Shown: in pieces, positions 1 to 64,000 of the stretch
Position numbering within the stretch: the stretch's first letter is position 1
Layout of the letters: the number at the start of each line of letters is the position of its first letter
Assembly (NCBI GenBank): GCA_009837885.1
Contig: VXSP01000015.1
Span: 14,065 to 78,064 of the forward strand
Length of the DNA: 64,000 nt
From: Holophagales bacterium
GTDB taxonomy: Bacteria; Acidobacteriota; Thermoanaerobaculia; Multivoradales; Multivoraceae
Reading direction: 5' to 3'
The notes under the pieces: model-generated
What the model saw: the letters and a program-made list of their open reading frames with translations, nothing else
Database searches by the model: none
Told to the model about the DNA's origin: nothing
Made by a program: the position numbers and the translations under genes

Positions 1-587
1 GCCAGGGAGTCGGCGCCTTCCGTCTCGACGGCGATCACCGGGACGTCGGACCAGCCGTGCCGCCTCATCCCCTCGACCAAGCCGCACAGCAGTCCGCCGC
101 CGCCGACGGAGACGACCAGGGCGCCGGGCTTGACACCTGCCCCCGCGACCTCGTCGACCAGGGTGGAGTGGCCCTGCCAGACGAGGGGGTCGTCGAACGG
201 ATGAACCAGGACATCCGACTGGCCGACCGTCGACTCGGCCAGTTCGTTCGCCTCCTGCCAGGAATCGCCGTGGACGAGGACTTCGGCGCCTTCCTGCCGG
301 ATCAGGGCCTTCGCCCTGTCGCTGGTGGTTTCCGGCACCACGATCAGGACGGGCACCGAGAGATGGCGCCCAGCATAGGCGACCGCGATCCCCGCGTTGC
401 CGCCGGAGGAGGAGATCAGGCGTTTGGCGCCTCGCCGAACGTACTCCTGGCAGGCGAAACCGATGCCGCGGATCTTGAAGGAGCCGGGCGGCTGCAGCGC
501 GTCGAGCTTCAACCAGACGCTCCGGCCGGCGTGGAGGGAGAGCGGACGCGACTCGAAAAGCGGTGTCTCGATGTGGAGGGGCTTCAT
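1..587 (-). CDS. PLP-dependent serine/threonine dehydratase family protein (PALP fold); its 3' end runs off the window start
   Basis: The minus-strand ATG is at 585-587. The translation reads MKPLHIETPLFESRPLSLHAGRSVWLKLDALQPPGSFKIRGIGFACQEYVRRGAKRLISSSGGNAGIAVAYAG..., with the PLP-lysine motif SFKIRG and the glycine loop SSGGNAG typical of threonine/serine dehydratases. The ORF is open to the window edge, so it is absent from the ORF track. Confidence 0.6.
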   Translation of the reverse strand, partial: MKPLHIETPLFESRPLSLHAGRSVWLKLDALQPPGSFKIRGIGFACQEYVRRGAKRLISSSGGNAGIAVAYAGRHLSVPVLIVVPETTSDRAKALIRQEGAEVLVHGDSWQEANELAESTVGQSDVLVHPFDDPLVWQGHSTLVDEVAGAGVKPGALVVSVGGGGLLCGLVEGMRRHGWSDVPVIAVETEGADSL

Positions 588-667
588 GACCGGTGCTGGT
601 CCCGGGAAAGGCCCGGTAGCCTCGCGACGTTAGCGGGTTCGGCCTGAACTACCGCGGGGGAAGACAG

Positions 668-1519
668 ATGGAAGGTGCTCTCAGCGTTGGTCTCCTGTTC
701 CGCAACTTCAGGGGACGCATTCTCGTTACCTGGTTCCTCGTCCTGCTCGAGAACCTCCTCTGGGCCCTCGTGCCGCTGTTCATCGGCCGCGCCATCGACG
801 CCCTTCTGGAGCGCCGCCCGAGCGCCCTGTGGGAGGTGGCCGCGATCCTGTCGGCGCTGATCGTGGTCGCCACTGTCCGGCGCTTCTATGACACGCGTTG
901 CTACGGAACGATCCGCGTCCGCTTCGGAGGAGAACTCGTTCGCCGGTCGCAGGACGCGCCCGTCTCGCGGCTCAACGCGCGCCTCGACATGAGTCGGGAG
1001 ATGGTGGACTTCCTGGAGGGGCACGTACCCGGGGTGCTCACTGGCGTGGTGCAACTACTAGTGAGCATCGCCGTTCTCTTCAGCTTCGACCGCCGCCTGG
1101 GGCTGGCCGCCCTCGGCGCGCTGGCCGCGATCGTTCTGGTCTACGCGCTATTCCACGGCCGCTTCTACCGACTGAACGGCGAACTGAACGCGCAGACCGA
1201 ACTCCAGGTCTCGATCCTGGAGCAGCGCCGCCTGGAGTCGCTCGTGGGGCACCTGAGGAAGCTGCGCCGAAGCGAAGTCCGTCTGTCGGACACGGAGGCC
1301 GTCCTCTACGGCGGGATCTTCGCCGCCATGTTCGCCTTCGTCCTCGGCAATGTGTGGATCTCCGCGACGATCCCGATGATCACGGCGGGCGCGATCTTCG
1401 CGATTCTCAGCTACTCCTGGGAGTTCGTGGAGTCGAGTGTCGCGCTGCCGATCGCGCTTCAGGAATGGTCACGGCTCGGCGAGATCCGCGACCGGCTGAA
1501 TCGCGCGACGGAGGGATAG
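668..1519 (+). CDS. ABC exporter-type transmembrane domain protein with no ATPase domain (orphan TMD)
   Basis: 283 aa with multiple hydrophobic helices. It shows the ABC_membrane-like pattern (IGRAIDALL; GELVRRSQDAPVSRLNARLDMSREMVDFLEG) but lacks Walker A/B and the ABC signature. It resembles the N-terminal halves of the fused exporters at 9687-14245. Confidence 0.5.
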   Translation: MEGALSVGLLFRNFRGRILVTWFLVLLENLLWALVPLFIGRAIDALLERRPSALWEVAAILSALIVVATVRRFYDTRCYGTIRVRFGGELVRRSQDAPVSRLNARLDMSREMVDFLEGHVPGVLTGVVQLLVSIAVLFSFDRRLGLAALGALAAIVLVYALFHGRFYRLNGELNAQTELQVSILEQRRLESLVGHLRKLRRSEVRLSDTEAVLYGGIFAAMFAFVLGNVWISATIPMITAGAIFAILSYSWEFVESSVALPIALQEWSRLGEIRDRLNRATEG

Positions 1520-1525
1520 CCTCGC

Positions 1526-1577
1526 CGCTTCGCGGCTTGGCCCGGATGCCGGCGGGGACGCCGGCGCACCCAGTGTG
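1526..1577 (+). repeat. REP-like hairpin repeat, copy 1 (left stem-loop degenerate)
   Basis: ...CCGGATGCCGGCGGGGACGCCGGCGCACCCAGTGTG. The stem TGCCGGCG and its complement CGCCGGCA flank the loop GGGA. It lies 6 bp downstream of the stop of the gene at 1584-3164. Confidence 0.8.
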
Positions 1578-1583
1578 ATTCGG

Positions 1584-3164
1584 CTAGGGGCCGGCGGATG
1601 ACGCCGTCCCGCCGCCGACCGGTTCGGCGAACAGCGGCATCTGCTGCGGCTGGTCGGTGTCCGCGCCGATCGTGACCGTTCCCTGGAGTTGACCCTTGTC
1701 GTTGAGGCGGCCCTCGATCACGGTCGTCGTGGCGCTCGCGTTGAGGGTGGGGAACTGCGTCGTGATCCGAAGGGCGTCGCCCTGCCACTCGAAGTCGTCG
1801 AGGACGATGGAGTAGATGCCGCCCATGTAGAGCCAGCCTTCGCCTTCATGCGGAACGTGGAAGCCCATGAAGGCTCCGGACACGTAGGAGTCCTTCGCCG
1901 GATGCAATGCCAGGAGGTCGAGGATCTGCTCCCTCTGGTTCTGCTGCTCGAAGAGGACGCCTTCCTTCCGGGTGACCTCGATGAACCCGTTGAACATCTC
2001 GCTGAACGTGTCGCCGCGGTAGATGATCTCCTGCGTCGGGTCCGGGTTGGCCGGGTTGTCCTCGGAGTTGTCCCAGACGGCGGTGACGTCGAGGCGGCTG
2101 CCGGCCGGAATGTCGATCGGCTGGGTCGGGTAGTACAGCCACTGCCAGTTGTAGTCGTAGTTCGGTACGTCCAGCAGCGTCTCGGTGGAGCCGTCCGGGT
2201 AGGTGACCTCGTAGCTCATCGCCTTGCCGCGGACATGCATGTGCGGGCTGAAGGCGAGAATCTGGACGTCCTTGTCGAACAGGTAGTGGGCGTTCTCGGC
2301 GTGGTGGCCGGCGCCCGGCGGAATGCGCAGGCCGGTGTTGGTCACCGGAATCGTGATGACCTCCTTCTCGAGATCGCCTTCGCCGAAGTGGAGCCCGATT
2401 CGCGAGGCGTCACGCGTCGCTTCGCCGATCGGATGGTAGTGCTGATCGACGATGATGCGGATCTTCGAGCCGAAGCGGCGGCCGACGCCGTCAGGGAAGA
2501 CGTAGGGCGGCATGCCGGCCGTCCAGATGCCGAGGACGCCGGAGGCGGCGGGGTCGCCCTCGTTCAGCTCGCTCACGTAGGTCGTCAGGAAGTGATGGGT
2601 GACGCGGGAGTCCTCGGGCAGGAACTCGATGGCACGGACCCAGCGCGGCTCGCCGAGGTCGACCTCGACGATCTGCTGCGGGAAGATGTCTTCGCCCTCG
2701 GCCGGCACCTCGATGCTGTCGAGGGTGACGACGAAGTCCGGCTCGCCGAGCTTCCAGCCCTTCGGGAAGGTCGGGGCTTCTGGCATATCGGCAAGATCGC
2801 CCTGCGGAGCGCCGGACTTCGCCCAGGTCACGATCGTCTCGATCTCGCTGTCGGTCAGCGAGAGGTCGTTCGACCAGACGTGGTTCTCGGACTCGCCGCT
2901 CCACGGCGGCATGTCGCGGTTCTCGACGGCGCGGGCGATCGAGCGGGCCCACGGCCGGGCCTCCCTGTACGTCATCAACGACATCGGAGCGACCTCGCCG
3001 GTCCGGTGGCACTGCACGCAGTTGCTGAAGAAGATCGGCGCGACGTCGCGCGTGTAGGTCGGTGCCTCGGCGGCGGCGGCGGGGGATGACGCGACGATGG
3101 CGAGCGCAAGCGCGGCTGCAAGGAAGAGGGTCGCGGTCGGGATGCGGAGTGCTCTTTGGTTCAT
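1584..3164 (-). CDS. Secreted c-type cytochrome (Planctomycete cytochrome C-like CxxCH domain) fused to a copper type II ascorbate-dependent monooxygenase-like domain
   Basis: The start is at M16 of the tracked ORF (MNQRALRIPTATLFLAAALALA is a signal peptide). It has a haem motif CVQCH followed by ...MPPW. PHM/DBH-like copper ligand pattern: HH (THHFL), H (HYHPIG), HxH...M (SPHMHVRGKAMSYE), and NYDYNWQ. It is a paralog of 44859-46220. Confidence 0.65.
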   Translation of the reverse strand: MNQRALRIPTATLFLAAALALAIVASSPAAAAEAPTYTRDVAPIFFSNCVQCHRTGEVAPMSLMTYREARPWARSIARAVENRDMPPWSGESENHVWSNDLSLTDSEIETIVTWAKSGAPQGDLADMPEAPTFPKGWKLGEPDFVVTLDSIEVPAEGEDIFPQQIVEVDLGEPRWVRAIEFLPEDSRVTHHFLTTYVSELNEGDPAASGVLGIWTAGMPPYVFPDGVGRRFGSKIRIIVDQHYHPIGEATRDASRIGLHFGEGDLEKEVITIPVTNTGLRIPPGAGHHAENAHYLFDKDVQILAFSPHMHVRGKAMSYEVTYPDGSTETLLDVPNYDYNWQWLYYPTQPIDIPAGSRLDVTAVWDNSEDNPANPDPTQEIIYRGDTFSEMFNGFIEVTRKEGVLFEQQNQREQILDLLALHPAKDSYVSGAFMGFHVPHEGEGWLYMGGIYSIVLDDFEWQGDALRITTQFPTLNASATTTVIEGRLNDKGQLQGTVTIGADTDQPQQMPLFAEPVGGGTASSAGP

Positions 3165-3232
3165 GGGCGGCTCGCCTTGGTTGTTTGGGGCTCTGGCGGC
3201 TGGGCTCACTGTATCGTGAGTGTTGACTCAGT

Positions 3233-5314
3233 TTATTCGACGGGGACGACCTCCACGCGATCGATGCCGAGTCGCCCCTCCTCGACGACCAAGCCGATGG
3301 CGCCGCAGTCGAGGGCGTCGTCGGTGGCTTCGACGAGCGTCGCGCCGTCAACCTTGCCGGCGAGGCGGTCGCCACGGGCCTCGAGGGTCAGTTCGTAGCT
3401 CTCGCCGAGTCGCCACTCGAGGTCCGCTTCGGCGAGCACCTCTTCGGTATGCAGCACCCGCACGAGCTGCACGCGGTTCCCGGGAGCCAGTAGCAGGCCG
3501 TAGAAACGGGTGAGGCCCTGGACCCTGGCTGCGACGCCGGCCCTCCGGACGAGGTGAGGCGTCACGGCGGCGGTCACGGAGTAGTCGCGCCACTCGCGGG
3601 TTCCCTGCATCAGCAGGCCCATGCCGGTGTTCTGGACCAGCCGGAACATCTCGATTCCCTTGGTCAGCAGGTCGACGCCGTTGACCCAGGCGCGGCGCCA
3701 CATCGTGCCGCGGTGGGTCGAACGCTCGAGTCGGAACTTCGGGGCGCCGGACCACTTCAGCGACTCGAGGAAGACGGGTCCGGCCGGGCCTTGAACGCGG
3801 ACGCCCGCGGAGAAGACGGGGCCGGGCAGGGCCGGACTCGTGAACGACACCCGGGCGCTCTCACCCGGCCCGAGTTCGATGGTGTCGTCGTCGAAGGTCG
3901 CCGTTTCGTCGTCCTCGCCGTAGTAGCCGAGATAGACGTTCGCCCGGGCGCCTTCCTCGCCGGCGCTGAGCGTCGCCTCGACGGTCTGGCCGGGGAAGAT
4001 CCGCGGCGAGGCCATCAACGGATAGACCCGGCCCTCGAACCACTTCGCGGTCTCCAGCGAGGGGATGAAGACGGGAGAACCGACCCGGGCTTCTTCCGAG
4101 GCGTCGATGCGCAGCGCGCGCTCGCCGGAATCCAGGGTGACGTTCCTGACCTCGGCCTCGCCGTCGGCGACCTGGAAACCCTGAACCGAGCCGGGGAAGG
4201 CGAAGTGGAACTGCGCGCCGTCCCTGGGCGCCAGCGCCTCCCTGCCGGCGAGTCGGCGCCCCATGTTGACGATCTGCAGCGCTTCATGGCCGCAGTCGCT
4301 GATCGCCCGGCCGCCATCGGCCGTCGGCAAGTAGATGCGGTCGGCCACCGGCCCGCGCCAGTCGAGGCCCTTCTCGAGTCCGGCCTCGATCCCGGCCAGA
4401 CCCCCCTTGATGCCCAGGAGGCAGCCGACGTTGCCCGAGTTGCAGTCGGTGTCCCAGCCGCAGGTGTTGACGATCTTCAGCGTCTCGGCGAAGTCGCTCT
4501 CGCCGTGCAGTAAGGCGAGGATGATCAGGCCGTGGTTGGGGACCATGTGGCAGTTGCCGCCGTACTTGTCGTAGCCGTAGCGCTCGGCCAGCCTTTCCCG
4601 GTTGGCGCGCCAGTCGCCGTTCGCGGCATGCCAGCGACGCAGGTCCCCGATCATCCGGGCGATCACCGAGTCCCGCGGGATGTAGCCGAGGGCGACGTCC
4701 AGGAGCGTGTCCGTGTCCTGATCGACGAACGCCATCGACTCCATCGCGGCCAGCACGCGCGCGCCGTAGACCGCTTCGCCGTCGTGGCTCACCCGCGCGG
4801 CGGCGGTGGCCAGGCGGACCGCCAGGTCCGGGTCGCCAGGAGCGACCATCGCCCAGCCGTCGATGAAGATCTGGGCGCCGATCTGCTCGGCCACCACCTT
4901 GCCGTTCAGCTCCATCGAGCCGCTCTCGGGCGCCTCGATCCCGCTCTTGAGACGCAGGTAGGCGGTGTGCTCGGTGGAGTTGCCGAGGCCGCCCCACCAC
5001 AGCACCGTGCGCTCCCGGATCAGGTAGTTGAGCCACGTCTCGCCGACTTCCCGCGAACTGAGATCGGCGCCGGAGCCGTGGTCCTCGAGCGCGCGCAGGA
5101 AGGTGAAGGTCCCCGTGATGTCGTCGTCGGTGACGATCAGGGGAACGTCGAGCCGGTCGTGGACGTAGTACTCGATGTCGCCCAGCCGTTTGCGGATCCA
5201 CTCGTAGGGCCAGCCCTCGAAGGGGCGGCCGAGGTAGACGCCGATGACCTTGCCGAGGACGCCGGCGTAGACGCGGTCCTTGTAGTCCTGGGGTAGTTGC
5301 ATGTCTTCGGCCAA
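3233..5314 (-). CDS. ADP-ribosylglycohydrolase family protein with a C-terminal DUF1080/LamG-like (3-keto-disaccharide hydrolase-like) domain
   Basis: 693 aa. The N-terminal ~330 aa match the ARH fold pattern (VLGKVIGVYLGRPFEG...; TDDDITGTF; GWDTDCNSGNVGCLLG). The C-terminal ~200 aa resemble a DUF1080 jelly-roll (TREWRDYSVTAAV...GRLGIDRVEVVPVE). Confidence 0.65.
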   Translation of the reverse strand: MAEDMQLPQDYKDRVYAGVLGKVIGVYLGRPFEGWPYEWIRKRLGDIEYYVHDRLDVPLIVTDDDITGTFTFLRALEDHGSGADLSSREVGETWLNYLIRERTVLWWGGLGNSTEHTAYLRLKSGIEAPESGSMELNGKVVAEQIGAQIFIDGWAMVAPGDPDLAVRLATAAARVSHDGEAVYGARVLAAMESMAFVDQDTDTLLDVALGYIPRDSVIARMIGDLRRWHAANGDWRANRERLAERYGYDKYGGNCHMVPNHGLIILALLHGESDFAETLKIVNTCGWDTDCNSGNVGCLLGIKGGLAGIEAGLEKGLDWRGPVADRIYLPTADGGRAISDCGHEALQIVNMGRRLAGREALAPRDGAQFHFAFPGSVQGFQVADGEAEVRNVTLDSGERALRIDASEEARVGSPVFIPSLETAKWFEGRVYPLMASPRIFPGQTVEATLSAGEEGARANVYLGYYGEDDETATFDDDTIELGPGESARVSFTSPALPGPVFSAGVRVQGPAGPVFLESLKWSGAPKFRLERSTHRGTMWRRAWVNGVDLLTKGIEMFRLVQNTGMGLLMQGTREWRDYSVTAAVTPHLVRRAGVAARVQGLTRFYGLLLAPGNRVQLVRVLHTEEVLAEADLEWRLGESYELTLEARGDRLAGKVDGATLVEATDDALDCGAIGLVVEEGRLGIDRVEVVPVE

Positions 5315-5489
5315 ATCTGAACCGCTACTTCAGCTCATCATGATGGATTGCGGTAGCAGTTCAGTTCATCAGGTTGGATCTGCGATGCTGGGCTACGACG
5401 TGAACCTTGAACGGTGTATCATGTTCAACGGATCAAGAGCTAGCTCGCCGGCACTCCGTCGCCGGCACCACAACGGAGGGAAAACCGCC
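5315..5489. promoter_or_regulatory. Divergent intergenic promoter region between the ARH-like gene (-) and the TonB receptor gene (+), with candidate operator palindromes
   Basis: A locally AT-richer 175-bp spacer. It contains the perfect palindrome CATCATGATG inside an imperfect inverted repeat (GAACCGCTAC...GTAGCAGTTC). The RBS GGAGGG lies 10 nt before the ATG at 5490. Confidence 0.3.
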
Positions 5490-8411
5490 ATGGAGAGCAG
5501 ACTTCGAGTCGTACCGAAGACCCTGAGAGTCTTCACCCTTTGGACCCTCGCCTTGTCGCTCCTGGCCTTGCCCGCGTTTGCCCAGGACGGCGCCGTTTCG
5601 GGGACCGTCTCCGACGCCGACGGCGACCCGCTTCCAGGCGTGACAGTCAGCGTCGAGGGCGGCGGGGACGCGATGACCGACGCGGACGGCGCCTTTTCGA
5701 TCTCGGGTGTCGCGGCCGGCAGCCACACCGTCACCGCCAGCCTTGAGGGCTTCCAGTCGTCGAGCCAATCCGTGCAGGTGACGGCCAGCGGCGCCACGGT
5801 GTCCTTCGAGATTCGCCCCGCCTACCACGCCACGGTCGTCGTCACGGCGGAGCGGGTCGAAGAGAACGTCATGGACGTGCCGATGACGATCTCGGCGTTC
5901 GACTCGAGCCTCCTCGAAGAGCTAGTGATCCAGGAGAGGACGGATCTGCAGAACCTGGTTCCTGGCCTTCAGTTCGGCGACGAGATCGAGCAGCAGGGCC
6001 AGGGAACGGTCATGCGGGGCATCGGCACCAGGAACGCCCAGTACGACCAGTCCGACTATGCCGTCGCGACCTACGTCGACGGCGCCTACACGCTGGGCGT
6101 TTACGGCACGACGCCCGGCGGCGGCTTCGATCTCGAACGGGTCGAGGTGGCCCGTGGCCCCCAGGGAACCCTGAACGGCCGCAACTCGATCGCGGGAGCG
6201 ATCAACGTGGTCACAAAGGGACCCACGGATCACTGGGATGCCGAGCTGATGGGGGAGGTCACCGACATCTCGCAGCAGCGCCTGAACGGGGCGCTCGGCG
6301 GCCCGCTCGGCGACGGTCCCTTCAGCTTCCGCCTGACAGCCGGCACCCACACGGGCGACGGCAGACAGGAGAACGTCGGGGCCGGCGGCGACCATGACGC
6401 GCCCGATCAGACCTTCTACTCGCCGCAGCTTCGCGCCGAGACCGATCGGTTCTCCGCGAGGGTGCGCGTGTCCAGCGTGGAGGATCGCGGGACGCCGCGG
6501 GGCTTCGTGCAGCTTTCGAACGTGGACCGGACGACTGGCGGCTACTCCCGGGACCGCTACTACCTCTGGGAGACGCCCAATCCGGCCCTCGATCCGAGCT
6601 GCGGCCTCAATCTCCCCGCCTGGAACTGCCCCGGGGAGATCCAGAACAGGGTGGCGTTCAACTACCCCGGAACCAACGAGAGCGAGAGCGATTTTGGCGT
6701 CCTCCGGGCCGACTGGCAGGTCTCGAGGGCTCTCGGCATCAGCTTCAACGCGAGCAGCGGCGAAACGGTGCAGCAGGCGCTCCGGGACGCCGACTACACG
6801 AATCGGGTGCCGATCGGCACGCCGCCGGGCGGTCACGGCCTGGGCGGCGACCCCAACTCGCTGGACCACACGCTGACGTCCTGCACGCCTGGGCGCTGGG
6901 ACGGCCTGTGTCCCGACGGAACGGTGCAGTTCTCGAACTCGTTCTACGACCTTCCGTTCGAGTACGAGGAAGACTCGCAGGAACTCCTGTTCAGGTCGAG
7001 CTACGCCGGTGACTTCAACTTCATCGGCGGGCTGTTCAGGTACAAGAACACGAGATCCGGGACGATTCACCGCCACGACCTGGATCCGGCCTTTCGCTTC
7101 GGGACGGCGGACGAGCAGGCCCGGAGGGCTTCGCCGATCTGGGGCTTTGTCGAGGTCGACAGTTGTCAGGACATCATGACCAAGATCGTCGAGGGATTCG
7201 GCTTCGGCACGACGGACCCGGCGGGCGACGAGGAGGGGCTCTACTGGTACTGCCCGGAGGGCGACGACCACGCCCATCTGCTCAGCTTCTTCAACGTCGG
7301 CAAGAACTGGACCGAGGCCGCGTTCTTCAGCGCCGACTACCGTTTCAACGACAAGTGGGCGCTCTCGGGCGGCATTCGCTACACGGAAGACGAGAAGGAG
7401 CAGAAGCCGGAGGACCAGGGTGGGTTCGCGGCTTTTGGGTTTGGAGGACCCGTGGTCGCGGTCGCTCTTGCCGGTGAGGGCAACCCGTTCCCTCAGACCT
7501 GGTCGCGGCCGATCGGCCACCTCGCTCTGGAGCGCACGACGGACGCCGGCCATCTGGTGTACGGCCGCATTTCCACGGGCTTCCGTTCCGGTGGCTTCAA
7601 CATCGGTCTGCCGGGCCAGGTGCCGCCGTACATCAAGGAAGAGACGCTGGTGAACTACGAACTCGGGGCGAAGGGCTTCTTCCTCGACTCGCGTCTCCAG
7701 CTTTCGGCCGGCCTCTGGTACAACCAGTTCGACAACTACCAACTCGCTGCCACGCAGGCGCCGCCGCCGGGCACGGACATTTCGATTTCGATCTACTCCC
7801 CGACGCCGCTCGTCGAGTACACGGCCAACATCCCCGACACGACGATTCAGGGCGTGGACGTCGAGTTCAGCTACCGGATCGGCTCCTTCGGGCTTCGGGG
7901 CTTCTATGCCTGGCAGGACTCGGAGATCGGTCCGCACGCCTCGGTGATCGACGGCCATCCCTATGGCCAGACGGCGATGTGGGACTACATTGACTTCGAG
8001 ACCGGCCAGCCGGCGACCAGCGAATACGATCTGCCGACGGATCAGTCCGGAAACCGGTTGCCGAAGCAGCCGGCCAACAAACTGGCGCTGACGGCGTCCT
8101 GGTTCAAGTCGCTCGCCTCCAACGGCCACCTCTCGTTCCAGTCGACCTACGCCCACACCGACCCTGCGTATCCCAGCATCGGCAACATCGACATCTGGGA
8201 GTTACCGGCATACGACCGGCTGGACGTGGGCGGTACGTGGAGCGCTCCAAGCGACCGCTGGTCGGTCTCGCTGTTCGTCAAGAACGTCATGGACGAGGTC
8301 GCGGTCCTCGAGTACCTGCCGATCTCCGGGAACGGGGCCGTCCCCGCGATCGGCTTCGTGACGCCTCCCCGCGAAGTCGGCGTGCAGCTTCGCTTCCGGC
8401 CGTTCAACTAG
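5490..8411 (+). CDS. TonB-dependent outer-membrane receptor (SusC/RagA-like, with an N-terminal CarboxypepD_reg domain)
   Basis: The start is at M64 of the tracked ORF, preceded by an RBS. It has a signal peptide (LALSLLALPAFAQ). The CarboxypepD_reg-like segment is GTVSDADGDPLPGVTVSVEG. Plug-region motifs are present (FDLERVEVARGPQGTLNGRNSIAGAINVV). The long beta-barrel ends in a terminal aromatic (QLRFRPFN). Confidence 0.85.
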   Translation: MESRLRVVPKTLRVFTLWTLALSLLALPAFAQDGAVSGTVSDADGDPLPGVTVSVEGGGDAMTDADGAFSISGVAAGSHTVTASLEGFQSSSQSVQVTASGATVSFEIRPAYHATVVVTAERVEENVMDVPMTISAFDSSLLEELVIQERTDLQNLVPGLQFGDEIEQQGQGTVMRGIGTRNAQYDQSDYAVATYVDGAYTLGVYGTTPGGGFDLERVEVARGPQGTLNGRNSIAGAINVVTKGPTDHWDAELMGEVTDISQQRLNGALGGPLGDGPFSFRLTAGTHTGDGRQENVGAGGDHDAPDQTFYSPQLRAETDRFSARVRVSSVEDRGTPRGFVQLSNVDRTTGGYSRDRYYLWETPNPALDPSCGLNLPAWNCPGEIQNRVAFNYPGTNESESDFGVLRADWQVSRALGISFNASSGETVQQALRDADYTNRVPIGTPPGGHGLGGDPNSLDHTLTSCTPGRWDGLCPDGTVQFSNSFYDLPFEYEEDSQELLFRSSYAGDFNFIGGLFRYKNTRSGTIHRHDLDPAFRFGTADEQARRASPIWGFVEVDSCQDIMTKIVEGFGFGTTDPAGDEEGLYWYCPEGDDHAHLLSFFNVGKNWTEAAFFSADYRFNDKWALSGGIRYTEDEKEQKPEDQGGFAAFGFGGPVVAVALAGEGNPFPQTWSRPIGHLALERTTDAGHLVYGRISTGFRSGGFNIGLPGQVPPYIKEETLVNYELGAKGFFLDSRLQLSAGLWYNQFDNYQLAATQAPPPGTDISISIYSPTPLVEYTANIPDTTIQGVDVEFSYRIGSFGLRGFYAWQDSEIGPHASVIDGHPYGQTAMWDYIDFETGQPATSEYDLPTDQSGNRLPKQPANKLALTASWFKSLASNGHLSFQSTYAHTDPAYPSIGNIDIWELPAYDRLDVGGTWSAPSDRWSVSLFVKNVMDEVAVLEYLPISGNGAVPAIGFVTPPREVGVQLRFRPFN

Positions 8412-8430
8412 CGTTACCGGCGCCGTAGTC

Positions 8431-9660
8431 ATGGGCAGGGGGATCGGGCGCCTTCCGATCCCCCTGTTGTTTCTCTTGATGGCGACCGGAGCCGGCGGCA
8501 CTGAGTACGCCCTCGGCCCCGACTCCCTGCCCCAGGAAGGCGTCCCAACGGGCACGGTGGAGAAGCGCACCTGGGACGCCAGCCGCATCTACCCGGGCAC
8601 GACGCACGAGTACTGGGTCTACGTGCCGGCCCAGTACACAAACGCCGAACCCGCGCCCGTCATGGTTTTCCAGGACGGTCAGTTCTACGTGGAACCCGAG
8701 GGCCCCGTCAGGGCGCCGACCGTCTTCGACAACCTGATCCACAGGAGAGAGATGCCGGTGACCATCGGCGTCTTCATCAACCCCGGGATGAAGGAAATCC
8801 CCTGGGACCAGCGGAGCAACCAGTACACGCCGCTCGACGACACCTACGCCCGCTTCCTCCTGGAGGAGATCCTCCCGGAAGTCGGCAAGGACTACAGCCT
8901 GACGGGCGAGGCGGCGGGCCGGGCGATCGCCGGCATGAGCGACGGCGGGCTGGCCTCCTTCACCGTCGCTTGGCACCGTCCCGACGCGTTCAGCAAGGTC
9001 GTCAGCCACGTCGGCAGCTACACGCGGCTCGAGGGCGGTTCCCGGTACCCGTACCTGATTCGGAAGACCCGCGGGAACCCGAAGCCGATCCGCGTCTTCC
9101 TCCAGGACGGGGAGAACGACATCAACCTCGCGGAGGGCAACTGGGCGCTGGCCAACCTCCAGATGGACTCCGCCCTGATGTTCGCCCGCTACGACTACCG
9201 CTTCGAGATGGGCACGGGCGGCCACGATCTGAGGCACGGAGGCGCCATCTTCCCGGACACGCTGCGCTGGCTCTGGCGCGACTATCCGGGTGTCAAGGGC
9301 GCCGGGGAGCCGGCGGATCCCTCCGCGGTGGTCGGGGAGTGGGACGTTCTGACGAAAGTCCTCGGCGAGTTCCGTCGCAGCGTGCTGACGGTGTCCGGGC
9401 AGGACGGCGCGCTTGCCGCGACGCTCCACGACGAGGTGGACGGCGAGATGGAGGTCACTGCGGTCCGGTTCGAAGACGGCATCCTGAGCTACGAGTACGT
9501 AGCGTCCGGATCCCAGGTGAACTGGGGCAAGGGATCGGTGGGCAGGCTGAGCGCCTGGCTGCAGGTGCGGGGCGACACTTTCCGCGGCGCCCTGAGCCTC
9601 AATGTGCCCCCCGCGGGCGACTACTCGGTCGAGGGCCGCAGGAGAACAGCGGATCCCTAG
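8431..9660 (+). CDS. Secreted esterase family protein (PF00756 / CE1-like alpha/beta hydrolase)
   Basis: Signal peptide; the GxSxG nucleophile motif is GMSDGG. The pattern VMVFQDG...DDTYARFLLEEILPEV is typical of the putative-esterase family (enterochelin esterase/CE1). It lies 19 bp after the TonB receptor. Confidence 0.7.
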   Translation: MGRGIGRLPIPLLFLLMATGAGGTEYALGPDSLPQEGVPTGTVEKRTWDASRIYPGTTHEYWVYVPAQYTNAEPAPVMVFQDGQFYVEPEGPVRAPTVFDNLIHRREMPVTIGVFINPGMKEIPWDQRSNQYTPLDDTYARFLLEEILPEVGKDYSLTGEAAGRAIAGMSDGGLASFTVAWHRPDAFSKVVSHVGSYTRLEGGSRYPYLIRKTRGNPKPIRVFLQDGENDINLAEGNWALANLQMDSALMFARYDYRFEMGTGGHDLRHGGAIFPDTLRWLWRDYPGVKGAGEPADPSAVVGEWDVLTKVLGEFRRSVLTVSGQDGALAATLHDEVDGEMEVTAVRFEDGILSYEYVASGSQVNWGKGSVGRLSAWLQVRGDTFRGALSLNVPPAGDYSVEGRRRTADP

Positions 9661-9686
9661 CGCTGCGGCGTAGGCTCCCGGCAGGT

Positions 9687-12149
9687 GTGGACGATCTGAA
9701 GCAGGCGCGGGCCCTCCCCTTCTGGGGCGAGGGGGACACCCCTCCGGAGCCCACGAGCAAGGCCCCGGAGGAGCAGGGCTTTGTCGCCGTCTTCCGCATC
9801 TTCGTTCGGACCTGGCCCTACCTTTGGCCCCAGATCGTCGGCCGCTGGCGGGAGCTGCCGCGCGGGAGGGCCGCCGGCGGCGCCGCCGCCGCGGAGGGCG
9901 CCTGGAGCTTCCGTCACGTTCCGCCCCTGGTCACTGTCCTGACGGCGCTCGGCCCGCTCCTGTGGCTGGCGTCCCCGGGCACCGACTGGCGCCACGACCT
10001 CCTGCTGGCCGGCGCGGTCCTGATGACCGTCCTCGTGTGGACGCTCCTCTTCGTCAGGGGCCGTGCCTACCTCTGGTCATCCTTCGCGCTCGTGCTCGTC
10101 GGCACTGCGGCGTTTCTGTTCGCGCTGTTCGGCGTGGAGGGCCTCGCCGACACCCTCTACGTCGGACTCGTCGCGGCGGGATGCGTCTGCATCTGGGTGC
10201 TGCAGTACCGGGTGGACGGCGGCAAGCTGCGCTTCCGCATCCGGCTCGCCAGCCACCTCGTCTACTACTTCGTCCTGGTGTGGGCCTCGACCCTGCTGAC
10301 GATGGTGATCGCTCTCTTCTCCGTGGACCTGATCAGCCAGTCCATCCTGCAGGCCGAGCCGCTGACGCCGTTCCTGGCCGACTTCATCGGCCGGTCGGAA
10401 CTGGCCGGCGAGGCGCAGCCCGACGCCGGAGCGGAGTCCGCGGAACCCGATGCCGACGCCGCAGAACCGAACATCGACCTGGCGCCGCTGACCGCCGAGC
10501 AGCGGCACAGCCTGAAGTGGATCTACGCGGTCTTCATGGTCTTCGGCTGGTTCGCGCAGCTCCCGGTGATGATGCTGTTGCCCTACTACTACATCTTCAT
10601 CATGCAGCGCGTGAACCAGGACCTGCGGATGGCGCTGGTCGAGCGCTGGCTCGGGCTGTCCCTCCGCTACCACAGCGACCACAGGGTGGGCGATTCGGTC
10701 TACCGCATCTACCAGGACAGCGCCCAGGTCACGGCCGTCATCGGCAACGTGACGCAGTCGATGCAGATGCTGAGCACCTACGCGATCGGCGTCGTCTTCC
10801 TGGCCGCGCTCGATCCGATCCTCGGCGGCATGGCGCTCAGCATCGTCCTGCTTGCCGTCCTGTGGGGACGCTGGTTCTCGCCGCGGATGCGCGAGCGATC
10901 CCTCGCTGCCCGTGAGGCCAACTCTGACTTCACGTCGCGCGTGCAGGAGACGTTCGCTGCGATCCGGGTGATCAAGGCGTACGGCGCCGCGGACAGGGAG
11001 CAGGAGCGGCTCGAGCGGGATTCCGTGAGGGCGTTCAACGCGTCCTTCCGCGTCCGGTCGCTGATGGCGGTCGTCGGCATCGTCACTTTCTCGATCGCCG
11101 CCGCCGCGCTTCTGAGCGCGCAGTTCCTGATGGCGGTCTGGGCCAACGGGGAACGGGAGACCTTCGCGACGGCGCTCGTCGCCCTCGTCGGGCTCAGTTT
11201 CGTGACGTGGAACCTGGCCGCGTACAACTGGGCCCAGGAGCAGATCGGCGCGTCGAGCGTCTCCGTGCGGAACGTCGTCACACTGTGGTCGCAGGCCCAG
11301 GACATGGCGATGGGGCTCGACCGGTCCTTCGACATTCTCGACATCGAGCCCGACGTGAAGAACGCTCCCGACGCCGCGCCGATGGGACCCTTCCGGCGCC
11401 AGATCCGCTTTGACAACGTCGACTTCGCCTACGAACCGGACCGTCCCGTTCTGCGCGATGTGAGTCTCGCTGTCGAACCCGGCAGCATCACGGCGATCGT
11501 CGGCCCGACGGGATCGGGCAAGAGCACGCTGGTCAGTCTGCTGCTTCGGCTGTTCGATCCCGACTCCGGAACGGTTTCGATCGACGGCGTCGACCTCCGC
11601 GGGCTGGACGTGGACAGCCTGCGCGGCAACGTGTCCGTCGCCCTGCAGGAGAACGTCCTGTTCGGCATGTCGGTCCGCGACAACATCCGCTACGTCGTTC
11701 CCGACGCGGACGACGAGCGGGTGCTGGAGGCGGCCCGCGTCGCCTGCGTGGACGAGTACGTCGCCGGGCTGCCGGAAGGCCTGGACACGGTCCTGAGCGA
11801 CCGCGGCGGCAAGCTGTCGACGGGGCAGCGCCAGCGCCTCTCGATCGCCCGGGCGATCGTCAAGGACGCTCCGATCCTGATTCTCGACGAGCCCACGGCC
11901 GCGCTCGACGCCTACACCGAACACCGGGTGCTGGAGCGCCTGTCGGCGTGGGGCGAAGGCCGCGCGATCTTCCTGATCACGCACCGGATCTCGACGATTC
12001 AGCGGGCGGACCGGATCCTCTATCTCGACGGCGGCCGGATCGTCGAGAACGGGTCCCATGACGAACTCATGGCGGTGGACGGAGGGCGCTACCGGTCCTT
12101 CGTGGAGACCGAGGCGAGACTGTCGAGACGCGCCGGCGAGGCCGGTTGA
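9687..12149 (+). CDS. Fused ABC exporter (TMD plus NBD) with an extended N-terminal membrane region; first half of a heterodimeric pair
   Basis: The start is inferred at a GTG (V240 of the tracked ORF, 26 bp after the esterase stop); the exact start is uncertain. The C-terminal NBD has Walker A GPTGSGKST, signature LSTGQRQR, Walker B ILILDEPT and an H-loop. Its stop overlaps the next ABC start by 4 bp (ATGA). Confidence 0.75.
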   Translation: MDDLKQARALPFWGEGDTPPEPTSKAPEEQGFVAVFRIFVRTWPYLWPQIVGRWRELPRGRAAGGAAAAEGAWSFRHVPPLVTVLTALGPLLWLASPGTDWRHDLLLAGAVLMTVLVWTLLFVRGRAYLWSSFALVLVGTAAFLFALFGVEGLADTLYVGLVAAGCVCIWVLQYRVDGGKLRFRIRLASHLVYYFVLVWASTLLTMVIALFSVDLISQSILQAEPLTPFLADFIGRSELAGEAQPDAGAESAEPDADAAEPNIDLAPLTAEQRHSLKWIYAVFMVFGWFAQLPVMMLLPYYYIFIMQRVNQDLRMALVERWLGLSLRYHSDHRVGDSVYRIYQDSAQVTAVIGNVTQSMQMLSTYAIGVVFLAALDPILGGMALSIVLLAVLWGRWFSPRMRERSLAAREANSDFTSRVQETFAAIRVIKAYGAADREQERLERDSVRAFNASFRVRSLMAVVGIVTFSIAAAALLSAQFLMAVWANGERETFATALVALVGLSFVTWNLAAYNWAQEQIGASSVSVRNVVTLWSQAQDMAMGLDRSFDILDIEPDVKNAPDAAPMGPFRRQIRFDNVDFAYEPDRPVLRDVSLAVEPGSITAIVGPTGSGKSTLVSLLLRLFDPDSGTVSIDGVDLRGLDVDSLRGNVSVALQENVLFGMSVRDNIRYVVPDADDERVLEAARVACVDEYVAGLPEGLDTVLSDRGGKLSTGQRQRLSIARAIVKDAPILILDEPTAALDAYTEHRVLERLSAWGEGRAIFLITHRISTIQRADRILYLDGGRIVENGSHDELMAVDGGRYRSFVETEARLSRRAGEAG

Positions 12150-14245
12150 TGGCCGAAGCAGCCCGAGCGTCGCGACCGTCGCTGCGGGAGCACGAAAAGC
12201 AACTCGACCGCGCGGCCAGCGTTCTCGACCTGGGCACGGATATCGGGTTCCGGGAGGTCCTGCGCATCTTCGCGCGGGTCGTCTCGACCTTCCGGCTGTT
12301 CAAGGCGCGGATCGCGACGAAGCTCGCCTTCATCACGGTGGAGCTCGTCTTTCGGCTGATGGTCGCGCCCTGGCCGGGCAAGGTCGTCGTCGACCACGTC
12401 ATCCTGGGCATGCCCATTAGCGACGCGTCGGGCTTTCCTGCCTTCCTGGCACCCGCCGTGCTGCTGCTGGACGGCATGGGGCCGGTGGAGATGATGCTCT
12501 GGGTGTTCCTGCTCGGGGTGTTCATGGTGACGGTCTTCGGGTTCACCACGAGCCGGGGCGCGGGCAGGTCTCCCAGCGGAGCGCCCACAGGGGCCTCGGC
12601 GGGCTCTTCCGGGGGCGCCACGGCCCTCACGCCGCAGGGCCTCGGCACCCTGGCCCAGGGCCACGACATCGCCACGCAGACGGAGAATCAGGCCAACCTC
12701 GGTTCGGGCCTGATGGCGGGCATCCTCGGGTTCATCGACTTCCGGGTGCATCTTCGCCTTTCGCAGTCGATGAACCACTTCCTCCGAACCCGGGTAGCCG
12801 GGAAGCTGCGGTCGCTGCCGATGACGACCCTGGACGACCTGCGGATCGGCGACAGCGTCTACCGCGTCCTGTACGACACCACCAGCGCCAACATGCTGCT
12901 GCACGGCATCGCGCTGGGGCTCTACTCCGGCCTGCTCGGCGTGGTGATCACCCTCTACATCATGTTCACGTACTTCGGCGCCGCACCGGAGGTCATCGTG
13001 CTGGGCATGCTCGCCCTTCCGATCGTGTTCCTGATCGAACTCCCCTTTGCCCGCATGGCGCGGCGTCGAGGCCAGGCCAGCCGCGCCTCCGGCTCGAGCA
13101 CGACGAGCAACATCGAAGAGGGGATGAGCAACGTTCTCGCCGTTCAGAGCCTCGGCGGTAACGAGCGGGAAGCGCGGCGATTCCGGCGGGCGAGTGCGGA
13201 GTCGTTCAAGCGTTTCCGCACGGAGTGGTTCCTGGTGCTCACGGTCCGGCAGGCCTTCAGTCTGGCGCTGATGCTCGGCCAGGTCCTGTTCTTCATCGTG
13301 ATGGCGGGCCGCGTGATCGACGGCACGTTCACCGCCGGCGACTACTTCGTCCTCACGTACTACTACTTCGTCCTCAGCGCGACGTTCGGCGCCTGGGGCT
13401 TTGTGTACACGGAGTGGCAGGGCTACATCGCCGGCATGCGCCGGGTGTTCTTCCTGATGGGCCTGCCGGAAGAGAAGACGCGGGACGGCGTCGAACTGGA
13501 CAGGATCAAGCGCGGCGTCGAGATGAGGGGCGTCGGCCTGACCTACCCGGACGGCCGCCGCGCGCTCCGCAACGTCGATCTGGAAGCCCGCATCGGCGAG
13601 ATCGTCGCGTTCGTCGGCCCGACCGGGGCCGGCAAGACCAGCCTCGCGTACATGGTGCCGGCCTTCGTTCAGGCGACCGAGGGGACGGTAGAAGTCGACG
13701 GCGTCGATCTGAAGGACGTGGCGGTGGAAAGCCTCAGGAAGCAGGTGTCGTACGTCTTCCAGGAAACGCAGCTCTTCTCCGATTCGATCCTCGAGAACAT
13801 CCGCTACGGCAACCAGGCCGCGACGGAGGCGCAGGTCGAGCGTGCCGCGCGCGTTGCCGGCGCCCACGACTTCATCGCCGCGCTGCCGGACGGCTACCGG
13901 ACCAACCTCGGCACCGTGACCAGCAAGCTGTCGGTCGGACAGAAGCAGCGCATCGCGATCGCCCGGGGGCTCCTCCGGGAAGCGCGCATCCTGATCCTGG
14001 ACGAACCGACCTCAGCGCTCGACCCGGAGACCGAGGCCTACCTGGTCGACGCGCTGCACGAAGCGGCGAAGGACCGGCTCGTCATCATCATCGCTCACCG
14101 TCTGTCGACGATCGCCAACGCCGATCGGATCTACTTCCTGGAGGACGGCGAGGTGCGTGAATCCGGCTCGCATGAGGAGTTGATGGCAACGCCGGACGGG
14201 CGGTACCGCGAGTATGTGTCGCTGCAGGCTGGTTCACAGGCTTGA
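12146..14245 (+). CDS. Fused ABC exporter (TMD plus NBD); second half of the heterodimeric pair
   Basis: 699 aa. Walker A GPTGAGKTS, signature LSVGQKQR, Walker B ILILDEPT. It is translationally coupled to the upstream exporter. It is ~80% identical in protein to the exporter at 17778-19730. Confidence 0.85.
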   Translation: MMAEAARASRPSLREHEKQLDRAASVLDLGTDIGFREVLRIFARVVSTFRLFKARIATKLAFITVELVFRLMVAPWPGKVVVDHVILGMPISDASGFPAFLAPAVLLLDGMGPVEMMLWVFLLGVFMVTVFGFTTSRGAGRSPSGAPTGASAGSSGGATALTPQGLGTLAQGHDIATQTENQANLGSGLMAGILGFIDFRVHLRLSQSMNHFLRTRVAGKLRSLPMTTLDDLRIGDSVYRVLYDTTSANMLLHGIALGLYSGLLGVVITLYIMFTYFGAAPEVIVLGMLALPIVFLIELPFARMARRRGQASRASGSSTTSNIEEGMSNVLAVQSLGGNEREARRFRRASAESFKRFRTEWFLVLTVRQAFSLALMLGQVLFFIVMAGRVIDGTFTAGDYFVLTYYYFVLSATFGAWGFVYTEWQGYIAGMRRVFFLMGLPEEKTRDGVELDRIKRGVEMRGVGLTYPDGRRALRNVDLEARIGEIVAFVGPTGAGKTSLAYMVPAFVQATEGTVEVDGVDLKDVAVESLRKQVSYVFQETQLFSDSILENIRYGNQAATEAQVERAARVAGAHDFIAALPDGYRTNLGTVTSKLSVGQKQRIAIARGLLREARILILDEPTSALDPETEAYLVDALHEAAKDRLVIIIAHRLSTIANADRIYFLEDGEVRESGSHEELMATPDGRYREYVSLQAGSQA

Positions 14246-15266
14246 GGGGCACACCGGGAGGGTCGAGGCCCTCACGGTGACGCCGGACGGCCGGCGCGTC
14301 GTCTCCGCGTCGGCGGACGCTACGCTGCGGGTTTGGGACCTCGAATCGGGGCGGGCCCTGCACACGCTCGAGGGTCACCGCGCCGGTGTTTGGTGTGTCG
14401 CCGTAACGCCGGACGGCAAGCGAGCCGTATCCGGTTCCTTCGACGCTACGTTGCGGGTCTGGGATCTTGACTCCGGCCGTACGCTCCATGTGCTCACGGG
14501 ACACGCGACGGAGGTCTACTCGGTTGCGGTGACGCCCGATGGCACGCGGGCCGTCTCCTCCTCCGCGGATGCCACCCTGCGGGTCTGGGACTTCGGGACG
14601 GGCCGGGAAGTGCACGTGTTGGAGGGGCACACGGACGACGTCAAGTCCTTCGCCCTGACTGCCGACGGCACTCGTGTCGTCTCCGTCTCCTGGGACAGGA
14701 CAGTCCGAGTGTGGGACTTGGAGGCCGGACTGGAGTTGCGCACCCTCGAAGGACACACCGGTGCGGTCCACGCCGTGGCCGTCGCTCCGGACGGCAGGCG
14801 AGCCATCTCCGCGTCCGGCGACCGGACGCTGCGCGTCTGGAATCTCGACTCGGGCCGCGCATTGCATGCGCTCGAAGGACACACGGCAGAGGTCTACGGC
14901 GTGGCAGTGGCACCGGACGGCGCAACAGCAGTCTCCGCGTCTGCCGACACAACACTCCGCGGCTGGAATCTCCAAACGGGCCGTGGCCGCCACGTACTTG
15001 AGGGACACACCGAACCGGCTTTCTCCGTGACTTTGACGCCGAACGGCCGGCGCGCCGTCTCCACCTCCCCGGACCGGACCTTGCGCTTATGGAACCTCGA
15101 ATCAGGGCAGCAGCTCGCCGCCTTCGAGTGCAACGACTGTGTACGCCCTTGCGCCGTCTCGCTCGACGGCCAGACCGTCGTCGCCGGTGACGCAAGCGGC
15201 ATCGTCTATGTCGTTAGCGCCGGCACAGTTCGTCGAGACGCTCGGTCAGCGTGCGGACGACTCTGA
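14214..15266 (+). CDS. WD40-repeat beta-propeller protein (8 highly regular repeats, no other domain)
   Basis: Eight tandem ~42-aa units of the form LEGHTxxVxxVAVTPDGxRAVSxSxDxTLRVWDLxSGRxLHx. Its start overlaps the ABC exporter stop by 32 bp. Confidence 0.8.
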   Translation: MCRCRLVHRLEGHTGRVEALTVTPDGRRVVSASADATLRVWDLESGRALHTLEGHRAGVWCVAVTPDGKRAVSGSFDATLRVWDLDSGRTLHVLTGHATEVYSVAVTPDGTRAVSSSADATLRVWDFGTGREVHVLEGHTDDVKSFALTADGTRVVSVSWDRTVRVWDLEAGLELRTLEGHTGAVHAVAVAPDGRRAISASGDRTLRVWNLDSGRALHALEGHTAEVYGVAVAPDGATAVSASADTTLRGWNLQTGRGRHVLEGHTEPAFSVTLTPNGRRAVSTSPDRTLRLWNLESGQQLAAFECNDCVRPCAVSLDGQTVVAGDASGIVYVVSAGTVRRDARSACGRL

Positions 15267-15398
15267 GGAGTTCCACGATCGCAGCCTCCGGAGACGTGAC
15301 TTGAGGCCCCGTTCCGGCTCCGAGCTTGTCCTCGATCCGGGCGAGCTGTTCGGTGATCATGCGGAGTTCGGGGTCGTGGAGCTTCATCACATACGTCC

Positions 15399-17195
15399 TT
15401 AGTAGGGATTCGAAGGCGTGATCTTCCAGGCCTTTAGGGAGTGCACGCGGGTGTCGCCGCCAGCGGAAAAGACCCTAACGCCGATGCTGTCCCGGCGAGA
15501 AGGATAGATGCGCCGCGCGATCGCCTGGCGGCGATTGGCGAAGACCTCGACGACCGACTTGTCGACGAAGACTCTGAGCTTCAGTCGCTCGCCGGGCTTC
15601 AGTTCGAACGGAGCTGCCTCGACGGCCTTCGGCGTGTCGTCAGGACCCGATCTGCGCGTGTCGATTTTGAGCAGCTTCTCTTCGGCGTCGTAGAAGATGG
15701 ACGTTTCCTCTTGGCCGTCGGGCGAGACGCACACCTTGACGCCGAAGTGCGATGCCTTCGTGCTTTGCAGCTCGACCTCTAGTTCCAGGCTGTTGCCGCT
15801 GACGCCTTCTACGAGCACTTCCTCGCCGGCCGGCACGACGAACGGCCCCATCCGCACCTCGCCGTAGCGCAGCGCCTCGATCTCCTCCGGCACGTCCATG
15901 CGGAGCAGCCCGTCATCTCCGAGCGACAGCACCCGCGGCAGGCTCAGCGTGCCGGACCAGCCGTGCTTCGTTCGCGCTCCGAAGAGAGGCTCGTCGAGGA
16001 TCCAGGCCCACATGATGCGGCGGCCCCGGTCGTCGACCAGGCTTTCCGGAGCGAAGAACGAGTTGTCGACCCAGCTCATCCGGGCGTGAGACCCGGGATG
16101 GAACTGTTCGTTCCTCCATTCCCCGACGTAGTAGCGGCAGCCGAGCCGATGGCTGATGCAGAGGAGCACGTGCTTGCCGCCGAGTTCGAAGAGATCCGGG
16201 CAGGACACGTCTTCGTCCAGCGACACGCCTTCGACACCGTGAGCGAAGAGGTCGCCGGCGTACTTCCATTCGCCGTCGAGTGCAGCCGACGTCGCAACCG
16301 CCGGGCGTTTGCCGCCGAAGATCGCGTAGTAGGTGTCGCCTTCGAGCCACCCGAAGGGGTCCCATGACCGGTACCTGCCGTGGTGTTCGTCGCCCTCCCG
16401 CGTCTCCGGCGTGATCGGGTTCGAGTCGAGCTTCCTCCAGTCGTTCAGGTCCTCGTCCAGGGCAACCGCCATCGCGTTGCCCAGGCCATGCTGGTGGTAG
16501 CAGATCGTCGGCAGACCTTCCTTGTTCAGGAAGCAGTTGCCGCTGTACATGCCGTCGAGCAGGCCGGTGGGGTGGTGGCGCCAGTGGAAGAGGTCCGCGC
16601 TCGACATGTGGCCCCAGTGGTCCGACCGCTCGCCCAGCCGCGCGTCCTGGAAGATGTAGAACAGGTGGTAGCGGCCCTTCCAGTGGATCGCCCCGTTCGG
16701 GTCGAACGGCATCGCCACGCCTTCCGGAATCACGAAGTGGTAGCCGGGCCGTGCCGGGTCGCTCAGGATTCGCTCGCGGAGTTGGCGCGCGTTCTCGGCG
16801 AGGCGGTTAGCCTTTCGGGAACCGACGACGGACACGCAGCGCCAGGCGCCGTCCGATTCCCTCGTCATCCTGAACTCGAAGAAGCCGCCCCCGGTCGGCG
16901 AACGAAGGACGACCGGATCGACGGCGGCAGTGTCTCCGTCGAACACCACTTCGGCGTCGTCGAGGACGAAGCGCTTCTCCCGATCGGTCGGTCGGTCGAC
17001 CTGCTTCCGCAGATACTCCCGGAGATCGGCCTTGGTCGTGCCCGAACTGCTTCGCCACGTTTCCGAGAAGAAGTCGACTTGCCCGTCGATGTCACCGACC
17101 CTGGTCGCCTTGTCGTAAGCACGCAGAGCGGCCAGGACGTCGTCGATTGCCTTGGTCGAGGACGTAGTCGCGCGTTTACTCATCGTCAGAGCCAC
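15399..17195 (-). CDS. Glycoside hydrolase family 32 (beta-fructofuranosidase/levanase-like) with an N-terminal NTF2/SnoaL-like extension
   Basis: GH32 catalytic motifs are present: HFVIPEGVAMPFDPNGAIHWKGRYHLFY (the NDPNG-type block), RSWDPFGW (RDP-type) and VSCPDLFEL (EC-type). The ~140-aa N-terminal extension is predicted as alpha+beta. Confidence 0.8.
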   Translation of the reverse strand: MALTMSKRATTSSTKAIDDVLAALRAYDKATRVGDIDGQVDFFSETWRSSSGTTKADLREYLRKQVDRPTDREKRFVLDDAEVVFDGDTAAVDPVVLRSPTGGGFFEFRMTRESDGAWRCVSVVGSRKANRLAENARQLRERILSDPARPGYHFVIPEGVAMPFDPNGAIHWKGRYHLFYIFQDARLGERSDHWGHMSSADLFHWRHHPTGLLDGMYSGNCFLNKEGLPTICYHQHGLGNAMAVALDEDLNDWRKLDSNPITPETREGDEHHGRYRSWDPFGWLEGDTYYAIFGGKRPAVATSAALDGEWKYAGDLFAHGVEGVSLDEDVSCPDLFELGGKHVLLCISHRLGCRYYVGEWRNEQFHPGSHARMSWVDNSFFAPESLVDDRGRRIMWAWILDEPLFGARTKHGWSGTLSLPRVLSLGDDGLLRMDVPEEIEALRYGEVRMGPFVVPAGEEVLVEGVSGNSLELEVELQSTKASHFGVKVCVSPDGQEETSIFYDAEEKLLKIDTRRSGPDDTPKAVEAAPFELKPGERLKLRVFVDKSVVEVFANRRQAIARRIYPSRRDSIGVRVFSAGGDTRVHSLKAWKITPSNPY

Positions 17196-17249
17196 TAGCG
17201 AGTCGTCCTAGGTTCCCCATGCACGTTGTCGCCGTGGTAGACGTGGGTC

Positions 17250-17501
17250 GTGGACGGGATGACGACAATCCTGGTGGGAGATCGCGGCAGAGTCGTGATT
17301 CCGGCGGCGGTTCGTCGTAGAGCCGGTCTGTCGGCAGGAACGGTGCTGTGTCTGCTCGAGACGCCGGGCGGGCTGGTCTTGATGAAGCGCGACCAACTCC
17401 GGGACCATGTCCGCGCCGAACTCGCCGGACTCGATCTCGTCTCTGAGCTGCTCGCGGAACGCCGCTTTGCAGCCGACGCCGAGGACGCCACCTCAGGCTA
17501 G
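17250..17501 (+). CDS. AbrB/MazE/SpoVT-family antitoxin-like DNA-binding protein (solitary)
   Basis: 83 aa. The looped-hinge helix motif is GRVVIPAAVRRRAGLSAGTVLCLLETPGGLVLMK. No toxin gene lies downstream; its 3' end overlaps the convergent brnA-like gene by 4 bp. Confidence 0.55.
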   Translation: MDGMTTILVGDRGRVVIPAAVRRRAGLSAGTVLCLLETPGGLVLMKRDQLRDHVRAELAGLDLVSELLAERRFAADAEDATSG

Positions 17502-17743
17502 CCGCCTGCAGGCGAGCCGAGTGACTCCAGGTGCCTCGCGATGAGCATCTTGATTAGAGACTGCCGAGGCACTCCCAGCCTCGAGGCCTCGCGATCGAGG
17601 GACTCGATCATCCAGATCGGAAAATCCACGTTGACGCGTCGTTGGTCGTGGCCGGGTCGACGCGCCTTCGTCAGTTCGAGGTACTTCATGATGCTCTCGC
17701 CGGCGTCGAACTTCCGGTCGAGTTCCTTCGCCTTAGCCTTCAT
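17498..17743 (-). CDS. brnA: BrnA-family (CopG/RHH-like) antitoxin with no BrnT partner
   Basis: 81 aa: KAKELDRKFDAGESIMKYLELTKARRPG...RVNVDFPIWMIESLDREASRLGVPRQSLIKMLIARHL matches the BrnA consensus. There is no room for a brnT gene between it and the ABC exporter stop at 17778. Confidence 0.65.
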   Translation of the reverse strand: MKAKAKELDRKFDAGESIMKYLELTKARRPGHDQRRVNVDFPIWMIESLDREASRLGVPRQSLIKMLIARHLESLGSPAGG

Positions 17744-17777
17744 AGAGTGCGACCTCCTCTCTCCGGAGCACGGAAGG

Positions 17778-19730
17778 CTAACCTGCCCCGGCCTGCAGTG
17801 TGGCGTACCTCCGGTATCGCCCGTCGGGTATCGCCATCAGCTCCTCGTGAGTTCCCCGTTCCTTGATCGCTCCTTCCTCGAGGAAGTAGATCCGGTCCGC
17901 GTTGGCGATCGTCGACAGGCGGTGGGCGATGATGATGACCAGCCTGTCCTTCGCCGCTTCGTGCAGGGCGTCGACCAGGTAGGCCTCGGTTTCCGGGTCG
18001 AGCGCGGAGGTCGGTTCGTCGAGGATCAGGATGCGCGCGTCGCGCAGGAGGCCCCGGGCGATCGCGATGCGCTGCTTCTGGCCGACGGACAGCTTGCTGG
18101 TCACGGTACCGAGGTTGGTCCGGTAGCCGTCGGGCAGGGCGGTGATGAAGTCGTGCGCGCCGGCGACGTGCGCGGCACGCTCGACTTGCGCCTCGGTCGC
18201 GTCCGTGTTCCCGTAGCGGATGTTCTCGAGGATCGAGTCGGAGAACAGTTGCGTCTCCTGGAAGACGTAGGAGACCTGATCGCGGAGGCTGTCGACCGAC
18301 ACGTCCTTCAGGTCGACGCCGTCGATCGTCACCGTACCTTCGGTGGGCTGCACGAAGGCCGGCACCATGTAGGCGAGGCTCGTCTTGCCCGCGCCGGTCG
18401 GGCCGACGAATGCGACGATCTCGCCCAGGCGGGCCTCGAGGTTGATGCCGCTCAGCGCCCGGCGTCCGTCGGGATACGTCAGCCCTACGTTCCTCATCTC
18501 GACGCCGCGGCTGATCCGGGGCAGCCCGACGCCTTCGCTCGTCTTCTCCGATGGCAGGTCCATCAGGAAGAACACCCGGCGCAGTCCGGCGATGTTGTCC
18601 TGCAGAACCGGGTAGATGAAGCCCATCCCGCTGAACGTCGCGCTCAGGACGAAGAAGTAGTAGTTGAGGACGAAGTAGTCGCCGGCCGTGAACGTGCCGT
18701 CGATCACGCGTCCGGCGATGACGACGAAGAACAGGACCTGGCTCAGCAGGAAGGCCAGGCTGCCGAATTGTTGGTAGGTCAGCTTGAGCAGCGACTCGAT
18801 GCGAAAGCGCCTGAAGGACTCCTCGCTGGCCTTCCTGAATCGCTGGCCTTCCCGCTCGTTTCCACCGAGGCTCTGCACGGCGAGCACGTTGCTCATGCCC
18901 TCTTCGATGTTCGCCGTCGTCGCGGCGCCCGAGGCGCGGCTGGCCTGGCTTCTGCGCCGTGCCATCCGCGCGAATGGACCGACGAAGATGAGCATGATCG
19001 GCAGCGACAGGGCGGCCAGCAGGATGACCTCTGGAGCGTCGCCGAAGTACGTGTACATCATCATTGCGCTGATCGTGATGCCGAGCGCGTGGGAGTAGAA
19101 CTCGAGGCCCACCTCGTAGAGAACGCGGCTGACACTCGTCGTGTCGTAGAGGACGCGGTAGATGCTGTCGCCGATCCGCTGGTCGTCCAGGGTCGTCATC
19201 GGCAGGCGCTTGATCCGCCCGGCGAGTTTCGTCCTGAGCAGGTGGTTCATCGACTGCGTCAGGCGCAGGTGCACCCGGAAGTCGAGGAGTCCGAGAATGC
19301 CGCCCATCAGGCCGGAGCCCCGGTTGGCCTCGTTCTCGGTCCGGGTGGCCGTGTCGTGCCCCTGGGCCAGGGTGCCGTGCCCCTGCTGGAGGAGGACGGT
19401 GGCGCCGCCCGACGAGGCCGCGGATGCTCCGGTGGGCATCCCGGTCGCGGACCTGACGGTGCCCCGGTTCGTCGTGAACCCGAACACGGTCACCATGAAG
19501 ACGCCGAGGACGAGTACCCACGCCATGATCTCCAGCGGGCTCCTGCCGGCCAGGAGCAGCACGAACGGGCTTAGGTATGAGGGGAACCCGGCCGCGTCCA
19601 CGATGGGCATGCCGAGGATGACGTGGTCGACGACGACCTTGCCCGGCCACGGCGCGACGAGCAGCCGGAACGCCATCTCCGCCGTCAGCAAACCGAACTT
19701 CGCGGCGACCCGCGCCTTGAAGAGGCGCAT
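17778..19730 (-). CDS. Fused ABC exporter (TMD plus NBD), inverted paralog of 12146-14245; the annotated ATG start truncates a conserved N-terminal region
   Basis: 650 aa from the ATG at 19728-19730. It has Walker A, signature and Walker B motifs. A further ~45 codons upstream (19731-19865) are conserved with the paralog N-terminus (LREGEKALDRSASALDTQTDIPFREVLRIFGRALAY versus LREHEKQLDRAASVLDLGTDIGFREVLRIFARVVSTF) but contain no ATG, GTG or TTG. Confidence 0.8.
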   Translation of the reverse strand: MRLFKARVAAKFGLLTAEMAFRLLVAPWPGKVVVDHVILGMPIVDAAGFPSYLSPFVLLLAGRSPLEIMAWVLVLGVFMVTVFGFTTNRGTVRSATGMPTGASAASSGGATVLLQQGHGTLAQGHDTATRTENEANRGSGLMGGILGLLDFRVHLRLTQSMNHLLRTKLAGRIKRLPMTTLDDQRIGDSIYRVLYDTTSVSRVLYEVGLEFYSHALGITISAMMMYTYFGDAPEVILLAALSLPIMLIFVGPFARMARRRSQASRASGAATTANIEEGMSNVLAVQSLGGNEREGQRFRKASEESFRRFRIESLLKLTYQQFGSLAFLLSQVLFFVVIAGRVIDGTFTAGDYFVLNYYFFVLSATFSGMGFIYPVLQDNIAGLRRVFFLMDLPSEKTSEGVGLPRISRGVEMRNVGLTYPDGRRALSGINLEARLGEIVAFVGPTGAGKTSLAYMVPAFVQPTEGTVTIDGVDLKDVSVDSLRDQVSYVFQETQLFSDSILENIRYGNTDATEAQVERAAHVAGAHDFITALPDGYRTNLGTVTSKLSVGQKQRIAIARGLLRDARILILDEPTSALDPETEAYLVDALHEAAKDRLVIIIAHRLSTIANADRIYFLEEGAIKERGTHEELMAIPDGRYRRYATLQAGAG

Positions 19731-19992
19731 GTAGGCGAGGGCACGCCCGAAGATGCGCAGGACTTCCCGGAACGGGATGTCGGTCTGTGTGTCGAGCGCG
19801 CTCGCCGAACGATCGAGCGCCTTCTCTCCCTCTCGGAGCCTTGCCCGCCAGGACTGCGGGCGGCGCGGGAGTCGCGGGGCGGCTGCCGGCTGCGTCAGAT
19901 CGACTCCGAGAGCAGTGCGCCGAGCAACAGGAGTGCGGTTTGCTGTCTCATGGTGTGCGTCCCGTGAGTCATTAGAGTTGCACGATTCCAGG

Positions 19993-21630
19993 ATGTCTAT
20001 TGTTCCGCTGCAGTCGCCGTCGAGATTGAGCGTATCCGCGCCGTCGCTTCTGCTTGCGGGGCTACTGACCTTCGTCGTTGCCTGCGCGCCCGAGAGTCGC
20101 GCCGATCGGCTGGAGTCCGCCGGCCTGAAGGCGCGCCCGCCCGCGGTCGGCGGTCCGCGCTACGGCGGCCACTTGCGGGTGGGCCACTCTCTGGAGCCCA
20201 CGTCGCTCGACGCGATTCTGGGCCGGTCGGGCGCCGACGCCTACTTCTGGCGGCAGATCTTCGATCAACTGGTCGACGCGGACCCGCAGCTCAATCCGCG
20301 GCCGGAGACCTCGCTCGCGACGTCCTGGGAGATCGCGACGGATCCCGACTCGATCACCTTCCACCTGCGGGAGGGCGTCGTCTTCCATGACGGCACTCCC
20401 TTCAATGCCCATGCGGTCAAGGCCAACATCGAGCGGATTCTGGACCCCGCGACCGTCGCGACGCCGCGCGCATCGCTGGCGGTGATCGAGGGGGTCGAGG
20501 TGATCGACGAGTACACGGTGCGCTTCGACCTGGCCGGGCCTTGGGGCGCGGGTTTCGGCATGCTGGCCGACCGTGGCGGTGTGATGAGCTCGCCGGCCGC
20601 GATCGAGGCGCTCGGCGCCGACTACGGCTGGAGCCCATCGGGAACCGGGCCGTTCCGGGTGAAGGAAGTGATCACCGGCACCCTCGTGCATTTCGTGCGG
20701 AACGAGGACTACTGGGGCCGCGACGAGCACGGCAACCAGCTTCCGTATCTCGACGAGGTCACGGTCCGGGTGATCCGCGACGAGACCGTCCGCGCCGCGG
20801 CCCTGCGCACGGGCGAGATCGACGTCACCTACCTGCCCTACAAGGACGTTTCGACCTTCGAGCGGGACGAGCGGGTCCGGATCGAGACGATGCCGGGAGG
20901 AGGCATTGCGCTGACGCTGGTCTTCAATGTCGACAAGCCGCCGCTCGACGACGTGAACGTCCGGCTGGCGATCGCCCACGCGGTCGACCCGACCGTGATC
21001 AACAGGGCGATCTTCTTCGACCGCGCGATCGAGGCCGACGCGGGCATGTGGCCGGTGGGTTCCTGGGTCCACGAGCCGGACGGCGAACGGCCCACCTACG
21101 ACGTCGACAAGGCCCGGCAGTACCTCGCGAAGGCGGGGCGGGAGAGCGGCCTGGAGTTCACGGCGGTCACCCACCACAACCCGCTGCTCGTTTCGAGCGC
21201 CGAGGTGGTGAGGGCGATGCTGAAGAAGATCGGCATCCACATGGACATCGACGTGCTGTCCAGCGGCCCGGCGACCGAGAGGTTCAACCACGGCCAGGAA
21301 TACCCGATGTTCATCACCTCCTGGAGCCGCTATCCCGAGCCGGACTGGATGGCGTCGCTGGCCTACAAGAGCGACGGGTACTACAACCCGGGCAACGTGC
21401 TGCGGCCGGACGTCGACGAGCTGGTGGAGCTGGGCGCCTCGCTCTACGACAACGAGGCCCGCAAGCAGGTCTACATCGAGCTCAACCGGACCGTGCTAGG
21501 CGAGGCCTGGTTCACGCCGCTGCTCTACGGCGTGACGTTCGCGGCGGCACCCGGGAGGGTGCGCAACCTCGACCAGTTGATGGGCTGGGACGGCAAGATG
21601 AACTTCGCGACGATCTGGCTGGAGGAGTAG
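19993..21630 (+). CDS. ABC transporter substrate-binding lipoprotein, family 5 (peptide/nickel/oligosaccharide, DppA/OppA-like)
   Basis: The start is at M81 of the tracked ORF (MSIVPLQSPSRLSVSAPSLLLAGLLTFVVAC, lipoprotein signal). It shows typical SBP_bac_5 length and composition and is followed by two permease genes. Confidence 0.8.
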   Translation: MSIVPLQSPSRLSVSAPSLLLAGLLTFVVACAPESRADRLESAGLKARPPAVGGPRYGGHLRVGHSLEPTSLDAILGRSGADAYFWRQIFDQLVDADPQLNPRPETSLATSWEIATDPDSITFHLREGVVFHDGTPFNAHAVKANIERILDPATVATPRASLAVIEGVEVIDEYTVRFDLAGPWGAGFGMLADRGGVMSSPAAIEALGADYGWSPSGTGPFRVKEVITGTLVHFVRNEDYWGRDEHGNQLPYLDEVTVRVIRDETVRAAALRTGEIDVTYLPYKDVSTFERDERVRIETMPGGGIALTLVFNVDKPPLDDVNVRLAIAHAVDPTVINRAIFFDRAIEADAGMWPVGSWVHEPDGERPTYDVDKARQYLAKAGRESGLEFTAVTHHNPLLVSSAEVVRAMLKKIGIHMDIDVLSSGPATERFNHGQEYPMFITSWSRYPEPDWMASLAYKSDGYYNPGNVLRPDVDELVELGASLYDNEARKQVYIELNRTVLGEAWFTPLLYGVTFAAAPGRVRNLDQLMGWDGKMNFATIWLEE

Positions 21631-21640
21631 CACCCGCCAT

Positions 21641-22594
21641 ATGCGCAGCTTCCTCGCGCGCCGCCTGTTGCAGGCGGTGCCCGTTCTCCTCCTGGTCACG
21701 TTCCTGGTGTTCGCGCTGATGCTCGCGATTCCGGGCGACCCGGCGCGGGCGTTCATCGGGCCCGGCGAGGCGCTCGACGAAGAGCAGTTGCAGCTCATCC
21801 GCGAACGTCACCACCTGGACGAACCGGTGATCGTCCAGTACCTGATCTGGCTCGGCAACGTCCTCCAGGGCGACTTCGGCCGTTCGACCCAGAACATGCG
21901 CCCGGTGGCGGAGGAACTCGGCGGCCGGGCTCTGGTGACCCTGCAGTTCGGCCTCGCGGCCTGGATTCTCGCGGTGCTGGTCGGCGTGCCGGCCGGCATT
22001 GCATCGGCGGTCTATCGCGGCAAACCGATCGACTACGCGGCGACGGTGGTCTCGATCGGCGGGGTCGCCATCCCGAACTTCTGGCTCGGCATCATGGCGA
22101 TCCTGCTCTTCGGCGTGGGGCTCGGCTGGCTGCCGAGCCAGGGCTACGTGAGCCTCTTCGACGACCCGCTGCAGAGCCTGCGCCACATGGTCCTGCCGGC
22201 GTTCGCCCTCGGTGTCACGAGCTGCGCGCTGATCATGCGGCAGAGCCGCTCGGCCATGCTCGAGGTGCTTGCCCAGGACTACCTGCGTACCTCTCGTGCC
22301 CGGGGGTCGAGGGAGCGCACCGTGATCTGGTCGCATGCCCTGCGCAACGCGCTGCTGCCGGTCATCACGATTCTCGGCCTGCAGACGGGCCGCATCTTCG
22401 CCGGGGCGATCGTCATCGAGACGCTCTTCGGCATCCCCGGCACCGGCCAGTACATCGTGCAGGCGATCTTCGCCCGCGACTTCCTGGTCGTGCAGGCGGC
22501 GGTGCTGCTGATGGCGGTCGCCGTGCTCGCCGCGAATCTCGTCACCGACCTCGCCTGCGCCTGGCTCGACCCGAGGATCAAGTTCGGTGACTAG
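21641..22594 (+). CDS. ABC transporter permease (DppB/OppB-like)
   Basis: 317 aa, 6 TM. The N-terminus MRSFLARRLLQAVPVLLLVTFLVFALMLAIPGDP is typical, and the EAA-like loop is present (DYLRTSRARGSRERTVIW). Confidence 0.85.
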   Translation: MRSFLARRLLQAVPVLLLVTFLVFALMLAIPGDPARAFIGPGEALDEEQLQLIRERHHLDEPVIVQYLIWLGNVLQGDFGRSTQNMRPVAEELGGRALVTLQFGLAAWILAVLVGVPAGIASAVYRGKPIDYAATVVSIGGVAIPNFWLGIMAILLFGVGLGWLPSQGYVSLFDDPLQSLRHMVLPAFALGVTSCALIMRQSRSAMLEVLAQDYLRTSRARGSRERTVIWSHALRNALLPVITILGLQTGRIFAGAIVIETLFGIPGTGQYIVQAIFARDFLVVQAAVLLMAVAVLAANLVTDLACAWLDPRIKFGD

Positions 22595-23567
22595 GAATGT
22601 GCGCCGCAAGACCGGGTACGCCGCCGCCCCGGCCAACCGGGTGCTGTCGATTGGGTGCGCCGGCGTCCCCGCCGGCATCCGGCGCGAAGCGCCGGCCTCT
22701 GGAGGCGCTGCTCCGCCCAGCCACCCGACCCTCGAGCTGCTGCGCAAGCTCGCCTCTGTGCCCCAGGCGCTGGCCGGCCTCGTCGTGCTGGCGCTGATCG
22801 CCGCGGCGGCGGTGCTGGCGCCCTGGATCGTCCCCGTCGACGCCGAGGAGATGGACTTCGACAACCTGCTCTCGGGCCCGAGCGCCGCGCACTGGCTCGG
22901 CTCGGACCAGATGGGCCGCGACACGCTGGCCCGGCTGATCGTCGGCGCGCGGATCGCGCTGTCCGTCAGCCTTGGCGCCGTCGGCCTCGGCGTGTTGCTG
23001 GGAGTGCCTCTCGGCCTGCTGTCGGTCTACTTCCGCGGCCGCGTCGACGACGTGCTGATGCGGCTCATGGACGCGCTGGTCACGTTCCCCAGCCTGCTGA
23101 TCGCGGTCGGTCTGGCCGCCGCCCTCGGCGGCTCGCTCCGCACCGTGATCATCGCCATCGGCATCGCGAACGTGCCGTGGATGGCCAGGATCGTTCGCAG
23201 CCAGGGGCTCTCCATCCGCGAGCGGGACTTCGTCAAGGCCGCGGAGTCGCTCGGCCTCAGCCACCCGCGCATCATCCTGCGCCACATCCTGCCCAACTGC
23301 ATCGCCCCGGTCATCGTCCAGAGCACCCTCAGCATGGGCTACGCGGTGCTGACCGAAGCCGCCCTCGGCTTCGTCGGCGTCGGCATCCAGCCGCCCACGC
23401 CGACCTGGGGCAACATGCTCCAGCAGGCCTTCCCGATGCTCGAGCAGCAGCCGCTGCTTTCGATCGTCCCGGGCGTGGCGATCTTCCTGCTGGTGCTGTC
23501 GTTCAACTGCGTGGGGGACGCGCTGCGGGATCTGCTGGATCCGCGGCTGCGGGGGGTGATTCACTAA
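22587..23567 (+). CDS. ABC transporter permease (DppC/OppC-like); its 5' region contains a REP copy, so the true start may be the GTG near 22758
   Basis: 326 aa. A GTG start overlaps the dppB-like stop. The conserved core begins at ~LELLRKLASVPQALAGLVVLALIAAAAVLAPWIVPVD, and the EAA loop is FVKAAESLGLSHPRIILRHILPN. Residues 20-40 (GCAGVPAGIRREAPASGG) are encoded by a reverse-oriented REP. Confidence 0.8.
   Translation: MTRNVRRKTGYAAAPANRVLSIGCAGVPAGIRREAPASGGAAPPSHPTLELLRKLASVPQALAGLVVLALIAAAAVLAPWIVPVDAEEMDFDNLLSGPSAAHWLGSDQMGRDTLARLIVGARIALSVSLGAVGLGVLLGVPLGLLSVYFRGRVDDVLMRLMDALVTFPSLLIAVGLAAALGGSLRTVIIAIGIANVPWMARIVRSQGLSIRERDFVKAAESLGLSHPRIILRHILPNCIAPVIVQSTLSMGYAVLTEAALGFVGVGIQPPTPTWGNMLQQAFPMLEQQPLLSIVPGVAIFLLVLSFNCVGDALRDLLDPRLRGVIH
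22653..22706 (-). repeat. REP-like double-hairpin repeat (full-length copy, reverse orientation) inside the tracked dppC-like ORF
   Basis: The reverse complement reads GGCCGGCGCTTCGCGCCGGATGCCGGCGGGGACGCCGGCGCACCCAAT, with both stem-loops (CCGGCGC-TTC-GCGCCGG and TGCCGGCG-GGGA-CGCCGGCA). Confidence 0.8.
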
Positions 23568-23569
23568 CC

Positions 23570-23917
23570 ATGACCGAGACCGTGACGATTCCGAAGGCCG
23601 AGTATCAACGATTGTCTGCCGTCGAGGAAGATCACGCCGACATCCGGGCCGTGCTCGCCGTGCAGGCGAGAGTGGACGCCGGGACCGAGGAGCTCGTGCC
23701 CGCCGCGATGGTCAGCCGTCTGATCGATGGCGAGTCGCCGTTACGGGTCTGGCGCGAGTACCGTGGCCTCTCGCAGGCCGCTCTGGCCCGCACAGCTGAT
23801 ACGAGTCGTGTCCAGATCGTTGACATCGAAGCCGGTCGCCGAACTGGCTCCGTGCGCACGCTTCGCCGGCTCGCTGACGCCCTCGGTGTCGGCTTGGACG
23901 ACGTCGTTCCAGGCTAG
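23570..23917 (+). CDS. HTH-XRE family antitoxin-like protein (C-terminal helix-turn-helix), copy 1
   Basis: 115 aa. ESPLRVWREYRGLSQAALARTADTSRVQIVDIEAGRR is an XRE-type HTH. The start is 2 bp after the dppC-like stop. It is ~70% identical to 24934-25245. No toxin partner is recognisable. Confidence 0.65.
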   Translation: MTETVTIPKAEYQRLSAVEEDHADIRAVLAVQARVDAGTEELVPAAMVSRLIDGESPLRVWREYRGLSQAALARTADTSRVQIVDIEAGRRTGSVRTLRRLADALGVGLDDVVPG

Positions 23918-23981
23918 CTTCGGCGGCTCGCCGGTTCGTAGCGGTTTGTCGCCGTGTATTCTGAGCGAAGGAGGTAGTGGA

Positions 23982-24251
23982 GTGAGGGCCGAGAAGGTTG
24001 AACTTGGAATGCAGTACTTGGAGGAGGCTGTGATGGAGGTGCTTCTGGAGGCGGCGCAAGGCGACGAGTGCCTGGGTCCGGCTGAGGTCACTCTTCGCGC
24101 CGGCCTCTATCGGGGCACCTTTCTGAAGAACGCTATCGCTGCCGGCACGCTCAACAAGCTCCTGGAGGAAGGCCGTGTCGTCCGCTGCCTACAGGCAAAC
24201 GGAAGGGGGGGCTGGAAGGCAGCAGCGGTTGACCCGGACAGTCTCTCGTGA
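23982..24251 (+). CDS. Small hypothetical protein (about 89 aa)
   Basis: A GTG start sits 8 nt after a strong RBS (GAAGGAGG). Codon usage is coding-like. Sequence: ...MQYLEEAVMEVLLEAAQGDECLGPAEVTLRAGLYRGTFLKNAIAAGTLNKLLEEGRVVRCLQ... with no recognised domain. Confidence 0.35.
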   Translation: MRAEKVELGMQYLEEAVMEVLLEAAQGDECLGPAEVTLRAGLYRGTFLKNAIAAGTLNKLLEEGRVVRCLQANGRGGWKAAAVDPDSLS

Positions 24252-24365
24252 GTGCTTGATTCGAACCAAGCGACCACGCGAGCAGATGACACGGATAGGC
24301 GGCCGGAGAGCTCGACGGCGTGAACGCCTTGGCTGAGTGCTCCGGCGCACGCCTCGCCGCCTTCT

Positions 24366-24602
24366 TCAACCCCCGTACACAAAATCCGTTCCTAGCTCAC
24401 CGGCTATCCCTGCGGCGTGGAGTTCGACGAAGAAACGGACGGCGGAGCAGTGTCGGAGGGTTCGGGCGGCGGCTTCCGCGACTTCGCGGTCGCACGCGTA
24501 GTGCAGCTCGCCTTCGGCGGAAGTTTGGGCCTCCTCGAGGACGTGTTCGAGAGCGTGGAGCAGTTGGGGCGTGATGGAGGGACTGGCGATTGGTTTGCTC
24601 AT
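24366..24602 (-). CDS. Small hypothetical protein (78 aa), divergent from the RHH gene
   Basis: The minus-strand ORF shows GC3-rich codon usage. No recognisable motif. Weak call. Confidence 0.25.
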   Translation of the reverse strand: MSKPIASPSITPQLLHALEHVLEEAQTSAEGELHYACDREVAEAAARTLRHCSAVRFFVELHAAGIAGELGTDFVYGG

Positions 24603-24658
24603 TGGTGATCCTTCTGTTCGTGGTGGAGGCGGGAGGTGACGCTCATTAGGAGGTCGAA

Positions 24659-24868
24659 GTGGCGATTGTGATCAACGCGAAGCTGGACGAAGCCGTCTGG
24701 AACGAGCTTCGCGGCTTGGCGAGAGCGACGGGACGGGACGTTTCGGTAGTGCTCTCCGAAGCGGTTGAGGAGTACCTGGCGCGGCGCCGCGCGCGGCCCG
24801 ATGTGCGTCAGCATCTGGAGGGCTCTTTATCCGAGAACGAGGGATTGGGGAAGCTCCTCGCACGGTAG
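24659..24868 (+). CDS. Ribbon-helix-helix (CopG/ParD-like) small DNA-binding protein
   Basis: 69 aa. A GTG start sits 5 nt after the RBS AGGAGG. The N-terminal beta-strand IVINAKLDEAVWNEL followed by helices (GRDVSVVLSEAVEEYLARR) is RHH-like. Confidence 0.5.
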   Translation: MAIVINAKLDEAVWNELRGLARATGRDVSVVLSEAVEEYLARRRARPDVRQHLEGSLSENEGLGKLLAR

Positions 24869-24933
24869 CCCTGTCTGCGGCGCCCGTCGCGGGCCGCGAG
24901 TAGCCTGGACGGGGCAGCGACCCGCGTCTTCTG

Positions 24934-25245
24934 GTGAAGGCGCTCCGCAACGTGGCGGAGTTCGAGGAGGATCAGGCCGCGCTCGCCGTTCAGGCGCGAA
25001 TCGACGGCGGAATCGAGGAGTTCGTGCCCGGGACGGTCGTCAGCCGGCTAGTCGACGGCGAGTCTCCGCTGCGCGTCTGGCGCGAGTACCGTGGTCTCTC
25101 GCAGGCCGCCCTGGCTCGCGCCGCGAGCACGAGCCGTGCCCAGATCGTTGACATTGAGGCGGGGCGTCGAACCGTCAGCGCCCACACGCTCCGCCGGCTT
25201 GCTGGTGCTCTGGGTATAGAGCCGGACGACATCGTTTCGGGCTGA
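24934..25245 (+). CDS. HTH-XRE family antitoxin-like protein, copy 2 (paralog of 23570-23917)
   Basis: 103 aa. ESPLRVWREYRGLSQAALARAASTSRAQIVDIEAGRR is nearly identical in its HTH core to copy 1. Confidence 0.65.
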   Translation: MKALRNVAEFEEDQAALAVQARIDGGIEEFVPGTVVSRLVDGESPLRVWREYRGLSQAALARAASTSRAQIVDIEAGRRTVSAHTLRRLAGALGIEPDDIVSG

Positions 25246-25298
25246 CCGGGGCGAAGCGAACGACCGATGAAGCCGTTTCTCGAAACGAGAACGGAGAA

Positions 25299-26084
25299 AT
25301 GAGAATCGCGACCTGGTGCATTGGCGGGGTTCTCGGTCGTCTGGAGTTCCTCTGCCATTGGCTCGAACGGCGGCTGCCCGATGTCGTGGCTCTGCAGAAG
25401 ATCCGCGTTTCCGAGGAGAAGTTCCCGGCCGAAGCGCTGGCGGGTGTGGGCTACCGTTCCGAACCGCTTCGCAGGGAGTCGTGGTATGGCGTTGCGTTGC
25501 TGGCTCGGAACGATGGGCCGAAGCCCAAGATTCTGGACAGGGGGCTTCCGCCTGGCGACAGTCCAGACGACGATGGGTTCCTGACCGCTCGAATCGGTGA
25601 TCTCGTCGTTTCCTCCGTGTACGCGCCTTTCGGCGATCCCAAGAGGCGTGGAAGAGCAGGTGCTCTGGCGTACAAGGTCGCTTGGCTGGGTCGCCTGATC
25701 GCACACCTCAAAGAGCAACGGACTGGCCGGGATCGTTTGGTGCTGTGCGGCGACTTCAACGTGCTGCCCGATGTTCCGGCCAAGCGCGGCGTTCTGAACT
25801 GCACTTCGGACGAGAAGAAGCAGCTACAGGAGATCCTCGATACCGGGTTCGTTGACCTCTACAAGCCCGTCGGCCCACTTTCGGGCGCGGGTCTCAACTA
25901 TGGCTTCAACCCCAAGCTGGCACCGACGGCGAGGCTGCAGCTGGTGCTTGGCAGCAAGAGCATGGCGGATTCCGTGGCTTCCGCGTGGGTCGATCTGGAG
26001 TACCGGAGGCCGGTCGATGGGCTGCCGGGCCGGAAGTGGCCGGCCAGCGCTCCCTTGATCGTGGACTTGGCTGATCCGGCCTAG
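25299..26084 (+). CDS. Exonuclease III / EEP-family homolog with a degenerate active site (probable pseudo-nuclease)
   Basis: 261 aa, alignable to E. coli ExoIII: MRIATW..., WYGVALL and LCGDFNVLPD (the GDxN block) are conserved. The catalytic positions are substituted: N7 to C (TWCIGG), E34 to K (LQKIRV), D229 to Q (RLQLVL) and D258/H259 to A/S (WPASAPL). Confidence 0.75.
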   Translation: MRIATWCIGGVLGRLEFLCHWLERRLPDVVALQKIRVSEEKFPAEALAGVGYRSEPLRRESWYGVALLARNDGPKPKILDRGLPPGDSPDDDGFLTARIGDLVVSSVYAPFGDPKRRGRAGALAYKVAWLGRLIAHLKEQRTGRDRLVLCGDFNVLPDVPAKRGVLNCTSDEKKQLQEILDTGFVDLYKPVGPLSGAGLNYGFNPKLAPTARLQLVLGSKSMADSVASAWVDLEYRRPVDGLPGRKWPASAPLIVDLADPA

Positions 26085-26129
26085 CGGTGGTCAGCCGGCG
26101 TAGACCAGGGCGGGGGATGGAGGAACTCA

Positions 26130-26357
26130 CTACCTTTCATGAGCTTCCTCACGCGTCCAGGAACGCTCGGAACCGTAGCTTTCCTCGGCCCAGAGCGCGT
26201 CCAGCCGTGCGACCACGGCTTCGGAGTCGTCCGTGCGGGTGAGATCGTGGAGGTAGTCCCGCACGAGCTGGTTCAGGCTGGTTCCCCGCAGGGCGGCGAT
26301 CCGTCGGGCCTCGGCGACTATCCGGTCGTCGAGGGACAGTGTGACGTCCATGAGCAC
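26130..26357 (-). CDS. VapB/FitA-like ribbon-helix-helix antitoxin (solitary)
   Basis: 75 aa: MDVTLSLDDRIVAEARRIAALRGTSLNQLVRDYL is the classic RHH antitoxin N-terminus. Downstream on its strand is the convergent EEP-like gene, so it has no toxin. Confidence 0.5.
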   Translation of the reverse strand: MLMDVTLSLDDRIVAEARRIAALRGTSLNQLVRDYLHDLTRTDDSEAVVARLDALWAEESYGSERSWTREEAHER

Positions 26358-26396
26358 AGGCTAGGTATGGACGGGGTCCGCGTCAACTGAAAGAGC

Positions 26397-26430
26397 CAGA
26401 GCCGGCGGGGACGCCGGCGCACCCAGTCTG
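26397..26430 (+). repeat. REP-like repeat, partial copy (right stem-loop only)
   Basis: AGCCGGCGGGGACGCCGGCGCACCCAGTCTG, lying between the sulfatase stop and the RHH gene start. Confidence 0.75.
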
Positions 26431-26458
26431 GACAGTCGAGGTTCTCCGGCGGAGATTC

Positions 26459-27832
26459 CTAGCTGTCACGCCCCGAAGGCAGCACCCGGCCCTCTGGGTA
26501 GTCGGCGCCGGTGACGCTCTTGTCGACGGACCGGTTCCAGGCATCCAGCTCCGCCCGCATGCGGGCGGCGAGTTCGGGCTGCTGCTCGATCAGGTTGTCC
26601 TCTTCCCCGGGATCGTCGATCACGTTGTAGAGCTCGAAGGGATCGGTCGGGTCGGAGAAGTAGTTCCGCACCAGTTTGACCTGGTTGTCCAGCCAGGCGA
26701 GACCGCCGCTGGCGCGGAAGCCGATGGGCTGCTCCCGGCGGGCGGGCTCGGACTCGAACACGCGGACAATGGAGATGCCGTCGTGGACCTCGTTGATCGA
26801 CGACGGGTCGAGCCCGGCGACCTCGATCAGGGTCGGGAAGATGTCCATCGTGCTGGCGGGGAAACTCGTGATCCTCGGGGCGATGCCGCCTGGCCATTCG
26901 ATGATCGTCGGCACGCGCAGGCCGCCCTCGTAGAAGTCCTTCTTGAAGCCGCGCAGGTGGCCGGTGGTGTCGGGGCGGACGCCGGGATGCTCGGGGCCGT
27001 AGGAGATGTCGGGCAGGCCGCCGTTGTCGCTGGTGAACCAGACCAGGGTGTTGTCGGCGATTCCGAGTTCACGCAGGCCCTCGCGGAGAGCGCCGATGGA
27101 GCGGTCCATCGCGACGATCTCGGCGTGGTGCGTCCTGGAGGCATCGTCCAGCGCCGTGAAGGGCTGCTCGTCTTCCGGCAGGGCGGCGAACGGCCGGTGC
27201 GGTGAGGCGTACCAGATCACCGCGAACACCGGCTTCCCGCTCTCCCGCTGCTCCGAGATGTAGCGCAGCGCTTCGGCGACCAGGATCTCCGACGAATCGC
27301 CCTCGAACTGCTTCGGCACTCCGTTCTGACTGAAGACGGGGTCCAGGTTGAACTGGTTCGTGTGGCTCAGCCAGTAGCCGAAGCCGAGTTCGCCGGGATT
27401 GTGGGGGTCGTCCGCGGGCATCGGATTGTCGCCGCTTGGATGGACCTGGTTCAGGTGCCACTTGCCGAAGTGGGCCGTGGCGTATCCAGCCTGCCGGAAT
27501 GCCGTGGCGAGCGACTTCTCCTGTTTGTTGATCGAGTCGCCGACGCGGAAGGCCCCTGTGCGATCGTTAGTGCGCCCGGTCAACACCGTCGCCCGGGTCG
27601 GGGTGCAGCTCGGCGCGCCGGCGTAGAACCGGTCCATGCGGAGGCCAGCGCCGGCCATCGCGTCGAGGTGGGGCGTCTGGAGCAGTGGATGGCCGTAGTA
27701 GCCGGTCTGCGCCCAGCCCATGTCGTCGGCCATGAGGAGGACGACGTTGGGCGGATCGTTCTCGGCTGCGGGCTGGCAGGCGAGAACCGCGAAGAGCGGC
27801 AGGGGGAGGAATCGGGGAAGAGACTTCAGCAT
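26459..27832 (-). CDS. Sulfatase (formylglycine-dependent arylsulfatase family), secreted
   Basis: 457 aa. Signal peptide. The sulfatase signature is SCTPTRATVLTGR (C-x-P-x-R), with NVVLLMADDMGW as the metal-binding start and GKWHL. Confidence 0.9.
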   Translation of the reverse strand: MLKSLPRFLPLPLFAVLACQPAAENDPPNVVLLMADDMGWAQTGYYGHPLLQTPHLDAMAGAGLRMDRFYAGAPSCTPTRATVLTGRTNDRTGAFRVGDSINKQEKSLATAFRQAGYATAHFGKWHLNQVHPSGDNPMPADDPHNPGELGFGYWLSHTNQFNLDPVFSQNGVPKQFEGDSSEILVAEALRYISEQRESGKPVFAVIWYASPHRPFAALPEDEQPFTALDDASRTHHAEIVAMDRSIGALREGLRELGIADNTLVWFTSDNGGLPDISYGPEHPGVRPDTTGHLRGFKKDFYEGGLRVPTIIEWPGGIAPRITSFPASTMDIFPTLIEVAGLDPSSINEVHDGISIVRVFESEPARREQPIGFRASGGLAWLDNQVKLVRNYFSDPTDPFELYNVIDDPGEEDNLIEQQPELAARMRAELDAWNRSVDKSVTGADYPEGRVLPSGRDS

Positions 27833-27850
27833 GGGGTGGTTCCTGGACTT

Positions 27851-27901
27851 CCGGAATTCCGCTGTCCGGATGCCGGCGGGGGCGCCGGCGCACCCAGTGT
27901 G
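27851..27901 (+). repeat. REP-like repeat (variant left arm)
   Basis: CCGGAATTCCGCTGTCCGGATGCCGGCGGGGGCGCCGGCGCACCCAGTGTG, in the divergent spacer between the sulfatase and the DUF2911-like gene. Confidence 0.8.
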
Positions 27902-27978
27902 AGCTTCTACACGGACTACGGGTTTCCGTCTATCCTACGGTCGCGAGCGAACAGAACACTCTCTAGCTGGAGGACGAC

Positions 27979-28512
27979 ATGCACAAGTACCGAGCAACGA
28001 TTCCCCTGATCTTCGCGGCCCTCCTGGTCACGGCGCTCCCGGCCACGGCGCAGCGCGCTGACGATGCCGACCGGGCGAGCAAGAACGGCAAGGTCGAGGG
28101 AATGATCGACGGCGTCACCGTCACTCTCGAGTACGGACGCCCCAAGGTGAAGGGCCGGACGATCTGGGGCGGACTGGTTCCCTACGGCCAGGTCTGGCGC
28201 ACGGGCGCCGACGAGGCGACCACGATCACCTTCAGCGCTGACGTCGAGATCGGCGGTCAGAAGCTGGCCGCGGGCACCTATGCCCTCTTCACCGAGCCGG
28301 GCGAGAACGAATGGACCGTCATCTTCAACAAGGTCGCGCAGCAGTGGGGTTCCTTCCGGCACGACGCCGGCCAGGACGCGCTGCGAGTGACCGCCACCCC
28401 GAAGTCCATCGGACAGCACGTGGAGGAGATGGAGTTCGTGATCGTCGATTCGTGGGTCGCTCTCCAGTGGGAGCGGCTCGCGGTGCCGTTCGAGGTGAAG
28501 AAGGCGGGTTAG
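27979..28512 (+). CDS. Secreted DUF2911-like protein
   Basis: 177 aa with a signal peptide. The pattern GRPKVKGRTIWGGLVPYGQVWRTGADEATTITFS...GTYALFTEPGENEWTVIFNK is reminiscent of the DUF2911 family. The family assignment is from memory. Confidence 0.5.
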   Translation: MHKYRATIPLIFAALLVTALPATAQRADDADRASKNGKVEGMIDGVTVTLEYGRPKVKGRTIWGGLVPYGQVWRTGADEATTITFSADVEIGGQKLAAGTYALFTEPGENEWTVIFNKVAQQWGSFRHDAGQDALRVTATPKSIGQHVEEMEFVIVDSWVALQWERLAVPFEVKKAG

Positions 28513-28608
28513 CGCGGGAGAAGTCCAGAACTCGGCGCTACGCGCCCGCGAAGAACCCAGTTCCTGCCGCGCAGGCTCCCAGGGCGACCAACAGTCGAGG
28601 CAGTGCCT

Positions 28609-28986
28609 TCAGAAGGCGATCCGCCGGACACCGTCGACGGCGTCGAAGTGGGTGTCGTTGCTCAGCACCGGCAGGGCGTGCTGGCGGCAGAGAGCGGCGA
28701 TCCATGCGTCGTTCGATGGGATGGGCGTGCCGGTCCGTTTCAGCTTCAGTCTGATCTCGGCGTAGACCTCGGCCGTTCCTGAGGTTACGGTGGCTACTTC
28801 GGCGAGGGGCAGGTGACGGCGGAGCCAGCCTTCGTAGCGCCGTCGGTGCCGCGACTGACGGATGCCGAAGTAGTACTCGCCGAGGACGATACTCGGTACG
28901 ACCAGCCGCCGCGCCGAACGGAGAGGTGCTTCCACCGGCGCGAACCCCTCCGCCCACGCCGACAGCGCGTTCGTGTCGAGAATCAC
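28609..28986 (-). CDS. vapC: VapC PIN-domain toxin
   Basis: A GTG start overlaps the vapB stop by 4 bp (GTGA). ILDTNALSAW...SNDTHF carries the PIN acidic residues. Confidence 0.75.
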   Translation of the reverse strand: MILDTNALSAWAEGFAPVEAPLRSARRLVVPSIVLGEYYFGIRQSRHRRRYEGWLRRHLPLAEVATVTSGTAEVYAEIRLKLKRTGTPIPSNDAWIAALCRQHALPVLSNDTHFDAVDGVRRIAF

Positions 28987-29276
28987 GGAGCGTCGCCGGG
29001 GTCGAGCTTCTCGAACTCCTCCTCGATCGCCTGGAGGACGTTCCGGTGCTCGTCGCGGAGGTCGGCAAGTTCTCCGAATCCCTCCATCCAGGGAGGCTCC
29101 GGCGGTACGGGTGCGATCCCGTGGGGGTCGGCATTGGCTCGCGTACCGGCAGCATGTCGGCCGAGGTGCAGTTCGACGGCGTCCGTGAAGAACCGCTTCA
29201 GCGTCATTCCGCGGCCAGCGGCAAGGGCCTTCGCGCGGCGGAACGTGGTATCGGGCAGTTCGATGGTAGTCTTCAT
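28983..29276 (-). CDS. vapB: VapB antitoxin
   Basis: 97 aa: MKTTIELPDTTFRRAKALAAGRGMTLKRFFTDAVELHL. It sits immediately upstream of vapC and overlaps it. Confidence 0.75.
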   Translation of the reverse strand: MKTTIELPDTTFRRAKALAAGRGMTLKRFFTDAVELHLGRHAAGTRANADPHGIAPVPPEPPWMEGFGELADLRDEHRNVLQAIEEEFEKLDPGDAP

Positions 29277-29336
29277 GTCCCCATATTGCCATATTTACGG
29301 TACGAGTGGGCAAAGATCGAGCCAGGAGAAAGACGC

Positions 29337-30551
29337 ATGAAGCTCAGACAGAACGAGGCGCTCAAGGCGCGGGGCGAGCGGGTGCTCCCGGGCGGTATGT
29401 ACGGACACATGTCCACGTACCGCCTCCTGCCGCCCCGGTACCCGCAGTACTTCGAGCGCGCCGAGGGCTGCCGGCTATGGGACGCCGACGGCAACGAGTA
29501 CATCGACTTCATGTGCTCGTTCGGTCCGATGATCGCCGGCTACGGCAATCCGCGCATTCGGGCCGCCGCGGACGCGCAGCGCGACCGGCTCGACATCGCG
29601 AACGGTCCCCCGGCGCTCATCGTCGACCTGGCCGAGCGATTCGTGCGTCAGGTCAGCCACGCCGAGTGGGCCATCTTCGCGAAGAACGGCAACGACGCGA
29701 CGACCGTCTGCAACATGGTGGCTCGCGCGCGGGGCGAGAAGCGCAAGATCCTCGTGGCCGAGGGCGCGTACCACGGCGCGGCGCCGTGGGCCAACCGGAT
29801 GTCGAGGGGCACGCCCGCGGAGGATCATGTCCACTTCCCGACGTACCGCTACAACGACACAGGCAGCCTCGACGCGGCGGCCCAGGCGGCGACCGGCGAC
29901 CTCGCGGGCATCGTCGTCTCCGCCTTCAGGCACGACGCCGGCCACGACCAGGAGCTGCCCGATGTCGCCTTCGCCCGCCGCGTCCGCGAGATCTGCGACG
30001 CCGAGGGCGCGGCCCTCATCCTGGACGACGTGCGGGCCGGGCTGCGCCTGTCGCTCGACGCGAGCTGGTCCGAGTTCGGCGTCCAGCCGGATCTGTCGGC
30101 CTGGGGCAAGGCGATCGGCAACGGCGAACCCGTAGCCGCCATTCTCGGCAGCGAGGCGTACCGGGAGGCCGCGACGCGCGTCTTCGTCACGGGCTCGTTC
30201 TGGTACCAGGCCGCGCCCTTCGCCGCGGCGATCGAGACCCTCGACCTGCTGGCCGAAGTCGACGCGCCGGCCGTCGTGGAGCGGCTGGGGCAGCAGTTCC
30301 GGGACGGCCTGGAGGAGCAGGCGCGTCGCTACGGTCACCCGATCCGCCAGACCGGACCGCCGCAGATGCCGGCGGTCCTGTTCGAAGACGACGACAGGAG
30401 AGAGAAGGGGTTCGCCTTCTGCAGCGCGGCCCTCGACCACGGCGTCTACCTGCACCCCTGGCACAACATGTTCCTGTCGGTCGCCCACACGGAGGCCGAC
30501 ATCGAGCAGGCGCTCGCCGGGACGGAGAAGGCGTTCCAGGCGCTCGGCTGA
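29337..30551 (+). CDS. Class III aminotransferase (glutamate-1-semialdehyde 2,1-aminomutase-like)
   Basis: The start is at M138 of the tracked ORF, with an RBS AGGAGA. PLP-fold motifs include GNEYIDFMCSFGPMIAGYGNP, ILDDVRAG and SAWGKAIGNGEPVAAILG (the PLP-lysine region). Confidence 0.8.
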   Translation: MKLRQNEALKARGERVLPGGMYGHMSTYRLLPPRYPQYFERAEGCRLWDADGNEYIDFMCSFGPMIAGYGNPRIRAAADAQRDRLDIANGPPALIVDLAERFVRQVSHAEWAIFAKNGNDATTVCNMVARARGEKRKILVAEGAYHGAAPWANRMSRGTPAEDHVHFPTYRYNDTGSLDAAAQAATGDLAGIVVSAFRHDAGHDQELPDVAFARRVREICDAEGAALILDDVRAGLRLSLDASWSEFGVQPDLSAWGKAIGNGEPVAAILGSEAYREAATRVFVTGSFWYQAAPFAAAIETLDLLAEVDAPAVVERLGQQFRDGLEEQARRYGHPIRQTGPPQMPAVLFEDDDRREKGFAFCSAALDHGVYLHPWHNMFLSVAHTEADIEQALAGTEKAFQALG

Positions 30552-30566
30552 GCGCGCTCGGTCAGT

Positions 30567-31970
30567 TCACGCCTGCCCGGTGGCGATGATGTAAAGGCGG
30601 TCCGAGATGTCGCGGACCGTCGCCTCCATCTCCGGGTAGAACTCGCCGCGGGTGGTCATCAGACCCTGGTGCTGAGCCTGCTCCTTGCCGGGCATGGTCT
30701 TTGCGGTGTCGATCATCCCGCACATGTGCCAGCCGACGAAGTCGGGACGGGCGGTGGCGTTCTCCATGAACTCCCGCGTCCAGAGCGCTCGCTCCGCCAT
30801 GTCGCGCGCGTGCTGCCCATGCGGATTGGGCATGGTCTCGGTGGGCAAGGTGTAGGCGGCGTCGCCGTTGAGGAAGGGTTGCCCCACAGCGTCCGTCAGC
30901 CGATCCATCGTCTCGCGCTGACCCTCCCAGCGGGCATAGTGCTGCGTGTTGACAAGGTCGGTGTAGCGGCTGGTCACTGCGGCGATGGAGTGGAGCCCGT
31001 CCGTGTCGCCGTTGATCTTGTCGCCGAGGAAGAGGTGGTTCGGGTCGGCGCGGCGGAGAGCGGCCCTGGCGACGGAGTAGTAGCGCTCGACGCAGAGCAG
31101 CAGGAACGCCGCGTTGTCGCTGCGCTCCGCCTCGTTCGCGGGGGCTTGATCGGGTCGCCAGTTTCTCGCCTTGAGGAGATCCGGCCACGCGGTGAAGCTG
31201 GTGCCGTATGTGGCGTTGAAACCGGACACGTCGCCGTAGCGCTCGCGCATGCAGTCGACGTAGGCCTGCTTGCCGGGCGCGTCGGCGGCGAAGTTGCGTA
31301 GCCGGCGGGGCCACGTCGTGCTGCCGTTCCATACCGCTTCGTTGTCGGTCAGGGGTGGACAGTCGGCCATGCAGTAGCCCAGCACCATGGGATCGTCGCG
31401 GTAGGGCGCGGCGACTTGCCGGGCCGTGCGCTCGCACTGCGCCTCGAACGCCGGGGCGAAGACGTCCGCGTAGGCATCGGGCTGGGGCTTGAGATAGTGG
31501 GACAACACAAGCGGCTCGTAGGGCGCGACGAAGGGAAACCGGGCCTGGCCCGGCGGGTGGGTGAGCATCGTGGCGTTCGTGTGAATGCCCAGGGTGTTCA
31601 GGCCCAGCCTCCGCAGGTCGGCCAGGGCGGCCTCGCGGAAGCCCCTGTTCCAGGCCCGGTCGTACACATCCTCCGCGCGGAATCGCCGCAGCCAGAGATC
31701 GCGGTTGTAGTCCTGCGCCCACCAGTTCGCGTGGTAGTGGTTGACGCCCCAACTGATGAACGCGTGGCCTTCGGGAGTGACCAGCCACCATCGTCGTCCG
31801 TCGTGCTCGGTGCGAAAGAAGCCGGTGGCGTCGAACTTCAGTCCGGTCCAGCCACCGAAGCGATCGCGACCGCCGGCTATTCGCGCGGCCCAGGTCGGCC
31901 CTCCAAGGTAGGCGCCGAACCCGATCAGAGCCGACTTGAGCAAGTCGCGTCGGGCAATGGAGAGAGGCAC
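30567..31970 (-). CDS. TAT-secreted hydrolase-like protein (probable glycoside hydrolase; family not identified)
   Basis: 467 aa from a GTG start 14 bp after the symporter stop, preceded by an AAGGA RBS. A twin-arginine signal is present (SIARRDLLKSALIGFGA). The composition is TIM-barrel-like (FISWGVNHYHANWW...). It is hidden inside a 1592-aa artefactual ORF in the track. Confidence 0.5.
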   Translation of the reverse strand: MPLSIARRDLLKSALIGFGAYLGGPTWAARIAGGRDRFGGWTGLKFDATGFFRTEHDGRRWWLVTPEGHAFISWGVNHYHANWWAQDYNRDLWLRRFRAEDVYDRAWNRGFREAALADLRRLGLNTLGIHTNATMLTHPPGQARFPFVAPYEPLVLSHYLKPQPDAYADVFAPAFEAQCERTARQVAAPYRDDPMVLGYCMADCPPLTDNEAVWNGSTTWPRRLRNFAADAPGKQAYVDCMRERYGDVSGFNATYGTSFTAWPDLLKARNWRPDQAPANEAERSDNAAFLLLCVERYYSVARAALRRADPNHLFLGDKINGDTDGLHSIAAVTSRYTDLVNTQHYARWEGQRETMDRLTDAVGQPFLNGDAAYTLPTETMPNPHGQHARDMAERALWTREFMENATARPDFVGWHMCGMIDTAKTMPGKEQAQHQGLMTTRGEFYPEMEATVRDISDRLYIIATGQA

Positions 31971-31984
31971 GGCGTCCTTTGGCC

Positions 31985-33625
31985 CTACCGGACGAGCACG
32001 TACATCACCACCAGCGCCACGGCCAGCAACCCCGCCAGCAGCCGCGGGTCGCGGACTCCCGTGATCTCCGACCGGGCCAGGAACGCGTACGGCTTGTCCC
32101 AGGTCAGGCCGTCGATCTGCTCGGGCTTCGGCGGCGGGGTCGCCAGGCTGACTCCCACGTAGATGAGACTCAGGATGCAGAAGTACCACCACGCTTGCAG
32201 CAGGAACGGGATCCCCAGGCCGTTCACCGGGTCGGAGACGTACTGGACGCCGCCGAGGAATCCGAAACCCATGTCGAACAGGAAGATGATGAAGCCGGCG
32301 ACGAAGCCGAAGAGCAGGGTGAACGTGCCGGCTTGACGTGTTCCGCGCCGCCAGAAGACGCCCCAGAGGAGCACCGTCGCGATGGGAGGGGCGATGAACT
32401 GCGCCGGCAGCTTGTTGATCGCCTCGAAGATGGAGCCGAACCGCTCGCCCTGGGTGGACCAGGCGATGGCGACGCTCATGACGACGACCGAACTGATGCG
32501 TCCGATGCGCACCTGCGACGTCTCGGACAGGTCGGGCCGGAAGTGCTTGGCGATGTCGACGGCGACCAGGGTTCCGGTGCTGTTCACCGCGGCCGCGATC
32601 GTGCTCATCAGCGCCGCGAGCAGCGCCGCCGCCATGATGCCGATGAGCCCGGTCGGCAGCAGCTCGGTGATCAGCGTCGGCAGGGCGTCCGTCGGCTCGG
32701 TGATGATGTCCTTGAACAGCACGTAGGCGAACACGCCCGGCAGGACCATGAAGAGCGGCGGCAGGAACTTGAGCAGGGAGGCGAAGAGCGCGCCGTGCTG
32801 CGCGTCGCGCAGGGTCCCCGCGCCCAGCACCCGCTGAACGATCGTCTGGTCGGTGCACCAGTACCAGATGCCGAGGATGGGGAAGCCCAGCAGGAAGCCG
32901 TACCAGATCGAGCCGGGATCGAAGCCCTCTTCCCCGGGAAGATGAATCATGCTGAGCTGGTTCGGCTTCGTCGCCTCGAGGAGATCGCCATAGGAGTCGA
33001 TCCCCACGCCAGGCAGCCTGGTCATCGCGATGATCGTGATCAGGATGGCGCCGCCGAGCAGGATGACGGTCTGGATCGTCTCGGTGACGACGACCGCCCG
33101 GAGGCCCCCGACCACGGTGTAGATCACCGTGATGATCGAGATCATCGCGATCGACGCAAAGGACGGGATGCCGAAGAACCGCTCGAACACGGCGGCGCCG
33201 GCGTAGAGGCTGATGCCGATGTGGATCAGCATCGCCGACATGATGAACATGAAGGAGAGCGTCGTCCGGGCGGTCGGGCTGTAGCGCCGCTCCATGAACT
33301 CGGGCAGCGTCGTGATCCGGCTCTTGAAGTAGATCGGCACGAAGACGAGGCTGAGCAGGATGATCGTGAAGGACGCCATCCACTCGTAGTTGCCGACGAC
33401 CATGCCGACGCCGAAGCCGCTCTCGGCGAGCCCGACCAGGTGAATCGTCGAGATGTTCGAGGCGAACAGCGCGGCCCCCACCACGGGCCACTTCAGGTTG
33501 CGGCTCGCCAGGAAGTACGACTCGCTGGTCTGCCGCTTGATCTTGCGCACCGACCACAGGCCGACGAACAGGATGCCCAGCAGGTAGACGACGATGATGA
33601 AGAGATCGACGAGCGCGATGGTCAT
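31985..33625 (-). CDS. Sodium:solute symporter family (SSF) transporter
   Basis: 546 aa, ~13 TM. SSF hallmarks include GRISSVVVMSVAIAW and the N-terminal YFLASRNLKWPVVGAALFASNIS. Confidence 0.9.
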   Translation of the reverse strand: MTIALVDLFIIVVYLLGILFVGLWSVRKIKRQTSESYFLASRNLKWPVVGAALFASNISTIHLVGLAESGFGVGMVVGNYEWMASFTIILLSLVFVPIYFKSRITTLPEFMERRYSPTARTTLSFMFIMSAMLIHIGISLYAGAAVFERFFGIPSFASIAMISIITVIYTVVGGLRAVVVTETIQTVILLGGAILITIIAMTRLPGVGIDSYGDLLEATKPNQLSMIHLPGEEGFDPGSIWYGFLLGFPILGIWYWCTDQTIVQRVLGAGTLRDAQHGALFASLLKFLPPLFMVLPGVFAYVLFKDIITEPTDALPTLITELLPTGLIGIMAAALLAALMSTIAAAVNSTGTLVAVDIAKHFRPDLSETSQVRIGRISSVVVMSVAIAWSTQGERFGSIFEAINKLPAQFIAPPIATVLLWGVFWRRGTRQAGTFTLLFGFVAGFIIFLFDMGFGFLGGVQYVSDPVNGLGIPFLLQAWWYFCILSLIYVGVSLATPPPKPEQIDGLTWDKPYAFLARSEITGVRDPRLLAGLLAVALVVMYVLVR

Positions 33626-33667
33626 GGGAACAGGTTAGGAGACTCGACGATCGCGGTAGAACGTCCG

Positions 33668-33719
33668 GAAGCCGGCGCTTCGCGCCGGATGCCGGCGGGG
33701 ACGCCGGCGCACCCAGTGT
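33668..33719 (+). repeat. REP-like double-hairpin repeat (full copy) abutting the DUF1501 stop codon
   Basis: GAAGCCGGCGCTTCGCGCCGGATGCCGGCGGGGACGCCGGCGCACCCAGTGTC. Its 3' end provides the complement of the TGA stop of the DUF1501 gene. Confidence 0.85.
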
Positions 33720-35146
33720 CAGACGATGATGTCGTCTACGACGATCCCCTCGACGTCGGTCAACCGGAAGTCGCGCCCCTGCGAGCGGTACGTCAACTGC
33801 TCGTGGTCGAGACCGAGCAGATGCAGGATCGTGGCGTGCAGGTCGTGGATGTGGACCTTGTCCTCGATCGCGTAGTAGCCGTAGTCGTCCGTCCGGCCGT
33901 GGCTGTGGCCGGGCTTCACGCCGCCGCCGGCCATGAACATCGTGTAGCCGTGGGGGTTGTGGTCGCGGCCGTTGCGGGCGCCGGCTTCGGCGCCGGGGGT
34001 CCGTCCGAACTCGCCGCCCCAGAGGACCAGGGTCTCGTCCAGCAGTCCCCGTGACTTCAGGTCCTTGATCAGGCCGGCCACCGGGCGGTCGACCTCGGCG
34101 CAACTCTGCGGCAGGCCGGTGATCAGGCCCGAGTGGTGGTCCCACTTCGTGTCCGGGCCGTGGGTCGCCTGCACGAAGCGCACGCCGGACTCCGAGAAGC
34201 GGCGGGCCAGCAGACAGCGGAGGCCGAAGTTGCGGGCCACCGGGTCGTCGAGTCCGTAGAGCCGCCTGGTCGCGTCGGACTCGCCCTCGATGCTCATCAG
34301 TTCGGGCGCCTCGGTCTGCATGCGGAAAGCGAGCTCGAACGACTCGATGCGGCCCTCGAGCGCCTGGTCGGGCCCGGTCTGCTCGAGCTGGCGGCGCTGC
34401 CAGCGCTGCAGCAGGTCGAGTTCGCTTCGCTGGACCTCCGGCGACACCGATTCGTTGTCGAGGAAGTCGATCGTCGCGTCCTCCGTCTTCATCCGGGTCG
34501 TGCCGATCGCCGTGCCGTTGTAGGCGGCGGGCAGGAAGGCGGACGAGTAGTTCTGGACGCCGCCGTGCTGGTACGAGGGGCAGATCGTGATGAAGCCGGG
34601 CAGGTTCTCGTTCTCGGTGCCCAATCCGTAGGCGATCCACGAGCCCATCGACGGTCGCACGAAGCGGTCGCTGCCCGTGTTCATCGCCAGGATGGCGCCG
34701 CCGTGGGCGGCGTTCGTGCCCCACATCGAGCGGATGAAGCAGAGATCGTCGACCACGGAGGCGATGTTGGGCAGAAGCTCGCTCACCCAGGCGCCCGACT
34801 GGCCGTGCTGCCTGAACTCCCAGGGGCTCTTGAACAGGTTGCCGGTCTCGTTGAACTGGACTCGCGGCTTGGCGAAGGGCAGCGGCTTGTTGTCGTCGCG
34901 AATGAGGAGCGGCTTGTACTCGAACAGGTCGTGCTGCGACGGCCCGCCGTGCATGTGCAGGAAGATGATCCGCTTGGCCTTCGGCGCGAAGTGCGGCGCC
35001 CTGGGCGCGAGCGGGTTCGTGGATGTCGCGGCCAGGAGGTCGCGCTGCAGCAGGGACGAGAGCGCCAGGCCGCCGAAGCCGCAGCCGCAGGTCTTCAGCA
35101 TCTGCCGGCGGGTCAGGGGTGGCGGCTGGTAGTGGGGGTAGCGCAT
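33719..35146 (-). CDS. DUF1501 family protein (sulfatase-like fold; partner of PSD1 proteins)
   Basis: 475 aa. A TAT-like signal is present (LTRRQMLKTCGCGFGGLALSSLL). The body is conserved DUF1501 (HMHGGPSQHDLFEYKP...WGGEFGRTP...DHNPHGYTMFMAGGG). It starts 23 bp after the PSD1 gene. Confidence 0.85.
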   Translation of the reverse strand: MRYPHYQPPPLTRRQMLKTCGCGFGGLALSSLLQRDLLAATSTNPLAPRAPHFAPKAKRIIFLHMHGGPSQHDLFEYKPLLIRDDNKPLPFAKPRVQFNETGNLFKSPWEFRQHGQSGAWVSELLPNIASVVDDLCFIRSMWGTNAAHGGAILAMNTGSDRFVRPSMGSWIAYGLGTENENLPGFITICPSYQHGGVQNYSSAFLPAAYNGTAIGTTRMKTEDATIDFLDNESVSPEVQRSELDLLQRWQRRQLEQTGPDQALEGRIESFELAFRMQTEAPELMSIEGESDATRRLYGLDDPVARNFGLRCLLARRFSESGVRFVQATHGPDTKWDHHSGLITGLPQSCAEVDRPVAGLIKDLKSRGLLDETLVLWGGEFGRTPGAEAGARNGRDHNPHGYTMFMAGGGVKPGHSHGRTDDYGYYAIEDKVHIHDLHATILHLLGLDHEQLTYRSQGRDFRLTDVEGIVVDDIIV

Positions 35147-35169
35147 CGTTCGTGAGCTGACGTTGGAAC

Positions 35170-38100
35170 CTAGTTGATGTAGATGAACTCGCTGGCCGCG
35201 AGGATGACGTGGGAGAGCCGGGTCCAGGCGTAGAGTTCGGCGTCCGCGGAGGCATGGTCGCCGCTTCGCGGCGCGTTCCCCTCGGAAGCCGGCGAGGACG
35301 CCGGCGCACCCAGTGTGCGGCCACCCAGTGTGCGGCCGCTTCCACGGGCGCACCCGGTGTCCGACGCGCAGCTCCGCATCTCGTCGAGGAAGGCGAGGCT
35401 GTCGGCGATCTCGATGTCGTCGGCCGGGCGCCCGTAGGCGCGGACGAAGGCGGTATCGATGCGATCCGCGGCGTCGGCGTCCTCGATCTCCAGAAGTTGC
35501 TTTGCGAAGCCGAGCGCCGCCTCCTGGACGAACGGGCTGTTCATCATCAGAAGCGCCTGCCGCGGCACGACCGTCTCGGATCGATCGCCGACCGAGTCGC
35601 TGGCGTCGCCGAAGTCGAAGCCGCCGAAGATCGGATAGACAGCGGTACGCACGATCGGCATGTAGATCGAACGCCGCGGCGCGTCGTAGATGTCGACCCG
35701 GTCGAGTGGGCCGTACTCGCCGAAGACGTATCCCCGGGCGTTGTACTCTTCCACCCGTCCACCGATCGTCAGGTCGAGCCGGCCGGCGAGCTGCAGCAGG
35801 GCGTCGCGAATCGGCTCGACCTCGAGGCGTCTCCGGTTGTTGCGCCAGAGGAGGCGGTTCTCCTCGTCGACGGCCGCGTTCGCCGCGTCGTAGTCGCTCG
35901 ACAACCGGTACGTGCTGGACAGCATGATGTCGCGGTGGAGCTTCTTGAGCGACCAGCCGCCCTCGACGAAGCGGCGTGTGAGCCAGTCGAGAAGCTCGGG
36001 ATGCGTGGGTTTGCTGCCGATCACGCCGAAGTTGCTCGGCGTGTCGACGATGCCGCGGCCGAAGTGCCAGTGCCAGACGCGGTTGACGATGACGCGCGCG
36101 GTGAGCGGGTGCTCGGGGTGGGTGATCCAGCGGGCGAGCTCGAGCCGTCCGCTCGTGTCGCCGGCGACTGGCGGCGGCGGCACCAGGTGGTCCGTGACCT
36201 TCAGGAAGCCGCGCGGCTCCGGTTCGTCGGCCAGGTTCAGGTGGCTGCCCCGGATGTGTACCGGCAGGTCGACGGCCGCGGTCTCGTCCACTGCCATGGC
36301 GTGGGGCGGCGCGGGGGGTGAGGCTTCCTCCAGGCGTTCGACTTCGGCGCGCAGCTCCGTGAGCTGCTCCAGGGCCTCCTGCGGGTAGAGCTTCTCCTCC
36401 TCTTCCTGGTCGAGGCAGAGGATGCAGAAGTAGCCGTCGTAGACCAGCCATCGCAGCTCCTCCTGCTCGCGCGGCAGCCTGAAGTCCGAGGGTGAGAGTT
36501 CGTCCTCGTCCTTGAGCCCGAGTCGCATGAGGTGCTCTTCCCAGGCGATCTCGATGGTCGCGAACAGGCTCGCGTACCGCCAGGCGACTTCCTCGAGCGT
36601 CTTCGGCGCCGGCCCGCGGACTAGGCTCCGGGTCAGAGGCGCCGTCAGCACCTTCTCCGAGGCGATGATCGCCCGCAGCTCCTCGGTCACCTGTTCGTAG
36701 CGATCAGGAGAGGCGGCGGCGTAGGCGTTCCAGATCACGAAGACGGTGCTCGGGCTCGGGGCGTCCCCTTCGACCGGCGGGCCCTCCCGGTACCGGTAGA
36801 AGGCCCTGACCCAGCGTTCAAGAACGGCCGGCTCCAGCCCCCTGTTCCCGGCGACGCGGGCGATGGCGAGCGAGCCCGCCGAAGGGGGCTTGGCTGCCCC
36901 AGCGTCCCCATGGGGAGACGAGCCCTCGGATGCGCGTGCTCGTACCGCCTCGTCGTTGCTCCAGCTCGGGTAGGCCTCCTCCGCGGCGAGCAGGTACTCG
37001 GCGAGGGCCGCGCGGCGGGGGCCACGCAGGACGTCGTTCTGCTCGCGGACCACCCCGTCGACCTTCTCCTGCGCCTCGGCGACCAGCCTCTGCGCCGCCT
37101 CGTACGCGGCGATCTCGTCTTCCGGGGCCAGTGGCCGCTCCAACCAGCGCATGCCGGCGGCGTCGCTCATCGTCTCGGTCGAGCGCAGGATGCCGGCCAT
37201 CGCGTAGTAGTCGGCGGTGGGGATCGGATCGAACTTGTGGTCGTGGCAGCGGGCGCAGCCGACCGGCAGGGCGAGAAAGGCGCGGCCCAGGGTGTTGACC
37301 TGCTCGTCGACGATGTCGATCAGCATCTTGTCGACGTCCTGCTCGGCGAGCACCTTGGGGCCCAGCATCAGAAAGCCGGTGGCGGTGATCTGCTCGAAGC
37401 GCTGCGCGTCGGTCTCCGCCGGCATCAGATCGCCGGCGATCTGCTCGCGGACGAAGCGGTTGAAGGGCTTGTCGCGGTTCAGGGAATCGACGACGTAGTC
37501 GCGGTAGCGGAAGGCGTTGGGGAACGCGATGTTCTCGTCCAGGCCGTTCGAGTCGGCGTAGCGGGCGACGTCGAGCCAGTGGCGGCCCCAGCGTTCGCCG
37601 TAGTGGGGCGATGCGAGCAGCCGATCGACGACCTTCGCGAAGGCATCCGGGCTCTCGTCGGCGAGGAAGTCCTCGATCTCCGCTTCCGACGGGGCCAGGC
37701 CGATCAGATCGAAGGTCGCGCGTCTCAGCAGCGTGCGCTTGTCGGCTGGCGCCACCGGCGCGAGGCCGCGTTCCTCGAGGCGCGAGAGGATGAAGCGATC
37801 GAGGTCACGGCTGACCCAGGCCTCGTTCTCGACTTCGGGCAGCGCGGGGTCTTCGACCCGCCGGAAGGCCCAGTGCTCGCGGCCCGGGCCGTAGTCGAAC
37901 GCCTCGGCGGCTCTCGTGGCGACCACCGTCTGCTCCCCGCCGGTACGCGGGTCGGGCGCGCCGCGGCGGATCCACTGCTCGAAGTCGGCGATGACGTGCG
38001 CCGCCAGCTTGCCGTCCGGCGGCATCTGGGTGAGGCCTTCGTAGTGGAGCGCCTCGATCATCAGGCTGTCCTCGGGCGACCCCGGGACGATCACGGCGCC

Positions 38101-38319
38101 GCTGTCGCCGCCGGCGCGCACGCCTTCCGCGTCGAGCAGGATCAGCCCGCCGCGGATCTTCGCGGGATCGCCGCCGTGACACTGGTAACAGCGCTCAGCC
38201 AGGACCGGCCGGATCTTCGACTCGAAGAACTCGAGGTCGGCGGGATCGATCTCCGACGCGCCGGCGACCGTTCCGACCGCCGCCAGCCAGGCTAGTAGGA
38301 AGGGCGCAGCGCGGATCAT
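35170..38319 (-). CDS. PSD1-type protein: Planctomycete cytochrome C (PSCyt1) plus DUF1549 and DUF1553 domains
   Basis: 1049 aa with a signal peptide. The haem site is CYQCHGG...GGLILLD...PGSPEDSLM (PSCyt1), and the DUF1553-type C-terminus ends ...AASEFIYIN. The C-terminal region contains an in-frame REP-derived insert (GRTLGGRTLGAPASSPASEG). Confidence 0.85.
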   Translation of the reverse strand: MIRAAPFLLAWLAAVGTVAGASEIDPADLEFFESKIRPVLAERCYQCHGGDPAKIRGGLILLDAEGVRAGGDSGAVIVPGSPEDSLMIEALHYEGLTQMPPDGKLAAHVIADFEQWIRRGAPDPRTGGEQTVVATRAAEAFDYGPGREHWAFRRVEDPALPEVENEAWVSRDLDRFILSRLEERGLAPVAPADKRTLLRRATFDLIGLAPSEAEIEDFLADESPDAFAKVVDRLLASPHYGERWGRHWLDVARYADSNGLDENIAFPNAFRYRDYVVDSLNRDKPFNRFVREQIAGDLMPAETDAQRFEQITATGFLMLGPKVLAEQDVDKMLIDIVDEQVNTLGRAFLALPVGCARCHDHKFDPIPTADYYAMAGILRSTETMSDAAGMRWLERPLAPEDEIAAYEAAQRLVAEAQEKVDGVVREQNDVLRGPRRAALAEYLLAAEEAYPSWSNDEAVRARASEGSSPHGDAGAAKPPSAGSLAIARVAGNRGLEPAVLERWVRAFYRYREGPPVEGDAPSPSTVFVIWNAYAAASPDRYEQVTEELRAIIASEKVLTAPLTRSLVRGPAPKTLEEVAWRYASLFATIEIAWEEHLMRLGLKDEDELSPSDFRLPREQEELRWLVYDGYFCILCLDQEEEEKLYPQEALEQLTELRAEVERLEEASPPAPPHAMAVDETAAVDLPVHIRGSHLNLADEPEPRGFLKVTDHLVPPPPVAGDTSGRLELARWITHPEHPLTARVIVNRVWHWHFGRGIVDTPSNFGVIGSKPTHPELLDWLTRRFVEGGWSLKKLHRDIMLSSTYRLSSDYDAANAAVDEENRLLWRNNRRRLEVEPIRDALLQLAGRLDLTIGGRVEEYNARGYVFGEYGPLDRVDIYDAPRRSIYMPIVRTAVYPIFGGFDFGDASDSVGDRSETVVPRQALLMMNSPFVQEAALGFAKQLLEIEDADAADRIDTAFVRAYGRPADDIEIADSLAFLDEMRSCASDTGCARGSGRTLGGRTLGAPASSPASEGNAPRSGDHASADAELYAWTRLSHVILAASEFIYIN
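35285..35340 (+). repeat. REP-like repeat with tandem duplication of its 3' arm, located in frame inside the PSD1 coding sequence
   Basis: GAAGCCGGCGAGGACGCCGGCGCACCCAGTGTGCGGCCACCCAGTGTGCGGCC. Translated on the minus strand within the PSD1 ORF it gives ...GRTLGGRTLGAPASSPAS... about 60 codons before the natural stop. Confidence 0.75.
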
Positions 38320-38370
38320 TGAGGACTCAGGATTGAACGGCGCAGTCTACCAAGCAGCCGGTCCCTGCTG

Positions 38371-38440
38371 GGTGCCGCTGCGGGATCTCGAGGCTCCACA
38401 CTGGGTGCGCCGGCGTCCCCGCCGGCTGCCGCCGGAGGCG
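38371..38440 (-). repeat. REP-like repeat (reverse orientation, with a partial second copy)
   Basis: CACACTGGGTGCGCCGGCGTCCCCGCCGGCTGCCGCCGG is the reverse complement of the core, and it is preceded by the degenerate half-copy CTGGGTGCCGCTG. It lies between the sulfatase stop (38488) and the PSD1 start (38319). Confidence 0.75.
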
Positions 38441-38487
38441 GCTTTGAAACGCGCCGGCCGTCAGGCCGGCTCCGCTTCGCGCCGCCC

Positions 38488-40311
38488 CTACTTTCTCCGC
38501 ACGTACACGTAGTAGGCGCTCGCGATGACTTCCCGCCCTTCTTCGAACCAGGTGTGCAGGGCCATGGGACCCTCGGGCAGTGTCACCGTGAAGGTGGCCT
38601 CCCTGTCGTCGCTGTCCACTCGCGTCGTCAGCCCCTCGAAGCCGTAGGGCCTCTTGTCGCCGATGTCGAGGTGATGGTGGTCGCTGATGAACAGGCGTGC
38701 CGAGGAAATCGGCAACGCCGTGCTGCCCTCGGGCGCCGATGCGAGCGGTACGTCGATTTCCCTGGGCCAGCGCCGCAGTGCGAACTCGTACTCGCCCGCT
38801 TCGGCCACGTCGAGCAGCCAGTACCCGGTCTTCCGGGTGCCGCGCCGAACCTGCGCCTGCTGATCGACGAAGACGTCGAGCCACTCGCAGCCGGTCAGCA
38901 TCATGGGGTTCTCGATGTCGTCGCCGATGACGATCCGCTGGGGCTCGTTGGCGGTCGCGGCCACTTCGTCCCACCACTCGTAGAGGTGGTCCCGCATCCT
39001 GGCGACCACTTCAGGGTGCCGGTCGATCACGTTCGTGGTCTGCAACGGATCGGATGCCAGGTCGTAGAGCTCGCGGTCTTCGAGCAGGCGCCAGTGCTTC
39101 CACAGGACCCCCGCGTGACTCCGGGTGAGGATCGACTGGGTGTAGGGCGAGGGGTAATTGAAGCCGGACGGCATCCGGCTGTAGTTGATGATCAGCATGC
39201 GGTCCTCGGGAACGCCGGCGTCGCCGCGCAGCACGGGCGCCAGACTCATGCCGTTGAAGTTCGCGGCTGCCGGCGTTTCGATGCCGGAGAGGTCCAGAAG
39301 CGTCGGCAGGACATCCTGAACCTGTGTCAGGCCCGTCACGTCCTGCGGGTCGGCCAGGTCGCCGTTCGGCCAACTGATGAAGAACGGCACGCGATGGCCG
39401 CCCTCCCACAACTCGGTCTTCATGCCGCGCATGCCGGCGTTGAAGTAGAGCGGGCCGTGGGTGCTGCCGTTGTCGGTCATGAAGATCACGATCGTGTTCT
39501 CCCGGAGCCCTTCCTCCTCGAGGAACTCGGCGAGCTTGCCCATGTTTGTGTCGATGTTGCGGACCATCCCCAGGTACCTGCTCAGCCTGGTCTTCAGCGC
39601 CGTGCTCATGTCGGCGAACTCGGGCCGGGCCAGCGCGGCCGCCAGCGCAGCTTCGTCCTCCTCCTTGGCGATCAGCGGACCGTGCGGCGTGTTCGGAGCG
39701 ATGTAGGTCAGGAAGGGCGTTCCGGACGCCACGGAACGCTTCATGAACTCGATTGCTTCGTCGAAGAAGACGTCGGTGCAGTACCCCTTGAACGCCTCCC
39801 GTTTGCCATTGCGAATGTAGGTGTCGTCGAAGTAGTCGTTGCCCCAGAAGTCGGGTACCGAGCCGATGTGGGAGGAGGGGAACCACACCGTTTCGTGGAA
39901 GCCGCGGTCCTCCGGCCGGAAGGGGTAGTTGTCGCCGAGGTGCCACTTGCCGAACACCCCGGTTCGGTAGCCGGCCTCCGCGAAGATGTCGGCCATCGTC
40001 GGGATCTCGGGCCGCAGCAGGGCGCGACCGCTGCTGACGTTGATCGCGCCATTCCGCGCGGCGTCCATGCCGGTCAGCAGTTGTCCGCGGGTTGGCGTGC
40101 ACATCGGCGCCACGTGAAAGTCGTCCAGGCGCACGCTCTCGCTTCGCAGGCGGTCGAGATGCGGTGTCTCGAGCACAGGGTTGCCGTGGGCGGACAGTTC
40201 GCCGTATCCCTGATCGTCCGTCATCACGAGGACGACGTTCGGCGGCTGGGCGAACGCGGCCGCGGTGAGCGCGAACAGCAGAACACCGGCAAGAGACGTT
40301 GCTAGCCTCAC
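38488..40311 (-). CDS. Sulfatase (N-acetylgalactosamine-6-sulfatase/arylsulfatase-like), secreted
   Basis: 607 aa with a signal peptide. The signature is PMCTPTRGQLLTGMDAARNG (C-x-P-x-R), with NVVLVMTDDQGYGEL. Confidence 0.9.
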   Translation of the reverse strand: MRLATSLAGVLLFALTAAAFAQPPNVVLVMTDDQGYGELSAHGNPVLETPHLDRLRSESVRLDDFHVAPMCTPTRGQLLTGMDAARNGAINVSSGRALLRPEIPTMADIFAEAGYRTGVFGKWHLGDNYPFRPEDRGFHETVWFPSSHIGSVPDFWGNDYFDDTYIRNGKREAFKGYCTDVFFDEAIEFMKRSVASGTPFLTYIAPNTPHGPLIAKEEDEAALAAALARPEFADMSTALKTRLSRYLGMVRNIDTNMGKLAEFLEEEGLRENTIVIFMTDNGSTHGPLYFNAGMRGMKTELWEGGHRVPFFISWPNGDLADPQDVTGLTQVQDVLPTLLDLSGIETPAAANFNGMSLAPVLRGDAGVPEDRMLIINYSRMPSGFNYPSPYTQSILTRSHAGVLWKHWRLLEDRELYDLASDPLQTTNVIDRHPEVVARMRDHLYEWWDEVAATANEPQRIVIGDDIENPMMLTGCEWLDVFVDQQAQVRRGTRKTGYWLLDVAEAGEYEFALRRWPREIDVPLASAPEGSTALPISSARLFISDHHHLDIGDKRPYGFEGLTTRVDSDDREATFTVTLPEGPMALHTWFEEGREVIASAYYVYVRRK

Positions 40312-40394
40312 GATCGAGTCTCCATGGTGGGTGCTTCAAATGGCGAGTGTCGGCACCGCAGCGTAGCGGAGACGTTCGCGGACGCGGTGGCGGC

Positions 40395-41177
40395 GTGACC
40401 TCGTTCCGCGACCGGTACGGGGGCTGGGCACTGGTCGCCGGCGCCTCTGAGGGTCTGGGCGCCTCGTTCGCGGAGTGCCTCGCCGAGCGCGGCGTCGACC
40501 TCGTGCTGATCGCCCGGCGTGAGTCGTTGCTCGAGGATCTGGCGGACAGGCTTCGCGAGCGGTACGGCGTCGAGGTGCGGCCGCTGGCGATGGACCTTGC
40601 CAGCCCGGGCCTCGCCGACGCTCTCGCTGCTGCCACTGAGGACCTCGACTTGGGTGTGCTCGTCTACAACGCCGCCTTCGTGCCGGTTGGGCGCTTCGTC
40701 GAGGCCGACGTCGACGCGCTAGAGCGCGCGGTCGACGTCAACGTCCGCGCGCCGGTCGTCATGCTGCACACGCTCCTGCCGGGTCTCGAGCGGCGCGGCC
40801 GTGGCGCGGTGATCCTGATGTCCTCACTGGTGGGCCTGCAGGGGACGCCGCGAGTTGCGGCCTACGCCGCCACCAAGGCCTTCAACACCGTCCTCGGCGA
40901 GGGCCTGTGGCAGGAGCTCCGCGAGAGCGGCATCGATGTGGTTGCCTGCTGCGCCGGCGCGATTCCCACGCCGGGCTACGAGCGCTCGGGCAAGGGCCGG
41001 GTGCCGGGCATGCTCGACCCCGACGCGGTGGCGCGGCGAACGCTCGACGCGCTGGGCAAGGGTCCGCGGTTTGTGCCTGGACTCGTCAACCGGTTGGTCG
41101 CCGTGCTGCTTACGCGTCTCCTCCCGCGCAAGGCGGCGATCCGGCTGATGGCGGGCAACACCGGCGATATCGGCTGA
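40395..41177 (+). CDS. Short-chain dehydrogenase/reductase (SDR) family oxidoreductase
   Basis: The start is inferred at the GTG at codon 33 of the tracked ORF, which avoids overlap with the divergent sulfatase. The Rossmann motif is ALVAGASEGLGAS, with the NAA block and catalytic YAATKAF (YxxxK). Confidence 0.75.
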   Translation: MTSFRDRYGGWALVAGASEGLGASFAECLAERGVDLVLIARRESLLEDLADRLRERYGVEVRPLAMDLASPGLADALAAATEDLDLGVLVYNAAFVPVGRFVEADVDALERAVDVNVRAPVVMLHTLLPGLERRGRGAVILMSSLVGLQGTPRVAAYAATKAFNTVLGEGLWQELRESGIDVVACCAGAIPTPGYERSGKGRVPGMLDPDAVARRTLDALGKGPRFVPGLVNRLVAVLLTRLLPRKAAIRLMAGNTGDIG

Positions 41178-41186
41178 AGAGCGGCT

Positions 41187-41588
41187 CTAAGCGAGGATCG
41201 CCACGCCTTCGGCGGCGGCCGCTTCGGTCAAGCGGCGGTCCAGACTCGCCAGAGCGCAGCCTTCGCGAATCGCCAAGGCCAGGTAGCTGGCGTCGTAGGC
41301 GGTCAGGCGGTGTTCGCGCGCCAGCGTCATGACGTGTCGATCGTCCGTTTCAGCGGCGCAGCGGATACGGAGCCTGCGCAGCCGCGACATGGAGGCGTCG
41401 GCGTGGCGGCCGTCGATGCGGCCTCGACGTTCGGCCGACAGCAGGAGATTCCGCAGTTCGTGCCAGAACACGTCCGGGACGGTCGCGTCCTCGACGCCCA
41501 GCCGATCCAGGGCGAGGTCTGCGAGCGCTGCGTCTTCGTCCGGCAGCACCCACGTGGCCGCGACCGAGGCGTCAGGCACGAACGCCAT
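41187..41588 (-). CDS. vapC: VapC-like PIN-domain toxin
   Basis: 133 aa from the ATG at M222 of the tracked ORF; the start overlaps the phd-like stop (ATGA). The PIN pattern is FVPDASV...D...TAYDASYLALA. Confidence 0.7.
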   Translation of the reverse strand: MAFVPDASVAATWVLPDEDAALADLALDRLGVEDATVPDVFWHELRNLLLSAERRGRIDGRHADASMSRLRRLRIRCAAETDDRHVMTLAREHRLTAYDASYLALAIREGCALASLDRRLTEAAAAEGVAILA

Positions 41589-41830
41589 CAGCGTTCGTGC
41601 CCCTCGTGCCGCCAGGACAGGATTTCCGAGGTCGTCACGCTCTGCTGCTTGGCACGTTCCCGCCGCATCGTCGCGCACAGCGCGGCGTGTTCCTCGCCGT
41701 CGACGTGGGGGGTCACACGGGCGATCGGCTTCGACCCGCGGCAGATGACCACGTCCTCGCCCGCCTCCACCTTCACCAGCAGTGCCGAAAGGTGTGTCTT
41801 GGCCTCGCCGATCTTCACGTAGCGTGTCAT
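41588..41830 (-). CDS. Phd/YefM-family antitoxin
   Basis: 80 aa from M29 of the tracked ORF, with an RBS AGGAGA. MTRYVKIGEAKTHLSALLVKVEAGEDVVICRGSKPIARV is the Phd/YefM fold signature. Confidence 0.75.
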   Translation of the reverse strand: MTRYVKIGEAKTHLSALLVKVEAGEDVVICRGSKPIARVTPHVDGEEHAALCATMRRERAKQQSVTTSEILSWRHEGHER

Positions 41831-42021
41831 CGTCTCCTGGCTCCCTGGGCGATCCCGGTTCCCGATCAGGTTCGACGCGCTTGAACTGTAGGCTCGGAGA
41901 CCCGACTTGGTCAAGTGCTTGGTTCGGTCTGGGTCCCGACGGTCGGGAGAACGAGGGGGCGGAGTCAGTTCTGCCCGGAGGCCCAGCGCTTCCTTCGCTG
42001 GGGGCGATACGATGACGCTCC

Positions 42022-44064
42022 ATGATGCACAACCTGACGCGGCTCTTCTTCCTGGCTGCCGCGCTGCTCGCCGCTGCCGGGAATGCCTCCGACAAGCGGC
42101 CGATCACGATCGTCGAGCTGATCGACGTGCCCGGCATTGGCAGTCCGCGCATCTCCCCGGACGGCGCCCAGCTCCTGTACACCCGCAGCGACACGGACTG
42201 GAAGAAGAACGGCCGCACGACCCACATCCACCGGATCGGGATGGATGGCACGGGCGACGTCCGCTTGACGTACGGCGAGAAGGGGGAGTCGAGCCCGCGC
42301 TGGTCTCCGGACGGGACCTACGTGGCCTTTCTCGCGACCCGCGGCGAAGACGAGTTCTCCCAGATCTACTTGCTGCCGAACGGGGGCGGGGAAGCCTCGC
42401 CGCTGACCAGCCACGAGAGTTCGGTTCAGAGCTATGAGTTCTCGCCGGACGGCGAGCACATCTTCTTCGTTGCGGCCGATCCGAAGACTCCCGAGGAGAA
42501 GAAGAAGGACGAACTGAAGGACGACGTCTTCGCCTTCGACGAGGACTACAAGCAGCGTCACCTCTTCCGGGTCGCCTGGACCGGGGACGACCGGGGCAGC
42601 GTCGAGCGGATCACCGACGGCGACTTCTCGGTCGTCGGCTTTCGGATCTCTGCGGACGGGGCGCGCATCGCCCATCACCGGGCGCCCACGCCGCTCTTCG
42701 ACAACCGGGACGAGGGCGAGGTCTGGATCATGGACGCGGACGGCGGGAACGCCTTGCAGCTCACGGACAACACGGTGAGCGAGTCGGGAGCCGAGCTGTC
42801 CCCCGATGGGCGGCACGTCATGTTCCTGACCAACTCCAGCGCCGACCTGGAGACCTACTTCAACACGAACGTCTTCGTCGTCCCCGCCAGCGGCGGCCCG
42901 CATCGTCTGCTCTACGAGGAGATGCCCCACGAGGTCAACGGCGCCCGCTGGGCCGAGGACGGCACCATCTACTTCACCGCGAACACGGGGGTGCGAAGCC
43001 AGCTCTTCCATGCCGCTCTGGACGATTCGGCGCCGAGGGCGCTGACCGACGGGGACCACGCGCTGGGCTCCTGGAGTTTCTCGCGGGGTGCGGGCCTGCA
43101 TGCCTTCGGCATCAACCGCCGCGAGAACGCCGGCGACATCCACGTGATGCCTGCCGAGGGCGGGACTCCGACCAAGGTGACGTCGGTCTACGACTACCTC
43201 GACGAGACCTTCCTGCTACCTCGCCAGCAGACGATCCGCTGGCCGGGGGAGGACGGCGTCGAGGTGGAGGGTCTCCTCTACTACCCGCTCGACTACGAGG
43301 AGGGAAACCGGTACCCCCTGGTCGTCCAGACGCACGGCGGACCCGCGGCCTCGGACAAGTTCGGGTTCGGCCGCTGGTCCAACTATGTCCAGGTACTGGC
43401 CGCCCGGGGCTACTTCGTCTTCAAGCCGAACTACCGGGGGAGCACCGGCTACGGGGACCCGTTTCTGCGCGACATGGTCGGCCACTACTTCCACCAGGCG
43501 CACCTGGACGTGATGACCGGGGTCGACCACCTGATCGAGCTCGGACTCGTCGACGGCGACCGCATGGCCAAGATGGGCTGGAGCGGCGGCGGTCACATGA
43601 CGAACAAGATCATCACCCACACCGACCGCTTCAAGGCGGCGTCGTCGGGCGCCGGCGCGGTGAACTGGATCTCGATGTACGGCCAGAGCGACGTACGGAC
43701 CTATCGCACTCCCTGGTTCGGGGGCACGCCGTGGCAGGAGGACGCTCCGATCGGGGTGTACTGGGAGAACTCGCCGCTCAAGGACGTCTACAAGGTGACC
43801 ACGCCGACGCTCGTCCTGGTCGGTGAGAACGACGTGCGCGTGCCGCCGCCCCAGTCGGTGGAGCTGTATCGGGCGCTGAAGACGAACGGAGTGGAGACCC
43901 ACCTCTACATCGCTCCGCGTGAGCCCCACGGCTGGCGGGAGCTCCGCCACGAGCTGTTCAAGGTGAACGTGGAGATCGACTGGTTCGAGCGCCACGTTCG
44001 GGGGATCGAGTACGAATGGGAGACGGCTCCCGGGTCGAAAGGCGACGAAGACCCGGAAGCATGA
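42022..44064 (+). CDS. S9-family serine peptidase (prolyl oligopeptidase/acylaminoacyl-peptidase-like) with an N-terminal beta-propeller
   Basis: 680 aa with a signal peptide. The TolB-like propeller repeats are SPRISPDG...SPRWSPDG...SPDG. The catalytic serine sits in GWSGGGHM, with later Asp and His (PHGW). Confidence 0.85.
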   Translation: MMHNLTRLFFLAAALLAAAGNASDKRPITIVELIDVPGIGSPRISPDGAQLLYTRSDTDWKKNGRTTHIHRIGMDGTGDVRLTYGEKGESSPRWSPDGTYVAFLATRGEDEFSQIYLLPNGGGEASPLTSHESSVQSYEFSPDGEHIFFVAADPKTPEEKKKDELKDDVFAFDEDYKQRHLFRVAWTGDDRGSVERITDGDFSVVGFRISADGARIAHHRAPTPLFDNRDEGEVWIMDADGGNALQLTDNTVSESGAELSPDGRHVMFLTNSSADLETYFNTNVFVVPASGGPHRLLYEEMPHEVNGARWAEDGTIYFTANTGVRSQLFHAALDDSAPRALTDGDHALGSWSFSRGAGLHAFGINRRENAGDIHVMPAEGGTPTKVTSVYDYLDETFLLPRQQTIRWPGEDGVEVEGLLYYPLDYEEGNRYPLVVQTHGGPAASDKFGFGRWSNYVQVLAARGYFVFKPNYRGSTGYGDPFLRDMVGHYFHQAHLDVMTGVDHLIELGLVDGDRMAKMGWSGGGHMTNKIITHTDRFKAASSGAGAVNWISMYGQSDVRTYRTPWFGGTPWQEDAPIGVYWENSPLKDVYKVTTPTLVLVGENDVRVPPPQSVELYRALKTNGVETHLYIAPREPHGWRELRHELFKVNVEIDWFERHVRGIEYEWETAPGSKGDEDPEA

Positions 44065-44747
44065 AGGGTCCGAAGATCCCGGTCGCGGCCTTCGTCGTCA
44101 TCGTCGTCGCTCTCCAGACAGCGGCCTGGAACGTGGCGAGCCACCGGCTGCACGGCGGCGTCGATCCGACCTACTTCGTGCTCAGCCTGTTCCTGTCGAT
44201 CAACCTGTTGATCTGCTACTGGGAGGCCTGCCTGTACCTGCGGCGCGACTACATCGCGCAGCGGGCGGAGTACTGGCGCGAACGCGGCGCGGAGACCGGC
44301 CGGCCGCCAGCCATCCTGTTCCTGTTCTCGGGGATCCCGCTCACGGGCATCCTTTCGCCGACGGCATGGGCGGACGTCTGGGCGGCCTACTCCGTGTACG
44401 ACGACGCCTATACGGACCGGCGGACCTTCGGCTTCAACTGCGACGTCGGCAACGGCTTCGCCACGCCGATCCCGTCGATGGTCCTGCTGCTGTCGATGAC
44501 CACGGGTTTCCTGCCGGCCGTGGTCGCGGGGATCCTCGGCGTCGCGCTGTTCTGGCAGTGGGTCTACGTCAGCTCGCTCTACATGGTGAGCTTCTACGTC
44601 TCGGGCGGGCACCGGGCAATCGGCCGGCTCGACCGGCTCGTGTGGGTGTGGGCGCCCAACACGATCTGGGTCGTCGTCCCGATGTTCGGGCTGTACGTGG
44701 CGGTGCGGCTGGTGCTGGACGGGACGTACGCCGTGTTGGGGCACTGA
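44061..44747 (+). CDS. Polytopic membrane protein of unknown function, translationally coupled to the S9 peptidase
   Basis: 228 aa from M16 of the tracked ORF. The ATG overlaps the peptidase stop (ATGA). There are 5-6 predicted TM helices and no recognised family. Confidence 0.5.
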   Translation: MKGPKIPVAAFVVIVVALQTAAWNVASHRLHGGVDPTYFVLSLFLSINLLICYWEACLYLRRDYIAQRAEYWRERGAETGRPPAILFLFSGIPLTGILSPTAWADVWAAYSVYDDAYTDRRTFGFNCDVGNGFATPIPSMVLLLSMTTGFLPAVVAGILGVALFWQWVYVSSLYMVSFYVSGGHRAIGRLDRLVWVWAPNTIWVVVPMFGLYVAVRLVLDGTYAVLGH

Positions 44748-44778
44748 GACCGGGCCGGGCGGACCAGGCAGAGGTCCA

Positions 44779-44843
44779 GAAGCCGGTGCTTCGCGCCGGA
44801 TGCCGGCGGGGACGCCGGCGCACCCAGTGTGGGATGCCGGCGG
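44779..44843 (+). repeat. REP-like double-hairpin repeat (full copy plus partial tandem reiteration)
   Basis: AGAAGCCGGTGCTTCGCGCCGGATGCCGGCGGGGACGCCGGCGCACCCAGTGTG followed by GGATGCCGGCGG. It lies between two convergent genes. Confidence 0.85.
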
Positions 44844-44858
44844 ACCTAGTGGCCGGAC

Positions 44859-46220
44859 TCAGCCGCTGGTTTCGGCAGCGGCCGCCTTGGCCGCTTCCCG
44901 CTGCTGGCGCCGGAACTCGCGAACCCGCTGCATCTGCTCCCTCAACTGCTCGGGCACGATGAAGGTGGGCATGTTCGTCTGCTGCGTCTTGTCGCTGAAC
45001 GTGTAGTGGATGAAGCCGACCATCATCTCGTCGGTCGTTGCCTCGCCCCAGGTCACGTTGGACGTCGGATCGGGGTTCGCCAGGTTGTCGGTTGAGTTGT
45101 CGAACTTCGCGTCGACGCGGATCGTCGTGCCGGCCGGGATCACTCTGGGCGCCGTCGGCGTGTAGGTGAGCTGCCAGTTGAAGTCGTAGTTCGGCACGTC
45201 GAGCAGGACTTCCTTGCGGCCGTCCGGGTACTCGGCCGTGAACGTCATCGACTTGCCCCGCAGGTGCATGTGGGGCGTGAAGTCGAAGAGCACCGCCTCG
45301 TGTTCGGTGGTGTACGACGACCAGGAGTGGTAGTCGCTCTCGCCCGCCGGGATGTTGAGCGTCGGATCGACCAGCCACAGCGTCTCCACCACGTTCTCGG
45401 GCTTCTCGTCGTGGAAGTAGAGGCCCATCGTCGTCTGGTCGGTGCCGCCGGTGCCCGGGCCCGGGGTCTTGTGGTAGTGCATCTGGAAGAACAGCGTGCT
45501 GTTCGGCGGCATGCGCATTCCGTGCCCTTCCGCGAACTGGAGCGGCGCGACGCCCGGACCCCAACCGCCGACGAAGGTGAGGTCCAGGGTTCCGGTCGTG
45601 CTCCGCACGCCCGCGATGGTGGCGTCGGGCGGCGCCAGGTAGGTCAACTGGTGATGTACCGCTTCGACGAATCCTGGGTGGATCTCGATCGCCCGGATCC
45701 AGCGCTCTTCGTCGACCGGGTTGTCCACCTGGAGCCACTCGTAGTGATCCTCGATGTCGTCTGAGACGTGGAACTCCGGCGCGGTGTAGATGACGTCCGG
45801 CTCACCCAGCTTCCAGTGGGAATCGAACGTGGGCGGCTCCGGCGCCTGCGAGAGGTCGCCGGCCGGTGCGCCTGCGGCGACCCAGTTGTTCAGCGTCTCG
45901 ATCTCGGCGTCGGTGAGGCTCGGGTCCTCCACGAACTCGCCGTGCTCCGGATTGGCGAACCACGGCGGCATGGTGCGGTCGCTCACCGCCCGGCGGATCG
46001 ACCTCGCCCAGGGGCGCGTCTCGTCGTAGGTCAGGAGCGACATCGGCGCGGTCTGTCCCGGCCGATGACAACTCGCGCAGTTCTCGTGGAGGATGGGCGC
46101 GATGTGATCCGCCCAGGTCACCTCGGCGGGATCGGCTGCGTTGTTGGCTGGCGGCGCCGCGACGGCGGCACCGGCGAGGAGCGCGAGACCGAGGACGAGG
46201 AAGGGAAGGCGGGACTTCAT
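44859..46220 (-). CDS. Secreted c-type cytochrome fused to a copper monooxygenase-like domain (paralog of 1584-3164)
   Basis: 453 aa from M59 of the tracked ORF, with an RBS AGGAGA. Signal peptide MKSRLPFLVLGLALLAGAAVA. CASCH haem motif, then ...MPPW; copper ligands HH (VHHQL), HMHLRGKSMT and NYDFNWQ. Confidence 0.65.
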   Translation of the reverse strand: MKSRLPFLVLGLALLAGAAVAAPPANNAADPAEVTWADHIAPILHENCASCHRPGQTAPMSLLTYDETRPWARSIRRAVSDRTMPPWFANPEHGEFVEDPSLTDAEIETLNNWVAAGAPAGDLSQAPEPPTFDSHWKLGEPDVIYTAPEFHVSDDIEDHYEWLQVDNPVDEERWIRAIEIHPGFVEAVHHQLTYLAPPDATIAGVRSTTGTLDLTFVGGWGPGVAPLQFAEGHGMRMPPNSTLFFQMHYHKTPGPGTGGTDQTTMGLYFHDEKPENVVETLWLVDPTLNIPAGESDYHSWSSYTTEHEAVLFDFTPHMHLRGKSMTFTAEYPDGRKEVLLDVPNYDFNWQLTYTPTAPRVIPAGTTIRVDAKFDNSTDNLANPDPTSNVTWGEATTDEMMVGFIHYTFSDKTQQTNMPTFIVPEQLREQMQRVREFRRQQREAAKAAAAETSG

Positions 46221-46280
46221 GGGGTTCTCCTTGGGCGGGTAGGACGCCTTGGTTGGGGCGAGTCTAGCGGCAGAGCGACC

Positions 46281-46400
46281 GGAGCCGGCGCTGCGCGCCG
46301 GATGCCGGCGGGAACCCGTGTGGCGCGGGCCCGCGCCACACGCGTCACAGTCCGTGCGCCCGTCATCGGGCGCACGGATGACACGCCGGCGCACCCAGTC
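46281..46400 (+). repeat. Composite REP-like element: a REP copy whose loop carries a ~70-bp insert with two further perfect palindromes
   Basis: GGAGCCGGCGCTGCGCGCCGGATGCCGGCGGG, then the insert AACCCGTGTGGCGCGGGCCCGCGCCACACGCGTCACAGTCCGTGCGCCCGTCATCGGGCGCACGGATGACA, then CGCCGGCGCACCCAGTCTG. The insert contains the palindromes GTGTGGCGCGGGCCCGCGCCACAC and TCCGTGCGCCC-GTCAT-CGGGCGCACGGA. Confidence 0.8.
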
Positions 46401-46415
46401 TGAGCGCGTGCCTCT

Positions 46416-47342
46416 TCAGTCGAAGGCGGTCAGAATCTCCTCGTCGATCTGCTGCCAGGCCTCCGGCCGGTTGCCGATGCCGCAGAGGACGATCTCCTCG
46501 GCGCCGGCCTCGACGTACTGGTGCAGCAGGTCCTGGACGTAGGAGGCGGTGCCCCAGCAGTACCAGGGCTGCCCCGGCGATCTGGCGGCTTCCTGGTCGC
46601 TCGCGAAGAGCCGGAAGGGCAGGCCGACCGTTCTCTTGATCTCCGCCGGGTCGCGGCCGGCGTCCTCGCAGTGGCGGTCGAGGACCTTCTGCTTGTGCCT
46701 GAAGACGTCGACCCCGGCCGGGTGCCAGAAGTCCAGGTTGCTGATGTCGCCGTAGCGGGCGCAGGTGCGGAGCGTTCGCTTCTCGCCGTTGCCGCCGATC
46801 AGGATCGGGATGTGGGCCGTCCGGGTTGCACGCGGCCGGGTCGAACCCGGCACGAGGGGCGCCTCGTCCAGCCTGTAGTGGTTCCCCTCGAAGCTGACCT
46901 TCTCGCCCTCTTCCGCGGTGAACAGGAGGCGGATGAGCTGAGCCGCTTCCTCCAGGCGGTCGGAGCGTTCGCGCAGGGTGGGGAAGTCCCAGCCGTAGGC
47001 CTGGTGCTCGCGCTCGAACCAGGCGGCGCCGATCCCCAGCTCCATGCGTCCGCCGCTGATGTGGTCGACGCTGGCGCAGATCTTCGCGAGCAGGGCCGGA
47101 TTGCGGTAGGTGACGCCGCAGGCGAGGGTGCCGAGGCGGACGCGTTTGGTCACGACCGCCGCGGCGGTGATCAGCGTCCACACCTCGAGGGCCGACAGGT
47201 GTTCGTCGTTGGGAGCGGCCGGGGGCAGAAAGTGGTCCGAGAACCAGAGGCTGCTCCAGGTGCCGTTCTCGATCGCCTGAACCGTGGCTTCGGTTTCCGA
47301 CCACGGCACGCGGTAACTGCTGAGCTGGGCGCCGAACTCCAT
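46416..47342 (-). CDS. LLM-class (luciferase-like) flavin/F420-dependent oxidoreductase
   Basis: 308 aa. Bacterial luciferase-like TIM-barrel motifs are present (LWFSDHF...; GRMELGIGAAWFEREH; IGGNGEKRTL). Confidence 0.85.
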   Translation of the reverse strand: MEFGAQLSSYRVPWSETEATVQAIENGTWSSLWFSDHFLPPAAPNDEHLSALEVWTLITAAAVVTKRVRLGTLACGVTYRNPALLAKICASVDHISGGRMELGIGAAWFEREHQAYGWDFPTLRERSDRLEEAAQLIRLLFTAEEGEKVSFEGNHYRLDEAPLVPGSTRPRATRTAHIPILIGGNGEKRTLRTCARYGDISNLDFWHPAGVDVFRHKQKVLDRHCEDAGRDPAEIKRTVGLPFRLFASDQEAARSPGQPWYCWGTASYVQDLLHQYVEAGAEEIVLCGIGNRPEAWQQIDEEILTAFD

Positions 47343-47390
47343 GGGGCCGTAAGTTACTCCAAGTGGTACGCTGTTCCAAGTTTGTGACGC

Positions 47391-48896
47391 GTGCCGATGA
47401 CAGCCGACACCCAGCCTCAGACGGCCGCCGACTCACCCGGCCGCGGGCGTTCCGATCGCCGGCGAAAGGTGCCGCTGCGCACCAAGCTCGCGTTCTCCTC
47501 AGGCGGCTTCCAGCAGGGGATGGTGGTCGCCGGCCGCGTCACCACGCTGATCTTCTACAACCAGGTGCTCGGCGTCTCGGCGGCTCTTTGCGGCGTCGCC
47601 TACCTGGTCGCGAGCATCGTCGACGCGGTTTCCGATCCGATGGTCGGGGCGATTTCCGATCGCTTCCGGAGCCGGTGGGGGCGTCGCCACCCGCTGATGC
47701 TGATGTCGGCGCTGCCGATCGCGATCTCGTTCTACTTCCTGTATCAGCCCATCTCGGGCCTGAGCGTGGGCGCCCTCTTCGCTTGGCAGGTGTGCTTCCT
47801 GGTCCTGCTCCGCATCTCGACTTCCTTCCACAACATCCCGCGCGACGCGCTCGGCGCGGAGCTGACCGACGACTACCACGAAAGGACCTCGGTCTTCGGT
47901 TGGTACAACGTCGTGGCCACGGGCGCCGCGGTCGGGTTGAGCCTGCTGGTCCTGAACGCCGTCTTTCCGTCCACGCCGGAGTTCAGCAACGGGCTCCTCG
48001 ACCCAAGCCGGTACGTGATCCTGGCCGGCTTCGGCGCTTTCGTGGTGCTGGCGGCCGTTCTCGTGTGTACCTTCGGCACGGCCGACCAGATTCCCCATCT
48101 GCACACGAACACGCGTCGGCGTTTCGACGGCCGCGACCTCTACGGAGAGCTGCGGCAACTGCTCGCGAACCGGTCCTTCGTGTCGGTGACCGCCTCCTGG
48201 TTGACCATTGCCGCGGCCCAGGGCGTGCTGGACATGGTCAGCATCTACACCTGGATCTGGGTCTACGGTCTGTCGACGGAACAGTTCTCGGTCCTGGCCT
48301 TCGCGAAGATTCCCGGGATCTTCGTGGCCCTGCCGCTCGCCACTTGGATGACGCGCCGCTTCGACAAGAAACCGACGGTCATCTTCACCAGCGCGGTGTC
48401 GGCCGTCCTGGTGGCCTTTCCGCATGTCCTGCGCCTGACGGGTCTGTTTCCGGGGAACGACTCGGCGCTGCTGCTGCCGCTGCTGTTCGGACCGTTGTTC
48501 GTCGGCTACGCCCTGGTGACGGTAATGGCCATCGTGGTCGACTCCCAGTTGGTCGACATCGCGGACGACCACGAACTCCGGACCGGAAGCCGCGCCGAGG
48601 GCACGATCTTCTCGGTTCGGGAGTTCGCGATGAAGGCGACGGAGGGCTTCGGCGGGTTGATCGGGGGCTTCGGGCTGGAACTGATCCGGTTCCCGCAGAA
48701 CGCCGAGGCGGAAGGGGTGTCGGCGGGGACGCTCACCGGCCTGCTGGTGATGAGCGGACCGCTCTGCCTCGTGATCTACGGCGTCGGCATCCTGTTCATG
48801 ATGTTGTACCGCCTGAACGCTGGCAGGCATGAGGAGATCCTGACCGTGCTCGAGGCGAGGCGCGCGGCGCGCGCGACGGGAGCCGGCGGCGGATGA
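47391..48896 (+). CDS. MFS transporter of the glycoside-pentoside-hexuronide (GPH):cation symporter family
   Basis: 501 aa, 12 TM. The GPH signature is DAVSDPMVGAISDRFRSRWGRRHP. Confidence 0.85.
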   Translation: MPMTADTQPQTAADSPGRGRSDRRRKVPLRTKLAFSSGGFQQGMVVAGRVTTLIFYNQVLGVSAALCGVAYLVASIVDAVSDPMVGAISDRFRSRWGRRHPLMLMSALPIAISFYFLYQPISGLSVGALFAWQVCFLVLLRISTSFHNIPRDALGAELTDDYHERTSVFGWYNVVATGAAVGLSLLVLNAVFPSTPEFSNGLLDPSRYVILAGFGAFVVLAAVLVCTFGTADQIPHLHTNTRRRFDGRDLYGELRQLLANRSFVSVTASWLTIAAAQGVLDMVSIYTWIWVYGLSTEQFSVLAFAKIPGIFVALPLATWMTRRFDKKPTVIFTSAVSAVLVAFPHVLRLTGLFPGNDSALLLPLLFGPLFVGYALVTVMAIVVDSQLVDIADDHELRTGSRAEGTIFSVREFAMKATEGFGGLIGGFGLELIRFPQNAEAEGVSAGTLTGLLVMSGPLCLVIYGVGILFMMLYRLNAGRHEEILTVLEARRAARATGAGGG

Positions 48897-49537
48897 GCCT
48901 GGAGCAGCTCAAACGGGACTTCGACCGGGACGGCTACGTCGTCCTGCGCGGTTTTCTTTCGCCCGGGGAGCTCGAAGAGCTGCGCGCGCGCGCCGAAGGA
49001 TGTCTTGGCGAGGCCGAGAAAGGCGAGGCGTACCCCGGCGTCGTCAAGAACCTGAACAGGGTGGATCCGTGGTTCGAGGACCAGCTCCAGCGCGGCAGGC
49101 AGAGGGAGCTGATCTCCGCGCTGCTGGAGGACGACCTCGAACCCGCGACGGCCGCCTGGTTCGCCCGGCTTCCTGGAGAGACATCGGGGATCAGGCCGCA
49201 TCTCGATGCGGTCGGGCACCGCCAGAAGGGCGCGACGATCTGGATCGCCCTCGATCGGGCGGACCGGGAGAACGGTTGCCTCTACTACGCGAGGGGCACC
49301 CACCGGCAGGAGCTGCCGAGTGTTGTCGGCCTGGAGGGCTTCAGCGCCGAGTCCGAGGAGGCGGTGGCGGTCGAGGTCGAGCCGGGCGACGCCACGATTC
49401 ACAGCTCGCTCACGGTGCACTGGTCGGAAGCGAACCGCAGCCAGCGGCCGAGGGAGGCCATCTCGTACTTCTACTGGGCGGCTTCGGACGAAGGCGAGAC
49501 GGCGGACCCAGAGACTCTTGAGAGGGGGGAGCGATGA
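48893..49537 (+). CDS. Phytanoyl-CoA dioxygenase (PhyH) family Fe(II)/2-oxoglutarate-dependent oxygenase
   Basis: 214 aa. The start overlaps the GPH stop by 4 bp. The HxD...H facial triad candidates are PHLDAVGH and TIHSSLTVHW, and the N-terminus DGYVVLRGFLSPGELEEL is typical of PhyH. Confidence 0.7.
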   Translation: MSLEQLKRDFDRDGYVVLRGFLSPGELEELRARAEGCLGEAEKGEAYPGVVKNLNRVDPWFEDQLQRGRQRELISALLEDDLEPATAAWFARLPGETSGIRPHLDAVGHRQKGATIWIALDRADRENGCLYYARGTHRQELPSVVGLEGFSAESEEAVAVEVEPGDATIHSSLTVHWSEANRSQRPREAISYFYWAASDEGETADPETLERGER

Positions 49538-49588
49538 GCGAACTGAGGAAGTGCCACGCTGGCGGACTCCGGACGAGGTCTTACTCCC

Positions 49589-49640
49589 GCAGGCCGGCGC
49601 TTTGCGCCGGATGCCGGCGGATGACACGCCGGCGCACCCG
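49589..49640 (+). repeat. REP-like repeat variant (loop ATGACA) overlapping the start of the downstream serine hydrolase gene
   Basis: GCAGGCCGGCGCTTTGCGCCGGATGCCGGCGGATGACACGCCGGCGCACCCGGTGG. The ATG in the loop is the inferred start codon of the 49621-50880 gene. Confidence 0.75.
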
Positions 49641-50880
49641 GTGGCTTGCGGCTTGCGTGGTGGCAGTGGCCGCGACGCCGCTTCCTGCTCAGGAGATTCC
49701 AGTGGCGGCCCCGGAAGACGTCGGCATGTCGAGCGAGCGTCTGCTGGAGATCGACGCCGTCATCAAACGGCACATCGACGCGGGCGAGATCCAGGGGGCG
49801 GTCACGGCCGTGGCGCGGCGCGGGAAGGTCGTCCACTTCGAGGCGTACGGCCTGTTGGACGTCGAGCGGGCCCGGCCGATGGAGAAGGATGCCATCTTCC
49901 GCATGGCCTCCTCGTCGAAGCCGGTGCTCGGGGTCGCAGCGATGATGATGATCGAGGAGGGTCTCTTCGATCCGGCCGACGAGGTCGCGAAGTACCTGCC
50001 TGAGTTCAGCGACATGCAGGTCGCCGTGCTCAAGGAGCCGGCGGACAGGGACGTCATTCCCGCGTTCGTGGCGCCGGGCGAGACGCCGGCGCACCGCCTG
50101 GTGCCGGCGGAGCGCCCGATCACGATTCACGACCTGCTGACCCACACCGCTGGCTTGGGCAGCTACGGACTGGGCACGGCGGTCGCGAAGCTCCCGAACG
50201 TCGGCCCGGACGACACCCTTGCGAGCCGCGTGCCGCTGTACGCCCGCATGCCGCTCGACTTTCAACCGGGCTCGCGGTGGGGCTACAGCCCGCGCATCGG
50301 ACACGACGTGGTAGCCCGCATCATCGAGATCGTCTCGGGCGTGTCCTACGACGACTTCCTTCGCCGGCGGATCTTCAGGCCGCTCGGCATGACCGATACC
50401 CACTTCTTCCTGCCGCCGGAGAAGGAGTCCAGACGGGTCGTGATCCAGGGTCTCGATGCCAAGTCGAAGGGGTGGGACAAGCCGAGCCGCTATGCCTCGG
50501 CTTCCGGCGGACTCTCCAGCACCGCTGAGGACTTTCTTCGTTTCGAGCAGATGCTGGCCGGCGGCGGCGCCCTGTTCGGGAACCGTCTGCTGAGCCCGGA
50601 GTCGGTCGCCCTGATGTCGAGCAACCAGGTTGGTGGGCTCTACGGACAGGGAGGCAAGCAGCCCGGCTCAGGATTCGGCTACGCCGTCTCCGTCGTGCTC
50701 GACCCGGTGGCCGCGAGGAGCGCGCGCGGCAAGGGCGCCTTTGGTTGGGGCGGTGCGTTCGGAACCGTGTCCTGGACCGACCCGGCGAACGAGATCACGG
50801 CCGTCCTGATGGTTCAGCAGGGCAGCAAGGGCGTGTCAGCCGGTTTCGAGAACGCCATCAAGGCCGCGATCGTCGACTGA
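49621..50880 (+). CDS. Beta-lactamase-family serine hydrolase (class C / penicillin-binding protein-like)
   Basis: The start is at M30 of the tracked ORF. Signal peptide MTRRRTRWLAACVVAVAATPLPAQ. The SxxK nucleophile motif is MASSSKPV, followed by the YSPR (YxN-like) block and a later GWGG. Confidence 0.8.
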   Translation: MTRRRTRWLAACVVAVAATPLPAQEIPVAAPEDVGMSSERLLEIDAVIKRHIDAGEIQGAVTAVARRGKVVHFEAYGLLDVERARPMEKDAIFRMASSSKPVLGVAAMMMIEEGLFDPADEVAKYLPEFSDMQVAVLKEPADRDVIPAFVAPGETPAHRLVPAERPITIHDLLTHTAGLGSYGLGTAVAKLPNVGPDDTLASRVPLYARMPLDFQPGSRWGYSPRIGHDVVARIIEIVSGVSYDDFLRRRIFRPLGMTDTHFFLPPEKESRRVVIQGLDAKSKGWDKPSRYASASGGLSSTAEDFLRFEQMLAGGGALFGNRLLSPESVALMSSNQVGGLYGQGGKQPGSGFGYAVSVVLDPVAARSARGKGAFGWGGAFGTVSWTDPANEITAVLMVQQGSKGVSAGFENAIKAAIVD

Positions 50881-51012
50881 GGAAGCCGCTGCGTCGTCGC
50901 GCGGGCAACCGTGCCGCATAGTGGGTGCGCCGTGGCCTGTTCCGTACAGGCGATCGAGCGCCTGCTCCGCGGGACTTTTCAATGCCTCCGGATCCTTGTA
51001 TACAGCGGTTAG

Positions 51013-53256
<2,244 letters not shown>

Positions 53257-53293
53257 CATCATTGACATCAGAATAGACTCCGCGTATGGTGCG

Positions 53294-53575
53294 TTGATGC
53301 GCACCACGCTGACCATAGAAGATGACATTGCCGCGAGGATCGAGGAGATTCGGAAGCGAGACGGGCAGTCGCTCAAGCAGGTGGTCAATCTGCTGTTGCG
53401 CGACGGGCTCCACCGGGAGGGCCGGCCTCGGGCGAAGCCGTACCGTACGCGTCCCAGCGAACTCGGTCTGCGCCCGGGCTTCGACGCCGTGCGGTTGAAC
53501 CAGCTCGCCGACGAGCTTGAGGTAGACGGCCGTCTGGAGAGCGAGGCGCGTCTACGACCAGGGCCGGGGCGCTGA
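53294..53575 (+). CDS. vapB: VapB-like RHH antitoxin
   Basis: 93 aa: MRTTLTIEDDIAARIEEIRKRDGQSLKQVVNLLLRDGL. It sits directly upstream of a PIN gene. Confidence 0.65.
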   Translation: MMRTTLTIEDDIAARIEEIRKRDGQSLKQVVNLLLRDGLHREGRPRAKPYRTRPSELGLRPGFDAVRLNQLADELEVDGRLESEARLRPGPGR

Positions 53576-53598
53576 TCGTTCCGGACGTCAATCTCCTC

Positions 53599-54018
53599 GT
53601 GTACGCGGTGGACTCGGGGAGTCCGTTCCATGCCCGGTCGCGCGGTTGGTGGGACGGCGTGCTCTCGTCGGGGTCGGACGTGGGGCTCTGTTACCCCAGC
53701 GTCCTTGGTTTCCTGAGGATGACAACGAATCGTCGCGTGTTCGTGTCGCCCCTGGCGGTAGCGGACGCGCTGGATCGAGTGCAGAGCTGGTTGGATCAAC
53801 CCAACGCGACACTGCTGGCGCCCACGGGCCGTCACTGGCCGATCCTGTCCGACCTGCTGAGGACGGCGAACGTCGGCGCCAACCTGACGACGGATGCGCA
53901 CATTGCCGCGTACGCCATCGAACACGCCGGAACCGTGTACTCGAACGACGGCGACTTCGGGCGCTTCGATGGCCTGCGTTGGAGGAACCCTCTGGCCACG
54001 ACCGCGAGACGGTCCTGA
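53599..54018 (+). CDS. vapC: VapC PIN-domain toxin whose annotated GTG start removes the first catalytic Asp; the true start is probably a non-canonical CTG near 53572
   Basis: The tracked ORF starts VYAVDSGSPFHARSRGW... The in-frame upstream codons read ALIVPDVNLLVYA, supplying the conserved PIN N-terminal D. There is no ATG/GTG/TTG there; a CTG overlaps the vapB stop (CTGA). The later acidic residues are LTTDAHIAAYA and NDGDF. Confidence 0.65.
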   Translation: MYAVDSGSPFHARSRGWWDGVLSSGSDVGLCYPSVLGFLRMTTNRRVFVSPLAVADALDRVQSWLDQPNATLLAPTGRHWPILSDLLRTANVGANLTTDAHIAAYAIEHAGTVYSNDGDFGRFDGLRWRNPLATTARRS

Positions 54019-54057
54019 CGTGCGGATGCCTCAGCGCCGCGGGCATTGCGGCAGCAG

Positions 54058-54894
54058 CTAGCCAGCCGGCGGCAGCAGCATCTGCTCCATTGCGGCGACG
54101 AACGCCTGGCGTGACGGCAGGCTGTCGATCAGACCGCTGAGCCGCTCCGCGTCGGCGCCGACGGGGTTGTGCACCGGGATGTCGTTCCGGGTCACGCACT
54201 CGTAGATCTTGTCCGCCACCTCCTGCGGGTCCTGCGGTTCGCCGCCTGAGACGATCGCGGCGAAGTGGTCGCGGAGCATCCGCGAGTGCTCGACGAGTTG
54301 CGGGTCGCCGGTCTCGACGTAGTTGTCCGTGTTGGTGCCGAACGCGGTCGTCAGATAGGCCCCGGGCGCAACGGAAACGACGCGGATGCCGAGCGGTTTG
54401 TACTCGAGCGCGAGGGCCTCGGTGAGTCCCTCGACCGCGAACTTCGACGACGAGTAGACCGAGTTGCCGAGCAGGCCCATCAGGCCTCCCATCGACGTCA
54501 CGTTGACGATGCAGCCGGAGCCCCGTTTCCGCATGTCGGGCAGGGCGCGGCGCATCACGTTCATCAGGCCGAAGACGTTCGTCTCATAGATGTCGCGTAC
54601 GGAGGCATCGGGCGACTGCTCGAAGAGCGCGCTGCTGCCGTAACCGGCGTTATTGACGACTGCGTCGATCGAACCGAACGCGGCGGTGCCCTGCTCGAAG
54701 GCGGCGTCGATGCTCCGCGGATCCTTGACGTCGAGCCTCGTAACCAGGACGCCTTCGAGGCCCGTGAGCTCCGCTTCCTTCTCCGGCGATCGCATCGTGG
54801 CCACGACGTTCCAGCTGTTGGCTCGGAAGGTGTGGACTGCCAGCTTGCCGAAGCCGCTCGAGCAGCCGGTGATGAGTACGGTGCGGTCTGTCAT
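54058..54894 (-). CDS. SDR-family oxidoreductase
   Basis: 278 aa from MTDRTVLITGCSSGFGKLAV (TGxxxGxG), with NNAG and catalytic YSSSKFAVEG (YxxxK). An RBS AAGGGAGA is present. It sits inside a 611-aa artefactual ORF in the track. Confidence 0.85.
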   Translation of the reverse strand: MTDRTVLITGCSSGFGKLAVHTFRANSWNVVATMRSPEKEAELTGLEGVLVTRLDVKDPRSIDAAFEQGTAAFGSIDAVVNNAGYGSSALFEQSPDASVRDIYETNVFGLMNVMRRALPDMRKRGSGCIVNVTSMGGLMGLLGNSVYSSSKFAVEGLTEALALEYKPLGIRVVSVAPGAYLTTAFGTNTDNYVETGDPQLVEHSRMLRDHFAAIVSGGEPQDPQEVADKIYECVTRNDIPVHNPVGADAERLSGLIDSLPSRQAFVAAMEQMLLPPAG

Positions 54895-54987
54895 CGATCT
54901 GGGATCTCCCTTAGGGTTTCTGGTTGGCGACTCAGTAAAGCGGCAGAATGGTAGACCACGAACGCCAGAACGAGGAGTACACGAACA

Positions 54988-55788
54988 ATGCAGCGACCCA
55001 CGATCGGTTTCATAGGACTCGGCGCCATGGGGGAGCCGATGGCGGCCCGCCTGCTCGATGCCGGCTTTCGGGTCGTCAGCTCGATCAACCGCAGCCGCGA
55101 CGCGATCGAGCGGCTTGCGGCGAAGGGGATGGAAGAGCTGGGGACGCCGCGGGAAGTCGGCGAGCGTGCCGACACCCTGATGACGATTGTCTGGGACGAA
55201 GAGCAGACCGATCACGTGCTCCGCGGTGACGGCGGCGCGTTGAGTGCTCTGCGCGAGGGCGCGATCGTCGTGGTGATGAGTACCGTGTCGCCGGTCTACT
55301 GCCAGGAGCTGGCCAGAGAGGCGGCATCGAAAGGCGTGGAGGTGATCGACTGCCCGGTCAGCGGGCTGGTGGCCGGCGCCCGGGAGGGCACGCTCACCCT
55401 GATGGCCGGAGGTGAAGCCACGACGATCGACCGGTGCCGGGAGGCCTTCGACGTGCTGGGCACGACGATGCACTGCGGCGACATCGGCGCCGGTCAGGCG
55501 ACGAAAATCGGCAACAACGCGATCGCGCTCGGCACCTGGGCGCTCGTCCAGGAGGTGCGCGAGGTTGTCGGCGCCTACGGCATGGAACTGGACCGGTTTA
55601 TGGAGATCCTGAACGTGTCGACGGGCCGGAGCTTCGTCTCGAAGAACTTCCCGATGCCCCGGCGGCGCGTGACCTGGCCGGCAATGCCGGTCAAGGATCT
55701 GTCTTTGTGCCTGGACGTCGCCAGGGAGTTCGATGTCGAGGCGCCGCTGGTGAAGGCGAGTCTGGACTCCGGTCAGCCGGAGGCCTGA
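54988..55788 (+). CDS. NAD(P)-dependent 3-hydroxyisobutyrate / 2-hydroxy-3-oxopropionate reductase family dehydrogenase
   Basis: 266 aa. IGFIGLGAMGEPMAARL is the Rossmann motif, and the 6-PGDH-like C-terminal domain contains GAGQATKIGNN. Confidence 0.85.
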   Translation: MQRPTIGFIGLGAMGEPMAARLLDAGFRVVSSINRSRDAIERLAAKGMEELGTPREVGERADTLMTIVWDEEQTDHVLRGDGGALSALREGAIVVVMSTVSPVYCQELAREAASKGVEVIDCPVSGLVAGAREGTLTLMAGGEATTIDRCREAFDVLGTTMHCGDIGAGQATKIGNNAIALGTWALVQEVREVVGAYGMELDRFMEILNVSTGRSFVSKNFPMPRRRVTWPAMPVKDLSLCLDVAREFDVEAPLVKASLDSGQPEA

Positions 55789-55831
55789 AGATACGGCCTT
55801 CGACTCTGAGGGCCGTTTGGAGGAACCTGGG

Positions 55832-56800
55832 ATGAAGTACACGAAGTTGGGCAGTTCCGGTCTTGAGGTATCCCGGATCTGTCTCGGATGCATGAGCTTC
55901 GGCGAAGAGTCGCCGGGGGCTCACGACTGGAGTCTCGATGAAGCTGCCAGCCGCCCGATCATCGAGAAGGCGCTCGATCTGGGCATCAACTTCTTCGACA
56001 CGGCGAACGCCTACTCGATCGGCTCGAGCGAGGAGATCACGGGCAGGGCGTTGCGGGACATGGCGAATCGCGACGAGGTCGTCATCGCGACCAAGGTCTA
56101 CTTCCCCGTCCGGCGGGGGCGCAACGCCCGGGGGCTCTCGCGCAAGGCGATCATGACCGAGCTCGATGCGTCGTTGCGCCGTCTGGGAACCGACTACATC
56201 GACCTCTACCAGATCCACCGCTGGGACGACCGTACGTCCATCGACGAGACGCTCGGCGCGCTGCACGACGCGGTGACGGCCGGCAAGGTCCGCTACATCG
56301 GCGCCTCGTCGATGTGGGCGTGGCAGTTCAGCAAGGCGCTCTACACCAGTGAACTCCGCGGCTTCACGAAGTTCGTCAGCATGCAGAACCAGTACAGCCT
56401 CCTCCAGCGCGAAGAGGAACGCGAGATGCACCCTCTCTGCGCCGATCAGGGCATCGGGACGATCCCGTGGAGCCCGCTGGGCCGGGGGTTGCTGACCCGC
56501 GACTGGGACGAGACGACGCGCCGGTCGCAGAGCGACCCGATGATGGCGAGGCGTTTCGACGAGGCGAAGGACCGGCCGATCGTTGATCGGCTGGGCGAGG
56601 TGGCGCGGGACAAGGGCGTTTCGCGGGCCGAGGTCGCGCTTGCCTGGGTCCTGGCCAATCCGGTCGTCGCGTCGCCGATCGTCGGCGTCACGAAGATGAG
56701 CCACCTCGAAGAGGCGGTGTCCGCGCTCGACGTCGAGCTGACCGCTGAGGGGACGGAGCGGCTCGAAGAGGTGTACACGCCGCGGGCGAACCTGTTCTGA
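55832..56800 (+). CDS. Aldo/keto reductase
   Basis: The start is at M6 of the tracked ORF, after an RBS AGGAGG. MKYTKLGSSGLEVSRICLGCMSFG, DTANAYS, and the IGASSMWAWQ region are typical AKR blocks. Confidence 0.9.
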   Translation: MKYTKLGSSGLEVSRICLGCMSFGEESPGAHDWSLDEAASRPIIEKALDLGINFFDTANAYSIGSSEEITGRALRDMANRDEVVIATKVYFPVRRGRNARGLSRKAIMTELDASLRRLGTDYIDLYQIHRWDDRTSIDETLGALHDAVTAGKVRYIGASSMWAWQFSKALYTSELRGFTKFVSMQNQYSLLQREEEREMHPLCADQGIGTIPWSPLGRGLLTRDWDETTRRSQSDPMMARRFDEAKDRPIVDRLGEVARDKGVSRAEVALAWVLANPVVASPIVGVTKMSHLEEAVSALDVELTAEGTERLEEVYTPRANLF

Positions 56801-56809
56801 GCCGGCGGT

Positions 56810-57949
56810 TCAGCCGCTCGTCCTGAACGCCCGGTACGGCACGACGACGAAGAGCGGCAGCACGATCAGGGCGATGAAGCCCCAGGCGAGCGTGCCGTAG
56901 CCTCTGGCGACGAGGTCGATGATGCCGATCGTGGAGAGGCCGGCGGCGGCCGCGAGGACGAGTACCGCCGTCAGCGCCTTCTGTCTCGGCGTGAGCGCGC
57001 CGGAAGCGGGCCTCCAGCGACGTGGCAGGTCGCCCAGGTTGCGTTCGACGCGATGGAGGAGCGCGTGGATCGAGCCGACCGCGGTCTCGATCAACGTCCA
57101 GCCGGCGACGAGTCCGAAGATGGCGATCCAGAGGGCCGCCCCGCCGGCACGTCCGTCGGCGGCGGTCCCGATCAGTCGCAGCCAGGGCACCTCCGCCTCC
57201 ATCACGGAGGCGTGGGGGAACCGGAGGAGGCAGGCCAGGGTCAGGGCGAACGGAATCGTCATCGCGAGGCCGGAGAGGATCCCGGACGCGAAGGTCTCGC
57301 TGCGCCGGGTCTGCCGGTGGAGGCAAAAGAGGACGGCCGGCACGACGGCGACGTTGTAGGCGACGTACAGGACGGCCGCGATGACGACCTCTCCCGCTCC
57401 GGCCTCGGAGCCGGGCGGTGGCGACGCGGCAGTGTCGCCGACGGGCGCCGTCAGCACGAGGACCGAGAAGGCGCAGTACCCGAGGTACAGGGCCGCGCTG
57501 CCCCAGGTCTTCGCCCGCTCGATGAAGCCGGACCCGCGCCAGGTGAGGAAGCCCACGCAGGCCAGGGCCAGGACCAGGCTGAGCGGCTTCGGGAAGGCCA
57601 GCGTCTGCTGGAGGACTTCGCCGATGGCCGCGGTCATGACGGCGATGACCAGCAGCATCATGCTCAGGAAGAGGAGGTCGACGAGCCACCAGAACGGCCC
57701 GACCAGGTTCCGGCTCCAGGCCTTGTAGTCGTACGCGCCGGCCAGCCGCGCCAGTTCGAAGGCCAGCGCCATGACGAGCGAGAAGCAGACGGCGATGATC
57801 GCGACCGACAACCAGCCCCAGTTGCCGAAGCGGCCGGCGTACTGGACGACTTCCCGCCCTGTGGCGTAGCCGCCGCCGATGATCATCGATTGCGCGATGA
57901 TCGCCGGCAGAAGCAGGGTGTGGAAGCGGGTTGGCGCCCTGCCCGGCAT
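56810..57949 (-). CDS. YkvI-like / amino-acid-permease-like membrane protein
   Basis: 379 aa from M60 of the tracked ORF, ~11 TM. The N-terminal motif IIGGGYATGREVVQYAG resembles the YkvI family (GAGFASGQE). The family call is from memory. Confidence 0.5.
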   Translation of the reverse strand: MPGRAPTRFHTLLLPAIIAQSMIIGGGYATGREVVQYAGRFGNWGWLSVAIIAVCFSLVMALAFELARLAGAYDYKAWSRNLVGPFWWLVDLLFLSMMLLVIAVMTAAIGEVLQQTLAFPKPLSLVLALACVGFLTWRGSGFIERAKTWGSAALYLGYCAFSVLVLTAPVGDTAASPPPGSEAGAGEVVIAAVLYVAYNVAVVPAVLFCLHRQTRRSETFASGILSGLAMTIPFALTLACLLRFPHASVMEAEVPWLRLIGTAADGRAGGAALWIAIFGLVAGWTLIETAVGSIHALLHRVERNLGDLPRRWRPASGALTPRQKALTAVLVLAAAAGLSTIGIIDLVARGYGTLAWGFIALIVLPLFVVVPYRAFRTSG

Positions 57950-57966
57950 TGCCGTCGCCGTCCGCG

Positions 57967-59607
57967 TCAGTCGCCGGCGCGCTGGAAGCGGACGGGCGAG
58001 ACGGACGGCTCGAGCGGAACGGCCACGACGTTGATCTTCCCGTCGTTGCCGTAGTCGAAGCGGACCTTGGCGCCGCCGCGTCCGGCCGCGGGCGCACTGG
58101 CCGGCAGGTCGTACGGGACCATCCACACGTCGTAGTGGTAGTGCCGGAGGGGGAACTCGATGCCCGCGACCTTAAGGACCAGGCCGTCCCCGTCCGTCCT
58201 CACGGTTGCCTTGCCGTAGCCCTCGTGCTCGTACTCGCCGGCGTGGTCGGCGAGCGGGTGGGAGGGACTCGTGTCCGCCACCGCGGCCGCGAGGTCCTTC
58301 TTCTTGGCCTCCTCGGCCTTCTCCTCCGCTTCCGCGATCTGCTTGCGGGCCCGCTCAGCCCAGTCGATCGGCTCGAGACCGAGCATGCGGTCGAACGCAT
58401 TGCGAACGACGAGCGCCGGCACCGTTCCGGAGTGCGACGTGTTGGACAGCGCGACGACGCCGATCTTCTCGTCGGGCAGCCACTCCATCGCCGAGATGAA
58501 GCCGTCGATGCCGCCGCCGTGGCTGATGTGCTTGTGCCCTCGGTACGTGCTCACCATGAGGCCCAGCCCGTAGGTGGGGTCGCCGATCTCCGGGCCGTTC
58601 TGCAGGCGCGCCTGGAGCGGGCCGGTCAGCACCATCTGGGGTAGCTGCATGAGCCTGGCCGAGGCTTCCTTCAGGATCTGCTCGTCGCCGACCTTGCCGT
58701 AGGCGAGATGGAACCGGACGTAGGCGGCGAGGTCGCGGGCCGACATGTTGATCGATCCTGCCGGTCCGATCGCGTCGATGTTGCGGAACGGCACCCGCTC
58801 GATCTCCTCGTCCGCGCCGTAGCCGTAGGAGAAGTCCTCGTCCTCCTGCATCTGGATCACCGAGAAGGTGGCCCGCTCGATGCCGAGCGGAGTGAGGACG
58901 CGCTCCTGGACGAGTTCCTCCCACGACTTGCCGCCGATCCGCTCGGAGACGATGCCGGCGGTCATGAACATCAGGTTCTGGTACTGGTACCTGCTTCTGA
59001 AGGAGGCGGAGGGCTCCAGGTGGTGAAGCCCCGCCAGCAGCTCTGAGCGGTTCCTGCCCGTGGCGTACCAGTACAGGTCGTGACGGGGCAGGCCCGAGCG
59101 GTGGCTCAGCAGGTCGACGGCGGTCATCTCGTCCGTCGCCGCCGGATCGTGGAGCCGGAACTCGGGCAGCACCGTCCGGATCGGATCGTCCCAGGCGAGG
59201 GCGCCGTCGTCCACCTGCATCGCCAGCAGGGTGGCGGTGAACGACTTCGTGTTCGAGCCGATGGCGAAGAGCGTGTCGGGAGTCACGGGCAGCTCTTCTT
59301 CGACGTTGCGCCAGCCGTAGCCCTTGGCGAACACGGTCTTGCCGTCCTCGACGATCGCCACGCCCAGGCCCGGCACCTTCCACTCCTGCATGATCGACTC
59401 GACCCACGGGTCGAAGCCGTCGAGCCGCTCGTCGACGGTTTGGGCGGAGAGGGATGCGGCTGCGAGGGCGAGGGCGGCGAAGAGCAGCGCTTGCGTAGCA
59501 AGGAGCCGCCGGCCTGTGGCCGGCGCGTTTCTTTGGCCGCCTGCGGCGGCGGCCGGCGGGGACGCCGGCGCACCCAGCGTGGGACGGATGTGCTGTAGGT
59601 GCCTCAT
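57967..59607 (-). CDS. Beta-lactamase-family serine hydrolase (D-Ala-D-Ala carboxypeptidase/esterase-like) with a C-terminal DUF3471 lipocalin-like domain
   Basis: 546 aa. The SxxK nucleophile motif is GSNTKSF, with YQYQN (YxN) and HGGG (KTG-equivalent). The C-terminal ~120 aa form a beta-rich domain. N-terminal residues 9-20 (PTLGAPASPPAA) are encoded by a REP. Confidence 0.85.
   Translation of the reverse strand: MRHLQHIRPTLGAPASPPAAAAGGQRNAPATGRRLLATQALLFAALALAAASLSAQTVDERLDGFDPWVESIMQEWKVPGLGVAIVEDGKTVFAKGYGWRNVEEELPVTPDTLFAIGSNTKSFTATLLAMQVDDGALAWDDPIRTVLPEFRLHDPAATDEMTAVDLLSHRSGLPRHDLYWYATGRNRSELLAGLHHLEPSASFRSRYQYQNLMFMTAGIVSERIGGKSWEELVQERVLTPLGIERATFSVIQMQEDEDFSYGYGADEEIERVPFRNIDAIGPAGSINMSARDLAAYVRFHLAYGKVGDEQILKEASARLMQLPQMVLTGPLQARLQNGPEIGDPTYGLGLMVSTYRGHKHISHGGGIDGFISAMEWLPDEKIGVVALSNTSHSGTVPALVVRNAFDRMLGLEPIDWAERARKQIAEAEEKAEEAKKKDLAAAVADTSPSHPLADHAGEYEHEGYGKATVRTDGDGLVLKVAGIEFPLRHYHYDVWMVPYDLPASAPAAGRGGAKVRFDYGNDGKINVVAVPLEPSVSPVRFQRAGD
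59560..59601 (+). repeat. REP-like repeat (partial left arm) inside the 5' coding end of the 57967-59607 gene
   Basis: GGCGGCGGCCGGCGGGGACGCCGGCGCACCCAGCGTG, located 6-40 nt downstream of the inferred ATG (minus strand). Confidence 0.75.
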
Positions 59608-60806
59608 CCCCAGATCTCCTCCAGAACCCGGCGGAAGTTGCCGCCGAGGATGCCCCGAATGTCGGGGTCCGTGTAGCCCCGCCGGATCAGGCCCTCGGTG
59701 AGGTCGAAGACCCGTTGGGGGTGGGCCACTTCCGGGATGTCGATCTGGTCCCGGAAACGGTACTTGCCCTGCTGGTAGGCGGCCTTGAGCCGCTCGTAGT
59801 CCGCCTTCGGCATGTCGTCGTAGCCGTAGAGGTCGATGTCGCTGCCGATGCCCACGTGTTCCGCGCCGATCCGCTTCGTCAGGTAGTCGAAGTGGTCGAG
59901 ATAGTGCTCGACGGTCGTCGGCTCGTCGGCCTTGACGAACATCCGGATGTTCGTCACGCCGAAGACGCTGCCGGCCTTCCTGACCGCGTCGATGACCTCG
60001 TCCGGCTTGCAGCGGACGTGGCCGTCGGCGAGCGCCCGGACGTTCGAGTGGGTGACCAGGACGGGTTTCTTCGAGGCTTCGAAGGCGTCGAGCGACGTGC
60101 GATCGCCGCAGTGGGACACGTCGACGGCCATTCCGACGTCGTTCATCCGCTCGATGATCGCGACGCCCCAGTTCGACAGGCCGCCGTCGATCCGGTCGGT
60201 CGCTCCGGTGCCGATCAGGTTGCGCGCGTTGTAGGTCAACTGCGACACGCGCTGGCCGAGCCCGTAGAAGTAGTCGACGTCCTCCAGCGAGTGGAAGTGA
60301 TCGGCGTTCTGCACGCCGAAGATCATGCCGACGCGTCCGCTTCGCGCCGCCTCGTCGAGGTCCGCGGCTCGAGAGACGCGCAGCATCCGGTGCCCGTTGT
60401 GCGCGACGACGCCGTTGACTCCCGCCACCCGCTCCAGGACGGACTCCCTGGCGCCGAAGGGGCCGGTTCCCACCGCGTCGAGAACGGCGTCGATCCCGGA
60501 CCGGTCGAGATCGTCCCAGAAGGACTCGGGGATGTTCTCCGGGTTGCCGTACCAGGCCCGCATGGTCGACGACGCCAGCGTGAGCGGACTCAGCATGTCG
60601 ATGACCAGCGAATCGCCCATCAGGTCGACCGTACGCGTCGAGTACCGCTCCTCGCTCTGGGCGAACAGCCTGTGCCTGCCGAAGGCGAGGTACGGCGCCC
60701 CGACCGTCGACGCGGCGAGGAGAGCGCCCGCCCCGGCGCCTTGCCCGAGCAGCGATCGGCGTGACAGGCGGGTACGGGCGGGGGTCTTCGACGGCATGGC
60801 TACCAC
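59604..60806 (-). CDS. Membrane dipeptidase (peptidase family M19), TAT-secreted
   Basis: 400 aa. The twin-arginine signal is SRRSLLGQGAGAGALLAAS. M19 motifs include HNGHRML and DVSHCGDRT. Its stop overlaps the downstream serine hydrolase start (ATGA). Confidence 0.85.
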   Translation of the reverse strand: MVAMPSKTPARTRLSRRSLLGQGAGAGALLAASTVGAPYLAFGRHRLFAQSEERYSTRTVDLMGDSLVIDMLSPLTLASSTMRAWYGNPENIPESFWDDLDRSGIDAVLDAVGTGPFGARESVLERVAGVNGVVAHNGHRMLRVSRAADLDEAARSGRVGMIFGVQNADHFHSLEDVDYFYGLGQRVSQLTYNARNLIGTGATDRIDGGLSNWGVAIIERMNDVGMAVDVSHCGDRTSLDAFEASKKPVLVTHSNVRALADGHVRCKPDEVIDAVRKAGSVFGVTNIRMFVKADEPTTVEHYLDHFDYLTKRIGAEHVGIGSDIDLYGYDDMPKADYERLKAAYQQGKYRFRDQIDIPEVAHPQRVFDLTEGLIRRGYTDPDIRGILGGNFRRVLEEIWG

Positions 60807-60873
60807 TCCGTGGTCGAGAGAGTCGGGGTGTAACGGCTACGGGTGCAGAGGGGTGTATACCATCGGCCGGATC

Positions 60874-62404
60874 ATGAGCCACTCATCGTTTGCCAGAACG
60901 GTCCCCCTTCTCGCGACGCTCCTCCTCGCCTGCAACCCCGCCACGGACGGGAGCGGCGAAGCCGACCCGCAGGAGTTCGACGTCGTCTTCCAGGGCGCCC
61001 GCGTCATCGACCCCGAGAGGAGGCTCGACGAGGTCAGGAACGTCGGCATCCGCGGCGACGTCATAGCAGCCCTGACTGAGGAGCCCCTCGCGGACTCGCT
61101 CGCCGATGGCGGCATCCTGATCGACGCCGCCGGCCTGGTGCTGGCGCCGGGATTCGTCGACCTCCACGCCCACGGCCAGGGTCCGCGGGGCCCACGAGTA
61201 CCAGGCTCGGGACGGCGTGACCACGGCGCTGGAGCTCGAATGGGGCGTGCCGGACGTCGGATCGTTCCTGGACTCGAGACGCGGCAGATCGCTCGTTAAC
61301 TACGGCGCCACGGTCAACCACGGCGCGCTGAGGGGCCTGGAGATCGTCCCGGAGGAGGAACGGGCGGATCTCGCGGCGGACTTCGCGGCTGCCGGCGCCG
61401 AAGACGAACCGCTCGACTCCATGCGCGATGCCGCGCAAAGGACGTACTACTCGGAACTGCCGCCCGAGCGCTTCCCGGCCATGCTCGAGCATCTGCAGGG
61501 CGGGCTCGAGCAGGGCGGCCTGGGTATCGGGATGGCGACCCAGTACTACCCCGGCGCCAGCCGCAGGGAGCTCTTCGAGGTCTTTCGGTTCGCAGGCGAG
61601 AAGCGGGCCACCATCCACACGCACGTGCGCTCGATGAGCATCGACGCGATGCAGGAAGTCCTGGCCAACGCGGTCGGGACCGGGGCGCCGCTGCACATCG
61701 TCCACGTGAACAGCATGGCGCTGGGAGAGATCGACACGGTCCTCGACATGATCGACGGCGCTGCCCGCCTGGGGCTGGACGTGACGACGGAGGCGTACCC
61801 CTACACCGCCGGCTCGACCAGCCTCGAGTCCTCCATCTTCGACGAGGGCTGGCAGGACCGCCTGCAGATCGACTACGACGACCTGCAGTGGGAGGAGACG
61901 GGGGAGAGGCTGACGAAGGAGACCTTCGAGCGGTATCGCCGCGACGGGGGAACCGTGATTCTCCACTTCATGAAGGAGGAGTGGATCGAGACGGCCCTCG
62001 CCAACGACTGGGTGATCGTGGCCTCCGACGGCATGCCCTACGCCCCGGGTGCGCACCCGCGGACTGCCGGCACCTACTCCCGGATTCTCGGGCGCTACGT
62101 GCGCGAGCGGGGCACGCTCGACCTGATGACGGCCCTGTTGAAGATGAGCCTGCTCCCGGCGGACCGGGTGGCGACGATGTCCGAGCAGATGAGGCGGAAG
62201 GGACGGATCCAGGTCGGCGCCGACGCGGACATCGTCGTGTTCGACCCGGAGACGGTGATCGACACCGCCACCTTCGAGGGCGGGCTGTCGTTCTCGGAGG
62301 GCATCGTCCACACGATGGTGAACGGTGTGTTCGTCGTGCGCGACGGTGAGACCGTGGAGGGAGTCAGCCCCGGTCGCCCGATCGTCGGTCGCTTCGCGCG
62401 TTGA
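60874..62404 (+). pseudogene. D-aminoacylase (N-acyl-D-amino-acid deacylase, amidohydrolase superfamily) disrupted by a +1 frameshift near 61185-61195
   Basis: The N-terminal part (lipoprotein signal MSHSSFARTVPLLATLLLAC, then ...GFVDLHAHG metal site) is in frame A. The rest (…HEYQARDGVTTALELEWG ... GADADIVVFDPETV...) is in the +1 frame. The junction lies in the run CCGCGGGGCCC. Confidence 0.7.
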
Positions 62405-63774
62405 CCGTCGACACCAGGACCGCGGGCGAAGCCGGGTCGGCGGAGCAGGCCGCCGCCTACCCGTCGCTCGGCGCCGCCAACTACGGCGTCGTCCTCCTGT
62501 TCCTTGCCTACGTGCTGTCGTTTCTCGACCGCAACATCCTCTCCCTCCTGGTCGGCCCGATCCGGGAGCAGTTCGGGATCACCGACTTCCAGTACAGCCT
62601 GCTCGCCGGCGCCGCGTTCGCGCTCGTGTACAGCTTCGCCAGCTTTCCCCTGGGCCGGCTCGCCGACCACTACTCGCGCAGGGTCATCGTCGCCGCCAGC
62701 GTCGCCTTCTGGAGCCTGGCGACGGCGGCGGGCGGTCTGGCCAACAGCGTGTCGCAACTCTTCGCTTCGCGCATGGCCGTCGGCGCCGGCGAGGCCGGGC
62801 TCGCGCCGCCCGCCTACTCGATCATCACCGACAGCTTCCGCCCGGCCCACTTCGGCTACGCGATGTCCTTCTACAAGACGGGCGTGCGGGTCGGCGGCGG
62901 CTTCGCGCTGGTGATCGGCGGCCTGCTCATCGACTACTACACACGCATCGGCCCGATCGACCTGCCGGTCATCGGGACGCTGCAACCCTGGCAGGCGACC
63001 CTGGTGACGGTCGGCCTGCCGGGGGTTCTGCTGGCGCTCCTGCTGCTGACGATGGTCGAGCCGCAGCGAAAGGAGCTGGCGGTGTCACGGAGCGGAAGAG
63101 ACCATCTGCCGGTTTCCGAGTTCGTCAGGTTCATCTGGGAGCGCAAGCGCGTCTACCTGCCGCTGTTCATCGGCTCGTCCATGCTGGCGATGGCCGGCTA
63201 CGGCTCCTCCGCGTGGTACCCGGAGTTCCTCGTCCGCAACTACGGACTGAGCCGCGGCGACGCCGGAACGAGCTACGGGACGATCTCCATCATCACCGGT
63301 GTGGTCGGGATCATGGTCGCGCCCTGGATCGCCAACCGCCTCGCGGCGCGCGGCTACAGGGACGCCTACGTGCGCACCCTGCTGGCGACGACCCTGATCG
63401 CTACGCCGCCCTCGGTCGCGGCCCCGCTCGTGGGCAGCGCGACGCTCACCCTGCTGGTGCTGATTCCGGGCATGGTCTTCTCGGGCGCCTACCTCGGCGT
63501 GATGGCGGCCGCGTTCCAGCCGATCACGCCCAACCAGATGCGCGGCCAGGCCACGGCCTTCTACATCTTCCTGACCAGCTTCATCGGCATGGCCTTCGGC
63601 ACCAGCACACTGGCCGCGTTCACCGATTTCCTCTTCCAGGACGACGGCAAGGTCCACTACTCGCTCGCCACGATGCAGGCGATCTTCAAGCCGGCGGGCG
63701 CGTTGCTGTTCTGGTACTGCCTGTCGGCGTACCGGAAGGCGATGGAGGAGGCGGGGAAGTGGGAGGTGGATTGA
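62401..63774 (+). CDS. MFS transporter (12 TM)
   Basis: 457 aa. MFS motifs include LDRNILSLLVGPI, the GRLADHYSRR (G-x-x-x-D-R/K-x-G-R) loop, and a second half with an analogous loop. A TTG start overlaps the upstream stop. Confidence 0.8.
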   Translation: MTVDTRTAGEAGSAEQAAAYPSLGAANYGVVLLFLAYVLSFLDRNILSLLVGPIREQFGITDFQYSLLAGAAFALVYSFASFPLGRLADHYSRRVIVAASVAFWSLATAAGGLANSVSQLFASRMAVGAGEAGLAPPAYSIITDSFRPAHFGYAMSFYKTGVRVGGGFALVIGGLLIDYYTRIGPIDLPVIGTLQPWQATLVTVGLPGVLLALLLLTMVEPQRKELAVSRSGRDHLPVSEFVRFIWERKRVYLPLFIGSSMLAMAGYGSSAWYPEFLVRNYGLSRGDAGTSYGTISIITGVVGIMVAPWIANRLAARGYRDAYVRTLLATTLIATPPSVAAPLVGSATLTLLVLIPGMVFSGAYLGVMAAAFQPITPNQMRGQATAFYIFLTSFIGMAFGTSTLAAFTDFLFQDDGKVHYSLATMQAIFKPAGALLFWYCLSAYRKAMEEAGKWEVD

Positions 63775-64000
63775 AGGGAGCGCAGCGTTGGGTCGTTACC
63801 CGTGCAGCGGTTCAGCACTCTGCGGCTATGATCGCCGACAAGTTGCACGTGGCCTGTAGGACAGGGAGCGAGTCCTACTTGGCTGACAAAACGTGTTTTC
63901 CGGGGTCCGAATCCGCCGTGCGCGGCAGTTGGTCCGATAGAGTCGAGGATTCGCCATGTTCCCGCTGGCGAGCCCCAACGATCCAGTAACTTCCATCACA

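Follow-up and report, generated by a model that had tools for sequence, protein, structure and literature searches.

A REP-type repeat family in a sponge-symbiont acidobacterium and its cognate RAYT transposase in related genomes

Among the closest described counterparts of the repeat family reported here is the REP/BIME system of Escherichia coli with its transposase TnpAREP (a RAYT of subclass 2.2, or Bertels group 2; PDB 4ER8). There, as here, a short GC-rich hairpin carries a conserved unpaired motif at one foot, the elements form mosaics with other short modules, copies lie mostly 3' of genes, and the transposase gene, with its HUH and Tyr motifs, stands between inverted REP pairs (a 'REPtron'). 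The REPIN-RAYT system of Pseudomonas fluorescens (Bertels & Rainey 2011, PMC3116915; group 3 RAYTs) shares with ours the presence of several RAYT paralogues per genome, each associated with a REP family of its own, as well as RAYT loci that appear to be fixed, inverted REP doublets (here in relatives) and copies that are polymorphic among close relatives. REPs have also been described outside Proteobacteria in GC-rich genomes, namely the GTAG-23 REPs of Thermomicrobium roseum and other 'GTAG/CGTC-tagged' REPs (Di Nocera et al. 2013, PMC3733652), and resemble the present family in that some units lie within small GC-rich palindromes, in-frame units inside genes are on record and head-to-head dimers predominate. 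In Acidobacteria, repeats associated with Y1 transposases are represented by the class 3 Y1 transposases with CnGA-footed hairpins (about 600 copies in Solibacter usitatus) and by the acidobacterial 'TIRYT' transposases.

We analysed a 64-kb stretch of DNA, referred to as the window, from a metagenome-assembled genome (MAG) of an uncultured sponge-symbiont acidobacterium (Thermoanaerobaculia, Acidobacteriota). The 11 copies that a first-pass annotation had listed were all found at their positions and on their strands, where about 0.1 would be expected by chance. Allowing up to three mismatches, the right (R) hairpin gave 9 matches in the window (0.07 expected) and the 3' arm with its tail gave 10 (0.10 expected); the copies at 46281 and 49589, which remained beyond the mismatch-search matches, are loop variants. 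A Hamming scan of the window returned no good copy beyond these 11, the sole candidate being a 6-mismatch site in a coding region at 50073, and Rfam 15 had no match at gathering score in the whole window. The same 25-mer is matched exactly by more than 112 stretches, and these come from at least 23 species-level MAGs, all of them sponge-associated Acidobacteriota, while viral contigs had no 25-mer match and plasmids matched at chance level only. The family had been proposed to be lineage-specific; it is not confined to a single strain or species. The 112 loci were chosen by exact match to the majority variant, and therefore copy counts and core conservation are biased.

All copies share a hairpin with a stem of 7 bp and a loop of four purines (GCCGGCG-GGGA-CGCCGGC); the tail behind it, GCACCCAGT(GTG), is unpaired. 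The shared unit, GCCGGCGGGGACGCCGGCGCACCCAGT(GTG), spans 27-30 nt and has a sharp 3' edge in the 11 window copies and in about 190 copies from relatives, with an information content of about 2 bits per position over 27 nt, while the left flanks are modular. This is shorter than the 50-nt core quoted earlier, which only two copies match at three or fewer mismatches. The 7-bp stem with a 4-nt loop is present in 9 of the 11 window copies, and the other two have longer loops. Of the double hairpin that had been described, the right one is present throughout, and the left one, GCCGGCGCTTCGCGCCGG, in only 5 of 11 copies (at 22679, 33671, 44782, 46284 and 49593); among the left modules of other copies are repeated tails, a GCCGCC…GGCGGC hairpin and a hairpin that is terminator-like, and one copy holds a 73-nt two-hairpin cassette inside its loop. 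Tandem reiterations do exist, yet in most cases it is the unpaired tail that is repeated (35306/35321/35350, 22607-22646 and 38364), not a hairpin arm as first thought. As single-stranded DNA every copy forms the predicted hairpins. The folding Z-scores, from -1.0 to -5.9, are modest, since GC-rich sequence folds well even when shuffled. Covariation also supports the structure. In an unbiased register test, a perfect 7-4-7 hairpin stood upstream of 243 of 334 GCACCCAG sites, and only 10 sites had 5-6 pairs; 55 of the 243 hairpins had alternative, fully complementary stems (GCCGACG, GCGGACC, GCGGGTC, GCCGGCC, GCTGGCG). The stem thus shows compensatory variation.

Read on the complementary strand, the unit is 5'-CTGGGTGC-hairpin, with the four bases GTGC adjoining the stem. 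It is a short stem-loop palindrome within the 20-40 nt of REPs, dispersed in many mainly extragenic copies (11 in 64 kb, 9 of them wholly between called genes), in which the conserved unpaired foot keeps the REP architecture but bears a tag other than the canonical GT[AG]G (or CGTC). In E. coli the foot is GTAG; the stem here, in contrast, is only 7 bp with a tetraloop, and the host belongs to the Acidobacteriota. Compared with the GTAG/CGTC-tagged REPs, not only the tag but also the length of the conserved unpaired part differs, being 8-10 nt here. Unlike the CnGA foot of the class 3 repeats, the foot here is CTGGGTGC. The comparison with Rickettsia palindromic elements that had been drawn is loose, because the repeat family has no CGTC tag.

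The simplest copy, 26401..26430 (+), consists of the R hairpin and tail only, GCACCCAGTCTG, and its flanking CCAGA/TCTGG could pair as an outer stem. The distance to the sulfatase stop (26459, minus strand), downstream of which the copy lies, is 28 nt, and the copy is conserved at the same site in relatives (L035 and L013). The copy at 27872..27901 (+), an R hairpin with loop GGGG plus tail, is located between the divergent starts of a sulfatase (27832, -) and a DUF2911 gene (27979, +). At 1524..1577 (+), an accessory hairpin, GCCGCTTCGCGGC (1524-1536), precedes the R hairpin GCCGGCG-GGGA-CGCCGGC (1548-1565) and the tail GCACCCAGTGTG (1566-1577), and the copy fills the 64 nt that separate two convergent genes, 668-1519(+) and 1584-3209(-).

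Five copies carry the left (A) hairpin. In 33671..33720 (+), A (33671-33688) and R (33691-33708) hairpins are followed by a tail (33709-33720) that overlaps the stop codon (33719-33721) of a minus-strand DUF1501 gene. The copy 44782..44843 (+) lies in a convergent gene pair with stops at 44747 and 44859 and comprises the A hairpin (44782-44799), the R hairpin (44802-44819), the tail (44820-44831) and a partial repeat, GGATGCCGGCGG (44832-44843). Downstream of the stop of a PhyH gene (49537), and in sense orientation, the copy 49593..49645 (+) has its A hairpin at 49593-49610, an R hairpin with the 7-nt loop GATGACA at 49613-49633 and the variant tail GCACCCGGTGGC at 49634-49645. The long-loop variant 46284..46402 (+) has an A hairpin (46284-46301), R stem arms at 46304-46310 and 46384-46390, which close the 73-nt cassette (46311-46383) with its two hairpins, and the tail GCACCCAGTCTG (46391-46402); its single-stranded DNA has an MFE of -55.4 kcal/mol (z -5.9). 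The cassette recurs in two relatives, L132 (beside RAYT-2) and L126, and the closing stem differs in each. On the minus strand, 22607..22696 carries the A hairpin (22679-22696), the R hairpin (22659-22676), the tail GCACCCAATCGA (22647-22658) and degenerate tail repeats (22607-22646). It lies 12 nt past the stop of a permease gene (21641-22594) and lies within the annotated 5' end of the ORF 22587-23567.

Of the remaining three copies, one is intragenic and two are composite. At 35259..35361 (+), an accessory hairpin (35259-35273) and an R hairpin with loop AGGA (35288-35305) are followed by three tails (35306-35317, 35321-35332 and 35350-35361); the copy is intragenic and in frame in the 3' part of a PSCyt1/PSCyt2/PSD1 gene, 35170-38319(-), the C-terminus of whose protein runs on past it as ...AELYAWTRLSHVILAASEFIYIN*. 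The composite copies are 'half-REPINs'. The first, 38364..38470 (-), placed in sense orientation between a sulfatase stop (38488) and the PSCyt start (38319), joins a terminator-like hairpin, GCCGGCC-TGAC-GGCCGGC then GCGTTTC (38453-38470), to a hairpin GCCGCC-TCC-GGCGGC (38428-38442), the R hairpin (38409-38426), the tail (38397-38408) and an extra tail-like GCACCCAGCAGG (38364-38375). The second, 59508..59581 (+), has the terminator-like hairpin at 59508-59524 followed by CGTTTCTTT, a hairpin GCCGCC-TGC-GGCGGC (59536-59550), the R hairpin (59552-59569) and the tail GCACCCAGCGTG (59570-59581). Inverted doublets as in REPINs of P. fluorescens (two REPs less than about 130 nt apart) are absent among the 11 window copies, which are all singletons.

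In relatives, inverted doublets are found in L033, L097, L044, L024, L010 and all RAYT flanks. It had been guessed that a RAYT encoded elsewhere acts on the repeat, and RAYT genes flanked by inverted pairs of the repeat are indeed present in related genomes. Two of them (L102, 2943-3593, and L109, 7048-7716) match Pfam Y1_Tnp (PF01797) with E 1e-7, and all 12 aligned homologues match NCBIfam REP_Tyr_transpos (NF047646), the best with 81.7 bits at a cut-off of 80 and one with 78.5. The best PDB match is 4ER8, the E. coli TnpAREP. The motifs PNHVHVLV (H125, H127) and YIWLNP (Y184, N188, P189) are invariant in the 12 sequences, so that the proteins of the relatives show the HUH, the Y---NP and the model match of class 2 HUH-Y1 enzymes; no RAYT gene is present in the window. 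The similarity to TnpAREP is distant (E 2.8e-4): NHVH and YIWLNP stand against DHLH and YIHYNP (motif table PMC6006769), and about 35-40 extra residues lie between the first strand and helix A. By motifs the protein does not belong to the group 3 RAYTs either (DH[LF]H / YI[VI]ANP), and it differs from the class 3 Y1 transposases, which have Y----Q (YV[VI]xEQ) instead of the class 2 Y---NP. Its gene is flanked by REP hairpins, whereas the flanks of TIRYTs are terminal inverted repeats.

Contigs retrieved through the RAYT protein and not through the repeat fall into three RAYT clades, and each gene has head-to-head REP pairs on both sides. Seven loci were mapped with REP pairs on either side of the RAYT gene (L102, L109, L117, L126, L132, L137 and L139); in two others, L141 and L145, RAYT-1 occupies the same gene slot. 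The flanking stems are GCCGGCG or GCCGACG for RAYT-1, GCGGACC for RAYT-2 and GCGGGTC for RAYT-3, with the GCGCACCCAG tail common to the repeats of all three clades. Unlike those of P. fluorescens, the REP families here have an identical foot and differ in stem and loop alone. Gene neighbours are kept across genomes, RAYT-1 following sulfite dehydrogenase and cytochrome c genes and RAYT-2 lying between MnmA-IscS and VWA genes, and GCA_002238985.1 holds both RAYT-1 and RAYT-2. Since the repeat is real and the RAYT of relatives is flanked by the same repeat, the family belongs to a known class of bacterial mobile DNA, of which it is a previously undescribed REP-type member.

Could the window's genome have lost its RAYT, leaving a decaying, immobile REP population whose copies are relics or co-opted structures? 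The RAYT-bearing contigs that were retrieved all came from genomes and samples other than the window's own, and a look-up via the neighbouring cytochrome c gene gave no RAYT for it. In another MAG from an Ircinia sponge (L144) the RAYT-1 slot holds a REP pair only, and three window copies (22650, 49613, 59552) are variant or degenerate. However, 5 of the 11 copies have the same sequence throughout 27 nt and 4 more differ at one position, unlike a decaying population. Moreover, the MAG is fragmented, and short, unbinned contigs of 1-4 kb are the usual place of RAYT loci that have REP arrays at their flanks; in L144 the gene could truly be lost, or the short-read assembly could have collapsed between the flanking REP pairs. 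We consider decay unlikely, and REP elements in BIME-like mosaics, as part of a REP-RAYT system conserved in sponge-associated Thermoanaerobaculia, highly probable. The REP/BIME-like interpretation given at first is borne out by the repeat-flanked RAYT of relatives, by stem covariation and by gain and loss of copies between close relatives.

Filled and empty sites occur in both directions against a relative that is 93-95% identical. About 90 nt at 27833-27922, including the copy between divergent starts, are missing at the orthologous site of OZ220742.1 (L035). At the site orthologous to 59508..59581 (L100), OZ220742.1 lacks the whole unit of about 100 nt too and has two ATGA-overlapping genes instead; at the minus-strand copy near 22650 the window has 108 nt (36 codons, in frame) more than OZ220742.1. 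Different species also hold different stem variants at one orthologous site. Another reading would be MITEs, deletion derivatives of DDE-type insertion sequences that are moved in trans by cut-and-paste and have terminal inverted repeats and target-site duplications. An outer inverted repeat (GCGCGGCAGAA…TTCTGCCGCGC) surrounds about 10% of the copies in relatives, and direct repeats occur at the flanks of a few (15 nt long in L023; in L101 a tandem duplication of 83 nt). Those of 9 nt or more accompany 11.5% of copies compared to 4% of mismatched controls, but most of them are accounted for by tandem duplications, and therefore no systematic target-site duplication was found at the copy flanks. 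The conserved unit is one hairpin with a one-sided tail, not a pair of terminal inverted repeats, and it is Y1 and not DDE transposases that are associated with it. MITEs are thus a very improbable explanation.

The position of the copies agrees with what had been claimed: 9 of 11 are found no more than about 60 nt past a stop codon, 2 of these between convergent and 7 between same-strand genes; among the seven, that near 22650 is also inside the annotated 5' end of the ORF that follows. Of the other two copies, one is flanked by divergent starts and the other is located in an ORF, in its 3' part. In the context statistics, with genes called by a GC3 heuristic, 42% of copies but only 18% of gene junctions are between convergent genes (chi-square p = 1e-7). 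This enrichment, together with the nine copies after stop codons and the conservation in many species, would fit signals selected by the host, such as terminators, mRNA 3'-end stabilisers or binding sites for a host protein (a nucleoid protein or a DNA-uptake receptor, for example), with the RAYT association incidental. The label 'terminator-like' is apt for the position after genes but not for the R hairpin: its tail, GCACCCAGTGTG, has no T tract, none of the R hairpins scored in a terminator scan, and they are therefore rejected as intrinsic (Rho-independent) terminators. Only the accessory hairpin 59507-59525 (tail CGTTTCTTTG) passes the scan. Where both neighbouring genes share a strand, antisense elements (36) outnumber those in the sense of transcription (19), and the divergent-start copy and the two in frame inside ORFs do not fit such signals. 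Identity of 27/27 nt at unrelated sites and presence or absence between 94%-identical genomes go beyond independent selection, and the stem variant proper to each RAYT clade is hard to call incidental. Host signals as the primary explanation are therefore quite unlikely, although the elements may have a secondary, co-opted role in RNA.

For the REP-RAYT system, a mechanism can be modelled by analogy with E. coli TnpAREP and the TnpA of IS200/IS605. The functional unit would be the 7-bp GC-rich hairpin with its 4-nt loop and the adjacent invariant single-stranded 'foot'. A HUH-Y1 tyrosine transposase encoded at a fixed chromosomal locus would bind the hairpin folded in single-stranded DNA, read the foot, and cut and rejoin beside it, so that REP units, or REP pairs plus accessory hairpins, would be copied or removed at a low rate. 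Most new copies would persist just 3' of genes, where some may secondarily serve as mRNA 3'-end structures, and a few as in-frame insertions in tolerant parts of proteins.

We tentatively suggest a further possibility, namely a previously undescribed, long-lived REP-RAYT partnership outside Proteobacteria, in which up to three RAYT paralogues at their own loci maintain separate REP populations with a common foot of 8-10 nt, GCGCACCCAG, the 7-bp stem being the only difference between them. If true, hairpins would serve HUH-Y1 enzymes as a natural 'specificity code', and this would involve RAYTs that by motifs are outside groups 2 and 3, those deemed REPIN-associated in the REPIN literature.

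The repeats of the window form a dense REP family, and a cognate REP-associated tyrosine transposase (RAYT) can be demonstrated in sister genomes. In this respect the interpretation of the first-pass annotation stands, whereas its analogy with terminators and its exact definition of the core do not. All 11 copies that it had placed are present, and their strands are right: the right-hand hairpin TGCCGGCGGGGACGCCGGCA is matched nine times with up to three mismatches, compared to 0.07 matches expected from dinucleotide-preserving shuffles, the 3′ arm with its tail, CGCCGGCGCACCCAGTGTG, is matched ten times compared to 0.10 expected, and the copies at 46281 and 49589 are loop variants. A Hamming scan of the window returned no further convincing copy. 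The 50-nt sequence that had been taken as the family core matches only two copies at up to three mismatches, and the left hairpin is found in five of the 11.

When 164 copies from the window and from loci fetched from relatives are aligned on the core, the information content amounts to about 2 bits per position over GCCGGCGGGGACGCCGGCGCACCCAGT, is weaker over the next GTG and is near zero beyond; leftward of the core it falls gradually. The first 25 aligned positions are biased by the way the loci were found, and the sharp 3′ edge is free of that bias. The left side of the copies is modular, with four recurrent kinds of module: the “A” hairpin (GCCGGCGCTTCGCGCCGG with AT after it), a hairpin resembling a terminator (GGAGCCGGCC-nnnn-GGCCGGCGCGTTTC, then GCCGCC-TKC-GGCGGC), GGTCGCCGCTTCGCGGCGCGTTTC…GAA, and GGAGCGAGGCC-TTCG-GGCCTCGC. 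The copy at 46284-46402 carries within its loop a 73-nt cassette of two hairpins, which recurs in two other genomes with different closing stems. Rfam and tRNA scans gave no match. Repeats of the tail are common and are seen in the window at 35306/35321/35350 and 22607-22646. Tail-only arrays (GCACCCAGTGTG, spaced by 15-38 nt) adjoin RAYT genes (6690-7020 and 7900-8000 of L109, a contig of a relative) as well as some dispersed copies (window 22607-22646 and 35306-35361); slippage or repeated cleavage and rejoining are possible origins.

Treated as single-stranded DNA, each copy folds into the hairpins drawn for it, with Z-scores of only -1.0 to -5.9, which are modest because shuffled sequence of 67% GC also folds well. 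The R hairpin, part of the unit common to the copies, was examined in a register test, in which only the tail GCACCCAG served as anchor and a fixed 7-4-7 register was read upstream. All seven pairs are formed at 243 of 334 tail sites, five or six at 10 sites, and four or fewer at 81, which represent repeats of the tail alone or unrelated sequence. Among the 243 perfect hairpins, 55 have a stem that differs from the majority GCCGGCG (GCCGACG/CGTCGGC, GCGGACC/GGTCCGC, GCGGGTC/GACCCGC, GCCGGCC/GGCCGGC and GCTGGCG/CGCCAGC). Doubly changed, paired stems therefore far exceed singly broken ones, and the REP hairpin is under structural constraint. The loops are purine tetraloops (GGGA, AGAA, AGGA, GGGG, AGGG, AGAG). 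A covariation alignment with 100% pairing was discarded as circular, its variants having been pre-selected for perfect stems, and the fixed-register count was used in its place.

The suggestion that a RAYT is encoded elsewhere was borne out in sister genomes, where the gene is flanked by the same repeat. Local tblastn with an E. coli RayT query, together with a motif scan, located open reading frames on two contigs of relatives, L102 (2943-3593, minus strand) and L109 (7048-7716, plus strand). Both match Pfam Y1_Tnp (E-values of 1e-7 and 1e-6, respectively) and NCBIfam NF047646, “REP-associated tyrosine transposase”, with 81.7 and 78.5 bits at a cut-off of 80; this family is matched by all 12 aligned homologues, all of which share both the HUH histidines (PNHVHVLV) and the YIWLNP motif of the tyrosine without variation. 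The best match among solved structures is E. coli TnpAREP (PDB-code: 4ER8; E-value 2.8e-4), with an alignment that covers both motifs. On each side of the L102 and L109 genes lies a head-to-head composite REP pair.

The same arrangement is found on contigs with mapped flanks that were retrieved via the RAYT protein and not via the repeat, and which thus form an independent set. They resolve three RAYT clades, each with its own stem. RAYT-1 (proteins P0001, P0006 and the L109 reading frame of the P0009 cluster) is flanked by GCCGGCG or GCCGACG with the tail …CAGTG, RAYT-2 (P0018, P0021, P0022, P0148) by GCGGACC with …CAGAG, and RAYT-3 (P0026) by GCGGGTC with …CAGAG or …CAGTG. P0002 and P0121 belong to RAYT-1 by sequence (they cluster with P0001 at 86% identity) and by locus. 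Neighbouring genes are kept as well: RAYT-1 follows a sulfite dehydrogenase and a cytochrome c, and RAYT-2 occupies a slot between MnmA-IscS and VWA genes. Both clades occur together in one Aplysina MAG (GCA_002238985.1). All copies in the window bear the RAYT-1 stem; none of the retrieved RAYT contigs traces to the window's own fragmented MAG or sample, and they come from other sponge metagenomes or MAGs. By homology, these enzymes would bind and cleave the REP.

RAYT-2 lies in opposite orientations in the same MnmA-IscS/VWA slot of two genomes (L132 5001-5816 and L137 2501-3130), as could result from an inversion between the inverted REPs on its two sides. In a different Ircinia-sponge MAG (VYAK01000084; L144 579-833), the slot between cytochrome c and a 283-aa gene holds a REP pair only, and a relative with 96-98% identity has RAYT-1 between two REP pairs in that slot (L141 2941-3633); in the RAYT-less slot, either recombination between the flanking pairs has deleted the gene or the short-read assembly has collapsed. 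On contig L116 (202-1122), an orthologue of the ABC_membrane_3 gene with its REP at window 653-1575 (87% identity) is joined directly to a RAYT-1 locus. The nine other listed contigs with the same RAYT have no ABC_membrane_3 gene upstream, and cytochrome c is found there where annotated (L117). A chimera produced at a REP during assembly is the probable origin of the L116 join.

In its architecture the family corresponds to REP/BIME-RAYT (“REPtron”) systems: the hairpin has an unpaired foot on one side, modules are combined as a mosaic, and inverted REPs enclose the RAYT. The details differ. Described REPs are tagged by GT[AG]G or CGTC, while here GTGC is found within CTGGGTGC (PMC3733652, PMC6006769). 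The RAYT motifs NHVH and YIW[LQN]NP match neither the DHLH and YIHYNP of group 2 nor the DH[LF]H and YI[VI]ANP of group 3; the REPIN literature ties REPINs to these two groups only. Among the subclasses of Quentin et al., 2.1 (NHVH, YI[EH]LNP) and 2.7 ([ND]HVH, YI[LR][NQ]NP, about 213 aa) fit about equally well. Both kinds of Y1 system previously described from Acidobacteria, class 3 (which has a CnGA foot) and the TIRYTs, differ from the present one (PMC3733652, PMC6006769). A literature search returned no description of REPs in sponge Acidobacteria or of the present family, and no mention of Ca. Multivorans.

Comparison of the window with OZ220742.1, a record from a relative with 93-95% nucleotide identity, reveals sites that are filled in one and empty in the other. 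Three are filled in the window only: 22595-22719 (+108 nt), 27833-27922 (+90 nt, directly upstream of a sulfatase start) and 59477-59602 (about 100 nt), where the relative has two genes with an ATGA overlap. Two are filled in OZ220742.1 only, after an OppC-like gene and near window position 56810. The window and COS3_bin_14 share the GCCGGCG stem at the 22650 site, where a more distant MAG has GCCGGCC-AGAA and OZ220742.1 retains an 18-nt remnant only. The copies show no systematic signal of target-site duplications or terminal inverted repeats, and the former is as expected for HUH-Y1 chemistry. Two exceptions were noted: at about 4600-4730 of L023, an A+R unit lies between copies of a 15-nt direct repeat, CTGCAGCGCCGTTAG, and at L101 3510-3680 an 83-nt tandem duplication takes in the end of the adjacent gene. 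About 10% of the copies (L030, L047, L053, L055, L065, L112 and others) lie within an outer inverted repeat, GCGCGGCAGAA…TTCTGCCGCGC, which often has CTAG at either end and begins right after CCCAGT. This suggests that these copies were inserted into another palindrome or mobilised together with it; the outer repeat represents either a larger type of element or an insertion into a palindrome, and insertion of REPs within palindromes has been reported for T. roseum (PMC3733652).

According to the depositors' gene calls, where available, nine of the 11 window copies follow a stop codon at a distance of up to about 60 nt; the other two are placed between divergent starts and inside a PSD1 gene, respectively. 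For 198 copies we used our own GC3-based calls, which place 118 between two called genes: 50 at convergent, 55 at same-strand and 13 at divergent junctions, compared to 87, 310 and 84 among all junctions (chi-square p = 1e-7). Copies at same-strand junctions are antisense to transcription in 36 cases and sense in 19 (p = 0.03). The terminator analogy did not hold up, since the R hairpin is not followed by a T tract and the terminator scan passes only an accessory left-hand hairpin at 59507-59525. A bias with the replicating strand was also considered. The plus strand carries nine of the 11 copies, and cumulative GC skew increases along the window, yet orientation is not significantly associated with local GC skew among the 112 loci listed (odds ratio 1.65, p = 0.13), and this idea was therefore dropped.

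Two copies are read in frame. In the PSCyt1/PSCyt2/PSD1 protein (gene at 35170-38319, minus strand), the REP composite at 35259-35361 contributes about 35 residues (…SDTGCARGSGRTLGGRTLGAPASSPASEGNAPRSGDH…) near the C-terminus, and the frame runs past the repeat to …SEFIYIN*. In the OppC-like permease, 36 REP codons are in frame at the annotated N-terminus. Other repeats of the window were recorded in passing. Seven tandem 126-nt units at 14269-15108 (60-76% identical, WD40-like “...TLRVWDLESG”) lie in an ORF at 14214-15266, which encodes a repeat-domain protein and has no relation to the REPs. A 269-nt segment occurs twice, at 23647-23915 and 24975-25243, with 78% identity between the two. This 24-26 kb region has the lowest GC of the window (0.64) and small HTH_3, PIN and DUF6364 genes, and is possibly an accessory or toxin-antitoxin-like islet of small size.

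The 25-mer GCCGGCGGGGACGCCGGCGCACCCA is found in at least 112 stretches of a one-genome-per-species scan; the matches fall in at least 23 MAGs labelled Thermoanaerobaculia, Candidatus Multivorans, “Holophagales” or Acidobacteria, that is, in one acidobacterial clade. None of 2.9 million viral contigs matched the pattern, and a 60-nt copy gave only chance-level matches to plasmids (29 nt, Streptomyces genes). Proteins of the window recur residue for residue on the 81-kb ENA scaffold ENGE20-1_SAMN12347678_METAG-scaffold_188 and on VYFK01000071 and VYFK01000139 (GCA_009842435.1). The window encodes sulfatases, PSCyt1/PSCyt2/PSD1 proteins with DUF1501, and an SSF sodium:solute symporter, a typical gene complement for a symbiont of marine sponges. 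One sulfatase (window 38488-40311, L133 7466-8770) is called with 434 aa on VYFK01000139 versus a 607-aa ORF in the window; aligned over 11.4 kb, the two assemblies show 4 gap columns, and therefore one of them carries a frameshift.

In practical terms, the REPs break short-read assemblies: RAYT loci sit on 1-4 kb contigs, one join is probably chimeric, and the assembly may have collapsed at another site. They also inflate or distort gene calls, as in the two in-frame “coding” copies and several 5′-extended ORFs, and provide natural markers with which the sponge symbionts of this clade can be typed at strain level. In the literature consulted (including PMC3733652), REPs are reported mainly, and REPIN-associated RAYTs only, in Proteobacteria. 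Our analysis extends the range of REP-RAYT systems to uncultured sponge-symbiont Acidobacteriota (Thermoanaerobaculia/Ca. Multivorans and relatives), in which three RAYT clades, three stems and one common foot would lend themselves to testing the ways in which HUH-Y1 enzymes distinguish hairpins.

Follow-up and report, generated by a model that had tools for sequence, protein, structure and literature searches.

Exporter C, one of three ABC half-transporters encoded in the 64,000-nucleotide stretch of DNA analysed here (the window), which probably derives from a sponge-symbiont Acidobacterium, very probably begins its translation at a CUG codon, to judge from the conservation of its reading frame among relatives. 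We propose that C is a 706-residue half-transporter that would be initiated at CUG 19898–19896, five bases past a GGAG Shine–Dalgarno sequence, and that, because this CUG overlaps the UGA of an upstream ORF (CUGA), terminating ribosomes would be delivered onto it. The CUG would be poorly used by free ribosomes, and the delivered ribosomes would reinitiate there. In the window, the in-frame loss of a sulfatase gene has left a 25-codon mini-ORF in which the start region of the sulfatase and the stop that overlaps the CUG are retained. The full statement, a CUG start of C plus termination–reinitiation coupling, is one that we place slightly on the probable side.

Three half-transporters and the start-less N-terminus of exporter C

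The features needed for this section are as follows.
9687..12149, plus strand: exporter A, an 820-aa ABC half-transporter with a putative GTG start
12146/12149–14245, plus strand: exporter B, a 698-aa half-transporter, counting from ATG 12149
17778..19898, minus strand: exporter C at its proposed full length, 706 codons from CTG 19898–19896 to the stop at 17780–17778
19728..19730, minus strand: ATG chosen by gene callers, giving a truncated 650/651-aa annotation
19731..19895, minus strand: the 55 N-terminal codons of C omitted by current gene calls
20160..20162, minus strand: TAG, the first in-frame stop upstream of C
668..1519, plus strand: membrane-domain-only protein, outside the start-codon feature
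19993..21630, plus strand: divergent SBP_bac_5 solute-binding-protein gene of an Opp/Dpp-type importer operon

The sequence-only reading of this DNA had described three ABC exporters, and this was borne out by Pfam. As is required of half-transporters, ABC_membrane and ABC_tran were both matched by A, B and C (PF00664/PF00005 scores of 89.8/114.4, 60.8/108.5 and 73.5/109.9 bits, respectively; gathering cut-offs of 28 and 25 bits). Walker A, the ABC signature, Walker B with its catalytic Glu and the H-loop His are present in all three, read from the translations as GPTGAGKTS, LSVGQKQR, ILILDEPTSALD and AHRLST in B and C, and as GPTGSGKST, LSTGQRQR, ILILDEPTAALD and THRIST in A. Among proteins of solved structure, ABCB1 and MsbA are the closest in sequence. 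The exporters are ordinary MsbA/ABCB-like half-transporters, sharing with other exporters of this type IV fold the two domains and the Walker A, signature and Walker B motifs, and differing from them by an insertion in B and C and by extra hydrophobic segments in A. The exporter subfamily and substrate are not assignable because the NCBIfam scores are far under the curated cut-offs: the MsbA equivalog TIGR02203 gave 339 bits for C, 325 for B and 320 for A (cut-off 602), and no other NCBIfam model scored at or above its cut-off for any of the three. A long N-terminal membrane extension had been claimed for all three proteins. This holds for A alone, in which a hydropathy scan placed about five hydrophobic segments, about four of them counted as extra, after an elbow-like motif and ahead of the canonical membrane domain (ABC_membrane at residues 279–508); in B and C there is instead an insertion of about 100 residues following the first transmembrane helix.

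Exporter A lies downstream of an esterase-like ORF that ends at 9660. A and B (33% protein identity) are distinct half-transporter genes that sit side by side on one strand, the stop of A overlapping the start of B, and their gene arrangement makes a heterodimeric ABC exporter, of which TM287/288 is an MsbA/ABCB-like (type IV fold) example, a reasonable reading. The ATGA overlap that had been described between them is a misread motif: the junction reads GGTTGATGG, with the TGA stop of A at 12147–12149 lying within TTGATG, such that B may start at ATG 12149 (1-nt overlap with A) or at TTG 12146 (4-nt overlap). One degenerate ATP site is typical of heterodimeric ABC exporters but not required, and neither A nor B has one, both retaining the Walker B Glu and the H-loop His. 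The ORF at 668–1519, previously called a relative consisting of the transmembrane domain only, does encode a membrane-domain-only protein (PF13748, ABC_membrane_3, E=2.5e-56), but its relation to the exporters is merely distant.

Exporter C, for which the mechanical ORF is 17778–19730 on the minus strand, is a paralogue of B, at 76% identity rather than the approximately 80% given earlier, gapless over 688 residues when the upstream-extended C translation was aligned. Two further observations of the sequence-only reading were reproduced, namely that similarity to B extends beyond the ATG of C (by about 40 residues) and that no ATG, GTG or TTG occurs in the C frame from the in-frame stop up to ATG 19730. 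The stop itself had been misplaced, in that the TAG at 19997–19999 belongs to another frame, that of the mini-ORF described below; the in-frame TAG is at 20162–20160, and there are therefore 87 open codons ahead of the CTG. The start of the divergent SBP_bac_5 gene, at 19993, was assigned from a hydrophobic signal-like N-terminus. The pairwise B/C dN/dS comparison that had been proposed was run and gave 0.36 over the 47 codons ahead of the ATG and 0.27 over the remaining gene. Residues E25, D29, D36, D40, I41, R44 and R52 of C, all of them ahead of the annotated start, are invariant among 43 family members.

The CTG codon among relatives

Two features lie at the proposed start.
19896..19898, minus strand: putative CUG start codon of C, CTG being invariant in 35/35 loci of CTG type
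19904..19907, minus strand: Shine–Dalgarno-like GGAG, 5 nt upstream of the CTG; sequence ctcGGAGtcgatCTG

The 35 CTG-type loci are the window, 20 species-representative genome loci (six of them from records titled 'chromosome: 1'), 3 JGI contigs and 11 ENA contigs. The CTG is at a constant position, 38 codons before the residues TDIPF (35 in two loci), and a canonical in-frame start between the in-frame stop and TDIPF is wholly absent in 14 of 21 loci. The GGAG is kept by most orthologues, with the variants GGAAGGG, GGAAGAG and GGGG, and AAGGAAG in locus L011. In L011 there is also an in-frame TGA six codons ahead of the CTG, so that the start can lie no further upstream than AGG AAG ACC GAC GAT CTG; within these six codons, CTG is the sole first-position variant of ATG. 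Of the alternatives put forward earlier, a non-canonical start is supported, as the same start-less conserved N-terminus with an invariant CTG recurs in 20 genomes and 14 further contigs.

Selection on the upstream codons was evaluated with 21 distinct orthologues. The dN/dS of the CTG-to-ATG segment was 0.31 in the C frame, compared with 1.5 and 2.5 when read in the other two; within the C frame it was 0.39 for codons 1–19 after the CTG and 0.27 for codons 20–55. Variable sites in the 55-codon segment numbered 16, 12 and 30 at the three codon positions, and neither stops nor frameshifts were found in these codons among the 21 orthologues, the sole indel being of 9 nt. The dN/dS value and the intact frame contradict a recent loss of the N-terminus, which had been another of the alternatives, and the lack of canonical starts together with frame-specific purifying selection from the CTG onward is what non-canonical initiation predicts. 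All 31 protein clusters of the C clade are called at 651–652 aa, and sister sequences at 696–714 aa.

A C to T or C to A change in the CTG would be synonymous in the upstream ORF and would give TTG or ATG, and it is found in 0 of 35 loci. A metagenome DNA-pattern scan for another codon at this position returned three true matches, all CTG, and seven chance matches. Invariance of the C was considered as a stand-alone sign of selection and ruled out, 32% of four-fold degenerate sites also being invariant. Starts at an in-frame ATC (19778, 19754) or at a second CTG (19760) were likewise rejected, since conserved, selected codons lie upstream of each. The CTG type does not come out as monophyletic: a neighbour-joining tree puts ATG-type sequences (e.g., L015) inside CTG-type groups, and from this pattern the 5′ ends of C genes have probably recombined.

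Several scans were made around the feature and across the window. An RNA hairpin masking the ribosome-binding site was rejected because minimum-free-energy folds of 20 orthologous segments disagree; the candidate pairings were GGAGUCG with a downstream CGACUCC and CUGCCGG with CCGGCAG, a 9-nt deletion has removed the hairpin 3′ arm in L014/L025, and no compensatory changes in the arms were noticed by eye in the DNA alignment. A promoter and terminator consensus scan of 19700–20200 found nothing. A crude scan of the window gave seven CTGA junctions between long open frames and no sign of CTG starts as a general habit: the best other candidate (minus strand, 47502) is spurious, as a real MFS transporter gene occupies the opposite strand there, and at the 644 junction an ATG follows eight codons further on. 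As to an unusual initiator tRNA, a tRNA scan found no tRNA genes in the window.

Loss of the sulfatase gene and the mini-ORF

At CTGA (19898–19895), the CTG shares bases with the TGA stop of an ORF that lies upstream on the same strand and that in the window is the following.
19895..19972, minus strand: mini-ORF MTHGTHTMRQQTALLLLGALLSESI*, 25 codons, with its TGA at 19897–19895 overlapping the CTG

In most relatives the upstream ORF is an intact sulfatase gene of about 525 codons that ends on the TGA of the CTGA, its product being about 525 aa long with a signal-like N-terminus. The CTGA overlap with the sulfatase gene or its remnant is found in 34 of the 35 CTG loci, L011 being the exception. 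The mini-ORF, which has a second ATG at 19951, joins the opening 22 codons of the deleted sulfatase gene to its final 3 codons and stop: when compared to the L032 sulfatase, the 5′ part of the region agrees with the start at 160 of 162 bases, and the 3′ part corresponds to the end. The deletion is in frame; its length is 1548 nt by comparison with L032 and 1515 nt by comparison with L002.

Sulfatase deletions have occurred at least six times independently, with six different junctions on different branches of the C gene tree. After four of them (window; L010/17/18; L012/13/76/91/92; L090), an ORF with a canonical start ends on the junction TGA. The deletion in L011 left a 3-codon ORF that ends 15 nt ahead of the CTG in C's own frame, and that in L009 fused a conserved TTG, located just upstream of the sulfatase start (ATG in the window), in frame to PAAAPRLP, by which a canonical start for the long form was regained. 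The sole ATG-start lineage with a deleted sulfatase, L020/L024, has a stop in the remnant frame and GGAT in place of GGAG. The upstream remnants are 18–76 codons long and unrelated in sequence among deletion lineages, and only the mini-ORF of the window clearly retains the native sulfatase start region.

The presence of an ORF in 4/4 junction-keeping lineages, and its absence from the ATG-type control, is suggestive of a dependence of C translation on the upstream ORF. For any particular TGA in 67% G+C DNA, the chance that an open frame with ATG, GTG or TTG ends on it is roughly estimated at 0.4–0.5 per lineage, and four retained ORFs of four are only suggestive because such frames are fairly likely by chance. 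In bacterial control by upstream ORFs and leader peptides there is likewise a short ORF directly upstream that overlaps the main start; here, the mini-ORF sequence is not conserved among deletion lineages and the end point alone is kept, which would fit ribosome delivery better than a sensing peptide.

Probable initiation at the CUG and its proposed coupling to the upstream ORF

Both overlapping stop and start codons and rare non-AUG starts are familiar in themselves, the AUU of infC being one such rare non-canonical bacterial start codon. Exporter C resembles the latter cases in having a near-cognate codon after a Shine–Dalgarno sequence and no canonical alternative, and differs from them in its comparative basis (35 loci, >20 species and frame-specific purifying selection) and in that its CTG is embedded in a stop/start overlap. 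Sporadic CUG starts have been reported in E. coli O157:H7 (PMC5960689, PMC7103648). Gene pairs with termination–reinitiation at ATGA or TGATG (Huber et al. 2019, PMC6728339; 2025 review, PMC12548453) share with C and its upstream ORF the same-strand arrangement, a 4-nt overlap (NTGA, here CTGA) and a Shine–Dalgarno-like motif inside the upstream 3′ end, and the A/B junction of the window, TTGATG, is a textbook case. The difference is that the restart codon at C is in every locus CTG, not ATG, GTG or TTG, and that the upstream partner in the window is a 25-codon vestige, not a functional gene. A text search of PMC6728339 and PMC12548453 found nothing relevant on CUG/CTG or other non-canonical start codons.

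We infer that the CUG is decoded as an initiator and that its use depends on translation of the upstream ORF. In E. coli, CUG is strongly discriminated against as a de novo initiator (PMC11497404), and an AUGA-type coupling reporter lost downstream translation when its restart codon was changed to AUA (PMC9955659); because of the latter result, it is not established that reinitiating ribosomes are less demanding about the codon. A stricter form of the proposal, which we hold tentatively and as the less probable side of the question, is that the CUG is an obligately coupled start, usable essentially only after termination on the overlapping UGA, and that selection would hence keep a vestigial 'starter' mini-ORF at each sulfatase loss.

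Of the competing explanations, the one that deserves most weight, although we think it unlikely, is that the CUG is a start used by free ribosomes through ordinary Shine–Dalgarno initiation, with the overlap an inherited packing and the mini-ORF a neutral scar. The GGAG is at a good 5-nt spacing, open frames come easily in G+C-rich DNA, deletions that spare the Shine–Dalgarno sequence and CTG would survive in any frame, and in L011 the CTG is used without an overlapping stop, which is also a point against coupling. Against this explanation are the discrimination against CUG in de novo initiation noted above, the lack in all 35 loci of the one-base synonymous change to TTG or ATG, and the ORF ending on CTGA in each junction-keeping deletion lineage, when the sole ATG-start lineage with a deleted sulfatase keeps none.

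That the functional C is instead the 650-aa form from ATG 19730, with the upstream similarity a relic, is very improbable. This ATG is the sole canonical start and is picked by all gene callers, but the purifying selection, third-position excess and unbroken frame of the 55 upstream codons are not those of a relic, no Shine–Dalgarno-like motif is visible upstream of the ATG, and the Met itself (M57) is replaced by Leu or Phe elsewhere in the family. Truncation at M57 would also deprive C of invariant residues and of the first 14 residues of the AlphaFold-predicted helix 43–80, which carries the first transmembrane segment, and in L009 it is the long form for which a canonical start was regained. 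Still less credible is a fusion protein made by frameshifting or stop-codon readthrough from the upstream ORF, an idea prompted by the coincidence of the end of that ORF with the start of C's conserved frame: there is no slippery heptamer at GGAGTCGATCTGA (no X XXY YYZ motif in ...CTCTCGGAGTCGATCTGACG), the upstream partners range from a sulfatase of about 525 aa to the unrelated remnants, and the short ORF of L011 lies in the frame of C itself and stops 15 nt short of the CTG. Loss of the start codon through a base-call or assembly error, suggested earlier and conceivable for a short-read metagenome scaffold such as the window, has a negligible probability, being contradicted by the identical feature in 34 other loci from independent assemblies, the six 'chromosome: 1' records included.

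Initiation of C at the conserved CTG, which is the most likely start, has the consequence that the database proteins are too short: at least 31 protein clusters would lack 56 residues, some of them invariant and some belonging to the first helix, a systematic annotation error, and gene callers restricted to ATG, GTG and TTG conceal such cases. A CTGA overlap that is found in more than 20 species and that outlasts repeated loss of the upstream gene by way of a mini-ORF has no mention in the coupling literature searched. If our proposal is true, it would offer a simple, testable system for whether reinitiation relaxes start-codon choice in bacteria, the components being no more than a CUG, a Shine–Dalgarno sequence and a 25-codon ORF. 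Obligate coupling, if true, would make it a natural and evolutionarily replicated case of termination–reinitiation licensing a non-canonical start in bacteria, and would mean that a dead gene can leave behind a stub that still functions in translation. For the biology of the symbionts, the pattern of deletions suggests that the sulfatase is dispensable, whereas expression of the exporter behind it is not.

The three exporters and their neighbours

The sequence-only reading had claimed three ABC exporters, and each was found to carry Pfam ABC_membrane and ABC_tran domains:

Exporter A, 9687-12149 (+), 820 aa
Exporter B, 12146/12149-14245 (+), 698 aa
Exporter C, mechanical ORF, 17778-19730 (-), 650 aa

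Exporters A and B are 33% identical, and their junction, reported as an ATGA overlap, instead reads GGTTGATGG, still a classic overlap, with the TGA of A at 12147-12149 and the start of B at ATG 12149 or TTG 12146. They resemble a heterodimeric pair in which both ATP sites are apparently canonical. An adjacent partner gene is absent beside C, and C and B lie a few kilobases apart on one contig in eight genomes (coordinates compared by eye); we infer that C is a candidate alternative partner for A or a candidate homodimer. The exporters are ordinary MsbA/ABCB-like half-transporters; ABCB1 and MsbA are the best solved relatives by sequence, with the match beginning at residue ~213, and no NCBIfam profile reached its cut-off.

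In residues 1-280 of A (9687-10520), about five hydrophobic segments (residues 78-221) come after an elbow-like motif, FVAVFRIFVRTWPYLW, and the canonical ABC_membrane match starts only at residue 279, which suggests that about four extra membrane helices are inserted near the N-terminus. Past their first transmembrane helix, exporters B and C share an insertion of ~100 residues (residues about 84-190; B 12400-12720 (+), C 19330-19650 (-)). Within it, a helix at C residues 121-139 is strongly hydrophobic, and a stretch rich in Gly, Ser and Thr is disordered in AlphaFold (pLDDT below 50 at 142-189), despite which the invariant residues LAQGHD.AT.TEN are present.

Directly after B is a seven-bladed beta-propeller WD40 protein (14214-15266 (+), 350 aa), the longest ORF of which begins 32 nt ahead of the B stop codon. 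Between C and a GH32 glycoside hydrolase (15399-17195) are two small ORFs (17198-17743 (-)), one with a weak CopG-antitoxin match; because gene tables for this region and for the orthologous loci L091 and L092 also list MazE-antitoxin-like and BrnT-toxin-like genes, it has the appearance of a variable insertion site for toxin-antitoxin genes.

The N-terminus of exporter C

The window (67% G+C) is identical to part of the ENA metagenome scaffold ENGE20-1_SAMN12347678_METAG-scaffold_188. Metagenome-assembled genomes carrying the labels Holophagales, Thermoanaerobaculia or Candidatus Multivorans are its nearest relatives; all belong to Acidobacteriota and presumably come from marine-sponge microbiome studies, as their isolate names suggest. 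The DNA compared comprised 70 loci from species-representative genomes, 3 true matches from a metagenome pattern scan and 11 places in ENA assemblies; 35 loci, including the window, share a common CTG arrangement, 6 of them in records titled 'chromosome: 1'.

The central observation made earlier, a conserved N-terminus of C that lacks a start codon, holds, with several details needing correction. The alignment with B extends ~40 residues beyond ATG 19730, and the upstream-extended C is 76% identical to B over 688 residues with zero gaps; pairwise dN/dS, the check proposed with that observation, was 0.36 for the upstream 47 codons and 0.27 for the remainder. ATG, GTG and TTG are indeed absent in the frame of C from ATG 19730 to the in-frame stop, but that stop is the TAG at 20162-20160, the TAG at 19997-19999 being in another frame. 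A protein search gave 31 clusters 87-97% identical to C, every one called at 651-652 aa and so shortened identically by gene callers, and the next relatives are called at 696-714 aa with the N-terminus MSQAGSHAP...LREGEK.

The peptide LT(Q/T/N)PAAAPRLP(G/R)R..(S/T)WR.RLREGEK..DRSAS.LD..TDIPFREVLRIF is conserved across the 35 loci, with an in-frame CTG 38 codons before TDIPF (35 codons in two loci with a 9-nt deletion). From this CTG to Met57 (ATG 19730, codon 57 counted from the CTG), ATG, GTG and TTG are absent in the 35 loci, save chance ones far upstream, out of frame, in the neighbouring gene; 14 of 21 loci lack any canonical in-frame start after the in-frame stop. Selection, estimated from 21 distinct orthologous sequences, is frame-specific in this segment, which contains no stops or frameshifts in any of the 21 and has 16, 12 and 30 variable sites at codon positions 1, 2 and 3.

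Table. dN/dS estimates for gene C
55 codons after the CTG, frame of C: 0.31
Codons 1-19, frame of C: 0.39
Codons 20-55, frame of C: 0.27
Segment after the CTG, second frame: 1.5
Segment after the CTG, third frame: 2.5
Remainder of gene C: 0.16

In a 43-sequence family alignment, E25, D29, D36, D40, I41, R44 and R52, all upstream of Met57, are invariant. With a mean pLDDT of 68.8, the AlphaFold model of C is moderate in quality; residues 43-80 form a long helix predicted with confidence (pLDDT 75-85), which we read as a probable elbow helix plus first transmembrane helix, by analogy with the arrangement in MsbA-type exporters.

The open frame of C stops after 420 codons in L032 and after 676 in L077, which may be pseudogenes or assembly errors of those contigs. 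In L015, L019-L021, L024 and L041 the N-terminus is instead of an ATG type (MSQAGSHAP...); it starts ~30 nt past the sulfatase stop, and an indel of ~20 nt sets it apart from the CTG type. Its distribution is at odds with the gene tree, L015 being nested among CTG-type sequences, which suggests recombination at the 5′ end of C.

The CTG and the upstream sulfatase

The local sequence in most loci is GGAG-TCGAT-CTG-AC, in which the final two bases of the CTG and the next A form the TGA stop of an upstream same-strand ORF (a CTGA junction):

GGAG, 19907-19904 (-), five bases upstream of the CTG
CTG, 19898-19896 (-), in-frame, ahead of the conserved peptide
25-codon mini-ORF MTHGTHTMRQQTALLLLGALLSESI, 19972-19895 (-), sulfatase remnant

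In most relatives the upstream ORF is intact (about 525-540 codons, ending ...LYDLEEDPFEYENLASDPGRREQIEELSRRLRAGWRAALPESI and stop) and resembles a sulfatase (NCBIfam matches below cut-offs; Pfam Sulfatase match in gene tables), with a divergent SBP_bac_5 importer operon upstream of it. In the window the sulfatase is missing and the operon adjoins C. Codons 1-22 of the mini-ORF come from the start of the sulfatase itself, with its hydrophobic, signal-like N-terminus (the L032 sulfatase starts MTHGTHTMRQQTGLLLLGALLSVPC..., with 160/162 bases identical to the window), and its final three codons and stop are the sulfatase end. The deletion measures 1548 nt against L032 and 1515 nt against L002, both multiples of three, with breakpoints within CTCNCGG microhomology.

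Six distinct deletion junctions, spread over separate branches of the gene tree of C and each beside sulfatase-bearing relatives, point to at least six independent losses between the importer operon and C.

Table. Sulfatase deletions (window 19895-19993; L009-L013, L017, L018, L076, L090-L092)
(a) Window: 25-codon ORF
(b) L010/L017/L018: 15-22 codons, starting at a TTG in the place of the sulfatase start and finishing with ...LLES(L/P) at the junction TGA
(c) L012/L013/L076/L091/L092: 18- or 31-codon ORF with a new ATG, ending ...AGWRAALPESI and stop
(d) L090: 76-codon internal sulfatase fragment, in frame with ESI and stop
(e) L011: three-codon TTG ACT GGC TGA in the frame of C, then AAGGAAG; CTG 15 nt downstream
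(f) L009: CTG itself removed; conserved TTG fused in frame to PAAAPRLP

The L009 TTG, just upstream of the sulfatase start and ATG in the window, gives the long protein a canonical start. The long N-terminus of C is preserved in every deletion lineage, and the sulfatase appears to be dispensable, with the downstream gene retained.

The SD lies within GGAGTCG, a perfect reverse complement of CGACTCC 27 nt downstream (19866-19907 (-)), which encodes Arg-Leu of PRLP, and sulfatase-type loci have a second pair, CTGCCGG/CCGGCAG. A conserved hairpin masking the SD was not demonstrable, as folding predictions were inconsistent and the 3′ arm is missing in two loci. Another CTGA junction at 644 (+), between an ORF ending at 647 and an ABC_membrane_3 gene, has an ATG eight codons downstream (668) and is probably coincidental.

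Initiation of exporter C

The best-supported reading is that translation of C would begin at the CUG. Conservation, frame-specific selection, the invariant residues and the lack of any SD-like sequence upstream of ATG 19730 argue that the segment before Met57 is translated, with the CTG as sole credible initiator. A truncated protein as the real product is contradicted, since a Met57 start loses the seven invariant residues and the first 14 residues of the predicted helix. The sequence-only reading had offered a non-canonical start, a lost N-terminus or a sequencing error; the start-less, conserved N-terminus with its in-frame CTG bears out the first, the dN/dS of 0.31 with intact frames contradicts loss, and recurrence of the arrangement in 35 loci contradicts error. 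A frameshift or readthrough fusion with the upstream ORF is also contradicted. In L011 an in-frame TGA six codons ahead of the CTG confines the start to AGG AAG ACC GAC GAT CTG or later.

With less certainty, we propose that ribosomes terminating on the upstream ORF would reinitiate at the overlapping CUG, where the SD would hold them. The chief rival is CUG initiation driven by the SD alone, in which case the mini-ORF would be a neutral scar. An ORF with a canonical start ends on the junction TGA in 4/4 deletion lineages that retain CTGA; such open frames are common in G+C-rich DNA (estimated at roughly 0.4-0.5 per lineage), so this is only suggestive, and the native start is clearly kept only in the window's mini-ORF. 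L011 shows that the stop/start overlap is not strictly required. L020/L024, where C has an ATG start and the sulfatase is deleted, serve as a natural control: a TAG interrupts the remnant frame eight codons ahead of the TGA, and GGAT stands in place of GGAG. Since 32% of four-fold degenerate sites are likewise invariant, the constant C of the CTG carries no significance by itself. Initiation in E. coli discriminates against CUG (PMC11497404), and in a coupling reporter in that species AUA could not substitute for AUG in an AUGA-type junction (PMC9955659).

Relative to four-nucleotide overlap coupling (PMC6728339, PMC12548453), the junction of C would be a variant whose restart codon is non-canonical; nothing relevant came from term searches of these two papers for CUG/CTG and non-canonical start codons. 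Full-text literature searches found neither a conserved CTGA case nor a vestigial ORF retained for coupling described. The missing start of C is real and more interesting than a sequencing glitch: on comparative grounds, it is probably a case of non-canonical initiation, combined with a proposed translational coupling.

Follow-up and report, generated by a model that had tools for sequence, protein, structure and literature searches.

The window, a stretch of 64,000 nucleotides from the metagenome-assembled genome (MAG) of a sponge-associated Holophagales bacterium (Acidobacteriota), harbours six solitary antitoxin-type genes: an AbrB/MazE-type gene and a brnA gene, two XRE genes (XRE1 and XRE2) and two ribbon-helix-helix genes (RHH1 and RHH2) (Table 1). 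The two stretches of the genome that contain them are prone to recombination. The positions and family assignments of all six in the original prediction were upheld by Pfam and NCBIfam profile scores. The AbrB protein scored 32.3 bits with PF04014 (cut-off 24.7) and 33.5 bits with TIGR01439, BrnA 114.8 bits with NF047399 (cut-off 60), XRE1 45.5 bits with HTH_31 and RHH2 32 bits versus 27.3 with PF19891 (DUF6364). RHH1 was borderline, with 20.8 bits versus 20.5 for RHH_1 and a RelB-like model below its cut-off. The AbrB gene can start at GTG 17250 or at ATG 17259, the choice of NCBI and the likely start (80 aa); for RHH2 the likely start is 26351 (73 aa).

Table 1. Features of the window discussed in the text
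Feature	Positions	Strand	Profile or evidence
Solitary AbrB/MazE-type antitoxin gene, VapB type	17250–17501	+	PF04014, TIGR01439
Solitary brnA antitoxin gene	17498–17743	-	NF047399
3′ stub of deleted brnT, overlapping the brnA start	17733–17765	-	pairwise alignment, translation, tblastn
Deletion junction between ABC exporter stop codon and brnT stub	17766–17777	-	replaces about 384 bp of L001
XRE1, solitary antitoxin of a toxin-first parE-XRE module	23570–23917	+	HTH_31, HTH_3
Small gene, 72–89 aa depending on start	24009–24251	+	structure model
Lineage-restricted 78-aa ORF, divergent from RHH1	24366–24602	-	ORF
RHH1, solitary ribbon-helix-helix gene	24659–24868	+	RHH_1
XRE2, 5′-truncated paralogue of XRE1	24934–25245	+	HTH_31, HTH_3
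ExoIII-like (EEP fold) gene	25299–26084	+	PF03372
RHH2, solitary DUF6364 ribbon-helix-helix gene	26130–26357	-	PF19891
REP-like palindromic element, exact right-hand boundary of the strain-variable island	26401–26424	+	
vapBC pair 1, 97-aa antitoxin and 125-aa PIN	28609–29276	-	
phd-vapC pair 2, 80-aa Phd and 133-aa PIN	41187–41830	-	
vapBC pair 3, 92-aa RHH and PIN	53294–54018	+	

The three vapBC-type pairs that had been described as complete are real, with a caveat on the vapC start of the third. Ahead of its first catalytic Asp there is no ATG, GTG or TTG, only a CTG overlapping the vapB stop codon (CTGA), and TIGR00028 reaches 135.5 bits only if the translation also takes in the nine codons ahead of the first GTG. 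Intact toxin ORFs that might have been overlooked beside the orphans were searched for, and none was found. A six-frame Pfam scan of 17150–17800 and 23500–26460 detected no toxin family in any frame at E ≤ 10. When BrnT, three ParE and three PIN proteins were compared to the whole window by tblastn, the only match was a 10-codon brnT stub (17736–17765); of the degraded toxin remnants suspected beforehand this one exists, but no other trace of these toxins turned up in the window. The gene calls of related contigs spanning about 7.5k–64k of the window contain no further toxin-antitoxin genes, and in the first 7.5k the ORF list shows nothing but large ORFs.

The excess of orphans is thus real here (six orphans versus three pairs) but ordinary beside published counts. 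Published censuses, together with a family count in which 44% of the XRE1 relatives lack a toxin, show that orphan-to-pair ratios of this size are common. Because orphan antitoxins have already been reported as abundant (PMC7192599, PMC12654330), we regard the window as an ordinary but well-resolved case.

Deletion of the brnT and parE toxin genes

The toxin gene brnT (PF04365) is located directly upstream of brnA in the sister contigs L001, L002, L005, L006 and L016, and is absent from the window, L003 and L004. What remains in the window are its last 10 codons (RREEVALYEG) and stop codon, with 100% identity to BrnT residues 77–86 in tblastn. As sister strains retain brnT and the stub is still present, the loss is shown directly: brnT and its promoter region were removed in one deletion of ~384 bp. 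In the window, brnA comes 35 nt after the stop codon of the ABC exporter gene, and no terminator-like site was found between the two genes. The brnA allele of the window is closest to that of the brnT-positive strain L006, whereas the deletion junction is the one common to L003 and L004, which indicates that the histories have been mixed by recombination; the substitutions in brnA therefore have no datable order relative to the deletion.

Since the sequence comes from a MAG and this region varies between strains, the missing toxins could in principle be an artefact of assembly or binning, such as collapsed or chimeric contigs. We consider this scarcely credible. The junction (gccttccgtg) is identical in the independent assemblies and samples of the window, L003 (JGI) and L004 (a 3-Mb contig), and the genes on either side of the junctions are intact. 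The island architecture recurs identically in the independent assemblies L007–L010 (ENA, NCBI, Logan), so the island is not an assembly artefact.

At the second locus, the ATG of XRE1 follows the oppC stop codon by 2 nt, again with no terminator-like site between the two. Plasmid homologues of XRE1 are found directly downstream of RelE/ParE toxins in three of four cases, and a ParE-like ORF precedes the XRE1 relative at 40 of 72 species loci. At the orthologous XRE1 locus, L039 has a complete parE, L037 and L038 retain 3′ stubs of the gene, and the window has nothing left of it. Since the complete gene persists at this same locus in a sister species, the loss is again shown directly, and the upstream parE has been cleanly lost at XRE1. 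XRE2 shares 69% amino acid identity with XRE1. Its homology with the 143-aa version in L006 starts at window positions 24913–24918, from which it follows that about 30–37 N-terminal codons are absent.

Family context of the AbrB, RHH1 and RHH2 genes

Aligned with 10 homologues, the AbrB protein proved to be full length, down to the DLVSELLAERR segment at its C-terminus. Downstream of the homologues P0057, P0061 and P0034, which represent three independent contexts, there is in every case a PIN gene that overlaps the antitoxin gene by 4 nt. No PIN partner of the AbrB gene is present in the window, L001, L002, L004, L005 or L016, and the AbrB gene itself is deleted in L003 and L006. We infer that the gene encodes a full-length VapB whose downstream PIN toxin was lost before the window lineage and L016 split; the pairing of the homologues points to this loss, with neither a stub nor a toxin-bearing orthologous locus found at the AbrB locus. 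The convergent overlap with brnA was confirmed as 4 bp (17498–17501, CTAG). It had been regarded as odd, but it is just a CTAG palindrome that serves both stop codons; sister strains have TTAG at the homologous site, and a more distant relative has a gap of 5 nt there.

RHH1 is 67–70% identical to a 69-aa RHH gene in sister strains. In L001 and L003 this gene shares 4 nt with a 72-aa gene upstream of it, and the two are adjacent in L048 and L066 as well (tblastn). RHH1 is thus presumably the counterpart of the second gene in a two-gene cassette of the sister strains. In L027 and L034 the gene after the RHH2 homologue encodes a PIN protein, and in L035 a truncated PIN ORF takes that place. P0135, the homologue nearest to RHH2, stands alone, and so does RHH2 at the corresponding locus of L036, L039 and L053. 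RHH2 thus probably descends from a PIN-linked module; the loss of PIN is deduced from the context of the DUF6364 family, neither stub nor toxin-bearing orthologous locus having been found at the RHH2 locus.

Candidate partners within the island

The island ends at the REP-like element, where homology to L001–L003 resumes (26401); nine copies of this element are found in the window versus zero expected. Three further ORFs lie between the antitoxin-type genes of the island. The product of 24009–24251 has no significant family match in Pfam, NCBIfam or PADLOC. Its AF2 model (pLDDT 65) consists of three helices, and the best, weak fold matches are winged-helix domains, so that the gene probably encodes a DNA-binding protein of the winged-helix type and is no toxin candidate. 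Searches of Pfam, NCBIfam, PADLOC and the PDB gave no match for the 78-aa ORF, which is represented by only two clusters among 5.8 billion proteins (3 matches among 1.84 billion representatives) and gave a low-confidence model (pLDDT 53). In principle, either of these two ORFs could still be a novel partner. The ExoIII-like protein scored 41.4 bits with PF03372. Aligned to 2jc4, it shows N7 replaced by C, E34 by K and RID by RLQ, with loss of the catalytic Asp. Past the end of this alignment, the SDH motif is presumably missing too, as judged by eye against the E. coli ExoIII sequence. From its sequence, the protein lacks most catalytic residues.

Some of the orphans could be paired with an adjacent toxin that we do not recognise, namely RHH1 with the 78-aa ORFan, or XRE2, RHH2 or the 72-aa + RHH cassette with the ExoIII-like protein. 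Besides the unannotated ORFs themselves, synteny speaks for this idea: in the clade the ExoIII-like gene is a conserved neighbour that is always beside an XRE gene, together with RHH2 or the cassette, and DUF6364 relatives elsewhere are convergent with another nuclease gene, vsr. In addition, Horesh et al. (PMC7192599) reported that 49% of the apparent orphans adjoined a CDS without a known toxin domain. However, the catalytic residues are lost as described above, and none of the candidate proteins matches PADLOC. In L003 the ExoIII-like gene is intact without an upstream XRE gene, though the cassette follows it there. The XRE–Exo linkage is confined to one syntenic locus and is absent among distant XRE1 relatives, and the family partner of XRE1 is demonstrably the upstream ParE. 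Moreover, the 78-aa ORF is lineage-restricted and divergent from RHH1, and the 80-aa ORF at 24009–24251 is predicted to resemble a winged-helix protein. We therefore give an overlooked toxin little chance.

Selection on the solitary antitoxins and comparison with known systems

Selection was estimated from dN/dS values, which are simple pairwise counts over few sites. For brnA, values of 0–0.16 were obtained, with 15 synonymous and no non-synonymous differences from L001, L003 and L004; the strain contigs were picked by exact protein identity and these values are biased accordingly, an effect that only the comparison with L016 (0.09) escapes. The AbrB gene gave 0.12–0.31, XRE1 0.11–0.28, RHH1 0.22–0.29 and RHH2 0.18–0.51. 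The ExoIII-like gene gave 0.26 and flanking core genes 0.10–0.23. XRE2 had a value of 1.0 against the L006 allele (4 synonymous and 11 non-synonymous changes) and appears to be drifting. With dN/dS well below 1 (about 0–0.5), all but XRE2 are retained and not decaying.

These values bear on whether the orphans are neutral debris, that is, non-functional leftovers of degraded loci turning into pseudogenes. The truncation and drift of XRE2 fit this reading, as do the lower GC3 of all these genes compared to core genes and the decay in sister strains, where the AbrB gene is gone (L003, L006), the XRE and Exo-like genes have broken up into fragments (L001, L002, L045) and PIN is truncated (L035). 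However, the other five genes are intact and full length, with dN/dS mostly like that of flanking core genes. Toxin-less XRE1 orthologues still show a dN/dS of 0.11 at a dS of about 0.8, and the AbrB gene is solitary yet conserved across lineages at a dS of about 0.35. We consider neutral debris unlikely as a general explanation, if somewhat less so than an overlooked toxin.

In our opinion, the six solitary genes are most likely what is left of type II toxin-antitoxin modules after deletion of the toxin genes. The proposal that they are remnants of toxin loss holds for their origin, directly for brnA and XRE1 and at the family level for AbrB and RHH2, but five of the six are not mere remnants. 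Deletion of brnT with its promoter region left brnA behind the ABC exporter gene, and deletion of parE left XRE1 behind oppC; both genes probably depend for their transcription on read-through from the transporter operons upstream. AbrB, as a VapB, would have lost its PIN toxin before the split from the L016 lineage. Purifying selection would hold five of the orphans today, their proteins most likely either conferring immunity to cognate toxins still circulating in the same population, which includes brnTA-positive strains, or working as DNA-binding regulators on their own. The data favour neither an anti-addiction nor a regulatory role. The window is a clear example of a common and already known process, in which toxins are deleted and most antitoxins are kept under selection.

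BrnT/BrnA is a type II toxin-antitoxin system with a toxin-first operon, first described in Brucella abortus. The brnA gene of the window passes the curated BrnA model, and in sister strains it belongs to a canonical brnT-brnA operon whose genes overlap and which is preceded by a TATAG-N3-CTATA palindrome, whereas the window lacks toxin, upstream spacer and palindrome. The AbrB protein is 65–75% identical over its full length to VapBC antitoxins (AbrB/MazE-type VapB) that precede PIN with a 4-nt overlap, but no PIN follows it in the window or in any relative at this locus, and its stop codon abuts or overlaps that of brnA. ParE/RelE-XRE modules of alphaproteobacterial plasmids are annotated as 'plasmid stabilization protein' and HTH regulator. 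XRE1 aligns with their antitoxins end to end (50–55% identity, N-terminal extension included), and the parE-XRE pair is found at this locus in a sister species, whereas the window lacks any parE and has a second, truncated XRE copy. Surveys of orphan antitoxins in Klebsiella pneumoniae (PMC7192599) and marine MAGs (PMC12654330) proposed that they are degraded loci, anti-addiction modules or regulators. Like the surveyed orphans, those described here are unpaired antitoxins in the context of complete pairs of other strains. Unlike in those surveys, deletion junctions and a graded decay series are resolved to the base at two loci, and the sequence comparisons provide a measure of the purifying selection on the surviving antitoxins.

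Six antitoxin-type genes and the search for their toxins

The window belongs to a metagenome-assembled genome of Holophagales (Acidobacteriota). NCBI proteins MXX74807–MXX74820, encoded on a 151-kb contig and named 'MAG: ... [Holophagales bacterium]', are exact-sequence matches to proteins of the window, and contigs of the same sequence carry the sample labels ENGE20 and ROBB21, which we take to be sponge-microbiome data sets. The G+C content is ~67% throughout the window. At third codon positions, the G+C of the toxin–antitoxin (TA) related and island genes is 0.70–0.86, compared to 0.85–0.94 in neighbouring core genes, which is consistent with a horizontal origin. Scans of the window for tRNA genes and Rfam families, in which an integration site or an RNA antitoxin was sought, gave no match.

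The original prediction described six antitoxin-type genes without a toxin (orphans) next to three complete pairs. Profile matches confirmed the position and family of all six genes (table), and the three pairs were also confirmed. A six-frame Pfam scan (E ≤ 10) of 17150–17800 and 23500–26460 returned antitoxin-type domains and an EEP nuclease fold, and nothing else; PIN, RelE/ParE, BrnT, MazF, HicA, Doc and other toxin families were found in no frame of these two regions. When partner-type toxins from relatives (BrnT, three ParE and three PIN) were used as tblastn queries against the whole 64 kb, a stub of brnT was the only trace of a partner. Intact toxin ORFs that might have been overlooked beside the orphans were thus found by neither search. 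The gene calls of related contigs, covering ~7.5k–64k of the window, contain no further TA genes, and the ORFs in 1–7.5k are all large.

Features of the window, with profile scores and dN/dS values (pairwise Nei–Gojobori, small counts)
Feature	Position	Strand	Profile match or remark	dN/dS
57–58-aa ORF	15214–15390	−		
GH32	15399–17195	−	core gene flanking AbrB	0.15–0.22
AbrB/MazE	17250/17259–17501	+	PF04014, 32.3 bits vs 24.7	0.12–0.31
brnA	17498–17743	−	NF047399, 114.8 bits vs cut-off 60, model positions 2–70 of 70	0–0.16 (bias-free against L016 only, 0.09–0.16)
brnT stub	17733–17765		10 codons	
ABC exporter	17778–19730	−	core gene flanking brnA	0.10–0.23
Island	23566–26400		oppC to sulfatase gene	
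XRE1	23570–23917	+	HTH_31 (45.5 bits), HTH_3	0.11–0.28 (orthologues)
80-aa ORF	24009–24251	+		
78-aa ORF	24366–24602	−		
RHH1	24659–24868	+	RHH_1, 20.8 bits vs 20.5, barely above cut-off	0.22–0.29
XRE2	24934–25245	+	HTH_31, HTH_3	1.0 vs L006 allele (4 synonymous, 11 non-synonymous)
ExoIII-like gene	25299–26084	+	TIGR00633, 99.5 bits vs 99.05, borderline	0.26
RHH2	26130–26351/26357	−	DUF6364 (PF19891), 32.0 bits vs gathering score 27.3	0.18–0.51
vapBC	28609–29276			
phd-vapC	41187–41830			
vapBC (third pair)	53294–54018		vapC start region 53572–53600	
REP-like copies	1548–1571, 22653–22676 (−), 26401–26424, 27872–27895, 33691–33714, 35288–35311, 38403–38426 (−), 44802–44825, 59552–59575			

Three ORFs of the island were considered as hidden toxins, and none of them is a convincing candidate. 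The 78-aa ORF has no family, PADLOC or PDB match, is confined to the lineage, remained an ORFan when compared with two very large protein libraries, and yielded a poor structure model (pLDDT 53). The model of the 80-aa ORF consists of three helices whose best fold matches are winged-helix DNA binders, weakly suggesting a protein of that type instead of a toxin. The ExoIII-like protein (261 aa) aligns over its length with solved Xth enzymes, and its gene is conserved. We inspected N7, E34, the D/N of GDxN, the catalytic Asp and SDH. Relative to 2jc4, N7 is replaced by C, E34 by K and RID by RLQ, and GDFN is the sole motif kept; the terminal SDH is presumably absent as well, judged by eye against the E. 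coli ExoIII sequence, the 2jc4 alignment stopping before this motif. The protein is probably inactive as a nuclease and may be a pseudo-nuclease. In this clade its gene always adjoins an XRE gene and either DUF6364 or a cassette of a 72-aa gene and RHH, and the linkage to XRE is confined to one syntenic locus. The replaced catalytic residues and this single-locus linkage led us to reject a role as a nuclease toxin that XRE2 or RHH2 would guard.

Cross-talk of the orphans with the resident pairs was rejected too, since no similarity between the orphans and the cognate antitoxins of the three pairs could be detected. The three resident PIN toxins showed no resemblance in tblastn to the PIN partners of AbrB or DUF6364 homologues. 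In the third pair, vapC has no ATG, GTG or TTG before the codon of the first catalytic Asp (PDVN), and its sole upstream start is a CTG that runs into the vapB stop as CTGA instead of the usual ATGA or GTGA. As the DNA of this start region is identical in four assemblies, a sequencing error does not explain it; the gene could encode an attenuated toxin or use a non-canonical start.

Loss of brnT beside brnA and probable loss of a toxin gene beside AbrB

As described in the original prediction, AbrB and brnA lie between GH32 and an ABC exporter. In a complete BrnTA pair brnT is located directly upstream of brnA and overlaps it, and this arrangement is missing from the window. We compared the contigs that encode exactly the BrnA protein of the window. 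In the sister strains L001, L002, L005 and L006 an 86-aa brnT (PF04365, 87.8 bits) overlaps the start of brnA, and brnT is missing from the window, L003 and L004. The more distant L016 also has an intact brnT upstream of brnA. Among 16 contigs represented by six places, 13 were positive for brnT and three were without it. About 384 bp of L001, comprising the spacer and most of brnT, correspond to ~9 nt in the window, and the sequence of the deletion junction is common to the window, L003 and L004. Read in the brnT frame, the window gives ...LQAGAG* PSVL RREEVALYEG*, which is the C-terminus of the ABC exporter, the junction and the last 10 brnT codons; in tblastn these 10 residues are 100% identical to the BrnT C-terminus (17736–17765). 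In L001 and L006 brnT is preceded at a short distance by an AT-rich palindrome, TATAG-N3-CTATA, which was deleted from the window along with brnT. As it was found nowhere else in the window, the idea of a second BrnA operator was rejected.

Related metagenomes contain both alleles with brnT and alleles without it that encode one and the same BrnA protein, which is a precondition for anti-addiction. The brnA allele of the window is nearly identical to that of the brnT-positive L006, yet its junction is that of L003 and L004, indicating that recombination has mixed these histories. In L004 the ABC exporter upstream of brnA is cut to 306 aa by an internal deletion (L004 8798–9718), which is further evidence of a deletion-prone neighbourhood. 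A sulfatase gene of 523–534 aa is present between the ABC exporter and a peptide-binding protein gene in L001–L006 (L001 5948–7459) and absent from the window (~19906–19908), L007, L008 and L016, a presence/absence polymorphism.

The AbrB protein is full length compared to ten homologues (55–87% identity) and has both features of a VapB-type antitoxin, the AbrB/MazE swapped-hairpin DNA-binding domain and the conserved C-terminal tail (DLVSELLAERR). In three independent contexts its homologues are directly followed by a PIN gene of 121–122 aa with a 4-nt overlap, and the subfamily can therefore be assigned to VapB. No PIN gene adjoins AbrB in any frame of 17150–17800, and the partner-type PIN of the related contig L017 had no tblastn match in the window. 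The locus is equally without a PIN partner in L001, L002, L004, L005 and L016. The L016 AbrB (84% amino acid identity) is convergent with a retained brnT-brnA pair, a 5-nt gap replacing the overlap. In the window the TAG stops of AbrB and brnA, on opposite strands, share CTAG and overlap by 4 nt. This overlap was correctly noted before and was regarded as odd; it is trivial, being the plain tail-to-tail packing of two TA loci once vapC had presumably been lost.

L003 and L006 lack the equivalent of 17173–17451, which holds most of AbrB and the first GH32 codons, and the alignment, judged by eye, suggests a CGCGA microhomology at the breakpoints. In L006 (10253–12061) GH32 is called with a new N-terminus that starts 7 nt after brnA and, given this start, may be transcribed together with brnTA. 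In L003 (10253–11856) GH32 is split into 158 aa and 383 aa. Every related contig has a gene call for the 57–58-aa ORF that directly follows GH32, and this ORF has no family match.

The variable interval between oppC and the sulfatase gene

The other four orphans are located in the island, where homology to L001–L003 ends at the oppC stop codon (23565) and restarts at 26401. One copy of a REP-like palindromic element begins with this very base and thus forms the exact right-hand boundary. The element has the core CCGGATGCCGGCGGGGACGCCGGCGCACCCAGTGTG with a 7-bp hairpin (GCCGGCG/CGCCGGC) and is present in nine copies in the window, compared to zero expected. Another copy is found where the 5′ end of oppC is variable, and in the sister-species loci L036 and L039 a similar sequence that contains GCCGGCG is located between oppC and the region of parE. 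In the window and L007–L010 the interval holds XRE1, the 80-aa ORF, the 78-aa ORF (−), RHH1, XRE2, the ExoIII-like gene and RHH2 (−). L003 has the ExoIII-like gene, the 72-aa gene and an RHH gene; L001 and L002 an XRE fragment, an internally deleted ExoIII-like gene and the 72-aa gene, with or without RHH; L006 an RNase T gene, a 143-aa XRE and the ExoIII-like gene; and L005 an integrase gene and a MazE-PIN pair.

XRE1 has the Cro/C1-type HTH and the N-terminal extension of its family, and aligns end to end at full length with ParE-linked plasmid homologues (50–55% identity). In three of the four plasmid records inspected, the homologue lies directly downstream of an 83–88-aa RelE/ParE toxin. 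In a scan with this single protein as query and one genome per species, a ParE-like ORF was located immediately upstream in 40 of 72 loci (56%) that encode XRE1 relatives, and in just 7 of the 18 closest. In the window neither the Pfam scan nor tblastn found a ParE upstream of XRE1, whose ATG lies 2 nt past the oppC stop. At the orthologous locus L039 parE is directly upstream of XRE, in the order oppC, REP element, intact parE (PF05016), XRE, ExoIII-like remnant, RHH2 (−) and sulfatase gene. The sister species form a decay series: parE is intact in L039, only its 3′ end is left in L037 and L038, a degenerate 263-nt spacer takes its place in L036, and nothing is left in the window.

XRE2 and XRE1 share 69% identity. 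Homology between XRE2 and the 143-aa XRE of L006 begins at 24913–24918, and ~30–37 N-terminal codons are thus missing. The L006 protein (734–1165, −) looks chimeric: its first ~45 residues match TIGR02684 'addiction module antidote' weakly (E = 2e-4), and the rest is XRE1-like. XRE2 of the window keeps just the tail of this N-terminal piece (DPRLLVKALRNVAE).

For RHH1, only the generic RHH_1 profile passes its cut-off; the RelB-like NF048017 reached 25.2 bits, below the cut-off of 50. The RHH gene of L003 is 70% identical to RHH1 and overlaps the 72-aa gene by 4 nt. The idea, raised by eye, that the 72-aa gene of the sister strains is a HicB N-terminal domain was dropped after it gave no Pfam, NCBIfam, PADLOC or PDB match.

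RHH2 is represented in the databases in its 73-aa form, not that of 75 aa. No PIN gene lies downstream, the 46 bp that separate RHH2 from the convergent ExoIII-like gene being free of ORFs. A PIN gene comes directly after the DUF6364 relative in L027 (a plasmid record) and L034, and in L035 a truncated ORF occupies this place. The relative closest to RHH2 (82% identity) stands alone, convergent with vsr, and L036, L039 and L053 also have a solitary RHH2 at the same locus. On contig ERZ21862620 ctg189372l (L028/L029) the closest DUF6364 relatives form a tandem of two identical copies at a distance of ~2 kb. One copy faces a directly convergent vsr, and a 75-aa ORF separates the other copy from a second vsr; the surroundings include a DNA methylase gene and no PIN gene.

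Maintenance and possible role of the orphans

Deletion of the toxin gene with retention of the antitoxin gene is shown for brnA and XRE1. For AbrB and RHH2, the context of their families suggests that a toxin was lost likewise. BrnA differs from L001, L003 and L004 by 15 synonymous and no non-synonymous changes, a strain set that is biased by its selection for exact protein identity. All AbrB comparisons are between toxin-less loci, and XRE1 compared to the toxin-less L036 gives a dN/dS of 0.11 at dS = 0.82. Judged by these values, the surviving orphans are mostly maintained and not decaying. Of the proposal that they are remnants of toxin loss, the origin by loss stands, whereas genes maintained at low dN/dS are not mere remnants.

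Promoter and terminator scans, which were little informative, found no terminator-like site between the ABC exporter and brnA or between oppC and XRE1. Because of this, and because their own upstream regions are gone, brnA and XRE1 would be expressed by read-through from the transporter operons. At present their products may confer immunity to cognate toxins in circulation, or act as regulators on their own. In the former case, toxin-bearing alleles (brnTA, parE-XRE) would remain in circulation among the sponge symbionts and recombine there, and strains that have only the antitoxin, its gene now attached to a housekeeping transporter operon, would escape addiction when such alleles come in. 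We consider it improbable that the antitoxins are retained by selection for such immunity at the population level, and the alternative is more speculative: XRE, the ExoIII-like protein without catalytic function and, as third part, DUF6364 or 72-aa/RHH could form an undescribed multi-gene module, in which case the antitoxin-like genes would serve a pseudo-nuclease and not a classical toxin. The loci offer concrete pairs for anti-addiction or cross-neutralisation, namely BrnA of the window with BrnT of a sister strain, and XRE1 with the L039 ParE.

No new kind of system is revealed. The locus provides a base-level natural history of type II TA decay in an uncultured sponge symbiont, in which toxin genes were removed cleanly or with stubs, antitoxins persist under purifying selection and two survivors end directly behind transporter operons. 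This speaks for orphan antitoxins being retained genes and not annotation noise. In Klebsiella pneumoniae a median of nine orphan antitoxins per strain was reported, often in the same context as complete pairs, and the explanations proposed for them are degradation, anti-addiction and new functions (PMC7192599). Among marine MAGs, several phyla, Acidobacteriota being one of them, have more orphan components than complete systems (PMC12654330). The predicted excess of orphans over pairs holds in number (6:3), but with comparable published counts this ratio, taken from one 64-kb window, is unremarkable on its own. As orphan antitoxins are already documented as abundant, the present case is a well-resolved instance of a known process.
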